DNA of 63,962 nt, the filler included, from Reclinomonas americana ATCC 50394 (lineage: Eukaryota): assembly GCA_048213135.1 (NCBI GenBank). It is 4 parts of 2 records of this genome, joined end to end, with 100 filler letters (N's around TTAATTAATTAA, not from the genome) between each part and the next. Parts side by side here need not be neighbours in the genome. Positions count along the whole stretch, not along the records: positions 1 to 25,672 come from PS015095.1; positions 25,773 to 51,442 come from PS015095.1; positions 51,543 to 59,862 come from PS015095.1; positions 59,963 to 63,962 come from PS015098.1. One strand, 5' to 3'. Position 1 is the stretch's first letter; each line of letters opens with the position of its first letter. This document shows positions 1 through 63,962 of the stretch, piece by piece. The notes under the pieces were generated by a model that saw nothing but the letters and a program-made list of their open reading frames with translations, ran no database searches and had not been told where the DNA came from. Position numbers and translations under genes: made by a program.

Positions 1-421
1 ATCGCCACCACCACCACCACCGCAGCCGCCAGTGCAAGTGGTCGACATGGCCGAGGTTCGCCGCGTGCTGCAGGACTTTGTCGCCACGGGCGATGAGGCC
101 GAGGCGACACGCGATTTTGTGGCCGCCATTGGTGGTGGTGGTGGTCATGGCACCTTGACCAACGGCGTGACGGCGCTGATTGGCAGTGCGGTGGCGGCGC
201 GTGGTGACGGCGAGCGGCGGGCACTGACGACTCTGTTGGGCCACTGGCTGTCGACGGGCACGGTGACCGAGGAGGCGCTGCGCTCGTCGCTGCGTGTGTT
301 TGCCAGCGAGGCCACGGAGAGTGGACTGTGGGAGGACTGCCCGAAGCTCGCGACCTGGCTGGGGGAGATGTTTGTGTGCGTCGGCGGAGCGGAGGTGGTG
401 CGTGCGTCGTTGGTGCAGTGA
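1..421 (+). CDS. MA3 (MI) domain protein, eIF4G/PDCD4-like, 3' fragment
   Basis: Open frame runs from the window edge to TGA at 419-421. VLQDFVATGDEAEA...ERRALTTLLGHWL..G.VT...WEDCPKLATWLGEM fits the MA3 helical pattern (EY..GD..EA; DL..D.PK...LA.F). Confidence 0.65.
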   Translation, partial: SPPPPPPQPPVQVVDMAEVRRVLQDFVATGDEAEATRDFVAAIGGGGGHGTLTNGVTALIGSAVAARGDGERRALTTLLGHWLSTGTVTEEALRSSLRVFASEATESGLWEDCPKLATWLGEMFVCVGGAEVVRASLVQ

Positions 422-1263
422 GTTCACTTGAGAGAGATATCGATAGAGAGATGTGTAATTGCTTGTACATTTTTTCTTTGTTTTTTTGTTAATGAATGGT
501 GATGTATAATGAGGGAGATGAAGGGCCGAAGGCCGCGCGTTATGACTCATGGAGGAGAGAGAATCATGATATAATAGGTGCGCACCGAACGCGATTGCAA
601 CTTGTCCGTTCAAGTCGGAGAAATGCTCGTGCACGTCCTCTCATCGCTCAACCCAGTTGAGCATCAGCAGAGCATGCACCGTTCTTCGGCCATTTACTCG
701 TAGATCTGCATTTGGAGAGCAGAAAGGGTTCGATACACGAAGAACAGCAATCCGGACTTGTGGACGATATTGTGGTTGCTGTACAGTTGTCAGGATGCTG
801 CTATCTGCAATGGGCGCAGTGGCGATTGCAAGCTGGCTGCTGGAGGATGCGTCGGGTGCGCTCCAGCGTTCCAAAGCACGAGGCACTGTTCGCTTTGGCT
901 GTTTTGGTGGTTTGCTTGCATGTATCAGTGCTGCTGTTTCTGCATGTTGCAATGGCTGACACGCTCATGATGTCAAGCAGATCGTATAAGATTGGTGTCT
1001 GTGTTGATGTTTTGGATACGGTTGAACTTGGTCATCAAGACAGCTGTTGCTTGTTTGTTGGTGAATGAATTGTTGTTGTTGTTGTTGCCGGTATTACTTT
1101 GCTCGTGGCCGGCTGGCTGAGGTCACTTCGCGCCCGGTCCGGCGACAAACCCGCCACTCCGATAGAGAGAAAGAGAGAGTGTGGGACACCACCTGCTGCT
1201 GTCGACGGATTAATCGATGATGGATGGTGGACTCGACCTCGATTGATGGGAGGCACCACACAC

Positions 1264-1560
1264 TCCAGGTGGTAGTACTTGTCCAGACGCAGGTGGTCCA
1301 GTCGCGGCCACTCGCGCTGCATGGTCAGCATGAAAGTCTCCGCAAAGCGCATGGTCAACTCCATTGTCGGGAATGCGCGCATCAGCTGGCCATGGGCCAT
1401 GCGCTGGGCGAGCTCGCGCTGGACGGGGACTCCGTCGGAGAACCACATGGCTGAGGGGAGGTGAGAAGGTGAGAAGAGGAAAGAGGAAGAGGAGAATGAG
1501 AGGAGAGAACTCACCATAAAAGAGGCCCTTCCAGATGACCAGCATCTCGGCGTCGGTCAT
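1264..1560 (-). pseudogene. RRP1: RRP1/Nop52 family fragment (two exons)
   Basis: MLVIWKGLFY|AMWFSDGVPVQ...FMLTMQREWPRLDHLRLDKYY matches the Nop52 motifs WKGLFY.MW.SD and REW..ID..RLDK. A GT-AG intron joins the motifs in frame. No flanking Nop52 exons were recognised. Confidence 0.7.
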
Positions 1561-1920
1561 CGACCAGTCAGTGTTCACAGAACACTTCAGAATCTTGCTT
1601 CTTCACTCACGCACACCTCGATAGGGTGGGGGACTCTGCAGAGGCCGACAAGGGGTGGGGGACGCCGCGGAGCGGCGGAAAAAGGGTGGGGGTTAAGTCG
1701 GCGCGGCGGGACAGAGCGGCTAGAATTCGAATCTGCTCTCATGTGAATGCTGCAGTCCACATGGTCACTGACTCTCCTCGAACTCCTTCAACATTTTCAA
1801 CTCGTGCTCGTCTGGCTCGTGCGCAGCAGCCAGCAACTGATAGTGCTCCAAAGCCACTGCGTTATGGACTAACAAAGAGGTGTGAGCAACCATGACAAAA
1901 TGAGTGTCCTCAATGTGAAC

Positions 1921-2403
1921 TCAACTCAGCTGCGGCAGCTGTCCGAAGAAGCTGGCATCGTCGCTACACTGGCCAGCGGCACCCTCCACAAGCTGGTCCG
2001 CGATCCGTTTGCAGAGCGGGTTCAGTTTTTCCCACAAAGACTCAAGAAAGCAGTTCATCTTGGACAACTGGTCGTCGAGTTCGTCGCGCGAGGACCGTTT
2101 CTCGGCGAACTCAGCCACCCGCTGGTGCGATCGCTCACGAAGAAGTGTGACTTGGGTCTTCATGGCTGAAATGAGCTGGTGCGCGGTTGCCGCAGCGAAT
2201 GAGGTTGGTGACAAGGGGGACGTCGCGGGTGAGGATGCGTCCGAGACCGATGATGCGGCAACCGGGGCGGTGCCCACAGCGCTGGACGGAGCGGCAGACG
2301 ACAAACCAGCCGTCAGATCGTCACAGCCAGATTCATCACCACGCGGCGACTCGACCTCGTGTGCACCGTACATGAGATGGCCCATGATCAGCTGGTACAT
2401 CAT
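1921..2403 (-). CDS. hypothetical coiled-coil protein
   Basis: Intronless ORF with an S/A/P linker followed by a heptad-like helix (MKTQVTLLRERSHQRVAEFAEK...LDDQLSKM). No family recognised. Confidence 0.35.
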   Translation of the reverse strand: MMYQLIMGHLMYGAHEVESPRGDESGCDDLTAGLSSAAPSSAVGTAPVAASSVSDASSPATSPLSPTSFAAATAHQLISAMKTQVTLLRERSHQRVAEFAEKRSSRDELDDQLSKMNCFLESLWEKLNPLCKRIADQLVEGAAGQCSDDASFFGQLPQLS

Positions 2404-2977
2404 ATCCTCCGGATCCGTCAGAGACGTTGTTGGAAGGGCGGCAGGCGGCTCGACCGCAATGAAAGCACTGACAAAGCGCCGAATCTGTTCGCAACACACT
2501 CCTGAGAAACCCGTCTGATAACAGATGGCTCTGACAATACAAACCACTCGCTTAAATTTGGTGCCCTGGCGAGATCGACGAGCGTTGAGTGGACACGGCG
2601 CAAAGTGAAGATGGCACACAGGCCCAAATTAGACTCACCTCGCACAAATAACTGCGGATCACCGACATGCCTGGAGACGAAAGAGCGGCGAACTCGCGTG
2701 AGGAGTGCTGAGTACCAGCAGGGAGGAGGTGAGTGTTGGAATGGAAATCCCCGGCGCCATTCGCACACACCACATCGTCTGTCATCGCTCTGTTCCGCCG
2801 GACGGTGTCTCACGAAGCACTTGCTGGTGCGGTTTGTGGCGATGTGGATACTTGACGAGGTTTGCGTGGGGACGTGAGAGGAGAGCTGTGAGAATTTCAC
2901 GCGCGAGCATAGACTAAGACAACGAAAGTCAACTTCGTCGATTTGTGATATGAGTTAATTCATTTTTTCCTTTTTCA

Positions 2978-4963
2978 ATGCTTCTCTTGCGACCACTTGC
3001 CACCCTCGGCGCACCATCCACCGCCACTCTCCTCTTCACCAGCCGCACATTGCTCTTCCCCGCACCTGCGCTGCAGCAGCGAGGAATGGCGTACGGCACT
3101 CGCATTCTCGATCACTACAAGGTTTTGCTCTCTCTCTCACTCTCCACTCAACACGCCTCCCCTGCTTCAATGAGCACACTCACACTCTCTTTCTTTCTTT
3201 CTCCCAACACACAGAACCCGAGGAATGTGGGGTGAGCAGCAACGCGAGAGAGAGAGTGATGTGCAACATCGTCACTGTGACGCACACACGCGCGCGCTCA
3301 CCCTTGTCTCTCTGTGTGTGTTCGTCGCAGCTCGTTCGACAAGGATGATCCTTCGGTTGGCACGGCCTTGGTCGGCGCACCGGTGCGTGCGCCAATCTGT
3401 CTTTGCTGCTTTGTTTATGGTGACTGACTTTGTGTGCAGGCGTGTGGTGATGTGGTGCGTGTGCACAGAGAGGGAGAGAGAGAGAGAGAGCGTGTGTGTA
3501 TGTGTGCTCACTGTCTGTGCAGATGAAGCTGCAGATCAAGGTCAATCCGGAGACGGGAGTGATTGAGGACTCGTGCTTCAAGGTGAGAGTGAGAGGGAGG
3601 GAGGGAGAAGGAGAGTGAGAGTGAGAGAAACGTGTGTGTGAGAGAGAGAGAGAGAGTGCGACGGAGATCGATGAAGGAGAGAGTCGGAGGTTGGCGGAGA
3701 ATGCCTGATTGCGACTCGTTTGTGCCTCGTTGACCTTCTGCGTCTCTTGTTTCGCTGGGGTCTGTTGCCTGTGTGTGTGCGATGAGATTCATTCGCGTAT
3801 TGGTCGCTATTGCAATTGCCGTGCTGTCTTTTGAGATTGCGCTTCTTGTGCTGTCTGTTTTGTTTCCCTGTGTTGCTTGTTTGCTCACCGACATCGCTCG
3901 ATGTTCTGGTGTGGTCACTCTGGTACATTTCTTCGGCAGAGTGAACGTCGGGGTTTCGTTTACGGCTGTCGCTGAGTTTTTATGTCTTTCATCTCTCATC
4001 ACACGCCGGCTTCTCACTGTGGTGCTCTCCCTCATTCCTTCTCCCTTGAATATCTCAACGTGCTCCTCGCACGCTGGCTTCGCGTTGTGGTGCTTCTCCG
4101 TCCTCCCTGTTGTCTCCCCTTCGATGTGTCTCGCCATCTCTTCTTACCCGTCGTGATGCTTCTCCGTCAACATTGTCGTCTCCCACATCACGCTGTATCA
4201 TCATCTCCTCACCTCTCATCGCACGCCGGCTTCTCACTGTGGTGCTTTCCTTCATTTCGTCTCCCTTGAATATCTCCACATGCTGGCTTCGCGTTGTAGT
4301 GCTTCTCCAATGTCGCCATCTCCATGAACATACGTACATGGTCCCCGCATGCCGGTTGTGCTTTAACTTCAGTGCCGTGGCCTTCGTGTTCTCGATGTAA
4401 TATCTCTGCATCCTCGTCACACGCCAATGACACTTCTCCTTCATCCATTGTGTCTTCTGTTCGTCGTGTCATCCCTGCTCGACGCACGTCGTTGATGCTT
4501 ATCCTTCATCACTGCTGCCTTCCCCTTGCCCGTTGTACCTCCTCCATCTTCTCGTCGCACACTGTTGATGCTATCGTTGTCTTTTTATGCTGTGTCGCTT
4601 CTCTTTCTTCCATTACCGTCACGCTCTGCACTTAATTCACCCCTTTCCTCTCCATGCAGACCTTCGGCTGCGGCAGCGCCATCGCCTCCAGCTCCCTCGC
4701 CACCACCTGGGTCAAGGGCAAGACCGTCGACGAAGTACTCGCCATCAAAGTGCGTCCGCCCTTCTCCTCTCTCCTTCCTTCCACATCCACCCCCCCTCAC
4801 CCTCTCACAACACATCCACCCTTAGAACTCCGACATTGCCCGACATCTGTCACTGCCACCGGTCAAGCTGCACTGCTCAATGCTGGCCGAGGACGCCATC
4901 AAGGCCGCCGTGTACGACTACAAGAAGAAGCACAACACACCCGAGGAGAATAGTGCACAGTGA
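2978..4963 (+). CDS. ISCU: mitochondrial Fe-S cluster scaffold IscU/Isu1 (7 exons)
   Basis: Spliced product: presequence + YGTRILDHYKNPRNVGSFD...VGAPACGDVMKLQIKV...FKTFGCGSAIASSS...LSLPPVKLHCSMLAEDAIKAA. All three Cys ligands and LPPVK are present, with six GT-AG introns in phase. Confidence 0.97.
3992..4308. repeat. imperfect direct repeat of about 100 bp (two copies about 220 bp apart) in the long IscU intron
   Basis: ctctcatc(a/g)cacgccggcttctcactgtggtgct...ctcccttgaatatctc...gctggcttcgcgttgt.gtgcttctcc occurs at about 3992 and about 4213. Confidence 0.85.
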
Positions 4964-5733
4964 GCGCTCTGTGCATCCCTTGTGTATGTGAATGTGCGAG
5001 TGCTTGTAAATATATGTGTGTGCCTTGCATGTCGTAGTCGTCGTCGCCGTACGCCTCGTAGCACTCTACTTGCGCCACATACCATCCACCGGCGACTGCC
5101 GCGGCTGCCGAGGGCGAGGGAGCGATGTGCTGTATTGTGTTTTTTGGTCAGTGTCGGGCGACTGCTCCCCTTGGCTCTACGCTGGCCGAGGACGCCATCA
5201 AGGCCGCCGTGTATGACTACAAGAAGAAGCACAACACACCCGAGGAGAATAGTGCACAGTGAGCGCTCTGTGCATCCCTTGTGTATGTGAATGTGCGAGT
5301 GCTTGTAAATATATGTGTGTTCCTTGCATGTCGTACTTCGTCGTCGCCGTACGCCTCGTAGCACTCTACTTGCGCCACATACAATCCACCGGCGACTACC
5401 GCGGCTGCCGAGGGAGCGATGTGCTGTATTGTGTTTTTTGGTCAGTGTCGGGCGACTGCTCCCCTTGGCTCTACGCTGGCCGAGGACGCCATCAAGGCCG
5501 CCGTGTATGACTACAAGAAGAAGCACAACACACCCGAGGAGAATTGCACAGTGAGCGCCGTGCATCCCTTATGAGAGTGCTTGTAAATATATGTGTGTGT
5601 GCCTTGCATGTCGTACATTAATCATCATCGTCTTCCTCAAAGTCGTCGTCGCCGTACGCCTCGTAGCACTCTACTTGCGCCACATACAATCCACCGGCGA
5701 CTGCCGCGGCCGCCGAGGGAGCGATGCGCTGTT
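4882..5733 (+). repeat. tandem triplication (units of about 299, 294 and 260 bp) of the IscU 3' coding end plus downstream DNA
   Basis: gctggccgaggacgccatcaaggccgccgtgta.gactacaagaag recurs at 4882, 5181 and 5475. The units are near-identical with small indels. Confidence 0.95.
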
Positions 5734-8700
5734 TCATGTGGTCAGTGCTGGTGAGTGAACATGAAACGACCGGCGACCGCGCACCTTGGCCAAGTGCGGC
5801 ATCAACTTGCGCTCGCCGGGCGCCAGCGTCTCACTGTGAGGTCCTTTGATTTGCCCGCCGACACTGATAATGGCGTTGATGGATCGCGAGTAGTCCACCA
5901 TGACTTTCTGCAGTGTGGAGTGAGCGCGTGGAAGATGAGCCATTTTCAACACCGGCACCACCGCACCTTGGCGTGTTTCGAGTCGTTGCACAGCAGATAG
6001 CTGTTTGTAATGGCATCACTGTGGCGACCAGGAAAATAATGAGAAGGGCGATGGAAGACAACAAGGCTGCTGCGATAAACCAACCGCGAATGATAGTGAT
6101 ACATGCGCACGTCTTGCACGCTGTCACTGCCGCGCTGCGCCACCAGCGCCACCCATGCGTGCTCGAGAACCGCCGATGAATCCTCCACGCTANNNNNNNN
6201 NNNNNNNNNNNNNNNNNNNNNNNNNNNNNNNNNNNNNNNNNNNNNNNNNNNNNNNNNNNNNNNNNNNNNNNNNNNNNNNNNNNNNNNNNNNNNNNNNNNN
6301 NNNNNNNNNNNNNNNNNNNNNNNNNNNNNNNNNNNNNNNNNNNNNNNNNNNNNNNNNNNNNNNNNNNNNNNNNNNNNNNNNNNNNNNNNNNNNNNNNNNN
6401 NNNNNNNNNNNNNNNNNNNNNNNNNNNNNNNNNNNNNNNNNNNNNNNNNNNNNNNNNNNNNNNNNNNNNNNNNNNNNNNNNNNNNNNNNNNNNNNNNNNN
6501 NNNNNNNNNNNNNNNNNNNNNNNNNNNNNNNNNNNNNNNNNNNNNNNNNNNTTCACGGGCGATGGCATTAGCGCGTACACGAGGAAAACCGGCAGCCTGA
6601 CTGCCACTGATTTTGTCGCGTACCTGGAGAAGCAGCAAGACGAGCCGGTGCGAGCGCTGACACGCACTCTTGGCTACAATCAGGAGCTGCGACTCGTGGG
6701 TCGATGTCCGTTCGCCGTGTCTGTGCACTGGCAGCCGATCATCACGGAGGAGCAGAGCCGATTGGAGGCATTGCTGGAGCTGCTCACTGGAGCGACTTCG
6801 GCGGCCGCCAGCGCACAGCCCAGTGCACAGCCTTCGGCCCCAGCGACGGCACGTCCCACTGGCACCAACGGTCCGGCTCCTCGTCGTCGCGGCAGTCACT
6901 CGGAGGCCGCCGCGCAGCCTTCCGCCGCCGCCGCCGCCGCCGAGCGACGACAGCGTGGATCCATGTCGAATCCGAAGCCAGCCTCCATGGCCCTGGCCGA
7001 GAAGGTGGCGCCAGCGCTTCGCAACCGTGCGGCGGCGCCGGTACGTGGCGAAAAGAAGACGGACAAGAGACAACCGGCGCGCGGTGCGGCTGCTGCTCCG
7101 GCTGCTGCTTCGGGACGCAAGCCGTCCACGACATCGACAGCCACCACCCGTTCGGCGGCTCCCAAGTCGAAGCGTGCCACCGCCACCGCCGCCGCCGCAG
7201 TTGCAACTGGTGGCGGTAAGAGGGGCAAGCCGGCAGCGGCGGCAGCGGCAGCAGCCAATGCCGACCGCGACGCTGACGCCGACCACGACGAGAAGGGAGA
7301 GGCCGACGATGCAGATGGTGACGATGTGGATCGATTCGAGGAGCTGTCTTCCTCGTCGTCGTCGTCCTCGAGTGGCGACGACGAAGACGGCGAGGCTGCC
7401 AAGGCGGCAGCAGCGGAGGCGGCTGTGGCGGCGGAGAGTGAGGCGGTGGCCGAGTGGAGCACCGATGTGACGATGGAGGAGATGCTGCGTGGTGTGCGTG
7501 AGGGACCTGGAGGCGCGATGCGTGCAAGTGCGTGCGAATTGCGNNNNNNNNNNNNNNNNNNNNNNNNNNNNNNNNNNNNNNNNNNNNNNNNNNNNNNNNN
7601 NNNNNNNNNNNNNNNNNNNNNNNNNNNNNNNNNNNNNNNNNNNNNNNNNNNNNNNNNNNNNNNNNNNNNNNNNNNNNNNNNNNNNNNNNNNNNNNNNNNN
7701 NNNNNNNNNNNNNNNNNNNNNNNNNNNNNNNNNNNNNNNNNNNTAGGCGCGAGCACATGGAACCACCGCGTTCCGCCAACAGCGTTCGTAACGTCGCCAA
7801 CTCTTGTTCCGTCAGCTGCTCGTTGCTATCGGCGTCCGCCGTCCAGAATATCTCCTGTGTGATTGCAGCATGGATCAGTCTCAAAACACACACGCACACA
7901 TAAAACTACAGCAGTACCTGAGCCGCGGCGATTGCCCTCCTCGCCAGACTCTCTCCGCCCTTGCGACGCAGTGCCGCCGGCTCCCCGTCTCCATCGTCCT
8001 CGCTCGATGTTCGCGAACCGAGTAGGCAGCCAGTAGTTCTGCACCCCGCTTGTGAGAAGGGTGGGGCGAGCACCAGACGAGAGCGTGCACGCAACATGGG
8101 AACCACGAGGTACGCTCCGGGCTCCAGAATCGCCTCCACCGGCGCAGCATCGTGTGCCCGGCGCAAACCCGACTCGGCCACCACCGTCAGCTGTCCACCC
8201 GGTGCGTCTCCCTTGCGCAACACCAGCACACCGGCGTCGACAGCTGGCTGACTGCTGTCGAATTGCGTCATGGAGACCACCACGTGGCTGCGCTGCGTCA
8301 CGTTGAGAGTGTACGATGTGGTGGTGACCGGCGTGCTGAGTCCGCTGCCCGGGTGCATGAGAGTAAAGGCGCCTTTTACGCGCGCTTCCGACCAATCGCG
8401 GTAACTACAATCCAAACAAAAGAAGCGGTATGTGAGATGACAGAATCTGCGCACCCCATGCACGAGCAAACAAACCGACAGATGGCACAGTGCGCAAAGT
8501 ACTTGACGAAATCCGCAAAACTCATGTACCACTCGCCCCGTTTCTCGTCGGCCTCGCGAAACTTGGATCGCGACTGCGCTGTCCATCTGCAACACAGGTG
8601 AGACAAGTCCATGCAGCAGAACGTCAACCAATAGCAATCACACCTGTGCGAGCGGTGCGACCAGTCGCCCCTCCTACAACCACCACAGTGAGCGACACAA

Positions 8701-10728
8701 GAGCCGAAATTCACGGGGGCGGCGTGCACACAACACAACACGACGCACCAGTTGACTTCACCAGTCGGGTTGCGCATGAGCACCAGACGCGTGCCGCACT
8801 CGTGAAACGCACCCAGAACCATGTACGGTCGTCCGCATACCAGACCGTACGCACTCTCCAGCACCGGACTGCCAGCCGATGCACCGGCCGTTCGTCGTGA
8901 ACGCGCTTGTGCGTCGCGTGTGATGGCTGCACAACAAACGAAAGAGAAGCACATGCATGAGGAGGAAGAGGAGAAAACCGTATCGCAAAGCACGCCCACA
9001 GCGCACCAGTGCCAAAGTCCTTGCTATCGGCGACGCTGCGCAGGGTCTTCCATATTCTCTTGGTGGCCTCGTCGTCGCCCACGGTCGCATTGCGGATTTC
9101 GAGCTCATCCACCGGGAGGCCAGTGAGCGCTCGCAGAATGTCCACCACCGAGGCCTCGTGCAACTGTGAAGGGATTGTCAGCGACAATGCAGTGGCATGA
9201 CCTCCACAAGAGCGCATCACATACCTTGGCATAGGAGCCAAACAGCTTGGCCAGAGCTCTGCAGTGACGACAAGCAGAGTGATTAACCACCAGCCGCAAT
9301 ACGCATCACAATGGCCACAAGAGACAACACTCACTTTTCCAACAGCAACACCCACAACGCGCCACTCGCCGGCGGCTCCGTAAACACCATCTCTCCACTC
9401 CGATAACAAGGAATGTAATCATCCACCGTAAAACATCGCCACACACCATTGTCGACGAGAGCCAGCTGCGGGAGCACAAGGTGCGTTAGCCACAATTGCC
9501 ACGCACGCATCACTCATGAGCGCAGAAACGTACTCTGTACACGCCCGCGTCGTCAACATGTCGTGTCAAAAATATGCGCTGCAGCAGCGCTGGTCGGTCC
9601 ACCAGGGTGGCCACCGCAAACTGATGCACGAGGAAGAAAGTGAGCGTGCTCTCCCATCGACAATCCACGGCACGACCTCACACGCACCAAAAACGCCGAC
9701 GTCCTCCCGTGCACGGCATCGGCCAGCAGAGGCCCGTGCGACTGGAACAGCACAATGCTGTCGCTGCGCACGGCGTGATCCAGCTTTGGTCGTCCAATCA
9801 GGTGCCACGGTCTGTGCATCCACCACATGTGGGTGAGCATTTGTCGCCATGCATGACCGCCCCCGTCCTCCTTCACTCACCTCCTCCAGTACACCCGAGC
9901 GGCATCGTCGAGCACCACCGCGTCCTGATCGACGCCCACCGCAGACGTGGCACCACTGGCCCCATCGACTCGCCGCTGCTCCGCCGCCCACTTGCCACCC
10001 ACCGACGCCAGCTGCGGCGGAAACTCCAAATCAAAGAACGGGAAGCCATTCATATCCGAGAGCACCGCCTCACGCAGCGCATCCAGCGGCATGTGCGCCA
10101 CCGCAAGCGACGAGAGCACACGACGTGCAGCCCGCTTGTGCGACGCCACCGACATGTCAAACAGACGCTGCAGATCGACTTCTCCTTCACCACCAGTAGT
10201 CGTCGTCGTGGTGACTCCCTCGCCATTGCCACCACCGACGCGCTCCAGTGCCAGCGGCAGCATAGGTCGACAGTCGACAGCCAAGTGAAACACGGTGGCC
10301 GCCTGCCTGCTGATCGCCCGCAACTCGGCCGCCACAATCAGTGCACCCGCGGGCAGGTGCACAGTGAGTGGTGCGGCACACGACGTGCGGTTGACCGACA
10401 GGTTGCGGCATTGCGAAAAGTCGAGGCGCAGAGTGACGGGAAAGGCGGCCAGCGATTCGGCCTCCTGTGTGAACCGTCAACACACACACACACACACAAA
10501 ACACAACAATGTGGTCACTGTGACACGAACCCACACGTGCACTGCGGAGCCCGCAGAGGTGCCGGTTGCGTTACTGCGACTACGATCGTGTCTGTGTGCG
10601 TGTGAGAGAGAAGGAGAAGAGAGAGACAAGGAGTTTTTTCGACAGAAAAAAGACCGTTTTATGCGGCGGAGTCGCACGAGTCCGGGCATGAGGCGCTCCT
10701 CCACCACATGGCCACTGTCGGACGCCAT
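5734..10728 (-). CDS. calpain-like protein (degenerate CysPc + domain III + EF-hand/EFCAB7-like C-terminus), multi-exon, interrupted by gaps
   Basis: Motifs seen: PFFDLEFPP, NGVWRCFTVDDYIPC, LWVLLLEKALAKLFGSYA, LRALTGLP, GLVCGRPY...RLVLMRNPTG..NWRGDWS, GEWYMSFADFVKYF, LEPGAYLVVP, EF-hand DADSNEQLTEQEL and terminal VDYSRSINAIIS...LAPGERKLMPHL. The start codon is tentative. Confidence 0.8.
6552..7491 (+). CDS. coding exon, probably part of the flanking calpain-like gene but in opposite orientation
   Basis: Gap-bounded open frame GSLTATDFVAYL...TLGYNQELRLVGRCPFAVSVH, then A/D/E/S low complexity, ending near a gtgtgcgt donor. The GYN..L....CPF motif follows the EF-hand in EFCAB7-like proteins. 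Confidence 0.6.
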
Positions 10729-10863
10729 TGGGCGACACACAAATTCGACTCGGAAGTGCACACGCTTGCCTCCAACGACAAAAAACTTCCGACACGAACT
10801 TCGACGAGCGGCAACCGGACAAAGAGGACAACTTCCTGTACAGAAACGCACGCAGAAACGCCA

Positions 10864-11424
10864 ATGACGACATTGCCTGCTGCGGATGTGCCTCTCAACG
10901 ACTTGAGCGACGAGATGGAGGATGAGCAGGTTGGTGCTCTCGCAAAACATGAATCGTCTCTCGTCCACGCACACGCACACGTACTCACGTGCATGCATCC
11001 CAGGACGACGAGTTCGAAGATGGCTGCTACAGTTTCGTCGCGTGCTTGCTTGTGGCGTGTGTGCATCGATGTGACTCTGAACTTGTGTTTGCAGTGACGG
11101 CTCTGGAGAGGCAGACTGCGACGGAAATCCAGCAGCTGACGCGCGCGCACACTGTCGGCGGCAAGGTGGTAACGCCTGCACAATTGAATAACGAACAGTG
11201 GGAGAACATGGCGAGTCGGCTGAAGGAGGTGAAGGCCATCATCAAGGCCGATGCTGTCGAGGGGCATGCGCAGATGATGACTGTCAACGGTACGCAGCGC
11301 TTGTGTTCCCATCAACGGCCAGTGCGCTCTTGGTCTCAACACGTGCTACCTGTGCGCAGAACAACATGCATACCTGTCTCTGCGTTTCATTCTGGCCATG
11401 CTGCTGGCCGATTACTCATTGTAA
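10864..11424 (+). CDS. small hypothetical protein (4 exons)
   Basis: Three phase-consistent GT-AG introns give MTTLPAADVPLNDLSDEMEDEQDDEFEDGCYMTALERQ...EQHAYLSLRFILAMLLADYSL*. Confidence 0.55.
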
Positions 11425-11653
11425 TCGATTCGATTTCAAGATCGATTACATCGGAAACAACATGCGGACCGCTGATAGAAACAACCGGGGTCCTGCAGCG
11501 TCTCACGCCACGCCACGACCGTACGAAGCATCTGCGACCCTGGAGTTTTCAATGGACGTCAATTGATGGACCATGTGACACCCATCATCTCAACTGCTCC
11601 TCACTTGGCGTGCGCGCTCCTGCCCTCTTCCACCACTCGGCGTGCGTCCACTC

Positions 11654-13164
11654 ATGAGCACGCGGGTAGCTCGCGACCTGCGACCTCCGCGCGACACGCG
11701 ATACTCTCGCAGCTCGTCGCCCACTGTGCGGTTCGTCTACTCTCTCTCTTTCTCCGCCTCTCTTTTCTTTGCTCACTGTCACACACAGACTGTCATGGCT
11801 GGGCACCGATCGCCTGCGCGTCCGTGTTCCACCCGCCGCACACAACGCACTGTGCGAGACTGTGTTCCTCCGCCACTTTTCGTCGCTGGCCGACGAGCGT
11901 GACTTGGGTTGCGTCAACACTCCCCCCCCCTCCTCTCTCTCACTGAACCTCCCCCTTATGCCCTTCCCTTTTCTCCAGCTCGTCGCGTGGTTGACGACGC
12001 GCCACCAGCTCCGCCCGGTTTCACCTCGTTATTGCGCAGCATGGACCAAAAGGGCGCGTTGACATTGGATGGCGACGACGACCTCTCTCTCACCACTCCA
12101 TCCAAGCACAACACGGGACGCGTGACACAACCCTCACGCAAGTTTGCACGCGAGCCAGCAGTGCGTGCACTGGCGGGCAGTCCTGTTGGTGGAGGCGGAG
12201 GTGGCGGAGGTCACCTGCAGCCACCCTCGGCCACGCGTACGAACCGGAGTGGAGCCACGACACGCACCTCGAGTTTTGCTGGGGGGATGAGTGGGCGAGT
12301 GGAGCTGTCGGCACCTGCATCGCAACGCACGGTCTCGGAGGGCGGCGAGGGCATGATGCTGGCGGTGGAGTCGGAGTTGGATGGAGGCGAGCCGGGTCAC
12401 AGTCGCTCACCGTCGTCGCTGGTCGGCACCATGTCGACCTTTACCTCGCCGCAGGAAGGCAAGCCATTGCAGGTGATTTGTGGTGGAGAGTTAGATCGAG
12501 AGACGCATGCATTTTCCTTATTGTTGGGGAGCAGGAGGATTTTGTGTCGTCGGCCACCAAACTGCTCAGCCTGTCGCGTGCACGTCGGTCGTTGGAGCGA
12601 CACGAGAAGCAGTTGGAGGACGACTACTTTACGCGCTCGCTCGCTCGTCGACCGGCTGCGTTCCGAACCGCCGTTTCCGTCCCGAGTCGCCAGTCGCGTT
12701 TCGTGACGCTCTCCGGCGAACGAGTGGTCAGCCTGAACGAGGCCTCGCGTGCACTGGAGGCCCTGCACTTGCGCCAATCGGTGCAGCAGCGTGCCAAGTC
12801 ACCCGTTGCGTGGTCTGGTCACTCACTTTCTCTCCCCGAGCGCGCTTCTCAATTGCTTCGTCGTGTCGTGCAGCAACCACCGGTCGAGGAAACCGACGAC
12901 AAGCCGGCCTTGAACAAGCGCCCTCCGTTCCGCGTGGCCGTGCGCACCCGCTGGTCACCCACCGAAGCGCCCTTTGTCAATTGGCGCGACGAGTGGCGCG
13001 ACACCGACGATCCCATCCGCGACCGAAACCGCACGCCGTCACCGGTATTCGCCCGCGGTTCACAATTCTCACCCGTGGCGCGCGTCTCCCGCACCTCTGG
13101 CGGCGAGCTAGCCAAGACCTTCACCGATCCCTCCACTCCACTCGAACTCGGCAGCAGCTTGTGA
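11654..13164 (+). CDS. hypothetical low-complexity (S/P/R/G-rich) protein (4 exons)
   Basis: Three phase-consistent introns link ORF segments 11642, 11769, 11909 and 12478. No family recognised. Confidence 0.55.
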
Positions 13165-13230
13165 GCACAGACGCACCGGTGAAAACACGAACAGACCAAT
13201 CCACTGTACGCTTTTCTTTCGTTTTCCCCA

Positions 13231-15364
13231 ATGAGCGCACGCGCTGTATCCGCGGTTGCACCCTCGACATACATTGCGAATGATGCCACGGAGCTCGTCG
13301 GCAACACGCCTATGGTGTACCTCAACCGCCTCACCGCTGGTGCAGTGGCCAAGGTCGCCTGCAAGATGGAAAGCATGGAAGTTGTGTCCATGCATGCATT
13401 ATGCAAGAGTCACTGTGTGCTGCAGTGCACTCACACATGCTCTCCCTCATGTCTCTCTCTCGCTGTGCCCACACACACACAGCCGTGTTCATCGGTGAAA
13501 GGTGTGCATCTCTCTCTTCAATCTCTCTCTCTCTCTTTCTCTCGTCTCTCTCTGTTTGTGTGTGGTGACATGCACTGCAGATCGCACTGCAAAGAACATG
13601 GTGGACGAGGCAGAGCGTGCAGGCTTGATCACTCGCGGGAAAACGACTCTTGTGGAGCCGACATCGGGGTGCGGAAGAAAACTTCTCACTCTCTCTCATT
13701 TCTCTCTCTCACACACACACACTCTCCCTCTTCTCTCTCTGTGTGTGTCTGCAGCAACACGGGCATTGGGCTTGCCTTTGGTTGCGTTGTGTGTGTCTGT
13801 GCTATGAGTCAATGCATTGCCTCGACCCCGGTTAATAATGCGTCGGATCTTCGTTTCTTTCCGCACAGTGGCCGCCGCTCGGGGATACAAGCTGATCGTC
13901 AGTGCGTCCACACTCGTTCGCCCTCTTGTGAGCGATGCGCTGACTCATTGCATGTGCAGCGATGCCGCAGAGTGTGGCGCTGGAGAAGCGCATGCTGCTG
14001 CGTGCGTTCGGAGCCGAGGTTGTACTCACTCGTTGCGTGCGCAATAGGAGGTGCAGGTGGAGAAGGTGGGGAGATCGCTGACTGTGTGGCCAGCTAACGA
14101 GTACGGCATGCGAGGGTCGCTGGCCAAGGCCGAGGAGATACTCCGCTCCACGCTAGATGCGTTCATGCCGCAGCAGTTCCGGAATCCAGTGCGTTTTGTT
14201 TCTCCAACGCTGTTGTTGTTGTGTGGCCGTTGCTGTGCTGTGCTCACTGATGGTGGCTGCAGGCGAATCCTGGTGCTCACGAGACCACCACTGGCCCAGA
14301 GGTGCGTGTGAATGGCTCCGATTGCACTTCTGCTGTTCTGTTTCTCACGGCTCTCCTCCTCTTTCGCAGATCTGGGAGCAAACGGAGGTGAGCGTAGCGG
14401 CCTGTGGCAGTGTACACCTTTGCTCTCAACTGACGTGTGTCTTGCACAGGGCAAGATCGACATTTTCGTGTCAGCAGTCGGCACTGGCGGCACGGTCAGT
14501 GGCGTCGGCGGCTTCCTCAAGAAACAGAACCCCGACATTCGTGTCATTGGCGTGGAACCGAGCGAGAGTGCGGTGCTCAGCGGTACGTCGTGTTGCAGTT
14601 GCTCATGCTCGAGCTTGCATCTCATCATTGGAGCAGGCAAGCCTCCCGGCAAGCATTTCATCGAGGGCATTGGTACGCTCACTGGTGCACTGACTCACTC
14701 GCGAGAGCGTGCATCGTCTTTGACATTGTGGGCACAGGCGCCGGATTCATTCCCGACGTGTACGACGCCGACGTGGTGGACGAGATCATGACGTGCAGCT
14801 CGGAAGATGGTGTGCTTACTCTCGTTTACCCTCTCCACCTCTCATCCCCTTGTTCATCTTCCTCTTCTTCCTTCTCTTTTTGCCGCAGCCATGCAAGTGT
14901 CTCGCCGAATGGCCAAGGAGGAGGGCTTGTTCGTGGGTATTTCAGCAGGCGCTGCGGTCTGTTACTTCCTCCCCTCCTCTCTCTCTCTCCCATTCAGTGG
15001 CACACTCGGCTGAGACTGGTCGGTCGCTGCAGGTGAAGTGCGCGATCGAGGTGGCGAATCGACCGGAGAACGCCGGAAAGCTGATCTGCTGCATTGTGCC
15101 GTCGTTTGGCGAGCGATGTTGCGCGCATGCCTCTCTGTCCATTGCCCCGCGCGCCGCCATTCTCTCACCAACACGCGCAACCCCTTCACAGATCTCAGCA
15201 CGATCATGTACCGTTCATTGCGAGAAGAGGTCCGTGTGTTTTCATGTTGTCCCTCCCAGGTCCGTCGACAAAGAGACTCACACCTTGTCGATCGATTATC
15301 CTTCGTGGTGTGGCAGTGCCTAAACATGCCGGTGGCCGAGATTCGACCCACCGCCATGTTGTAA
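13231..15364 (+). CDS. cysK: cysteine synthase / O-acetylserine(thiol)lyase, CysK type (16 exons)
   Basis: Spliced motifs: [23 protein letters not shown] (PLP Lys), [76 protein letters not shown]. Confidence 0.96.
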
Positions 15365-15410
15365 AGCGGCGGCGTGCATAAAACACAATCGCTTGTTTCG
15401 CACACACACA

Positions 15411-15996
15411 TCATCCCTTCCGCCTCAGCTTCTCCAGGTACTGCTGATGGTAATCCTCCGCCAACCTGTGCACATGTTGGCAACAGGAGGGAGGCCGACG
15501 GAAGCCTCACACAAACAGACGCACCAATACGATGTGAACGATTCGATAAATGTCCGCACCGTCTCCCCGCGCGCTCGTCGCAGCGCAATCACATCCTGCG
15601 CCATTGTGCGCTGCTCGTCACTGGTGACAAACACGGACGAGCTTTTTCACAAGCCACACAGTCAGCCACAAGGCATCATGCATGATCTGCGCATGTGGCG
15701 TTGCGAACATACCGGTACTGACTGTCGGGTGCGTGCCACCGCGAGGGGTCGTGTCCCTCCAGAAACTTATCCACGAGCTCCACAAACGAGATGCGCGCCG
15801 GGTCAAACTCCACTCGCACAGTCTCCGCATGCCCCGTGTCGCCCTCACACACCTTGCACATATGCAATGAGATCAACCGCCAAAACAATCATCAATCACT
15901 GTCTCGCAGACGAGACACACAGACACGCACCTGTCTGTAGGTGGGATGCTCGAGGTGCCCACCAGCATAGCCAACACTCGTCTCCAACACACCATG
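15411..15996 (-). CDS. msrA: peptide methionine sulfoxide reductase MsrA (5' end in gap)
   Basis: GVLETSVGYAGG...[23 protein letters not shown]...HDP...QYRSSVF...WLAEDYHQQYLEK are diagnostic MsrA motifs. The GCFWG motif would lie in the gap. Confidence 0.93.
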
Positions 15997-16343
15997 NNNN
16001 NNNNNNNNNNNNNNNNNNNNNNNNNNNNNNNNNNNNNNNNNNNNNNNNNNNNNNNNNNNNNNNNNNNNNNNNNNNNNNNNNNNNNNNNNNNNNNNNNNNN
16101 NNNNNNNNNNNNNNNNNNNNNNNNNNNNNNNNNNNNNNNNNNNNNNNNNNNNNNNNNNNNNNNNNNNNNNNNNNNNNNNNNNNNNNNNNNNNNNNNNNNN
16201 NNNNNNNNNNNNNNNNNNNNNNNNNNNNNNNNNNNNNNNNNNNNNNNNNNNNNNNNNNNNNNNNNNNNNNNNNNNNNNNNNNNNNNNNNNNNNNNNNNNN
16301 NNNNNNNNNNNNNNNNNNNNNNNNNNNNNNGTACCACAGACGA

Positions 16344-16383
<40 letters not shown>

Positions 16384-16496
16384 GCAGTGCTCCGTCTCTG
16401 TTGCATACACTGTTGCCTTCCTCGCTTGCTTGTGCTTCTTCTTTCCACTCTCTGCGACGTTCATTGTTGTCCTCTTCCCTATCTCTTCCGTCTCAA

Positions 16497-19253
16497 ATGC
16501 CCGCGATCGAGTACAGTGGCAAAGACTGCATTGCGTGGCTGCGCAGTGTTCTCGTGCCTGCGTCGTCCTCCTCCGCACGAGCACATGTGCGCTTCGACTC
16601 GGTGCATGTGACACTGTGGCAGGCGCTGCAGGATACCATTGCCACACATCGCGAGTGTCTTCCGTTCTTTGCCGAGCACAGACGGTGACTCTCTCGCTCT
16701 CTCTCATAGATAGTGAGAGTTGTGCATACACTGATTCATCTCTCTCTGTGTGTAATCAGTGGTGACAGTCGTCGTCTGTTGCGCGTGGAGGCTGTGTATG
16801 GCTACGAGGGCGATCTCGATGAGGAGATGGAGGAACGCGATCCGGTCGATGAGACTGAGCGATGGCGTTCCTGTTGCGTGTCTGCTGTACACACAACTCG
16901 TCCTCCTTGCGTCTTGACTGAGTGTGTCTGTAGACCTCATGTGGTACGAGTTGCCTGTGCGTTTCGGGGCTCGGGCAGTCATTGTCAAGCCGAACCGTGA
17001 ACCCGTGCAGCCGTTCACGCGTGACGAGGTGCTTTGCGTGCGTGTGTGTATATGTGCATGTATGGGTCAATGCTGAAGTGATGTGATGCAAAAAAAGGTG
17101 AACTTGGTGGACGTGTTTCCGGTGGACTCGGCGACTGCTGGCGACAAGTTGGCTGCTGTGCGGCGTTTGGCGCTGGTTATTGCCTCGGTCAGGCTGTTCT
17201 ACCATGAGTTGTGGGCTCCGTGGGGTGCGTGTTCGCCTGGCATCGTCCGTTGTTGGCTTTCCTCCCCTCACAAACCGCCTTGTAGTGGCGTGCTACGCGG
17301 AACCAGAGTCGTCGTTCATGGAGGCATTCAATGCATCGGTGCAACACTATGAGGGTATCATGAGGTGCTCGGTGGACGTGCAGAGATGTTGGCGCACGGT
17401 GCGTGGATGGCGAACAGGTCGCAGCATGGCCACTGCCCTCGCTCTGTCCATGTGCATTCGGCAGCGGCTGGCGCGCTACCGACAGCGTGTGGGTGACCCC
17501 ACCGGTGCGTCCCGCTGGTTTTGGATTGCACGCGCGCATTCTCTCATACTTGCGGTCACAGCGTATGCCGACGATGAGGACGACTATGAGGAAGACGATG
17601 ATGCTGTTGATGACGGTGAGGAGGAGGCCGAGGATATGGAAACGGACGAAGATGGGGAGGAAGAGGAGGCGGGAGGCAGTGGCAGTCGGAAAGCGCCACA
17701 CAAATCACGCGACTCGGCACGGGCGCTGGAGATGGGGCGGCGAATGTACGAAACTGTGACGCAACTGCGCTCCTGTTTCTACGGGCAGGCGGTGCCGAGT
17801 TGCGTGCATTGCCGCATGCTCATTTTGCGCGGACGTCTTTCCTGACTCCACCGTGCAGTTGATTTCTCCGCATTCAGTGTGACCGACTTGCGTTTCGAGG
17901 AGGCCGTGTGTCGTGCCGAGGTTGTCGCTCACGATGGCGCACTCCGCGAGTTGTTCGAGTTGCCGGGCGAGCTGAGACTTGCTCTGCTGCACAAATTTGT
18001 TGGTGCGCTCGCCTCTCCCGCTCTTGCCTACCTTGCCTCGTGCTGCTCTGAAGTCGACCGCCACACACACGTGCACAGACTCGGTGGTTCACGTGGCTGG
18101 CGAGTCCAGTGCCAGTGGAGCTGGTGGTCGGATTTTTGTAGTGCAGCCGGCCAGCGAGGCAGCGCCAGGACGCAGTGAACTCGACGCTGCGCTGGAGGCG
18201 TACGGACTGCCGGGTGTCGACAAGATGGATGGTGTCCTCACAGCCCCGTCACTGAAAGAGGCGTCGAGCGAGTGGCGTCCGCACGACGTTGTGCTTGTTC
18301 GGCAAGGTTTGTCTTGAACATCGTCGCCCTCTGTTTCTCCTTCACGTCGCCGCTAAACATACCGCGAACAGACGACTCGCGCCACGAGTTGGTCATGATT
18401 GCATGCACGCTCTTTGTGGGCTCCTTCAACCCGGCAGAGCAAGTGCCCGTGAGCAGCCGATTCCACATTGTCGGCGGCAGTGAGGCGGTCGTCACGCTCC
18501 GCAATCTGGTGCTCACCGACGCAATGGCCCCGCGCAAGCCGCCAAAGGACGCCGCCAAGACGTGGGTACTTGCGCGTGATGCCTCGCGCGTTCTCGTAGA
18601 GAACTGTACGCTGGATGGTTTGCAGCACGGCGCGCAGGTCAGTGTGATGTGTGTGTTCGAGTCGACACAACTGAACATACCATTCACTTGCGTCGTCGCA
18701 GGTGCGCGGCATCGGCTCGTCGCTGACCGTTCGCCGCTGCACGATTCGCGGTTCGCGCGATGCAGGCGTTCTGGTCGACTCCGAGTACGAAGAGTGCCCG
18801 CAGTTGGCGCTCGAGCGGCAGCTGCTGCCGGATGCCGCCACGTGGGAGGTGCGCTTGGAGGACTCACTAATCAGTGGATGTTCGCGACGCGAGTCGCGCG
18901 GCGGACTGGCCATCATGCAGCGCCACTGCAGTCGATTGGTGAGTGTCATTCATTTTGCTCTGATGACTGTACCTACTTATACACATTCCCCGAAGGTGCT
19001 GCGAGTGGTGCTTGATCGGGCGCGTTTCGACAACAACGGAACGCAGCGTGGCCGCAAGCCCTCTGGGCAGATTACGATTTTCAAGTCGGACGATGTCACC
19101 GAATTCTTCCGCACTGCTGACCCGTGGAGCGGCATGCAGCTGGAGTTGGTCGACAATGATAGACAGTTGCGCAAGCTGCTGCGCAAGCCCTCTCCTCTGT
19201 TGCGCGTATATAGAGAAGACGACGATGACGGCCCCTCGGCAAGTAGCGAATAG
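16497..19253 (+). CDS. SHCBP1/Nessun dorma-like protein with C-terminal right-handed beta-helix, multi-exon
   Basis: VNLVDVFPV...LALVIASVRLFYHELWAPW and CIRQRLARY resemble SHCBP1 (ALEHVRFFY..IWR.W; C.E.RL). The C-terminal PbH-like repeats read VTLRNLVL, VLVENCTLDG and LTVRRCTIRG. Confidence 0.55.
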
Positions 19254-19325
19254 AAAACACACCCGACATAGAGGGTTTAGAAATACACATCCTTTTGGTT
19301 TTCAATCATGAGTGTGTGCGTTTTT

Positions 19326-22300
19326 TCAGTCCGCCACTGACGACTCTGACGACGGCGGTGGTGGCGATGTTGACGACGGTATGCTCGCCAGAAGGGCACG
19401 GTTAGTGTCTAGGAGTGCGCACGCATTGGCGTTGAGTTGACGAGTGCTTGGTGATTTTCGACGGACGAGAAGAACTCACCATTCTTGGAGAGAGCATTGA
19501 TGCAGAGGGCGGCGAGTTTCTTCACATGAGGCGATCCGCTCTCGAGTAGCTTGACAATGACAGGCAGGCCTCCCAGCTCACCTGCACGCAACTGTGATGA
19601 ATTCTTGCCACAAGAGACAGAAAAAGCACCAGCACACGAACCGACTCGTCTGCCGGCGGTGGGATCAGTGGCAAGCCGCTTGATGCACACCAGCGCCTCA
19701 CGAGCCACACCCTCGTGCGGGTCGTGAAGCAGCGTGAGCACCACGCCAATGCGGTCCTGTTCGATAAACCACTCCACCACGGACGACACGTTGAGGCAGT
19801 GGCCGGCAATGGCACACGCATTCTCACGGACAAACTCGTTGGCCATCTCGCTCCGCATGAGACTGAGGGTCGGTGGCAACGCCGACAGTGCAACCAGCAA
19901 GTGCCGATTCTCCTCTGTGCTGACAGAGTCAGACAATGACATGCACTCGTTCAAGCACACGTGCGCACGCACCATCAGCGGCGAGGCACATGAGGGCGCC
20001 GGTGACATTCTCCAGCACAGACTGTCGGGCCGCCAGCACCTCCGGATCACCGGTCGACGCCGACGAGCTGTTGAGGCTGGCGTTGCTCATGGCCTTCAGC
20101 GAACTGGTGCGCAGATGACTGGCAGAGTCGGGCGTGGCCGAAGCGCTGTTGCTGCGTCCGCGACCATCCGCACTGCTCACACCGTTGCCGTTTCCGTGGC
20201 CAAACTCCTCTTCCGTCAACAACGACACAGTTTCCGACTCCAGCAGCGACACTAGCACTTCTGCGGCACCACCAGCGCGCAGTTGTGGTTGATTCTCACC
20301 TATTGTGACAGAAACCGAAAAAGGACGAACTTGAGCATGTGCAGAAGACGAGTGGAATGCACACATCTCTGCACGCAACTGAGACGTGCACAACTCCACA
20401 GAATGGCCGCGGCGTAGTCCACTGCGGCATACGTCTGCACTGGCGGCGCTGTGGACGACAATGCGACACCAATGCCATCTGTGCTGCCGGGTCGCGACGG
20501 CGACCGGTTGTTGTGTCTTCGCAGCACGTCAATCACCACCGGAATGCCGTTGTGCGCGACAAACTGGCGACAATTTTCATCTGTGCGCAGGTGTGAGCAC
20601 GACGAGAGCGGCGAAACGAAGAAGACACACCAAAGCAAGACCTTCGGAGCAGCAGTTTCGCAGCGTGCCCAGCACCTTGTCGTTCGTCGCACGCTGTGCC
20701 AGCACGTCGAGGAGAATGCGAACACCACCGGCAGCTCCGATCGGCAAGCGGTTCTCCTGCGCAATCGACACCATCCACAAGATGCCGACCAGCTTCTCCA
20801 CAAAGCCTGCAGGCGCCGACTTGCCCTCTGCTTGCAATAATCGGCACACCACATCAATGCTGCACACATCACGCGATTCTTCGTCAACAACCTACACATC
20901 GTATAAAAAGCAATGGCACGCAAACAGACCCGCCGACTTGCTGAAACGCCGCCTTGTTTGTGTCGTTGATGACACAGTTGCGCAACGCACCGGCCGCATT
21001 CTCACGCGCATTCCACGAGGTTCCATACTCAACCACATGCAAGAGCGGGGCGAGGCCTTGTGCCTTGCGAATGGCGATGCGGTTTTCACCGACTGATGCA
21101 CAATTCCACAGAATGCCAGACACGTTTTCCAGCAGCGGCACATTGTCGGTGTGCAGCAGACCCACCAACACGGGGATGGCACCGAGTTCTCTGGAGATAC
21201 GCCGTCATGGTGAGAAACACGAATGTGGAGGCCAACAACAAAAAAGAAGGAGTGCATGCACACACCGAACGAGTTGCTTGTTTGGATTGTCGACGACCAA
21301 GTTCCACAACGCACCGGTAACATTCTCGAGAAGTGCAGGATCGCTGTGGGTGGCGCACACGTTGGAATGGCGTCGACAAAGGGGAGAGAGCAGAGTGAGT
21401 TAACGCAACGACGATTGACTCAGCAACGCCAGCAACGCATGCAGGCCGCCCACATCGCGAATGGTGATGCGATTCTCCGGCACCGAAGCACAGTTCCACA
21501 GCGCAGCCGCTGCCTTGCTGACCACACTGGGCGAGAGAGGCTCCGACACTCGCGGACCACGACCGTCCTCGTCCGGATCCAAGCCGAGAATGGCCGTGGT
21601 CAGCACGCCCACCAACGCCGACAGGCCGCCGTTCTCTCGCAGCACCACCTACGCCGACAACCATTGAGCATTTTTGAGTCGCGTCAGAGGTCGCAACCTT
21701 CCCCTCCCCACATACCACACACACATACACACACACCTTATTAGTGTCGTTTCGCGAAAGGTAGCCGAGCGCAATGGTGGCATTCTCGACGACATCCTCG
21801 GACTTGGAGTTCACGCAGCGCACCAAAATATCGAGGCCGCCCATCTCCCGCACAGCGTCCTGCATCGCGTCCACGAAACGTGAACAGGAGGAGGGGAGGG
21901 GCATGTGGCGAGGATACATACACGTACTGACCATGTTCTCCGGCAGTGAGCAGAGATTCCACAGCGCGGCCAGACACTTCTCTTGCACCATGGTATTGGA
22001 CGATCGTGCACCCGTCAGTAATGGTGCCACAGCACCCGCCTGTGAACAGTGCTGCTTGGCAGTCGTCGAGTCGCACAGATCACCCAGCACATGTGCGGCT
22101 GTCAATGCCTTCAGTGAGCTCTCGGCAACTCATGACAAACGAGGAGGTGTGCAGACAGACCCTCAATCTTGACATCGTCGTTGATCGAGTGCAGCAGACG
22201 CACCAGACGCGCGATAAACGAACCCGTTGGCGCCGCACCAACGCCGTCACCACCTTGCATCGTCGCGGTCTCACTTGTCGCCTGCTCCTCGCGCACCCAG

Positions 22301-24110
22301 AAGAATCGTCTCAACTCGGCATTGCGCAGCAGTTGCCGCAGCACGCTCAACAGCATGTGCTGCGTGTCGGGACGGCTGGCGGCCAGCATGCTGAGAACAC
22401 TGCTGACGGCGTGCTGCCATAGAATCAGCGGATCGCATGCCAGCAGCGCACTGCCCTTGAGTTGCGTCGGCGGCGACGAGGATTGCACACTCGCCGAAGA
22501 CGACAGCGTCACATTGGCCAAATCCGACAACACCACCATGCGGTACAGGTAGCCGAGAGCCTCCGCCACCAGCACCGTGTCGACAGAGCGGTGGTTCTCC
22601 GCCAGCCAAAACAGCTCACTCAGTCTGTCAAGCGGGAGGGGTGGTGAGCAAGGTGCATGGGTGGTGATTGTGGCCACACGCACCTGATCTGCCACTGAAT
22701 CGACTCGTCGCCCAGGCATTGCACGTGGTCGCGAATCTCCTCCGACGATAACCGCTTGTTGAGAAACGACAGAAACTCTTCGACATGTCTCAACGACGAC
22801 CGCTGCGCACACGCTGCGTCGTCACGACTCCAATTTCTTCCACCAGGCACGGATCAAAAAAAGCGCAACTCGTGTCTCCAGCTCCCGCAGCTGCTGTCGC
22901 ATGCCCTCCAGCTCCTTCTCTAACCTCGTCACCGCATGCCGCGTGACGTCCACTGCACCGCAGCGTGTCAACACACCACGCGCATGCCACAATACAACTC
23001 GGCACACGCAACACGTCTGATCCAGTTCCCTCGCCTTGCCCTGCACACTCTGCGCACACCGCGCCGCCGCCGCCGCCACCGACTGCTCACCACCGCCCGT
23101 CCACTCACTCTCAATCACACGCAACATGCTGCGACGACGACGAACGAACAACACACCAATGAGTGAGCCCGGGCCCGCGCTGGCTAATCTCTCAACACCA
23201 CCAACGCAACGAAACCAGCGGCCACTGCGTGCCCTCATCATCCTCACCCAGTCGCAACACACTTGCCGCCGCCGCAGCAGCCGCAGCACTGCCCGCTGCC
23301 GCACTTGTCACGCTGCCTCCCGATGACGACGACTTTCGTCGCTGCGAATGCACCGCCTGTGCGGCCTCACTGTTCGCCACGATCAACGCAGTCGCGTGCT
23401 CCCACAGCAAGCTCAGCAAGTACTGTCGCACTGTGTGTGTGCGCGCGCGTGAGAGAGTGTGAGCGTGTGCAAACCATGGCGCGCGCGTGTGTGTGTATGT
23501 AACAACGACCCGTGCACGCAACATGCAGCAGTGGCAGCCGACGGCGATGACTGCCCAGTCGTTGACTCGGGTGGCTCGCTCATCTCTCTCCCCTTCAACC
23601 AACGCAATATCGACGGTCCACTCACTCGGCCAACGACAGTGTGCGCGCGCGTGAGGGAGATAAGAGAGGCAGCGGAGGCGAATGAGCGCAGGCCCGCTGC
23701 GTGTGATCACCCATGGCGGTGGCGCATCGTCCTCTCTATCCACCTCCTCCTCCTCATCATCGTCCGCATCATCGCCACTGCCTCTGTCGCTCTTCCCCAA
23801 TGGCAACAGTCACGCTGCTTCCGCTGCTGCGGGCGGTGCGGGTGGTGCCAGTGGTGGCCCACTCTCTCCACGCCCAGTGATCAACGGCGGCAGTGCGTTT
23901 CTGGTGACGAGTGCAGCTGCAGCAGTCGGCCCGAAAGATCATCCTCATCATCATCATCTTGCCATGTATTCGTCGCTGCCACCTCCTCCTCCACCGCCCA
24001 CGCCACCAGTCGCCTTTGGTGGGAATGGCGGTGGCAATGGAGGAGTGACAGAGACGCCGTTTGGGGGAACGCCGGCTGAGCGCGAGGACACGGACGATGC
24101 CGATGAGGTG
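19326..24110 (-). CDS. large armadillo-repeat protein (ARMC4/Vac8-like), many exons, 5' end uncertain
   Basis: Repeated ARM units: EKCLAALWNLC..PEN, ENATIALGYLS, KAAAALWNCAS.PENR, ENVTGALWNL, ENVSGILWNCAS, ENAAGALRNC. Introns are phase-consistent and the stop is at 19326. Confidence 0.85.
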
Positions 24111-24578
24111 AGTGGAGACCATGGCACGCACGCGCTCTCCACACTCTCCCCTCNNNNNNNNNNNNNNNNNNNNNNNNNNNNNNNNNNNNNNNNNNNNNNN
24201 NNNNNNNNNNNNNNNNNNNNNNNNNNNNNNNNNNNNNNNNNNNNNNNNNNNNNNNNNNNNNNNNNNNNNNNNNNNNNNNNNNNNNNNNNNNNNNNNNNNN
24301 NNNNNNNNNNNNNNNNNNNNNNNNNNNNNNNNNNNNNNNNNNNNNNNNNNNNNNNNNNNNNNNNNNNGGGCGCGCGGACTACAACAGTTTCCCGCGGCCG
24401 CTGACTACGGACGGCGTTCTTGGTCAGTTGTGGTTGCGTGCTGTACCTCTCAAAGAGAGAGCACCAACAGACTCCTTCTTGTCGCTTAGCAATGCTGGAC
24501 GAAGACGGAGAGGATTACTGTTGCAGAGCAATACTGTTGCTTCCCCCATCTTGCGATACAAACAATGCAGTATTATTA

Positions 24579-25568
24579 TTACAACAACTCTCGCGACTTG
24601 ATGTCGTCGCGAATGTTGTAGGCCTGCGCAATGACCTTGTTCATGTCGAGGTCGGGCAGGTTGGAGAGGTAGGCCTTGATTTCCGAGTACTCCAGCTCCA
24701 TCAGCGTCTCGTGGCTCATCTCCAGCACCGCCAGACACACGTACTGGTGCAGGTGGAAGAAGGAGCCCTCGGTGGCGCTAAAGTAGGTGTCGAACAGTCG
24801 CAGCACGCCCGACAGCGGCAACTCACGTGTGAGAAGGAACTGGATCCAGTTGGCGGCCCACTCGTTCGCGTACAGCTCCTCGTCCTCAAAGTGCCGATAC
24901 AGCGACGGCTGCGTCGAGCGGAAGAGCATCATGAAGTTGGCCACGCGCTCCGTCAACCGCGAGTCCCCGTGTCCGTAATACACCTTCTTCATGAAGGCAT
25001 CGAAGCAGCAGTGGATATCGGCCTCCTTGGACATGCACCACACAAATGGCGCCAACAAATGGATCGTGTGGCTCGTGAACGGCACGTCGGGATTCGAGTT
25101 GAAAAACGCCGTGAGCAGGTGCTCGACTTTGGTGCGCACACTCGCCCTAGTACCGCGTAGAATGAAAAAGGCATGAGCACACAGACACACCACATGGTTC
25201 GCGGAAGAGAGGGAGTGCGCAACTGGTTGAGAAAATCGGCATTGCGATGGGGTTTCGACAACTCCAACTTGGTGCGCTTCGACACCTGTGAGTTGGGCAC
25301 CAACAGCGCCTGATACCCATCACGCAGCGTCTTCACATGCGACAACTCCTCCGCTGCGCGCAGCACAGCACACACAAGTAAGTCTATAACAGGCGACAAC
25401 AACAAACCCTCGAGAATAAACAAACAAAAACAAACACTTGAACGGCGAGGCCACGTGCAACAGGTATCGCCAGGCGCGCCCACGCACACTTGCCGGCAAC
25501 CCGCGTCGTGCCGCTCGCTGCAGCTGCTCCACGTCCACAAACACCTCCGCGTCCAACAAGGCCGTGAC
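24579..25568 (-). CDS. TBC (Rab-GAP fold) domain protein, first exon missing at the contig end
   Basis: LQRAARRGLPASVRGRAWRYLL, P.LYRHFEDEEL, WIQFLLTRELPLSGVLRLFDTYF and YVCLAVL are TBC motifs. Confidence 0.88.
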
Positions 25569-25672
25569 CTGAAACACCACCACAGGCAACAGTTGACACG
25601 TGCTCTTCTTGACACACGCGCACTCAAGAGGAGAGAGCGAGAGAGCACACAGCGCGAGAGAAGTGCGCGCGC

Positions 25673-25772
25673 NNNNNNNNNNNNNNNNNNNNNNNNNNNN
25701 NNNNNNNNNNNNNNNNTTAATTAATTAANNNNNNNNNNNNNNNNNNNNNNNNNNNNNNNNNNNNNNNNNNNN
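25673..25772. other. artificial contig-join spacer
   Basis: Exactly 100 nt: N44-TTAATTAATTAA-N44, giving stops in all six frames. Confidence 0.97.
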
Positions 25773-26503
25773 TCGCGACGATCAGCAGCAGGTGGTGTAC
25801 ATGTCTCACGCCGTTTAATTAACAGCAGGTCCGCATACCTCCTTGGTGCCGGTGCAGCAACAATCGCGATAGCTGGCACCGTTAACGTTGACGGGCGTGT
25901 GCATTTCGAATTCCGACAACACGGCCAACGTTGCAACGGTCTCGGAAAGCATTGAACTTGATTGTTGCTTTGTACCGGAGCATTGGCTACCCGCTCGCCA
26001 ACTATTCTTTCCTCGCAGCGCTAGCACGTACGTGAAAACATGCGTTGTTCGCGATCGAGTCCAGCGGTTCTCTCGGCATCCGCAGTACGCGTTTTGCTGA
26101 TTTCGAGTTGTCTCGTGTTGCTCGGCACACTCTCCACGCATGCCGGTGAGCCGTTTGTTCGCTTCCTCGCAGTCCTTGTGTGATAGAGTAGCCACCTCCT
26201 GCGCGGCGCACTCTCACCGCCGGATGAAAACCGTCTTGTCTTCCTAATCCCAATACCATCCATGTACGTAATATACCATGCGCACGTGAGAGCTCGAGTG
26301 CTGCGTGCATTCACTTGAAGTGATGACACCAGCGTGCAACACACACACACACACTCACACACACACACTCTCTCTCACACACACACATTCGTAGCCTGAA
26401 CACTGCAGGGAGGGGGGGTGTCGTTTCTCCGTCTCTCTCGTTGTCCGCTGCTTTGTTTTGCAACGTTTGTTTTTTGAACTAAAACTCTTTGTTTTCCACG
26501 CAG

Positions 26504-29500
26504 ACGCTCAGTCAACCACTTTTGCCCCTGGCAGCTCCGCGGCACCAGAGGAGTTCCAGATCATCAAGGCCGTGGGTGAAGATGGTGCGTCTCTCTCTCT
26601 GTCTCTGTGTGTGTGTGTGTGTCTCTCTTCTCTCTCTCTCTCNNNNNNNNNNNNNNNNNNNNNNNNNNNNNNNNNNNNNNNNNNNNNNNNNNNNNNNNNN
26701 NNNNNNNNNNNNNNNNNNNNNNNNNNNNNNNNNNNNNNNNNNNNNNNNNNNNNNNNNNNNNNNNNNNNNNNNNNNNNNNNNNNNNNNNNNNNNNNNNNNN
26801 NNNNNNNNNNNNNNNNNNNNNNNNNNNNNNNNNCCCTCTTCATCTTCTGTTTCTTCGTTCCTTGTTGCTCTTAATCGTACCACACATGTACACTGTCTCA
26901 CTCTCATTATGAACGCAGACCTCGATACCTCCTCCCCGACCGGCTCACAGTCGGCCATCTGGGTCAACTGGACGACCCCCGTCAACCAGGGCAACTCGCC
27001 GCCTTCTGAATTCGGTGTCGATGTGACCGGCACTGATGGCACCACCAAGTACACTGTTGCGTCATCTCTGCCTCTCCCTCTCCCTCTCCCTCTCCTCTGC
27101 TCACCCTCTCCTCTCCCCTCCACCAACAGTGCTCGTCGGTCAACGCCATTGCGGCCAACGGCGGACCGGCCTCTGGCGGCGCCGGCTGCTACGGCATGAT
27201 TCTGCGCTACTTTGACCAGAACATCCAGGAGGGCGTGCAGTACACCATCGCCGTTGCGTCCTTTGTCTCTCTCCTCCTTCCCTCCCTCCCCTCCCCACTC
27301 ATCTCATCGCACAGGCCTACTCAGTCAACGCGTACGGCGAGGGCGCGCGCACATCGTCGCAGACTGTCACAGTGCCGCTCGCTGGCACTCCGCGTCAGCC
27401 GACTGACCTGGCCATCAGTTACACGTCGGCCACCTCGTTTGTGCTGTCGTTCTACCCGCCGATCAAGCTCGGCCAGACCGGCGCCACGGGCTCTGGCAAC
27501 GTGGCCAACTTCAACCAGCTGCAGACTCCGTTCTTCCAGGTGCAGATCCGCAGCTCGACGGGCAGCTCGCTGACCGCCTGGACTCCGGTGACCTTCTACA
27601 CTGAGACCACCAACGGCAACAACGCCAATGCGGCCATCAACCCGTTCAGCAACACATACAACGTGCCGTTCTCGCAGCAGACGTGCGTGGTGTCGGGCAC
27701 TGGTGCCACTGCCTCGTCCAGCATCCTGCAGCCGAGCACTGGCTACGTGGTGCGAGTGCGTGCTGTGGGCCAGTGGGGCTTTGGACCGTGGAGCACTGTT
27801 GCGTCTTTTGTCTTTGTGTGATTTTGTGTGTACTATGTGCAGCAGCTTGCTTACATCACATTTCTCTCCTCTTCTCGCAGACCGCCACGGTGACCACCCA
27901 GGACGGCAAGCAGTCTCCGGGCAAGGTCGGTCTGCCGACCATCGTGGCTCCTGCCTCGAATGGCGGCCTCATTTCCTGGACTTCGCCTCAGGTGACTGGC
28001 GGTGTCATCTCTGGCTGGAAGGTGGAGACTGCGGCATTGAGCAACGGCGGTGCGCTGTACAACGCCTTCTCGACGCCCACTGGCACGCCCGCGACTGACA
28101 CAGCCTTTGGCCGTGTGTCTGGCGGCCACATCCTCATCTCGGCGCTGCCGACGACTCAGAACGGTGCCGCGATCACCACGTACCGCGTACGTGTGCTGGC
28201 GCAGAACGCCAATGGCGACGGCACTGCCGCTCTCGACACTGCTTCGCAGCGGACTCTCACCCTCAGCGCTGCTGCCAACCCGACTATTGCTGCCCCGACT
28301 CTGGTGGCTTGCTGGTCGGTGACTGGTGGCACCACCGTCAACTGCCTGGCCAACACGACTGCTGCCACTGTGATTGGTAACGGTGGCTTTGGTGCGACTC
28401 CATACACTTTCGGCGCCAATTTCGTCGCGGGTGCCACCGGCACCATTTCGATGGGCCCGAGCGACCTCACTGGTACTATGACGTTCAACGCCACTGCTGA
28501 TGGCGTTGTGAACCTTGTGGTGACGAACGCCACCAGTGGAACAGCCAACGGCGCAGTCGCGTTCATTACCTCTCTTGCCAAGACTGTTCCCACCAACGCC
28601 GTCTGGTTCAGCCGCTCTGGCACTGCCGTCACCAACGCTACCGCCTTTGTTACCGTCGGCAACAACTTTGTGGTGATGAATGTCGGCTCGCCGACTCAGC
28701 GTGGCGTGGTGGCGACTGCCGCCACTGGCACTGGTGTTGGTGGCGTGAATGCCATTTCCTTTGTCGCCGGCACCAGTGTCGCGATCAACGGTGCGGCTGT
28801 GGCTGCCGCTGACTTTGCTTTTTTGGACGGCACCACCACGGCGACAGCTCTGTCCGCTTCCAAGTTTATCGTGGCCATCCGTGGCACTACCCCTGCTGTG
28901 AACACCACGTTTGGCGTTAGCTACACCCTGGTCAACTCCGGCACTCCTGTGTCACTGTACTGCTGCACCGCCAACGCCAACACGTCCGACGCGGCTGCTG
29001 GCGGTATGGTTATTTTGAGGCAGAACAACGCGACAGGCACTGGTTACAGCAAGTACTACAGTGGTTGCGCTACTACTGCCGCCACCGGCACTGGAACAAA
29101 CCTGACACTGGAAGTTATGGTAAACGCCGCTGGCTCCGTCTCTACTGTTTGGATCACCACGGGACAGGCTGGTGCCGGTTATAACGCCGGTGACACAGTC
29201 CGCGTGACTGGTCCGTGCACCGGTCTCCACGGCAACCCCCCATTTCCGACCCCGGCAATCGGGAACCAGGCTATTGTCACAATTGCCACCGTTACAGGAG
29301 GAGCTGCAGCTACCGTTAACTCACCAGCGGGCACACCCGGATCCGGATATGGCGTCGCGAGCTTCTTCAGCGGTGTAGGCCTCAATGGCGGCTCCGGCCA
29401 CTCTGCCTCGGGCGACCTGACAGTGAGCGCAACAGGCGTTGCGACTCTTGTGCTGAGTGGTGCTGGCTTTAGTTACGCGATCGGCGACAACAACATCGGC

Positions 29501-32500
29501 CTGGTCCACCCATTAGCCCTTCTTGCTGGTGTTTCCTGGACGGGCACTGTGACAATGACCAGTAGTTCAGCGGTCACTGGCTCCGGCGCCGGCAGCAATG
29601 CTGGTGCCCTCACCGCCGCCGCCTCCATCACCGTCATCGACATCACCGACACGGCGCTGACCTTCGTCATCACCCTGACCGCCGGCGGTCAGTACGTTGC
29701 CAAACAGGCCAATGTCAACGCCTCGTCGGCTGCCAGTTCCTACCAGTTCACCGCCACTGGCACTGCCAACGTGCGCGGTGTCGCCGTCGCCACGGGCCTC
29801 ACCACCACCGCCAACAGCAACCAGCTCGCCACTGCTCACCTCGACGCCTGGCAGGTCACCCTCTCTGGCCTCCTCCCCGGTCGCCAGTACTTCCCGCAGG
29901 TGTCCTTTTCGGTCACCAACGGCGCCAGCACCAACGCTTCTGTTGCCGCGTCGCCGACTGCAGGTGGCCCCAACTTCTACACCGCCACCAGTTGCGCACC
30001 TCTCGCTCTCTCCCGCTCTCTTGCCAATGGTGAGCTCACAGTCCCTTCTCCGACAAACAGCCCGCCCTCCGGCCGCCACTGCCGGCTCCAACGCCATCTA
30101 CTACATTGGCAGCACCCAGGCCACCATCTGGCTGCAGCTGCCGACTGACCTCGTCGGCCAGGGCGGTCTCTCCTCCAACTCTGCCGTCGGTGCCACTGCC
30201 AGCACCTTCCAGGACATTGACACCACCATCACCGTGCTGCAGACCACCAACTTCGCCACCGGCACCACTGCCTACCGCGCGTTCTTGGTCGGCGACGCTG
30301 GCCCCACCACTGTCACCAAGACCAACATCTCGTCCAACGCGTGGCGCGGTGTGACTCTGGCCACTCTTGCGGCCGCCAACGCCACCACTGGCCAAGGCTA
30401 CTCCATCAACGTGTGGACTGAGTCGCAGGTGAACCGCTCGACTGCGCCGTGGAGCGGCACTCTGACCACCAGCGGCTCGGATGCCACCAAGGTGTCGACT
30501 GCGGCGCCGACGCTGTCGTCCAACCTGCGCTACGTCACGTCGACCTCGGCGTGGGTGGAGTGGGAGGGTGTGGCGGCCAATGTGGGTGTCATCAACGGAG
30601 CCACGTGGTATGTCAAGTCGGACTGCGGCAGCGGTGCAGTGACTGTGGCCACCACCATTGCCGATCTGACCGACTTCAACATCCCGGTCGGCAGCTCTGG
30701 TGTGTCGCGCAACCGCGTGCTCGTCAAGGTCACTGGTCTGACTGGCACCAGCTGCGCCATCTCGGCCGCCTACAACAACGGTAGCGGCACTCCGGGTGCC
30801 AACGGTGCCAGCCTGACCTTCTCGTCGCCCCAGACGGTGACTCTGGCGTCGGGTGCGCCGGCCACGCCGACTGGCTACACTGTGTCTCCGTACACTGGCT
30901 CTGTGGACCAGGTCACTTCGACGTCGTTTGTCGTCGCCTTCAACTACCCGGCCACCTTTGGCACTGGCGACACTACCGCTGCGCCGACTGCCGCCTACAC
31001 GGTGACCAACGCCAGCACTGACCAGCCTGCCATCACCACCGGCGCGACTGGCAACGGAAACATCGCCACCTCGTTCTTCGGCCTGTTCTCGTACAACTCT
31101 GGCGTCTACCAGCAGATCACCGGCTTCACTGTGGGCGGCACCGCCAACAACTTTGTGGCTGCCACTCAGTACACGACCAAGATCCGCGTCACTGTGAACA
31201 ACAACACCACTGCCTCGGCGGCCGGCTCAATCCAGGCCACCACCGACAACAACGGCTCTGTGCCGGCTGCGCCCACTGGTGTGGCGTACTCGCGCCTGTT
31301 CTCGACTGGCGTGCGCCTCAACTTCTCGACTCCGATCAGCGTCGGTGGCTCCAACACTGCCACCTCGAGCGCCACACAGAGCAACCTGACCACCCCGACT
31401 CCGAACTTGAGCGCCTACCGTGTGGTGTACTCGACCACCAGCGCCTCGTCGGTAACCGCTGTATCCGGCACTGCCGTGAACATTGACACCAGCTCCATCC
31501 CGTCCACCAACGGCAGCGGTGCTGCGGCGTCGTGGAGCAACAACCTGTCGACCTACTACATTGACGTGACTGGCCTGCCGGCTGGCACCTCGGTCAACCT
31601 GCAGATCTGCGCCAGCAACCAGTTCTCGATTGCCTTCCCGACGTCGCCCTTCAACCCGGCTGGCACTGCCGCCAACCCGGTGACGTGCGTGTTCAGCGCT
31701 GCGATCAACTTCACCACTCCGGCTGCCACCGGTGTCGTGCCGAACCCGCCGACCAACCTGGCGGTGACACAGTACGGCCTCACCAACATCTTCCTGCAGT
31801 GGACGATTCCGCAGATCTTTGGCTCGGACGCGGTGACGGTGTTCACGATCTTCCGCGGCCAGGGCAGCGCGACCCCGGTGTCTGTGGGCACGGTGACCCT
31901 GCCGACTGGCTGGGCGCTGACCGCCGCTTACGCTGCCGACACGACGCTGACGGCCAACACGTCGTACACGTACCAGGTGTACGCCACTGCCACGTCGACC
32001 AACTCGACCACGGCTGCTGGTCCGATCACTCAGACCACTCACAACACCAGTTGCGTGGAGGGGAGAAAGGAAAGGGGAAAGAAAGAGGACAGGAGAGGGG
32101 ATAGGGGGAGAGAAACAGGGAACCATCTGCTTTTTTGAATATCAGTATCTCATCCACCACCGCGTCCCTTCTCCCCCACCACACAGATGACGCGCCTATT
32201 GCCCCGGCGGCTCCGACGCTGACTGGTGGTGTGGCCAACTCGGAGGGCGGCTCGACCGGCGGCGTGGGCTTCTCTGGCAACTTCTACCAGGACACCATCA
32301 CCAACATCTCGTGGGCGTCGCCGATTGGCATTGGCGGCACCTCGATCAACGGCTACATTGTGACGCAGAACACCAACAACTGCAACCGTACGTACACGTG
32401 GACGACGCTGACCACCAACTTCAACTTCCCGACCATTCCGGGCAAGTCGTACACCTACGCTGTGCAGGCCACCAACACCCGCTCGGACTCTGGTGTGACC

Positions 32501-34369
32501 TCGACGCAGAACGGTGCTCAGTCGGGCACTCTGTCGCAGATTGCCAACTCGATTGTGCGCCCGTACCCGCTGCCGGCTCTGACCACTGGCGGCTCGGCTG
32601 GCGCGACTGGCTCCGGCTACGCCACCTTCACGCTGTCGACTCCGTCGACTGTGTCGGGCACGCAGTACTCGCTGACCACGTCGGACGGCTTCAACAACTA
32701 TGTCGGCGTGCAGGTGCTGGTGCAGAACCTGACCAACGTCACCTCGACCACCTTTGTGCCGGACACGTTTGTGAACCAGATTGTCGGCTCATTCGGCTCG
32801 ACCACCACGACGCTGCTGGTGAATGGCCTCACCTCCAACACCAAGTACCGCATTGGCGTGGCGTCGTTTAACGGCTACCAGACTGCCTCGTCTGCGTCGG
32901 TCATCACCATCACCACGGCCACGTCGCCGCAGCGCCCGGGCGGCATCACGTCGCTGTCGTCGAATCTGCTGCTCAAGCGCTCAACCTCGATCTGGCTCAG
33001 CTGGGGACAGCCACAGGAGACTGGCGGCCAGGGCTTCGTGAACCAGTGGCAGGTGTCGTGGCGCGCGGCTACGGCCAGCACGCTGACGCAGAACACCACC
33101 TCGGTGCAGCAGGCCGTGATCCGCGGCCTCACCGACGCCACCAACTACTTCATCGATGTGCGCGGCATCAATGGCATTGGCACGTCGACCACTCAGGCCA
33201 TCTTTGGCGACGGTATCCTCGGCAACGGCCTCAACAACAACGTGCTGACGGGCCAGGTGCCGAACGACCAGACCAACTTTGCGGTGACCAGCAACACTGG
33301 CACGGCGATTGCGTTCTCTTGGACGACTGCCACTGGCGCGTCGACTGCCATCTCTGGTCAGTCGCTGACTGGTGCGTCGGGCACGACTGCGTCGAACCCG
33401 GCGGTGGCGGTGGGTGCCACCGACACCACGGCGTCTGTGACGGTGGTGAACGGCAACTTCTACCGCTTCTTCCTGAACGCGACCAACTCGATTGGCACGG
33501 GCAACAACTCGCTGTCGATCTACATCCAGGCGTCGCCGGTGACCACGACTGGCATTGTGCCGGCTGCTGGCACCCCGTCGCTGGACTTCTACGCCGCCAA
33601 CGAGTACCGCGTGTCGTGGACTGCGGTGGGCTCGGGCACGACTGCGGCCACCACCTACTACCTGGTGTACTGGCAGTGGACGACCCGCTTCCTGGCGTCG
33701 ACTGGCAATCCGGCTGCGGCTGACGGCCTGGGCATGAACACTGCTGTGCTCGGCAGCGGCACCAATCCGGCGGTGGCAGGCACTTGCGTGCAGCTGTTCC
33801 ATACCATCAAGCCGTCGTCGCGCTACCGCATGGTGCTGATTGGCGGCAATGCAGTGGGCCTCGGGCAGGGCTCACACGGCGCAGTGGACAACAACATTGG
33901 CACGCCGACTTACGGTTCGCTGTCGCAGACGGCTCAACCTGCGGCACCGTCGGCTCCGACTCAAGGGCCGACCACGTACACATCGATGAGCATCAACTTC
34001 TCAACGCCTGTATACACTGGTCTGGCACCGATTACGACGTACATGATTCAGACGTTCCCGGAGAACGGTGGCAATGTGCTTGTTGGCTACAAGAAAGCTG
34101 CCGACTCGACGTCGTCAGTGTCGTCGTCGTCGTCGTCGTCGTCGTCATTGTCGTCGTCGCGCGCCAACTACACGTTTGTCCAGGCCAACCTGCAGCCTGG
34201 CACGACGTACGTGGTGAATGTGCGCGCCATCAACTCGTTTGGCCAGTCGATTCCGTCGGCCAACCTGCGTGTGTCGACGACCGGTGGTGCTGGTTTCGCG
34301 GCGACCTCGTCGCTGTGGACTGTGTTTATGGCGATTGGTGCTGTTGTGGCCATGGCGTTTGCGTTGTAA
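26504..34369 (+). CDS. very large fibronectin type III repeat surface glycoprotein (more than 2000 aa), T/S/A/G/N-rich, with a hydrophobic C-terminus (GPI-signal or TM-like)
   Basis: Long exons with strong codon bias. FN3 signatures: LQPSTGYVVRVRAVGQWG, GLLPGRQY, PNPPTNLAV...LQWT.P, GLTSNTKYRIGVASFNG, NLQPGTTYVVNVRAINSFG. It ends GGAGFAATSSLWTVFMAIGAVVAMAFAL*. The first (signal peptide) exon was not located. Confidence 0.88.
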
Positions 34370-34593
34370 TTGAGAGGCCTAGCTATAGGCGTCGGAGATG
34401 CGGACCCGGTGACTTGTATTCATTGTTTCCCGGTTGTCTGCGTCTCTTTTTCGGGTTCCATGAATGGGCATTTGTAAATAAACACCTGCGTTTTGTATGT
34501 CCATGGCCAGGCTCATCACCGTCGCGTCGCTGTCGCGTCACATGCCGACGGACAATTCTCGGCTTGGCTGTCGCGTCTTGGCTTTTTTGTGCA

Positions 34594-35048
34594 ATGGGCG
34601 CGAGGACCAGCAGTGCTGGCAGCGCGCAGGCGCAGATCACACCGGGGTTCCAGGTGGCAGAGGGCCTGGTGCAAAACATTCTGCTCGGGGCCATCTTCCT
34701 GGCCGTGTGTTTTGGATTCTTCGGCCTGGTGTCGGGCGCTGTTATTGCCGTCGTGCTCTCGTTCATCTCCATGTTCCTGGTGACCAAGGTGCAGACAAGC
34801 TTCGCGCAGTCCATCCAACAGGGGTTAGCAAAGTGAGAGAGTGCGTGTGGCAATGAACACGTCACGTGTTTCTCCTCAAGGCGGATGTTCTGTCTGTCTG
34901 CGCGCTGCTTCGGTTCAGTGAGTGCATGCCTCACAGGTTCCTCTTCGCCTCTCTCCTTCATGTCTGCCAGCAGCCGCACAACGATCAACGCAGCACGATG
35001 TGGAAGAACGATTTCAAAAATAACATCCTCGCAAACGCCCTTGGTTAA
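34594..35048 (+). CDS. small membrane protein (two hydrophobic helices), tentative
   Basis: NILLGAIFLAVCFGFFGLVSGAVIAVVLSFISMFLV. It either stops at 34836 or continues through two short introns to TAA at 35048. Confidence 0.45.
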
Positions 35049-35174
35049 CTGCAGGCATCAATCAGCTCCACTCAGCAGCACCCTCATCGACAGCCTCCTT
35101 GTGTTTTGTAATGAGGTCTGCCGTCTGAGCGTGTCCGGGAGGCGTCCGCCGCATCGCACTTGTCAACATCTCCA

Positions 35175-37779
35175 ATGAGCGATCCTGCGTGGTACACTCG
35201 CGGCATTGTGCTGTACGAGTGCTACGTACGTGCGTTCTACGACTCCAACGGCGATGGGCACGGCGATCTGGTTCGTGTGCGCACGCACAGGTGCATGTCT
35301 CTCCTTCCTCTTGCATGACATGCATGCATGCATGCACGCAGCGTGGTTTGGAGGCCAAGCTGGATCATATTGAGTCGCTGGGCGTGGATGTCATCTGGCT
35401 GCTACCGACGTACCCGTCGCCATTGTACGACGACGGCTACGATGTGGCGGATTACACACAGGTGTTGCCTGCGTATGGCACTGTCGATGACTTGATCGCT
35501 CTGGTCAAAGCTGGTGAGTGTGTGTGCCACAGCAGGCACTGGGAGCTCTCCTCTCTTCTTTTCTCCTCATCTGTGCATGCAGTGCATGCACGCGGCATGC
35601 GTCTGATCATGGATTTCATTCCGAACCACTGCTCCGATCAGCATCCGTGGTTCCAGGCTTCGCGCACTGGTCTTTACCGACAGCTGTCGTGTGCGTGTGT
35701 GTAACTACACAGTGACTGACACTGACTGGCTGGAGTGCAGATCCCACGGGCCCGTACGGCGACTACTTTGTGTGGTCCGACACGCCCGATCGCTACGCCG
35801 GTGTGCCTGTGATCTTTTGCGACACGTACTCCACCAACTGGGTGCGTGTGTGGTGGAGGCGGTGCCAGCGAGTGTGTTGTTGCTTGAGTGCTCATGCTGT
35901 TCGCAGTCGTTTGATGAAGTGCGCGGTCAGTACTACTGGCATCGATTCTTCCACACGCAGCCGGATCTCAAGTGCGCTCCCGCTTTTCCGTCCCCGTCGT
36001 GTGCTCCCTGACTGTCCCTCACTCCGCGGTGTCACAGCTACGACAATCCCAAGGTGCACCAGGAGATGCTGGACGTGATGCGCTTCTGGCTCAGCAAGGG
36101 CGTCGACGGCTTCCGTGTCGACGCCGTTCCCGTTGCGTGATTGTTTTCTTCTCTCAGGCCTTCCTGCACTCTCTCTCGCTCACCTCCTATGTCCCTCCTC
36201 CTCCCCACGTCCTTCATCCTCTCATCCTTTCTCCTCCCCTTGTCCTTCCTCACCTCCGTTTCCCGCAGTACCTGTATCAGCGCGAAGGCACGCTGTGTGA
36301 GAACTTGCCGGAGACGCATGCGTTCATCAAGAAGATGCGTCGCGTGGTGGAGGAGGAGTTTGGCGGCGATCGCCTGCTGCTCTCGGAGGCCAACATGTGG
36401 CCCGAGGAACTGATTCCGTACTTTGGCGAGAGCGACGAGTTCCAGATGTGCTTCAACTTCCCCCTCATGCCACGCTTCTACATGGCGCTGAAGAAGGGCG
36501 TCGGCCACGACTTGGTGTCCATTGTCAAGCGCACTCCTCCGCTTCCCGCCGGCTGCTCGTTGTGCACGTTTTTGCGCAATCATGTTGCGAGCTTGTTTCT
36601 CTTCGTGTGTGTGTGGTCAAGATCTGCTGACACGGCGTGTAGGATGAACTGGCACTGGCCGGCATGGTCACCGACGAGGAGCGCGAGTGGATGTGGCAGC
36701 AGTACGCACCGGAGCCGCGCATGAAGCTGCACAAGGGCATTCGCCGTCGCCTCGCGCCGCTGGTGAGAATTGTGCAGTCCTCCTCCCCCTTGGCCCTGCG
36801 CACTGACCAGCACTCTCTCATCCTTTAGCTCGACGGCGATGCTCGCAAGATCAAGCTCGCTCACGAGCTGGTACGTGGCTGCTGCACCATCCTGCTCTCT
36901 TCGTCTCGTGTTGTGACCCGAATCGACAGCTGTTTTCTCTGCCCGGGTCACCGATCATCTATTACGGCGATGAGATCGGCATGGGCGACAACATCTGGCT
37001 GGAGGACCGTCATGGTGTGCGCACCCCGATGCAATGGTACTGTGGGATCCTGCTGTCCGCTCACACACACAGCTGTCGTCTCACTCGCCGCGCAACGCAG
37101 GGACGGCGAAAAAGCGAATGCAGGTTTTTCCGACGCCCCCGCCGACAAGCTGTACTGCCAGGTGGTGGCCAGTCCGCAGTTTGGTGCAAGCCGGTGAGTC
37201 AGTCCCACACCACTGCCGCAGAACACGGCATCTCACCCTCCTCTGTGTTGCGCACGCAGTGTGTCCGTGGCAGCCGCCGAAGCGGATCCGGACAGCATTC
37301 TGCACGCGATACGCAAGCTCATCACCGTGCGCAAGCAGCACAAGGCGTTTGCCCGTGGGCAGTGCGCGTGGCCGAACGTCGAGTTGCGTGCTGTCTCCTC
37401 GGTGTTTTTGGGCGCAACCTCTTCTGACGCACGACACTACTGCAGCAACGAAGCCGTGCTGGTGTGCGTCCGCTCCACCGACGACGACGCCGTACTGGTG
37501 CTGTCCAACTTGACCGACGCCACGCAAGCCGTGTCCATTGAGGTACATTACCTCTTCAGCCACCCTCTGCACACCACTCATATCTTTCCTGCGTCGATCC
37601 AGTTGTCCTCGCTGCACTCGTCCGTGTCTGCCGAACACCCGCTGATCGTGGAAGCCGGCGTGCACTTCGCCGATCTGCTCCCCACCTCCAGCCCACCAAT
37701 CTCCATCCACGAGAGCGCCGCACTCACAGCCGAACTGGCGCCCTTTGAGTACCGCTGGGTGGCTCTCCCGCGCACTTGA
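35175..37779 (+). CDS. treS: trehalose synthase / maltose alpha-D-glucosyltransferase (GH13 TreS type, 14 exons)
   Basis: Spliced motifs: [131 protein letters not shown]. The catalytic D/E/D residues are intact. Confidence 0.93.
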
Positions 37780-37822
37780 GGAGTCATCATCGCCCGTCCC
37801 GTCAATACACCGCTCCTCAATC

Positions 37823-39848
37823 ATGTCGTCGCGCGCCAACCTCACATTCCCCTTTCTCAGTCTCCTCCTCCTCTTGCTCATCCTCGCGATCGCCTTGTGC
37901 TCACCTCCATCGGTGCTGGCAAGGGAGGCGCACGAGCGGCCACAAACAGTCATCCGACCGCAAGGATTCCGCACCACGCGCGTCCGCGGCTATCACCGAC
38001 TGCGTCCCTCCTCCCCTCACTCGGCCTCTCCTTCCCTGCATCACCAACAACAGCAGCACCTCAGAGGAGACGCACACGTGCACGTGGCAAAGGAATCGCA
38101 TGACGGTGGAATTATGCATCGCTTTGTGCACGCGCATGAGCGTGTGAATGGTGAGTGGAGTGGAGGGCGTGTGTAGAGAGGGAAGGTGTGCCTGCCTGCT
38201 CATCTCCATGTGTGTGTGAAGATGAGTGGAATCAGCCTCTTGCCGCTGTTCCTGTGTGGAACATCACGGCCCCGGCCATTCCCAGCAACCGACTGGCGGT
38301 GGTCTTTGCGGGCACTGGTGTGGCGGTGTTTGGTGAGTGTGCGATGCGAGGAGAGAGAGAGAGAGGTAAAATGAGCTCTGTTGCTCACTTGTCCGACTGC
38401 GCAGGCTATCAGTACTCGGGCGATCCGCACTTGGTGTCGGTGCATGTCAACTCGGGGCGCATCGAGTGGGTGCGTTGAGCTGTTATTGCCTTTTCCTACT
38501 GTTGCTCTCTGATCGCTCATCTCTTTTGGCGCGCGCGCGGCAGAGCGGACGACCGGGAAATCACTGGGGCTATGCGGTGGACACGGCACTGGGAAGCGGC
38601 ACGGTGGCCGCCGTTGGGTGTGAGTTTGAGTATGCGCAGTGTGTGGTGTACGGGTGGAAGGATGGCTCGTCGGGAGGCGATCCGCTGTGGCAGCTGCGGA
38701 TGCCGCCCATGGCCGGGCAAATTATCGGCAATCCGGTGGAGAACGCCGTGCAGTTGTCGTACGACGGTACTCTCGGTCTGGCCACCATGATCAACCCCGA
38801 CTATACTGTTGCGTGCACGACGCCAGAGTCGTCTCCTCCGTCCCTTTCCCTTGTTCTCATTATGCGCTGCGTGCAGGCGACACTGGTGTGGTTCAACGCG
38901 CAGACCGGCGAACAGATTGGCACTGTTGTGGTGCCGGCCGTCGGCACCAACGACCATCACGTGTGGCTGGACCGCTCACCGACGTCGACCACACGCACGG
39001 CTCTGGTGTTTGGCGACCGTGTGTACCGTCTCACGCTGGACACCAAGGGAGCGCTGACCCCGGTGTCGGTTCCGCTGCCGGACGCGGTGCCGCCGCTGAC
39101 TGGCTCGCTGATGCAGGCCTCCAACGATATTAGCGCGCTGCTGGTGGTGTCGAGCAAGACACAGTCGGAGTGCCCGGCGACCGCCGGACGTGCGTGGTAC
39201 CTCGAGTCGTGCACCGGCTCCGCGTGCACACTCACCAAGTCTGCGTGCTCCGTGAGCCTCCAAACCACGTGGCTCGACACGACGCCGCGTGCCGTCTCCA
39301 CTGGTGGACTGTACACACCCAACTGGCTCAACCCGACGCAGGTCACCATCGTCACCGAGGTCATTGATCTGGCCTCTGGCGGCCTGGTCTTCACCGTCTC
39401 CCAGCCGTTCAATTGCACCGATGGTTCGCCGCCCGTCTTTGTTTTCTTCTTCATTTCCCCTGACTCACCGGCTGGTGGTCTGCACAGCCAACGACTGCAG
39501 CAACATTGAGTATTACGCGACACCGGCTGTGGACGCCACGAGCACATTTGTGGCGTGGGCGGCCACCGGACGCGGTGTGTACTTGCTGGACTTGCGGTCT
39601 CGCGCGTTGAAGCTGGCATTCACGTTGGACGCGAACACTAGCTTGGTGAGTCGTGGTGCCTGTGTCGGGCGACATTCTCATTCTCATTTGCTCCCCTCGC
39701 CGAAATGCAGTGCGGCACCTCGGCGCTCAGTATCATGTGGGTTCGCGGCGCGCCGTTTGTCTACATCACGGTGGCTGCCGCGGCGCCGACCCAGGGCGAC
39801 TGCACACGGTCGGTACTCGCCGGTTGGGAGGTGCCCGTCGACCGATAA
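37823..39848 (+). CDS. secreted beta-rich (beta-propeller-like) hypothetical protein, multi-exon
   Basis: N-terminal signal peptide (FLSLLLLLLILAIALC), propeller-like strands (VNSGRIEW, GDPLWQL, FNAQTGEQI, IDLASGGLVF, VYLLDL) and paired Cys. Confidence 0.6.
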
Positions 39849-39958
39849 GCAGTGATCGGGAGAGGCACACACAGACAGAAGAGAGACAGTGGCTTGGCCC
39901 CCCAAAAAAATACAGCATTGCGTAGTCTTGTGTTTCACCATTGTCGTTTCGACAAGTC

Positions 39959-41841
<1,883 letters not shown>

Positions 41842-42029
41842 TGATGCCACGCACACACACACACAAGGGAGATGCGCGGGAAAGCACCTTCCAGGACACA
41901 ACAAAACGTCGCCCTTGCTTTACTCTATCTCTTCCTCCCATTGCCGCCACAGGCTGCCACAAGCGCAGGGCGTGGTCTCCTTCCTGTTCACAGTAGCCTG
42001 CCCCCCCATCTCTCTTTCTCCCTCCTATC

Positions 42030-44505
42030 AATGTCATCTCCGCCGGTGAATGATGCCTATAGTCTCCGAAATACTGATCGTCACTGCGCGCGCACACTGA
42101 CTCGTGCACAGCAGGTGGCGGCGGCCGGAGTCTCGTCGGCTCGCCACCGAAAAGGCAACCGTATTCAGTGGACCGAAGAAGAGGTGCGTGCATGTGTGTG
42201 AGAGAGCACACACCACATATGCGCGTTTGTGTCTGTCTCCCTTACCCCGCGCGCACGCATAGAACATGCTGCTGCAACGCGCAGTGGAGGAAGTCGGCGC
42301 CAACTGGAAAGACGTGGCAGCGCGAGTGCCGCGTCGCACCGTGCAGCAGTGTCGGCAGCACTGGACGCGACTGCACATCAAAGCCTCCGAGTGGACCGCC
42401 GGTGAAGACGACATGCTAGCAGAGGCGGTCGACGAGCTCGGCACTGGCAGCTGGGCCGCGGTGGCTGCACGCATGAGTGGAGGGCGCAGTGAGCGGCAGT
42501 GTCGAGAGCGGTGGACGCGGGCGCTGCAGTGGAGCGCAGAGGAGGATGAGCGACTTACCGAGCTGGTGGGCGTGTGTGGCNNNNNNNNNNNNNNNNNNNN
42601 NNNNNNNNNNNNNNNNNNNNNNNNNNNNNNNNNNNNNNNNNNNNNNNNNNNNNNNNNNNNNNNNNNNNNNNNNNNNNNNNNNNNNNNNNNNNNNNNNNNN
42701 NNNNNNNNNNNNNNNNNNNNNNNNNNNNNNNNNNNNNNNNNNNNNNNNNNNNNNNNNNNNNNNNNNNNNNNNNNNNNNNNNNNNNNNNNNNNNNNNNNNN
42801 NNNNNNNNNNNNNNNNNNNNNNNNNNNNNNNNNNNNNNNNNNNNNNNNNNNNNNNNNNNNNNNNNNNNNNNNNNNNNNNNNNNNNNNNNNNNNNNNNNNN
42901 NNNNNNNNNNNNNNNNNNNNNNNNNNNNNNNNNNNNNNNNNNNNNNNNNNNNNNNNNNNNNNNNNNNNNNNNNNNNNNNNNNNNNNNNNNNNNNNNNNNN
43001 NNNNNNNNNNNNNNNNNNNNNNNNNNNNNNNNNNNNNNNNNNNNNNNNNNNNNNNNNNNNNNNNNNNNNNNNNNNNNNNNNNNNNNNNNNNNNNGATGAT
43101 GATGGCGACGAATTGCAGTGGGCGACCGTGGCCGCCGGTATACCGGGCCGGAGCGATACCGAGTGCCGGCGACGATGGAGCAGAGTGTCGGGCTTGTTGC
43201 GCAAGAGTGGTGCGACGCGCAGAAAAGCCTCGTGGACGACCGAGGAGGATGAGTGGTTGACGGCGTTGGTGAATCAATACGGCACCAGTAAGTGGGGCAC
43301 GGTGGCTGCCGCCATGACGGGTCGCTCCGACCACGAGTGCGACAGCGGTGGAACACGGTCGTCAATCCGCACGTTAATAAGCAGTGGTGGAGTCCCGAGG
43401 AGAACCAGCGGCTGACGAAGCTGGTGAAGAAGCACGGCGCCAACCGCTGGCCGACCATCGCCAACCACATGCCCGGGCGGACCGCCTCGCAGTGCCTCCT
43501 CCACTGGACGCAGTCGCTGGATCCACGCATCAACAAGTGCAGCTGGGCCAAGGAGGAGGATGAGCGACTGACGGCGTTGGTGAACGAGTTCGGCATGCGA
43601 CACTGGGTGGAGATTGCCGCGCAAATGCCCGGCCGCACCAACAGCCAGTGCCGGCAACGGTGGACGCGGGTCATTGATCCGAAAATCAAGAAAGGCATGT
43701 GGTCACAGGAGGAGGATGAGCTCCTGCTCCAGTTGGTCGACGAGCACGGCACGCGCAACTGGGCCGAGATCTCGGCTCGCATGCCGAGCCGCATCGATGT
43801 GCAGTGCCGCANNNNNNNNNNNNNNNNNNNNCCCGATGGATGCAGATGCTGGACCAGCGCTCCCGCGGCACCAGCCTGCAGATCCCCGCCAACTCTGCGG
43901 GGGCCACCTCTACCTCCTCTTCTTCCTCCTCCTCCACCACCACCACCACCACCACCACCGTCACCATCACCGACACGTCGATTACCACCACCACCACCAC
44001 CACCACGACACCGGCCGAGAGAAGAATATCAGCGGCCTCAGACAGTAGCAACACGAGCGGTGGCAGCAGCAACAGCAGTGGTGGTGGCGGTGGCGGCAGC
44101 TCCAGCGAGCGACGTCGGAAAGCCGCCAAGCAGGCGCAGTTGCGTCGTCACGAGTGTGCATGTGATGCAATGGGTAGCGCCTCTCTCACGCACACACGCA
44201 GAGCGTATTCCGCGGCGGGTGACGCTGCTGCGGATGGGAGTGGCGAGGATGCACTCATGCTACTCTCTCGAGTCGTGTCGTCGGCGACCGCCTCCCGCAA
44301 GCAGCGACACAGTGAGCGCTTCCGCGACGATGACGACGACGATGACGACGACGATGCTGACGAGTCGTCGCTGTCAAGTGACGGCACGTGGGAGAGCGAC
44401 GACGACGGCGATGAGGGCAACAGCGACGAGTATGCGGCAGTGTGCACATCGCCGCACAAGAGACCATGCAACCGGCGCGAAGCCTCGGCGGCCGCAGTCG
44501 CTTGA
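42030..44505 (+). CDS. multi-repeat Myb/SANT DNA-binding protein (at least 8 repeats; SNAPc4/4R-Myb-like), with gaps and one frameshift
   Basis: Repeated W(T/S).EED..L...V...G...W..(I/V)A..(M/V)PGR...QCR.RW units, followed by a T/S/D-rich tail. The 3' end is uncertain. Confidence 0.9.
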
Positions 44506-44993
44506 GAGAGAAGACAATTTGTTTTTGCTGAGGAATTTGAGAGTTTACGCAAGTCTAGTGTGGAAACTGGTGGTGCAGCGCGCAAGCACGTTGCGGATGC
44601 ATTGCTGGCAGTGATGGGTGCATCTACTACTGCACAAAACAAGCGCCGAGTGGTGCGACCAATTTTGTGTAAGGTGCGGCGTCGCATGCGCGCGGGTGAA
44701 TTTTCGTCCACAGGAAAGCACCCGTCTGGCGGAAAGAGGATATTATCGATGTTGCTACGTATACTGTGCAGTAGGGTAAGCAAGCGGAGCATGCGACAGC
44801 ACGGGAGCTTGTGAACGTAATATCGACAATTCATGATCAAGCTTTCACTGCAGCTGTCTGCGCATGCAGCGTCGCACGGAGGGATTCTCACGACTTCTGC
44901 AAGTCACCCCTCTTGCACAAACCACCACTCTCCGAGGCAAAGGCAACTCAACTTCACAGATATCGGGGGGACAAGACAAACAGCACAGAGAAA

Positions 44994-47613
44994 ATGGCTC
45001 CGAACGCGGGCATTCTCTACACCATCGTCATCAGCGTGTTGCGCTTTGTGCTCCACACGTTCTACAGTTGCGTGTGCACGAGTGTGCAAGTGTGTGAGTG
45101 CGAGAGAGAAGAACTCACAAGCGCGCACAGAGCGGATTGAGTTGCGTGGCACGGAAAACATTCCCGATGACGCGCCAGTGATCTTGGCAGGGTGAGCGCG
45201 CGCTCTCTCACTCTGTATGTGTGCATGTGTGTGCATAAGAGAGAGAGAGAGTCAAACGCTCACGCTCTTCTTTGATTGAGCAGCATGCATCCGAATGGAC
45301 TCGTCGATGGTCTGCTGGTGGCCTGCACGTGCGGAAGGTACATCACTCACTTGTCTGATGTTGTTGTCTGAGTGCCACTCTCGTCTCTCTCACACACATA
45401 CACGCACAGGCCGCTGTCCTTTGTCGTCAAGGCGCCACTGTTGCGCATTCCGGTGGTCGGCTGGCTGCTGCGCAAGCTGCATGCAGTGGGCGTCAATCGC
45501 CGCAGCGATCAGGCCGCTGGTCAGGCAGCGGTATGTCACACAGTGAGAGGGGAGGGGGAGGAGACAAAAAAGAGACAACAAGGGAAGCCTGACACGCTGG
45601 GTGACTGCAGAACAATGACGATGCGTTCCGCGGAATGGTGAGCTGCTGCGTCTGCTTTTGCTGTCTCTTTTTTTTCCGTGGTGGTGTTCACGAGGTGCGT
45701 GGTCCAGCGTGACTTGCTGCGTCGCAACGGCGCCATGATCATCTTCCCCGAGGGCATCTCGCACAACGAGAGCGATGTTGCGCGTCAGTGGTGTTGTGAT
45801 TGCGAGTGGTGGATTCTGACTCGTTGAGCAGATTCAGGAGCTCCGGACGGGCTTTGCACGTGCAGCCATTGCGGCGTTGCGGAGCGAGGAAGGCGCGAAG
45901 ACGCCGATTGAGCGCGTGTACGGTCAGTGTAGTGAGTGGTGGATGGGATGACGATGTGTTGCAGTTGCATGACTCGACTCGCGCAGTGGTGCCTGTCGGC
46001 TTGAACTACCTCAACAAGAACGAACTGCGCACGGACGTGTTTGTGGTGCGATGCGCACCTCTGCCTCCGTACGCTTGTGGCTGTTGATGGCTCGTCATCT
46101 GAATACACCGCGCGCTCGCAGGAGTTCGGAAAGCCGTTGGTGGTGGAGGCGGCCACTGTGGCCGACTCGGTGGCTGCCGGAAAGGAGTTTGATTTGGCTC
46201 ATGTTGCGTCGCCTCCTGCTTTCTGCATCCGTGCACACACACTGCTGCTCATCCAATCGTCGATCGGCAGCAACTTCGCGACAGCCTGGCTGAGCGGTGA
46301 GCGACAAGCGCAGCCGTCTGCACGTCAAGCTTGCACTCACCCCGTGAATAATAGTTTGCGCGAAGTCACATTGACGGCGCCCAGCTGGACTCACATTCAC
46401 CTGCTGTCCCTGGCGCGCAAGATGTACATGGAAGACGGTCAGCCTCGTACTCTCACTCTCTCTTTCGGTATTCTCTCACTGCCGATCTCTTCTCGCAGGC
46501 GCGGAGGAGCTGACGCCTCACGAAACCATCGATGTCATGCGCAAGTTTGTGGAGCAGTACAACAAGGCTGCTGCGCAGGATCCCGAAGTGCAGGCCATTA
46601 GACCGGATCTTGAGTTGTACGGCGCGCAGCTTGCGGTGTTGCGCATGTCCGACAATGTTGCGCTGTCGTCGGGTGTGCTGCTGTTGCTGCTGCTCCTGCA
46701 ACTAACTCGTGCCGCAGGAAGTGGTCACCACTCATTCGCGATCGCTGCTCCTCCGCCTCCTCTTTACGCTGCTCGTCGTGTGCGTCCCACACACACTTCA
46801 CATACGCGCTTGAACGAAGAAGGCCGCTGCATGTGTGTTGACCCTGAGTCTGTTGTTGTGCGCAGGTGGCCACTGGCAGCGCCAGGACTCGTTGTCTATG
46901 CACCTCTGTTGCGTACATTCCCCCTCCCAACCAACCAACCATTGCACCTACATGTACACTCACCTGCTGCCGATGTACAGGGCGTTCGTGTCACGTTGGG
47001 TGAGCAAACGGTTGGCGGCAGGCTATCGCGACCAGATTGGTTAGTTCCGCCACCACACCACATGTTCCATCGCCTCACTGACCACCTCCCTCCTATGCTC
47101 GTCACAGCGCACTACCGAATGATGGTGGGCCTGCTGCTCTCGGTGTTCATGCTCGTGGTGGCCTTTACCATCGCCTTCCTGCGCTACAATGTGGTGACAG
47201 CCATGCTGACGGTGACGGCCTTGTTCATTGCCGGCAATATTGTTGCGCACTCTCCTATCCTCTCCTTCACATTCACGCTCGCACGCTCACCCGCTCACAC
47301 AACCACAGTCCATTCGCCTGCGTCCAATGCGCCTCACTCTGGCCACCTGCAAGCGCCTGCTCTTCTCCCAGTTCCTCGACATCAACGCCCTTCGTGCTCG
47401 CCGTGCAGAACTCAAGACGCGCATCGTGGCGTTGCGTCATATGCATCCCCTATGCGCGTGCATCCAACCCCGAACTGGAGCTCTCACCACGCGTTTTGCT
47501 TGCACAGCGTCACCGACAAGTACCTCGACGACAATCTGCGCGCCAAACTTCGTGCTCCGCGTCCAGCCAGTGACCTGACTTCCACGCTGCTCTCCTCCTC
47601 GTCGTCCACGTAA
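44994..47613 (+). CDS. glycerol-3-phosphate O-acyltransferase (PlsC fold, Gpt2/Sct1-like), multi-exon
   Basis: FYKRIELRGTENIPDDAPVILAGMHPNGLVD (HX5D), RPLSFVVKAPL, IIFPEGISH, LRTGFAR, VVPVGLNY, EFGKPL, LREVTLTAPSW and C-terminal TM helices. Confidence 0.88.
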
Positions 47614-48078
47614 TCCTGCGCACGCAGCAGGGAAAGAAGAGAGAAAGAAGAGGAGTAAAGGTCGACTTGCATGTCCCACTCGCAGCGGACAACTCGTAAA
47701 AAAAGCCAAAGGCGATGCCGCGCAAGGGCAGCCCCACAGGAGCTGCAGGTGAACCTCTCTCCTTCCTTCCAGTATGCTCTTTCCCGCCCACTCTGCTCTC
47801 TCTCTCGATCTCCCTCACGCCACACACACGCTCTCCTCACACACGTGTGTGTGTGCCGCGGAATAAGTCGACAAGTGTCTCCTCTGCTCGCCCGCATGCA
47901 CACTCACTGACAGCGAGTGAGGCACGCGGATGAGTGGCACATCCACCAGCAGAGAGAGAGAGAGAGAGTGCGTGTGTGTGAGCCAGAAATGTCCCGGAAA
48001 CAGACTCACACACCGCAGCGCTCCTCCTACGCTCTCCCTTCCTCTGTGGCACTGTTATGCACACGCAGTGAGACGCAT

Positions 48079-49020
48079 CTGCATGCGTGCTTGACGATTG
48101 TCAAGAACGGAACCTTCGGCCTCTTGTTCTCTCCGCATTCTGTTGTCCACTTGACTTTTGCTGCCACTCGCTCACACACGCGCGCGCGCACACACACACA
48201 GGTGCGGTCAAGTCAAAGGCGGTCTCTACTGGCGAAGAGGTACTTGCCTCTCTCTCGCTCTCTCATGTGTGCATGTTGCAGTTTTATTTACTCATCTGCT
48301 GCCAGGCTGCTCGTGTGCGTCGCCGATTGGCGTTTGCACTCGGAAACGCCAGCGATGTTGCGTGTGTGTTTTGTTGTGCTCGGTTGCTCGGTTGGGAAGT
48401 CGGGCACTCGTCGAGGACTGACACTGTGTGCAGGTGGCCGCGGTGCTGTTTGAACTCGTGCGCAACGTGAGCGTGGCAGAGGTGGCGCCCCCATCGACAC
48501 CGCTGGCTGAGGTCTCTTGCGTTTGATCCCACTCTTCATCTGTGCATGACTTGACTGACTGGTGGATTGGCAGACGGCGGCGGCGGCGACTGATGAGGCT
48601 GGTGGCAGCGGCTCGGGTTCGGCTGCTGCTGCTGCTGCTGCGGCCACTGCGCCGACGACGACGCCGGTGGCGTCGGTGATGGCGACGCGCGCGGCGATCT
48701 GTGAAGCAGCTTCGCGTGTGCATGCGCAGACACGGCAGATTGTGACGCTCCTGCGCGACAATGTGTTTGAGAGTGCGGGTGATTATGGCGATGAGGGCAC
48801 GGGGGTGGTGGACAGTGAAGCGGTGCAGCGTGCCGACGGCGCCGAGGCTGGCGTGTTTTCGCGTCTGCTTGAGGGTTTCATCAACACCATGATGAAGCCG
48901 CTGATGAAGGAGGTGCGTGCGCGCGTGTCTGTTTGTCATCTCCTGTTCTGTGCGCACTCATCCAACCCCTTCGTTACCAGCTGTACGAGACCGACAGTCG
49001 GCAAGACAGCCAGCGGTCGA
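48079..49020 (+). CDS. hypothetical protein, exons running into a gap
   Basis: Phase-consistent exons GAVKSKAVSTGEE|AARVRRRLAFALGNASD|VAAVLFELV...|TAAAATDEAG...FINTMMKPLMKE. Start not established. Confidence 0.5.
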
Positions 49021-49509
49021 NNNNNNNNNNNNNNNNNNNNNNNNNNNNNNNNNNNNNNNNNNNNNNNNNNNNNNNNNNNNNNNNNNNNNNNNNNNNNNNN
49101 NNNNNNNNNNNNNNNNNNNNNNNNNNNNNNNNNNNNNNNNNNNNNNNNNNNNNNNNNNNNNNNNNNNNNNNNNNNNNNNNNNNNNNNNNNNNNNNNNNNN
49201 NNNNNNNNNNNNNNNNNNNNNNNNNNNNNNNNNNNNNNNNNNNNNNNNNNNNNNNNNNNNNNNNNNNNNNNNNNNNNNNNNNNNNNNNNNNNNNNNNNNN
49301 NNNNNNNNNNNNNNNNNNNNNNNNNNNNNNNNNNNNNNNNNNNNNNNNNNNNNNNNNNNNNNNNNNNNNNNNNNNNNNNNNNNNNNNNNNNNNNNNNNNN
49401 NNNNNNNNNNNNNNNNNNNNNNNNNNNNNNNNNNNNNNNNNNNNNNNNNNNNNNNNNNNNNNNNNNNNNNNNNNNNNNNNNNNNNNNNNNNNNNNNNNNN
49501 NNNNNNNNN

Positions 49510-49938
49510 TCGCCGACTCACCAGCTCGAGTGCAAAACAAGGCACCCTCGCCACATTCGCTGGGTTCAAGCTTGCGGCGTCCAATCACCACAATAGCTCG
49601 GTTGGCCGCCTTCTGAGCGCCGGCGCCCGCCAGTCGCTTCTCTTGCGCCTTCTCCAACGCCGAAATCTGGTCGTAGCTGTCGACAATCTCCGTGTGCTTG
49701 CTCAGGTACTCGAGCGGTTCTTGTCGCTCCAACAAGTGCGCCAGCGTGGCGAACAGCACCTCCGGACTGCGCCAGTTCTTGCACAGCTTGAGTGAGACCC
49801 ACAGCAGCTCCTCGTTGCGCACCGTCGTGTACTTGTACACGCCAGACAGAAAATCGGCAATCGCATGCTGATACACCAGGTCGTTCAGCATCTCGAAGAA
49901 GAAGTGGATCTGCGGATAGATGCGATCGCGCAGCGCCG
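49510..49938 (-). CDS. coding fragment, unknown helical protein
   Basis: Gap-bounded open frame with coding-like bias: ALRDRIYPQIHFFFEMLNDLVYQHAIADFL...CKNWRSPEVLFATLAHLL. Confidence 0.6.
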
Positions 49939-50844
49939 NNNNNNNNNNNNNNNNNNNNNNNNNNNNNNNNNNNNNNNNNNNNNNNNNNNNNNNNNNNNNN
50001 NNNNNNNNNNNNNNNNNNNNNNNNNNNNNNNNNNNNNNNNNNNNNNNNNNNNNNNNNNNNNNNNNNNNNNNNNNNNNNNNNNNNNNNNNNNNNNNNNNNN
50101 NNNNNNNNNNNNNNNNNNNNNNNNNNNNNNNNNNNNNNNNNNNNNNNNNNNNNNNNNNNNNNNNNNNNNNNNNNNNNNNNNNNNNNNNNNNNNNNNNNNN
50201 NNNNNNNNNNNNNNNNNNNNNNNNNNNNNNNNNNNNNNNNNNNNNNNNNNNNNNNNNNNNNNNNNNNNNNNNNNNNNNNNNNNNNNNNNNNNNNNNNNNN
50301 NNNNNNNNNNNNNNNNNNNNNNNNNNNNNNNNNNNNNNNNNNNNNNNNNNNNNNNNNNNNNNNNNNNNNNNNNNNNNNNNNNNNNNNNNNNNNNNNNNNN
50401 NNNNNNNNNNNNNNNNNNNNNNNNNNNNNNNNNNNNNNNNNNNNNNNNNNNNNNNNNNNNNNNNNNNNNNNNNNNNNNNNNNNNNNNNNNNNNNNNNNNN
50501 NNNNNNNNNNNNNNNNNNNNNNNNNNNNNNNNNNNNNNNNNNNNNNNNNNNNNNNNNNNNNNNNNNNNNNNNNNNNNNNNNNNNNNNNNNNNNNNNNNNN
50601 NNNNNNNNNNNNNNNNNNNNNNNNNNNNNNNNNNNNNNNNNNNNNNNNNNNNNNNNNNNNNNNNNNNNNNNNNNNNNNNNNNNNNNNNNNNNNNNNNNNN
50701 NNNNNNNNNNNNNNNNNNNNNNNNNNNNNNNNNNNNNNNNNNNNNNNNNNNNNNNNNNNNNNNNNNNNNNNNNNNNNNNNNNNNNNNNNNNNNNNNNNNN
50801 NNNNNNNNNNNNNNNNNNNNNNGAGAGAGAGAGAGAGAGCATGC

Positions 50845-51384
50845 ACTGAGCGGGTGCATGAAGGAAAAAGCATCACTGAGGAGCGCGCTCACCACCACCG
50901 ACATCATCACCACATGCTCCGGCATAGGTTCGCTATCGGGGGACAGCTGCTGCGCGGGTGGACGCTGCACAGGGAACCGACGTGGCAGCGCCGTGACGCG
51001 AATGACTTCCAGCGAAAGCGGCTCCACCAGCGCAAACTCAGGCTGTACACCGGGCCGTCGCACAAAGAGCAGCAGATGCGAGCCGAGACGTTGCAGACCA
51101 AACACAGTGACTGCCGTTGGCACAGTATCGTCTTTGTGTGAGCGGCACGAAAAGAAGAATGTGAATACATGAGGTGGAACACAGTGCGCAGGGTGGAAAC
51201 AGAAAGAAGAGTGACAGGGTGCACACAAACACACAAACACGATCACAAACAGTGCGCGCACTGAAGACGAACCACGTGGGCGGGGAAATGTCAGCTGGCG
51301 ACTGGTGAGTACGCGACTCTCGGTCGGATCAATCTGCAGCACCGACATGAAGCCATTGGCCCACGCCATGTACAACTTGTTGCC
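50845..51384 (-). CDS. coding fragment, unknown beta-rich protein (two exons)
   Basis: NKLYMAWANGFMSVLQIDP... and ...VFGLQRLGSHLLLFVRR..., separated by intron-like sequence. Confidence 0.5.
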
Positions 51385-51442
51385 TGTGCGCCGTGACAGT
51401 GAGGGCGGGTGGGTGGACGGCGCCGCGAGACACGCGCTTCAA

Positions 51443-51542
51443 NNNNNNNNNNNNNNNNNNNNNNNNNNNNNNNNNNNNNNNNNNNNTTAATTAATTAANN
51501 NNNNNNNNNNNNNNNNNNNNNNNNNNNNNNNNNNNNNNNNNN
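51443..51542. other. artificial contig-join spacer
   Basis: N44-TTAATTAATTAA-N44. Confidence 0.97.
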
Positions 51543-54500
51543 TTGCTTCTCCAAGAAGGCGCGTTTCCAGCGCAACACCTACGTCTACAACGAGAGCTCC
51601 GGCGAGCTCGTGGCCAAGTCCAAGACGCGTCAACAAGGGTCCATTCGGATCAAGAACAACGAGGTCGCGGTGCGCGCCTTGCACGTCAAGCCACACACGT
51701 ACAGTGTCGACATTTCAACTCCAGTGGAGGGCGGCTCCCTGGAAGTTCGCCGTGTGGAGATTGTGTACAATCCGGCAACCAACACGTTGGTGGTCAGCGA
51801 GCAACCACGAGTGAGTTTCTATTGGGTTCCCCCGTTTTGCCACTGCAGCGTTGTCGGCCCCTCTTAACGCAAGAATGACCTGGGGTGCAGGTTCCGCTGG
51901 CCAGTGTGGCGTCGGACATTATCACATTTGGTGTCGGCACTGGCGTCGAGCAAGTGACGTGGGCGGCCGAAGCACGCGGTCTTACCGTGTCCGGTCACCT
52001 GGAGTCGGCCAGCGAGGATGCGACGGAAACCGACATTGAAAAGGTGGAAAAGCGCATCAACCGCTTGCGTCAGCTGGGCGCAGAGGCCTCACGCCCGCTG
52101 GCGCTGGCGGCGCGCATCATGGCCGGTCTCGGCCTGGTCAAGAGCGTGGTGGCGTCCCCGGAGACGCCCGCGTTCCTGGTCCACGTCATCAAGTTCCTCA
52201 CCCAGAAGCTGCAACACCGCGATCAGTTGGATCCGCGAGGTTTGTGTGCACACGCTCGCTCTCGTTTGATCATGTTTCACAATTCGCTGACACTTATTAT
52301 TTCTCCTCCTTTTGTCATCGCCAGCCTTGTTGCTGCTGCGCTCAATCATGGCCGACTGCCTCTTTATCGCACGACGCCTCACGCGCGACAGCACCGTGGC
52401 GGCTCGTGTCGCCGAGGATGCGGCGGCGGCAAGTGGCGCCGGTGGTGACTCTTCGTCACACCAGATGGCTGTGGGCTTGGCCTCTGCGTTCACCGCCCTG
52501 CGTGAGTTGGAAACCGCGCTTGCGTCCTCCTCCGATGCCGAAGACTTGAGTCTGTGCGAGGAGTGCGGCAGCATCTGCCTGAAGGCCTATGGCCTCTCGT
52601 ACTCGCCCGCCGATGTGGTGGATCGTGTGTCGCAGGGTTGTCGCGAGGGACACTCGCAGGCGGAGTTGCGGTACGCTGTGCAGTTGCTGCGACATGCGGC
52701 CAAGAACCCGCAGATTGTGCACAAGCTGATGTTCTCGGTGAGTGCCATCATCTTGTATGTGTGTGGCCGGCCATCTCGCGTGCGTTCCATTCTGACCTCA
52801 TGTGCGCACGCAGGTGACGGAAGAGGGTCGAGTGAACCACTTCGTCGCCTACATTCTGCGCTTGGTGGCCACCATGGCCGAGGGCGAGTTGACAGCCGTG
52901 CAGGGAACCATCCTGACTGAACTCATTACCATCGCCTGCAACGCGTTCTATGGTGCCACTGATCTGTCGCAAGTGTCGCACGTCGTGGCCATGCAAGTGC
53001 AGTGCATGGTGGAGCTCATTAGCGAGCCGGTGAGTGTCGCCTGCTGCATGGTGCGCGCTCCCGTTATCGCGCCCTGTGTTTGACTGTGGATGGATGTCGC
53101 CGCAGGCGTGGGGATTCGAGAAGCGCGCCATTGCGCTGACGCAGCTGGCACCCGTGTTCTTTGCCGTGTGCCACCAGGCTCTGAGCCTGATTCCGTCGCT
53201 GGCGGATCTCATTTCCGAGTCGCTGCCGGTTCGTCTGCTTGTTTGTTTGTTTGACTGGACTCACTCGTGGCTCTCTGTTTACACCTTGAGTGTGCCTGCA
53301 GATGGAGAAAATCACGTCGCAAGTGTTGCGCTACTGGAGCGCCATTTCGCTGCCGCTGATGTCGCTGTTGGAGGAGCTGCGCTCGTTGATTCACGCCGTG
53401 TCGCCGCTGCGTCCCATTCACCTGCCGCCCAGGTTGCGTGGAGAGAGCAATAGTGTGTTCCGTTCTCTTTGTGCTTATCAGGCGTGGCGTTGTTCTTCCC
53501 CCCTTGCAGTCACGTGACGGTGCTGTCGTTCCACGTTGCCGATGTGGAGCGTCTCACCATTAGCTCGCTGATTGACATTGTGGAGGGCTGCGTCATGTCG
53601 GCCCCGGCCTTGCTGCTGTGCCAAGCAGTCGACACGACGCACCAAACGGAGACGGCGTACTTTTTCACTGGCCCACTTGGCGTCGACGGCCTCGACCAGG
53701 ATGTGCCCTCGATTCGTCGCGGTCCCTCGTCGGCGGCTGCGGGAGCCGAGCTTGCTTTGTTGCGTTGCATACAATACATGTCGCTGTGTGCGCGAGACAC
53801 TCATCACTTCGAGGTCTACGGCAGTGTCCCACCGCAGATCCGTCAGATTCTCTCGCAGAGTCTGGGAATGGCGTTGAATGCTGATGTGAGTGGCGAGTGT
53901 GTGTGTGGCAACTGGAGGGGAGCACAAGTAGTCCACACGACTCACTGTAAAGCACTGTGCAGGCCACGCGGTCGCCCACGTCGGCGGACTATGCAGCAGC
54001 GGCGGCGGCGCCCACCGTCGATCCCATGAGCGAGTGTCACCCGGGTGTTCGCATCCTGCAGCACATTTTGCGTCGGCAACTCGAGAAGCAGGTGCCCCCC
54101 CCCCCCCTCCTTTTACATTTTGTCGACTTCCGTTCTCCCTGTTCCTCATCACATTCGACATGCAGGTTCCCGACTTTGTCAGCAAAACATTCGGCGGACC
54201 GTGCCCTCGTCATGTGGCCGAGCCTGGCTCAGAGGCCGCACTGGCCGACGAGGTGGCAGAGCTGTTTGTGCAGCGCTTCTCCAAGACTTCGGTATGTTGA
54301 TTTTTTATTCGCTACGCGATGTCACCGCGCTCCTCACACCCCACGCTGTGCTTCGCAGTCTGTGAAGCCGCCTCGCGGGTTCGAGGAGTCGTCCGAGGGC
54401 GTCGAGCTGGCCTTCCAGTGTGTGGCCATTAAGAATCTGCACTTGGTCGAGGAGATGTACGAGGTTGCGCTGCAGTTGTCGCAGCGGGATTCCGACGGCA

Positions 54501-57500
54501 GCCGTGTGGATCCAATGTTGCCTCCGGAGCTGGTGAGCTCGTGGAAGAACATCAATCGCATAGTGGCGCTGGCGCTGCGCGATTTGAAGCAGCAGCAGGC
54601 CACTGCGTACGACGAGTTCAAGGCGTCACCGCAAGGTGTGTATCTTGTGTGCTGCCTCGTTTTCGTGTGTGTACCTGTGTGTGCCGACACGTGCGTCTGC
54701 AGCGACGGCTCACGATCGCAGCGAGGAGGGCAAGCATGCGTGGCTGCAGGCGCGATGGGCCGCGATGGTGGCCGACCTGCTGGCCAAGGCCGATTTGCTG
54801 TTTTGCTTCAAATACGTGAGTGCTGATTGCTGTGGCGTGTATTGGGATGCACAATTTCACCGTGGCTCTCCTCCGTGCAGCGACCGACCGATGGACCCGA
54901 CGCCTCCCTCTTCAGCCCTGATCCCGACTTTTTGGATCTCACTCGTACGCACTCGATTCCGGAGCGCAGGTTTGCAATGTGTCCACCCACAGGCAACTGT
55001 GGTGCTGTTGCTCACCCCACATGTTTTTTTCTTTTTGCGTGATCAGTGGTGCGTCTCTGATTGACGCAGTGGCAACTCCGGGTGTTCGTGGCCACAATCC
55101 CTTCGCGGACACCACTCCCCGTGCGTCTCCCTTCCCGTACGCGGTTTGCTTTCACGTGTATTGTCGACTCACCACGCAGTGTGTGTGCAGTGGTGTCTGG
55201 TTTCGAGGCGCGTGGCGTCGATTCCGCGCACCTGTCCAAGTACACTCTGGCACTGAAGCAGTTCTTCCTGCGCGATGGCGTCGACGTCACTCGACTGTAC
55301 GATCTGGCGATCAAGGACGCGGAAAGTGTCTACTACTATGCGGCCGGCCTGCAGTTGCTGTGCCGTCTGCTCGATCTGGCCACCGACCCGCAGCTGGCCA
55401 CTCCTGCGCCACGCTCGGCCTCCGACATGGCCTCTATGTTCCAAGTCAGCGTACAGCAGGCGGAGAAGGCTCATGCGCCGTCCTTGAGCTCGCGTGTGCT
55501 CACCGTGTTTGAGCGCACGCTGTTCCGACGCATGGTGGCCAACAAGTGGTTCCAGCTGCTCCGTTGCGTAATGCCCGCCCTTGCGTTGTATGTGATCTGT
55601 GCCGCTGTTTGCTGAAATTATGGTGCACGCACTGCAGCTGGTCACTCGGTGTTGAGTCGTGCCGACACGACGTGCTCGGTGATGAATGTGCTGTCGCATC
55701 ATTTGCCGCACATCAAGCCAGTGGAGCGTGACGCCCTCATGCTGCTGTTGGACACGGCGTTCCACAAGACTTTGTCGCTGGCGTCTCCCGGTGCCGACGA
55801 CGACGATTCGCCAGCACTGCTGTTGGCGCACTTGTTGCCGCTCTGGAGCATCTTCTGCTTCGGGTATCACGAGCGAGGCCACTTTATTGAGTTTGTCAAG
55901 CGCGTCTTGTCCCTGGTGGGCGATGTTGCGTCCCTGAAACTGTGTGGGGGAAGTATCTGTGTCTGGTGCGCTGACGATGGTGGGTTGCGCAGGCCACCCC
56001 CGGCGGATGGGAACTCTTGCAGTTGCTGGCACTCTGCAGCAACTCGTCGGTCGACACGGGCAAGGAGATCCGCCGCTCGGCGCGCGCCCAGATGAATGCC
56101 GCCATCAACGGCGTTATTGACGTTTTCCTGACTGTTGCGAGTGAGCTGGTGGCGTACGCCCGCGACGGACGCGCAGTCTTTACGGACGAGATTGTCGCGG
56201 CTGAGGAGCGCGTGCTGGACATTTTGTCGCTCTTCACCATGGTTGGACGAGCGGCGAAGCCCAACGCGCCCAACCACCCACTGGCGCTGCTGCGCGAGTC
56301 GAACAATTGCATCCTTCTGGTCGAGGTTTGTGTGTATGTTGTCTTGCGTAGACTTGTGTGAGCGCACCCCCACACACACCCTCGCTTCGCCTGCGACAGC
56401 TGTGCTTGATCAGGGGCATCTCGGCCGACGTGGTGGAGTGGGGCTCGCTGCTGCTCGCGTTGCTGCTGGCCCCACAGAATCCGGCGTTGGTGCAGAGCTG
56501 GCGCAAGGATGGACAGAAGGTACCTTGCCTGCATTCCTGTTTACTTTCTCGCAAACCGTCTCTCACTTGTGCGCTCTCCGTTTGTGCAGCGCAACATCAT
56601 TCTGGAGCTGTTCCGTGCCGCCGCTCCGGCACACGACCCGGCGTACTCGCGCACGCCTGTATTTGCAGTAGACGCGTCCATGACCAAGCAAGATGCCAAG
56701 GTGCGTAGCGGCACTCGCATTTGTGGTCGGCCACCACGCTAAAAAATGTGGATGCAGATTTTGGAAGATGTGTCGTCGGCTGCCGGTGCGACGCTGTTTG
56801 AGACACCCAACCGGTATGCGCGTGCGCTGGCCGCTGATACTCGTCGCCGACCGCTGGCAGCAGCTGGTGCTGCCGCCGCCAAGTCCACGGCAGGTGAAGG
56901 CAGCGGCAGCTCAGCGCCATCCTCTTCGTCCTCGTCGGCCGCGGCACCGACGGCCGCAGCGGGTGGTGATGTGGCACATGCCGGCCGCAAGCGACCTTCG
57001 CACGAACTCACGGACGACGACAGCGGCACCGATGGCGGCGCTGACGATAGCGAGGTGTTGGGATCGCCGGTTGTTGGATCACCGGCCAAGACTCGACCAC
57101 GCTCAGCGTCAAGTGGTGAGGAGGTGCAGTTGACTGCGCCGTCGCAGTCACCAAATCGGTAAGTTCACTGCATGGTGTGCTCTTTTCTTGAAGCATTGCG
57201 CTGATCGGCGGTCTTATAGCCGCGTTGCGACATCTGCCATGCTCAAGTCGGTGGCTCGCCGACTGGTGCAAGACCTGTCGCTCATGTCGAACGAGTGGAG
57301 CTCCTTCTTCTTGGAGCACATTGTTTCCTCCAACATTCTCTGCGATGATGTGGATGCGCCAGTGGCCGATCCAGCCACCGAGTTGCCAACGAAACTGATC
57401 ATCGAAGGCCTCTCTTCGGCGCGTGAAATCGCCGCGGGCGACACCTTCAATGTCGCGTTTGGCCGGTCGGTGGTGGTCGTGTTCACGTCGGTTTTGGTGC

Positions 57501-59862
57501 CGCCGGAAGAGGACAAGAAGCCGGCAGCCTCGGGTGACAAGGCCAAGGACGACAAGAGCAAGAAGCCTGCCGAACCCACCGACCAGTGCATGGTGTATCC
57601 GCTGCCATCGAGCGGTACCATAACCGGTGTCCCGTTGGTGAGTCTTCGACATTTGTTGCTGCTGCTTTTCTATGCTGCGATGCTGAGATGGAATGGTCGT
57701 GTTTGCAGATCCCGCAGCTGCAGGCCGTGGCGCGGGAGTCGCTGCGTCGCGATGCCTTCTCGGCTGGCACCGACGGTGTCACCCTTGAGCACCTGCAGCA
57801 GAGCATTATCGAGTCTCTGCAGAAGACTGTGCACGAGGATGCTGGTGGGTGCTCGTTGAGAGTGTGAGTCTGTCGGCACGTCGCTCATCGTGTCTCTCGC
57901 CAGGTGCTCACATTGCCTCTCTTGTCACTACGGTGTTCAACGAGCACCTGGCGGTGAAGCTTGGTCGCAACGACCTGTGGACGGAGCCGTACGAGATTGT
58001 GGAGAAGGACGACACGCAGTCGCTTGTCTTCAATTCTCCGTTGCGTCCCGTCAGTGCATGTGTGCTACTGGGGCTGTCGACTCAACAAGTGTTCCCGTTT
58101 GCTCTTTGGTGCGCACAGGTTTGTCAACAGCGGCCTCATGTGGACGTCGGTGGGCCAGCGCGTGCTGAATCCGGGCACGTCCATGTACTTTGAGGTGGAG
58201 GTCATGCACTCTGGATCGATTTCATCTGGTCGCTTCGCTGTTGGTGTTTGCCGCCCGAAGGCGTTCACCGCCCTGATGGAGACCGTCTGCTTGCCGACTC
58301 CGGGTACACGCGTCGGCTGCGGCGTGTGCTCCACCGACGACCGCAACATTGTCTTCTTCACGTTCAACGGGCAAGGTACGCTTGGTGGTGTGCAGTAACG
58401 CAGCGCTGCTGTGTGCGTGTGCTGACTTGACAGTCTCAACAGTGCGCACAACGTACCCGATGTTTGACGGCGATTTTACTCCGTGCATTGCGATTGAGAA
58501 CGACGAGACCAAGCTGCGCATTGTGAGCAAGCCCAAGGTGGTGGATCCGCACTCGCGTCTCTCCAAGCTCTTCCTGCTCAGCTTCCCGCGCGCGTATCGG
58601 TGAGGGATGCGACGTCTCGTGCATGACTTGTGTCGGTGACTCACCGTCGTGATTGACATCTGTAGCGATTTTGTGCGCTTCACGAAGCAGCGCGCCTCCA
58701 CGGCATCCACGCAGGTCTCTTTCCTGCGCATCTTTAGCCGCCTGTTGACCTCGCTGCCGAAGCAGATTGCTTGTGCGTGTTCGTTGGGGGTAAAAATTTG
58801 TCGACTCACGGCGTGATTGCTGACCTCGCCGCACACAGTGGCCACCGATGTGATTCCGACCTTCGTGCGCATGGTGCGCAGCCTCCAGCTGGAGGTGCGA
58901 GATGGCAAGCCAGCGGTACGTGTGGAACAGGGCGGAGCAGAGGGAGAGTCGCAATGACGCTGAGTGTGCATTCGTGACCGCAGGACCATGAGTATCTGTT
59001 GGCTGTCGAGCGCGACGCGGAGCAGGTGTTGGTGTCGCGCCTGCGCGTCCTTACCGATGTGGTCATTCAGCTGGCCAACAAGAGCCAGAAATTGCACTTG
59101 CCGCGTCTGTCGGACGCCGTGCGCCTGGCCAAACTGTTGGTTGAGGAAATGGACGTGATGAGCGTGTCGCGCAGCGTGTCGCTCGACAATGTGCAGAGTG
59201 CGTTGTCTCGCTTTGTGGAAGTCATGGATGAGCTCGGTGCGTCGAGTGTGTGTGTGTGTGTGTTTGTGTGTCTGTTTGTGTGCGTGTGACTGAAGCTGAG
59301 CGCTGACAATGGCACAGGCTCGTACCCGGTGGTGGCTCTGTTGAACTGGATCGCCTCGGTCCCGCACCCGAACCCGGTGCATTACAAGGGCGTGATCAAG
59401 ACGCTCTTCCAGCGTCTTGACGAGAGCGTTGCGTAGGAGAGGGGGCATGCAGTGGTGATCGCACCACGGAACTTACCGCCCAAATAATGGCGTTTTGCAG
59501 AATTTGGTCGAGAATCTGTCGCTGGTGACGACACTGAACAAGGTGGGTTGTGTCGATGTATGTGTGTGATCCATGCGCATTCTTTACTCATGTGGTGTTG
59601 CACGCAGAGCATTCCGAGTCAGAAGATGATTCGCGATGCAATGGTCGAGGTGATCTTTATGCGCATGGCGCAGCTGATGGAGACGGCCACTCGTGACGGC
59701 TCGTTCGCCGAGTTGCAGCTGTCGCTGGCAGAGTATCTGTCTGCTGCCGAGGTGGCGGTGAGTAGCATGGAATCCGTGTGTGCGCCGCCGCGCATATATA
59801 CATCTCATTGTGTTGTGGTTCTTGCAGATTTCGCCGTTCGAGCCGGAGGACCCGTCGCTGCA
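51543..59862 (+). CDS. internal part of a giant helical-repeat protein with a SPRY/B30.2-like domain; both ends truncated
   Basis: About 25-30 phase-consistent exons fill the whole contig with no start or stop. SPRY-like segment at about 58120-58520: YFEVEV...FAVGV...GTRVGCGV...VFFTFNGQ...FTPCIAI. Confidence 0.8.
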
Positions 59863-59962
59863 NNNNNNNNNNNNNNNNNNNNNNNNNNNNNNNNNNNNNN
59901 NNNNNNTTAATTAATTAANNNNNNNNNNNNNNNNNNNNNNNNNNNNNNNNNNNNNNNNNNNN
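59863..59962. other. artificial contig-join spacer
   Basis: N44-TTAATTAATTAA-N44. Confidence 0.97.
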
Positions 59963-60383
59963 CAAAAGAAGCAAACAGTGGTGGTGCGGCGTGGTTGAAA
60001 CACAACTCCTGCATGCATCTCTGAAGCCTCGTGATATGATGCAGCTGTGTTGTTGTATGCGGCCGGATGTAGCCTGCTGTTTTACGCTGGTGCCGGTGCC
60101 GTTTTACGGCATGCACATTCGGCAATTTGAATTTCGAATTCCGTGCACGTGTTCGCTGCGACATGCATATTTCAGTTTTTTTGGGGTTCCCCATGTTCCA
60201 TCGTGCAGCTGCAGAAAGAAGCCTCCTTGTGCTATTTGACGTTCGTATATAATGACGCATTTATCGACCGGCGAGACCAGGTTGTCCGCGTGCGCATTTG
60301 CCATTTTTGGCGGGGTTTTTCGATTTCTCACAAGACACACGCACGCACGCACAAGCGAACACACACACACACTCACATGCATC

Positions 60384-61368
60384 ATGGCCGCTGCAGGTCG
60401 CCAAGCGTCGACACCACCCGCGCGCTACATTCGCTGCGAGTTGCTGCACATGGCCGATCCCGTGCTGGCGACAACCACAGATTTTCGTCACCCTCCTGAT
60501 CTTGAAGGCGGCGAAGACGAAGACGAGGTGTTCGACGAGCTGCGTTTGCACGGAAAGCCGCTGCCACCTGTGTACGACAACCTCCACGCACAAGTGGGCG
60601 ATGTCATCAACTTTGGCGACTATCGCGACTGTCGATCATACATTGTAGGCGCGTCTCTCTCCACTCGCGCAGCCTCCCATGTCTCTCACACACACAATGC
60701 CAATGCAGGCGAGACTGGTCGCATGATCCACAACCCAGACTACGGCTCCTCCGGCTACCTCACCATCCCACTGGCCGTCTCGCACCTCTTCCGCCATGCA
60801 GTGGACAAGTTCGCGGCGGTGCCCTGGTCGTACTTGGACGTGGCGGTCGACGACGAGTGGGTAGTGGAGCGACTCGGTGGAGCAGCGCCCGCCCACTGGA
60901 CTCTGTGTCTCAGTGGCGACGATGGCGACGTGGAGGCGATTGTGCTGCGCCTGCCCGACGGCCACGAGCACCGGTTTGGTGTCAATGACCCGAACCTGAC
61001 GCTCGACGCCATGCACGCCTACGTGACGGCACGTGCGCGTCCGCGTATCTCGCTTGTGGTGACAGTGAGCCTCCACGGCGTCGACATGATGCAGGCGTTC
61101 AACGATCGATATCCAACACGCGCGGAAGTTACGCCAAAAGGCTCTGCACAGCCTGCCTGCTCACTCACTGCTCCCCGTCCGCGTGCAGCAATTGCCGCCG
61201 ACACTGGGCGCCGAGTGGTCGCGCGATGGCATGGCCGGCAGTGGCTCTGCAGTCAGCCGCAACAGTCGGTACTGCCTCACCGGACCTCGTGATCAGCTCG
61301 TGCAGCAGCTCACTCTGCTGCGCGAGTGGAGCGCCGGCTTTGAGGAGCAGATCACCGTACAATACTAA
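60384..61368 (+). CDS. hypothetical globular protein (3 exons)
   Basis: Coding-like ORF containing GDVINFGDYRD..SYIVG|ETG.MIHNPDYGSSGYLTIP. The final exon QLPPTLGAEW...EEQITVQY* is joined through a phase-0 intron. Confidence 0.65.
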
Positions 61369-61970
61369 GAATGAATGCTTCTCGAACAACATGACTTCTC
61401 CTCCGCGAGGGCGTGCGTGTGAGAGCCCTCCAGAACGCACACGGCCACTGCACAGCCGTCGTCGTGAGTGATGGAGATTAGTGCTTGTGTGACACCGCGT
61501 GCGTCGGCCTCCTCCAGTGCTCTTCCGCGCAGTTGCACGAGTGGAATGCCTGTGCGTGTGGAGTGAGAGTGTGGGGGAAGCGTGCAAGTGAGTGAGTGAG
61601 CAGAGAGAGAGAGAGAGACCTTTTGCTCCACGAGTGATGCATACATCGGCTGCGGAGAAGCGACGACCGAGCGCCTTGAAGACGGCCTCCTTGGCCGCCC
61701 ATCTGTGAGCAAAGAGACACATTGTTTGCACAGGGAGTCAGCAGACGTGCACACACACACACACACATACCTTCCGGCATAGTGCTCGGCCACTCGTCGA
61801 TCGTGTGTGCTCCACGGCGATTGCATGTGTCGTTCGAGTTCTTCTGGGAAGAGGCGACGCACGACGCGCGAGAAGCGAGTGGTGGTCGTTGTCGAGTCGG
61901 AGAGTGCAAGGAGACGCGCCATGCGATCCACTCGGACCAGGTCGATGCCCAGACCGCGAATGCTCAACAT
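61365..61970 (-). CDS. acpS: holo-ACP synthase (AcpS-type 4'-phosphopantetheinyl transferase, 3 exons)
   Basis: IRGLGIDLV.V.R...AGR|WAAKEAVFKAL...G.P.V.L...LISITHD...AVA are AcpS motifs. Confidence 0.92.
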   Translation of the reverse strand: MLSIRGLGIDLVRVDRMARLLALSDSTTTTTRFSRVVRRLFPEELERHMQSPWSTHDRRVAEHYAGRYVCVCVCTSADSLCKQCVSLLTDGRPRRPSSRRSVVASPQPMYASLVEQKVSLSLSAHSLTCTLPPHSHSTRTGIPLVQLRGRALEEADARGVTQALISITHDDGCAVAVCVLEGSHTHALAEEKSCCSRSIHS

Positions 61971-62106
61971 CGGTTTGGTGAGAAAGGATGGAGGACAAGT
62001 CGACGTTTTCATTCAAGGACTGCTTGCGAGGCGTGGCCTCGTGCTTGTGCTTCCTGTTCTTTCCCTTCGATTGATGCTGCTGCGTCGCGAAGAGGTCTCT
62101 CTCGTA

Positions 62107-63962
62107 TCATTGGAGAGCAGGAAACGCGAATGATAATCTGTCTCGCCCACCGGTTTCCGCTTCGTTACGACTCGGCCTCGGCCAGTGACGCATCTGCAAC
62201 AGCTCGTGTGTGAGTGAAAACAGTGCAGCTACAAGGAAGCAGTGCACGGGGGAATCGTCCACCTTCGCCATCGTCATCGTCCACGACGGCCGCAGTGGCC
62301 AGCAATCCCAGCAGCTCCTGGTTGAACCGGAAGCGCAGTACGTGCGCCTGTTCCCGAATGAAGCAGCGAAGCACCAGCAGCGGCAGCGGCTCGGACCACA
62401 TGTCCATTCCACCCACTTCGTGCTCGTCTTCGCTTTCGTCATCATCGCCACTCAACAGCATGTCCACTTCGCCACTCCCGCCACCACGGTCTGCCGCCTC
62501 CGCCAGATCATCGTCCATTTGCTGCTGCTGCTCCCGTACCTCTCGTAATGCCTCCATGGCGTCATACACGGCCACCATCTCCTGCTCCATGCACCATCGA
62601 GAGCCCCACAAGCCTGCAACCACAACCATGAATCACACTTGTCGCACACTCTCCCACGCACACAAACAATCAACAACAAACCATGCTCCCACAATCTCGC
62701 CGTGCGGTCAAAGCTGCCGCTCACAATGCGGCCATCCTGCAGAAAGGCGGCCGAGTACACACTGTCACCGTGGCCCTCACACACGGCGACGCACACACCC
62801 GACTCGACGTGCCACACGCGCAGAGTGTGATCTGTTGAGACACACATCGGGTGAGAGGACACACACGGAGCAGCGACAGATTCTTTGCACAAACGCAACC
62901 AGGCGAGGCACTGACAACGTGTGACCCGTCAGTGGAGAAGCAGAGGCTCCACACAGAGCCCTCGTGACCCTCTAGCGTGCGCACTATTTCGCCTCGACGC
63001 AACGACCACACCACAATACGACTGTCTTGGTGACCGCTCACCATGGTGTCACCGTCGGGCGACAGCGCCAACGAGAACACAGGACTCTCGGCAGGCAACG
63101 AGCGCACCAACTCGCCCGTCTCCACCTTCCACAATTGAATCACACGGTCCCACGACCCGCTGAGCAGGAGATCGTCGTCGGGTGTCAACTCCAGCCCAAA
63201 CACCGCATTCGCGGGTCCCTGAATGACACGCACACACTCGCCAGTGGCCGCCAGCCACATGCGAATCGATCGCTCCCGTGAACCACTAAACACGTACAGA
63301 TTGTTGCGTGTCACCACCAGACACCGCACACCATCCGTGTGCCCCACCCCGCGCCACGCCAGCCGTCCACCACCAGGCCCGTGCCCGTGTCTCTGCAACA
63401 GACCCGACAGGTCCCACATCACCACGGCCTTGTCCCAGCCGCCACTGACCAAGCGGAAGGGGTCAGTGGGCGAAAAGAGCACGGCATAGACGCCGCGCGT
63501 GTGACCCTCCAGCACGCTCAACAACTCAAAGCCGTCACCATCAAACACGCGCACTTTCTTGTCTGAGCACGCTGTCACCACCAGTTGGCGGACCTGCGGG
63601 GTGGTGAAGAAGGGTGAGGGAGGGAGGGGGAAGGAGGCGAAGGAGCGAGGAAGGGGGGAAGGAGTGGAAGGAGGGTGAAGGAGGGGGAAGGAGGGAAAAG
63701 GAGGGAAGAGGAGACTGAGAAGGAGGAAGGAGGGGAAAGGAGGGGGAAGAGAGGGGGAAGAGAGGGGGAAGAGAGGGGAAGGAGGGGAAGGAGGAGGAGG
63801 AGGAGGGGGAAGAGTGGGGGGAGACTGAGAAGGAGGAGAAAGGAGGGGAAGGAGGGGAAGGAGGGGAGGAGGGGAAGGAGGGGAGGAGGGGAGGAGGGGA
63901 GGAGGGGAGAGAGGGAGGAGGGAAGGAGGGACTGCTGTACGGCCAAGGCGGATGTACGGTAC
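62107..63962 (-). CDS. WD40-repeat protein, 5' end outside the window, 3' end approximate
   Basis: At least 7 GH...WD-type repeats (LEGHTRGVYAV.FSP, SGGWDKAVVMWD, SGSWDRVIQLW, SASPDHTLRVW, SGSFDRTARLW), followed by an acidic tail. Confidence 0.92.
63604..63930. repeat. purine-rich (GGA/GGGGAA) low-complexity tract, intronic in the WD40 gene
   Basis: About 325 nt of almost only G and A on the + strand, bounded on the - strand by a GT donor near 63932 and a CAG acceptor near 63594. Confidence 0.85.

Follow-up and report, generated by a model that had tools for sequence, protein, structure and literature searches.

Can a 5' splice site whose consensus lies one base too far into the intron serve as a common donor? 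The question is raised by a 64-kb window of the Reclinomonas americana genome (the whole stretch of DNA analysed here, 63,962 nucleotides), in which a sequence-only reading had listed 38 donors beginning GTTGCG and regarded them as the usual GTGCGT displaced by one nucleotide. Few rules of intron recognition are as conserved as G at +5 and a fixed U1 register and, to our knowledge, shifted donor signals have so far been seen only as rarities (∼2%) in humans, where out-of-register donors had to be proved singly with suppressor U1s. The evidence below suggests, with moderate confidence, that introns starting with GTTGCG(T) form a real and numerous class of U2-type GT-AG introns in which the normal donor is one base out of register, a shift of U1 being the most likely cause.

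Occurrence of GTTGCG in the window

All counts refer to this one window of one genome, which is extremely intron-dense. GTTGCG lies on the expected strand at all 38 of the listed positions. The hexamer occurs 97 times, against 66.77 ± 7.78 expected from 100 dinucleotide-preserving shuffles of the window, none of which (0/100) reached 97 copies, and within the window it is enriched beyond composition. With gene strands set by Pfam matches, the sense to antisense ratio is 74:23 for GTTGCG and 38:5 for GTTGCGT, while control hexamers are strand-balanced (GTAGCG 8:10, GTCGCG 34:38, and GTGGCG 68:56).

These counts bear on the possibility that a large share of the listed sites do not act as donors, with GTTGCG enriched by codon or composition bias or by repeat or transposon-derived introns, and the true sites elsewhere. 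Around 30 sense-strand copies are indeed not predicted donors, but the sense-strand excess of ∼51 copies agrees with the number of predicted donors. The intron bodies are also unrelated, with an all-against-all blastn of 176 of them returning 2 pairs, each a chance-level 15-nt match, so that an introner or transposon-derived family of recent origin was rejected.

Cut sites resolved by homology

At 38 junctions every cut pair was scored against homologue profiles without a GT-AG prior, and 30 junctions were resolved. Nine of these 30 have a GTTGCG donor, three each in CysK, TreS, and MYST (one of the latter weak), which is close to the frequency of 9 of 44 introns quoted previously. The GTTGCG cut pair ranked top of 1130–1932 candidates in six of the nine, and GT...AG was best or co-best among 1130–2342 candidate cut pairs in all nine. 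In the following rows, S class denotes the GTTGCG donor class.

13781..13868, + strand, CysK intron: GTTGCGT, S class; top of 1609 cut pairs, 25.5 bits; next GT-AG 15.2
14032..14093, + strand, CysK intron: GTTGCGT, S class; top of 1339 cut pairs, 58.5 bits
15118..15191, + strand, CysK intron: GTTGCGC, S class; top of 1700 cut pairs, 32.6 bits; next GT-AG 18.2
36132..36268, + strand, TreS intron: GTTGCGT, S class; top of 1446 cut pairs, 117.3 bits; next GT-AG 103.2
36584..36642, + strand, TreS intron: GTTGCGA, S class; top of 1130 cut pairs, 125.8 bits; next GT-AG 112.6
37383..37445, + strand, TreS intron: GTTGCGT, S class; top GT-AG pair 54.4 bits (overall top 54.5); next GT-AG 47.0
41697..41762, - strand, MYST intron: GTTGCGC at 41762, S class; top of 1932 cut pairs, 22.1 bits; next GT-AG 17.8
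41560..41627, - strand, MYST intron: GTTGCGT at 41627, S class; top GT-AG pair 31.8 bits (overall top 32.0); next GT-AG 23.5
41389..41461, - strand, MYST intron: GTTGCGT at 41461, S class; weakly resolved

At 14032, taking as donor the GTGCGC that lies 5 nt further downstream gives 51.2 bits against 58.5. The donor at 41461 is common to the three best GT-AG pairs (26.5, 26.3, and 26.1 bits), whose acceptors lie 6–9 nt apart, and the next-best donor scores 25.3 bits. Models spliced at the GTTGCG sites align with homologues end to end, with residues 1–511 of the spliced TreS model showing 57% identity to P0123. Two conserved motifs said to be restored by these cuts were recovered, GERYLST in CysK by the top cut pair at 15118, and YDGTNRRLDEW in MYST by the top GT-AG pair at 41627. 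That homology fixes nine sites over all alternative cuts argues against GTTGCG being a by-product of composition.

Of the 21 resolved junctions with donors other than GTTGCG, 18 carry G at +5, which agrees with the earlier description of ordinary donors. Comparators of this kind, followed by junctions with shift-like or tandem donors, are as follows.

13902..13959, + strand, ordinary CysK intron, comparator: GTGCGT; top of 1061 cut pairs, 45.4 bits
35514..35582, + strand, ordinary TreS intron, comparator: GTGAGT; top of 1598 cut pairs, 123.3 bits
13381..13482, + strand, CysK intron 1: shift-like GTTGTGT; top of 1589 cut pairs, 34.1 bits; next GT-AG 28.0
41249..41325, - strand, MYST intron: shift-like GTTCCGT; top GT-AG 77.3 bits (overall top 78.9); next 75.6; weakly resolved
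21344..21409, - strand, ODAD2/ARMC4 intron: tandem donors GTCGTTGCGT; GTTGCGT 21409 at 87.3 bits vs GTCGTT 21412 at 90.7

The GTTGTGT of CysK intron 1 is the ordinary GTGTGT core moved by one T, and in ODAD2/ARMC4 the competing GTCGTT donor lies 3 nt upstream of the GTTGCGT at 21409, the homology scores not deciding between the two. Homology can mislead, since an odd donor, GTCTTT at 35670, was "resolved" in this way and the true donor may be GTGCGT at 35691.

Gene-finder parses

When a gene finder was made to ignore donor sequence (the donor-blind parse, 167 introns), the commonest donor hexamer was GTTGCG, at 22 of the 167 introns, with GTGCGT at 8 and GTGAGT at 7, and it accounted for 22 of the 125 introns left by a filter that ignores the donor. 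This bears out the abundance claimed earlier, and a first rank obtained without any knowledge of the donor is not what would be expected if the true sites lay elsewhere. A donor-trained EM parse recovers 35 of the 38 listed donors; it mis-called several junctions, and over-calls GTTGCG at 22.8–23.2 kb, leaving exons of 0–3 codons, a tendency that favours the view that the list includes sites which do not serve as donors. The introns below are marked donor-blind, with coordinates from the donor-trained EM parse.

27056..27129, + strand, FN3 gene intron: GTTGCGT; donor-blind
27253..27314, + strand, FN3 gene intron: GTTGCGT; donor-blind
27798..27880, + strand, FN3 gene intron: GTTGCGT; donor-blind
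29991..30060, + strand, FN3 gene intron: GTTGCGC; donor-blind
32050..32186, + strand, FN3 gene intron: GTTGCGT; donor-blind
38808..38876, + strand, intron downstream of TreS domain: GTTGCGT; donor-blind
46657..46717, + strand, acyltransferase-gene intron: GTTGCGC; donor-blind
47242..47308, + strand, acyltransferase-gene intron: GTTGCGC; donor-blind
47431..47507, + strand, acyltransferase-gene intron: GTTGCGT; donor-blind
53433..53509, + strand, intron of large unannotated gene (51.5–59.9 kb): GTTGCGT; donor-blind
55925..55992, + strand, intron of the same gene: GTTGCGT; donor-blind
58040..58118, + strand, intron of the same gene: GTTGCGT; donor-blind
59428..59500, + strand, intron of the same gene: GTTGCGT; donor-blind
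16873..16978, + strand, SHCBP-like gene intron: GTTGCGT; donor-blind
25147..25223, - strand, RabGAP-TBC gene intron: GTTGCGC at 25223; donor-blind
23129..23210, - strand, ODAD2/ARMC4 gene intron: GTTGCGT at 23210; donor-blind; surroundings poorly resolved
12805..12873, + strand, intron absent from the earlier list: GTTGCGT; donor-blind
17799..17877, + strand, intron absent from the earlier list: GTTGCGT; donor-blind

The same five FN3 donors were recovered as in the sequence-only reading, whose figure of 5 of 6 for this gene is about right. Of the 38 donors that it listed, 25 are supported independently of donor sequence (9 by homology and 16 by the donor-blind parse) and 13 lack such support, 11 of them, including 21409, appearing only in the donor-trained parse and two (8095 and 20379) being recovered by no parse. 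Those 13 sites count towards a non-donor explanation, which we nevertheless consider very improbable for the class. By these sequence counts, GTTGCG(T) donors would be found at roughly a fifth to a third of all introns.

Sequence make-up of the class

The GTTGCG class is discrete, with a one-base offset in all of its flanking preferences. Statistics for 36 GTTGCG donors and 91 donors with G at +5 (+5G donors), mostly from predicted introns, give 36 GTTGCG donors against 1.6 expected under positional independence. There were no GT[A/C/G]GCG donors, though the hexamers GTGGCG (124) and GTCGCG (72) are common in the window, and T is thus the only base at +3 (36 vs 0 for other bases). The GCG core is kept in 36/36, while ordinary donors are loose (GTNNG) and vary at +3 and +4. 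The class is highly stereotyped, as had been stated, and its stereotypy far exceeds that of the ordinary class, which would not be expected if a loose consensus had simply been shifted.

On the intron side, T or C is found at +7 in 35/36 GTTGCG donors, and T alone in 28/36 against 17/91 +5G donors (Fisher p = 7e-10), a proportion matching that of T at +6 in +5G donors (61/91), as the earlier notion of a GTGCGT consensus displaced by one base would have it. On the exon side, G at -1 is found in 3/36 GTTGCG donors against 61/91 +5G donors (Fisher p = 7e-10) and 14/25 GTGCG donors, and is no different from G at -2 in +5G donors (17/91, p = 0.18); the -1 composition of the class resembles the ordinary -2 position. 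In the donor-blind set the corresponding values are 2/22 for GTTGCG vs 39/62 for G at -1, and 17/22 vs 21/62 for T at +7. The exon-side log-likelihood is -0.2 in the shifted register vs -25.1 in the same register, and that of +7 to +9 is +24.8 vs -9.5.

In other respects GTTGCG and ordinary introns are alike. A branch-like CTVAY motif is present in the last 50 nt of 25/36 GTTGCG and 56/91 ordinary introns, at a median distance of 19 nt in both, and the pyrimidine fraction upstream of the 3' splice site (0.60 vs 0.58), median length (73 vs 70 nt), body GC (0.55 in both), and phases (18/13/13 vs 51/32/34) are similar. With GT/AG ends, a branch-like motif, and a pyrimidine-rich stretch, GTTGCG introns appear at the sequence level to be of the U2-type GT-AG kind.

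Register of U1 pairing

In the proposed mechanism, the normal donor would be (T/A/C)G^GTGCGT (^, cut site), which GTTGCG(T) would present in a register displaced by one base. The first G of the intron would occupy the usual slot of the exon's last G, the third-base T would occupy that of the invariant second-base T, and GCGT would follow as usual. The 5' end of U1 snRNA would pair one nucleotide away from its usual register, a U-C pair being the only mismatch, and U6, U5, and Prp8 would in later steps still cut before the first GU, so that U6 would have to tolerate one extra nucleotide. We infer this U1 register, its accommodation by U6, and the efficient splicing of GTTGCG introns from the genomic sequence.

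A bulged U had been offered previously as the first option, with U1 and U6 in the normal register and a bulge formed by one of the two U's of GUU (a +2/+3 bulge), leaving the helix unshifted. This register gives as many base pairs as the shifted one, either U of the run could bulge, which would also explain the restriction to T at +3 (36 vs 0), U6 has to absorb an extra base in any case, and a +3 (or +2) bulge has been validated in human cells (PMC4856993). A bulge, however, keeps the exon's last base in its normal slot, and G at -1 should then stay or be enriched (predicted folding -5.6 kcal/mol with it vs -0.3 without), but it is depleted relative to both +5G and GTGCG donors. This depletion, together with the resemblance of -1 to the ordinary -2, favours a shifted U1 register, and the bulge appears unlikely.

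Nearest-neighbour folding with the canonical U1 5' end gives -0.3 kcal/mol for the GTTGCG consensus, -5.6 for GUGCGU, and -10.0 for GUGAGU, suggesting that neither shift nor bulge would be stable unless the organism's U1 differs or proteins help. Such negligible pairing would suit a dedicated or co-evolved, fully complementary snRNA, either a second U1 variant matching GUUGCGU or a GCGU-adapted U1/U6 pair, forming a separate channel. In its favour, GTTGCG is invariant and followed by T or C while ordinary donors vary, canonical U1 pairs best with a core other than the preferred GCGU, and snRNA adaptation to GTGCGTG donors in Ostreococcus was named as a possibility worth exploring (Irimia and Roy, PMC2483917). 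Against it, the 64-kb window contains no snRNA, with no Rfam match at gathering or E ≤ 1 thresholds, the 3' signals and lengths of GTTGCG introns are identical to those of ordinary introns, and the shift-like donors at 13381 (GTTGTGT) and 41325 (GTTCCGT), whose cores differ, suggest a general register effect; we therefore think a dedicated snRNA rather unlikely. Unlikely, too, are two parallel channels of the major spliceosome, a loose G^GTNNGT and a strict ^GUUGCGU with its own U1 (perhaps U6) variant or protein adaptor; if true, the strict channel would take a quarter or more of introns, functionally a third class beside the U2 and U12 types.

Comparison with known systems

A shifted U1 register does have precedent, since experiments in human cells have established both shifted and +2/+3 bulge registers; all noncanonical registers combined account for ∼2.1% of human 5' splice sites (Tan et al., 2016, PMC4856993). 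As in human shifted-register sites (Roca and Krainer, 2009, summarised in Tan et al., 2016), the GTTGCG class starts with GU, has its U1 match displaced by one base with G at +6 rather than +5, and would still be cut at the first GU. The differences are that one shifted sequence provides 13–30% of donors here and is the commonest hexamer, that the core is GCGU instead of AAGU, and that the register rests on statistics here and on suppressor U1 tests in humans. Bulge +2/+3 sites (Roca et al., 2012, cited in PMC4856993) likewise consist of GUU plus consensus +3 to +6 with one extra U, but retain the exon-side pairing that is depleted here (G at -1, 3/36), and differ in abundance.

Strict GTGCGTG donors with GACTGACG branch sites are found in Ostreococcus lucimarinus (Irimia and Roy, 2008, PMC2483917), and the ordinary class here shares the GTGCGT flavour and CTGAC-like branch motifs. 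Ostreococcus is, however, intron-poor outside chromosome 2, unlike this intron-dense window with its loose GTNNG donors, and a GTTGCG class is not mentioned in the part of that paper drawn on here. LUC7 paralogues regulate right-handed vs left-handed 5' splice sites (Kenny et al., 2025, PMC11842720), which are similarly two donor types, matching the consensus on the exon or intron side of GU. All of the information in the GTTGCG class is on the intron side, but the LUC7-regulated classes, as that source describes them, form a continuum in one register, whereas GTTGCG donors make up a discrete class displaced by a single base.

If RNA data confirm the class, a genome whose commonest donor is an out-of-register site could serve as a natural system for studying how the spliceosome selects its cut site, offering hundreds or thousands of natural test cases. 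These could address how U1 binding is uncoupled from later cleavage-site choice, how U6 accommodates an additional base, and whether splice signals co-evolve with snRNAs or with proteins associated with U1. In practice, at least a fifth of the organism's introns would be mis-spliced by gene finders trained on GTNNGT donors.

A second, highly stereotyped donor class beside a degenerate major one also recalls U12-type introns, which typically make up under 1% of introns. A U12-type reading was rejected, as the donor is GTTGCG and not RTATCCTT, and CCTTRA (of the TCCTTRAY branch site) is found in 0/36. Unlike U12-type introns, those with GTTGCG have 3' signals identical to the major class, and their frequency is far higher.

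Frequency and strand bias of GTTGCG

The hexamer GTTGCG occurs 97 times on the two strands of the window, whereas dinucleotide-preserving shuffles gave 66.8 ± 7.8 copies and none of 100 shuffles reached 97. Sense and antisense copies were counted relative to gene strands assigned from a gene map, which is itself based on Pfam matches on stop-free ORFs and one PDB search.

Gene map of the window
about 1-1.6 kb, - strand, Nop52
about 4.6-5 kb, + strand, IscU
8-11 kb, - strand, calpain
13.2-15.5 kb, + strand, CysK
16.7-19 kb, + strand, SHCBP-like
19.4-24 kb, - strand, ODAD2/ARMC4 homologue
24.4-26 kb, - strand, RabGAP-TBC
26.8-35 kb, + strand, giant FN3 protein
35.2-37.8 kb, + strand, bacterial-type TreS
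39.9-42 kb, - strand, MYST acetyltransferase
about 44-48.4 kb, + strand, acyltransferase gene
51.5-59.9 kb, + strand, large unannotated gene
about 61.2-61.7 kb, - strand, phosphopantetheinyl transferase (ACPS) domain
62.4 kb to window end, - strand, WD40 protein

Sense and antisense copies of GTTGCG and control motifs
GTTGCG: sense 74, antisense 23
GTTGCGT: sense 38, antisense 5
GTAGCG (control): sense 8, antisense 10
GTCGCG (control): sense 34, antisense 38
GTGGCG (control): sense 68, antisense 56

GTTGCG has about 51 more sense than antisense copies, a surplus as large as the donor class that is proposed. Over the whole window GTGAGT, though a used donor, shows no such excess (35:37), but GTGCGT (77:28) and GTTGCG do.

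Junctions resolved by homology and by gene finding

Profiles were built from fetched homologues of MYST, TreS, CysK and ODAD2, and every in-frame, stop-free pair of cuts up to tens of bases away from an exon end was scored, with GT-AG not imposed. Homology resolved 30 of 38 junctions scanned, nine of them with a GTTGCG donor. At six of the nine (13781, 14032, 15118, 36132, 36584 and 41762) the GT...AG pair tops all 1130–1932 candidates; at 37383 and 41627 the GTTGCG pair lies no more than 0.2 bit from the top and 7–8 bits above the next GT-AG pair, and the ninth, 41461, is weakly resolved. A perfect ordinary donor is present 5 nt downstream of both 14032 and 41627, and its use lowers the score or breaks the frame. 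The homology-chosen cuts recovered GERYLST (CysK) and YDGTNRRLDEW (MYST), motifs that the sequence-only reading had taken to be restored by these donors, and its description of ordinary donors as carrying G at +5 holds at 18 of the 21 resolved non-GTTGCG junctions (GTGCGT, GTGAGT, GTTCGT, GTACGT, GTCTGT, GTGTGT and similar). Spliced in this way, residues 1–511 of the TreS model align with the homologue P0123 at 57% identity. ARMC4/ODAD2 homologues resolved four ordinary donors and gave no signal at 22.8–23.6 kb, where the claimed donors 22869, 23012, 23210 and 23522 lie, and Pfam searches on exons flanking GTTGCG donors returned domain names with no junction-level information.

One odd resolved donor, GTCTTT at 35670, indicates that homology can mislead, as the true donor may instead lie at 35691 (GTGCGT), the protein then having 7 inserted residues. 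At 21409–21412 (- strand; GTCGTTGCGT) two donors stand in tandem 3 nt apart, the upstream GTCGTT scoring 90.7 bits vs 87.3 for GTTGCG at 21409, too close for homology to choose between them; this is a possible alternative 5' splice site by which one codon is added or removed.

A dynamic-programming gene finder that combined codon log-odds, an acceptor matrix, an intron length prior and strand masks, and that required only GT of a donor (the donor-blind parse), predicted 167 introns, among them 16 of the 22 that had been confirmed by then; a run that omitted the strand masks recovered 11 of the 22 and was discarded. GTTGCG was the commonest donor hexamer in the donor-blind parse, with 22 occurrences, as compared to eight for GTGCGT and seven for GTGAGT. 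When introns were filtered by acceptor (YAG) and length (45–160 nt) without regard to the donor, 125 remained, comprising 62 with G at +5, 22 with GTTGCG and 41 others. All but two of the 22 (12805 and 17799, which are new) were among the 38 GTTGCG donors listed from the sequence alone. Homology and the donor-blind parse together support 25 of those 38 independently of donor sequence, and leave the other 13 without such support. When donor 4-mers were learned (the EM parse), GTTGCG accounted for 44 of 239 introns and 35 of the 38 were recovered. This parse over-calls, however, chaining GTTGCG introns at 22.8–23.2 kb with exons of 0–3 codons and placing several ordinary junctions where homology contradicts them, and its intron set was therefore used for untrained flanking positions only.

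Enrichment over shuffles, sense excess, homology and the donor-blind parse thus confirm that GTTGCG donors are abundant. We consider it highly probable that these sites are true and frequent donors, and very unlikely that most of them are not donors.

A distinct class of otherwise ordinary introns

The filtered trained set holds 176 introns, made up of 36 GTTGCG, 91 with G at +5 and 49 singletons, and under positional independence 1.6 GTTGCG donors would be expected in it. No GTAGCG, GTCGCG or GTGGCG donor occurs in this set, although GTCGCG and GTGGCG are common hexamers in the window. Ordinary donors vary freely at +3 and +4, while the GTTGCG class is invariant through +6.

Beyond the donor, the two classes are alike. 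A branch-like CTVAY is found in 25/36 GTTGCG and 56/91 ordinary introns, its median distance being 19 nt in either class; the pyrimidine fraction is 0.60 vs 0.58, intron body GC 0.55 in both, median length 73 vs 70 nt, and the phases are distributed 18/13/13 vs 51/32/34. A U12-type reading was rejected, there being no U12-type branch site in the GTTGCG introns. Intron bodies lack similarity to one another (two chance-level 15-nt matches), so that an introner family of recent spread was rejected too. Judged on these sequence features, the GTTGCG introns belong to the major-spliceosome type and are unusual in how they begin. Rfam gave no matches on the window at gathering thresholds, and at E ≤ 1 gave three at chance level, none an snRNA.

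Register of the donor

Positions +7 and -1 had no part in choosing introns. T at +7 is present in 28/36 GTTGCG and 17/91 ordinary donors (p = 7e-10), a frequency equal to that of T at +6 in ordinary donors (61/91). The exon ends in G at 3/36 GTTGCG and 61/91 ordinary donors (p = 7e-10), and at 14/25 of the ordinary donors that start with GTGCG. For the GTTGCG class, G at -1 is below the background of ~28% (p = 0.008) and resembles position -2 of ordinary donors (17/91, p = 0.18). The donor-blind set agrees, with G at -1 in 2/22 vs 39/62 and T at +7 in 17/22 vs 21/62. When the register is shifted, the log-likelihood of the GTTGCG class rises from -25.1 to -0.2 on the exon side and from -9.5 to +24.8 at positions +7 to +9. 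Given the T at +7, the loss of G at -1 and these likelihoods, H|GTTGCGT reads as aligned to HG|GTGCGT. In this alignment the intron's first G occupies the slot of the exon's last G, the second-base T faces the normal first-G slot, and the third-base T occupies the slot of the invariant T.

Among four explanations we lean, with some reserve, towards U1 pairing displaced by one base. Two further donors with other cores, GTTGTGT at 13381 (+ strand; verified, top of 1589 cut pairs) and GTTCCGT at 41325 (- strand; weakly resolved), resemble GTGTGT and GTCCGT shifted by a single T, and hint that the shift may be a general register effect. The displaced consensus put forward in the sequence-only reading stands in part: the class and its one-base displacement are real, but the bulged U that it suggested first is disfavoured relative to a shifted register. 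A bulge of one U of GUU fits the exclusive T at +3 as well as the shifted model does; it keeps the exon slot, however, so that G at -1 should stay or strengthen, and G was seen there in 3 of 36 cases. We regard the bulge as unlikely.

Nearest-neighbour folding to the canonical U1 5' end (sequence from PMC4856993) gave -0.3 kcal/mol for the GTTGCG consensus, -5.6 for GUGCGU and -10.0 for GUGAGU. The class holds a GCG core, and not the core that canonical U1 pairs best. This weak folding and fixed core would allow for a second or adapted U1, for an influence of U6 or for an adaptor protein, although we consider a dedicated or adapted snRNA quite unlikely.

Comparison with known donor systems

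In human cells, U1 is established to pair in shifted and in bulged registers, and all noncanonical registers together make up 2.1% of 5' splice sites after curation (PMC4856993). The shifted register favoured for the GTTGCG class is the one described there for rare human sites. Animals and plants have two broad donor classes that differ in the balance of exon side and intron side, and these share one register (PMC11842720), unlike the class proposed here. For the GTGCGTG donors of Ostreococcus, snRNA adaptation has been raised as a possibility (Irimia & Roy; PMC2483917). A full-text literature search, judged by leading titles and abstract openings, found no GTTGCG/GUUGCG donor class; the genome paper of this organism may show this donor logo. 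What appears to be new is that a noncanonical register, elsewhere a rare exception, would here be promoted to the single commonest donor.

Other features of the window

The window (63,962 bases, 15 N gaps, about 56% G+C) comes from a very intron-dense eukaryote with a modal intron length of 60–79 nt. In a protein collection from which the window's own proteins are absent, the closest matches to its exons are 74–81% identical, and the best full-length matches 55–63%. Three pairs of 44-N blocks, the two blocks of each pair lying exactly 12 bases apart (25673–25772, 51443–51542 and 59863–59962), look like an assembly or masking pattern and not biology. The stretch at 48000–51600 has a G+C of 0.375 vs about 0.56, large N gaps and no Pfam match in ORFs of at least 80 aa, and could represent an island of repeats or transposons, or else a region that assembled poorly. 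The predicted gene at 51547–59860 (+ strand) has at least 1880 codons, ~39 exons and up to eight GTTGCG donors; those of its exons that were searched (three in the case of PDB) matched nothing in Pfam or PDB.

Green algae and plants are the nearest named relatives of the MYST and CysK proteins, a weak hint of the organism's affinity. The roughly 320 codons of CysK (13231–15400, + strand) are interrupted by at least 13 introns, with one exon of 19 nt (13483–13501), an intron density that is, to our knowledge, among the highest known. TreS (35175–37779, + strand) is of bacterial type, with 57% identity to unnamed proteins, yet it is interrupted by at least 11 spliceosomal introns, of which three have GTTGCG donors. 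Scanning metagenomes with one of the TreS exons gave only uninterrupted matches (53–65% identity), which were taken as bacterial, and no eukaryotic relative of the locus. TreS was probably acquired horizontally long ago and colonised by introns later. The armadillo-repeat gene at 19400–24000 (- strand) matches chain 8j07_m7 at E = 9e-12 and is homologous to outer dynein arm docking complex subunit 2 (ARMC4/ODAD2); its presence indicates that the organism builds motile cilia.
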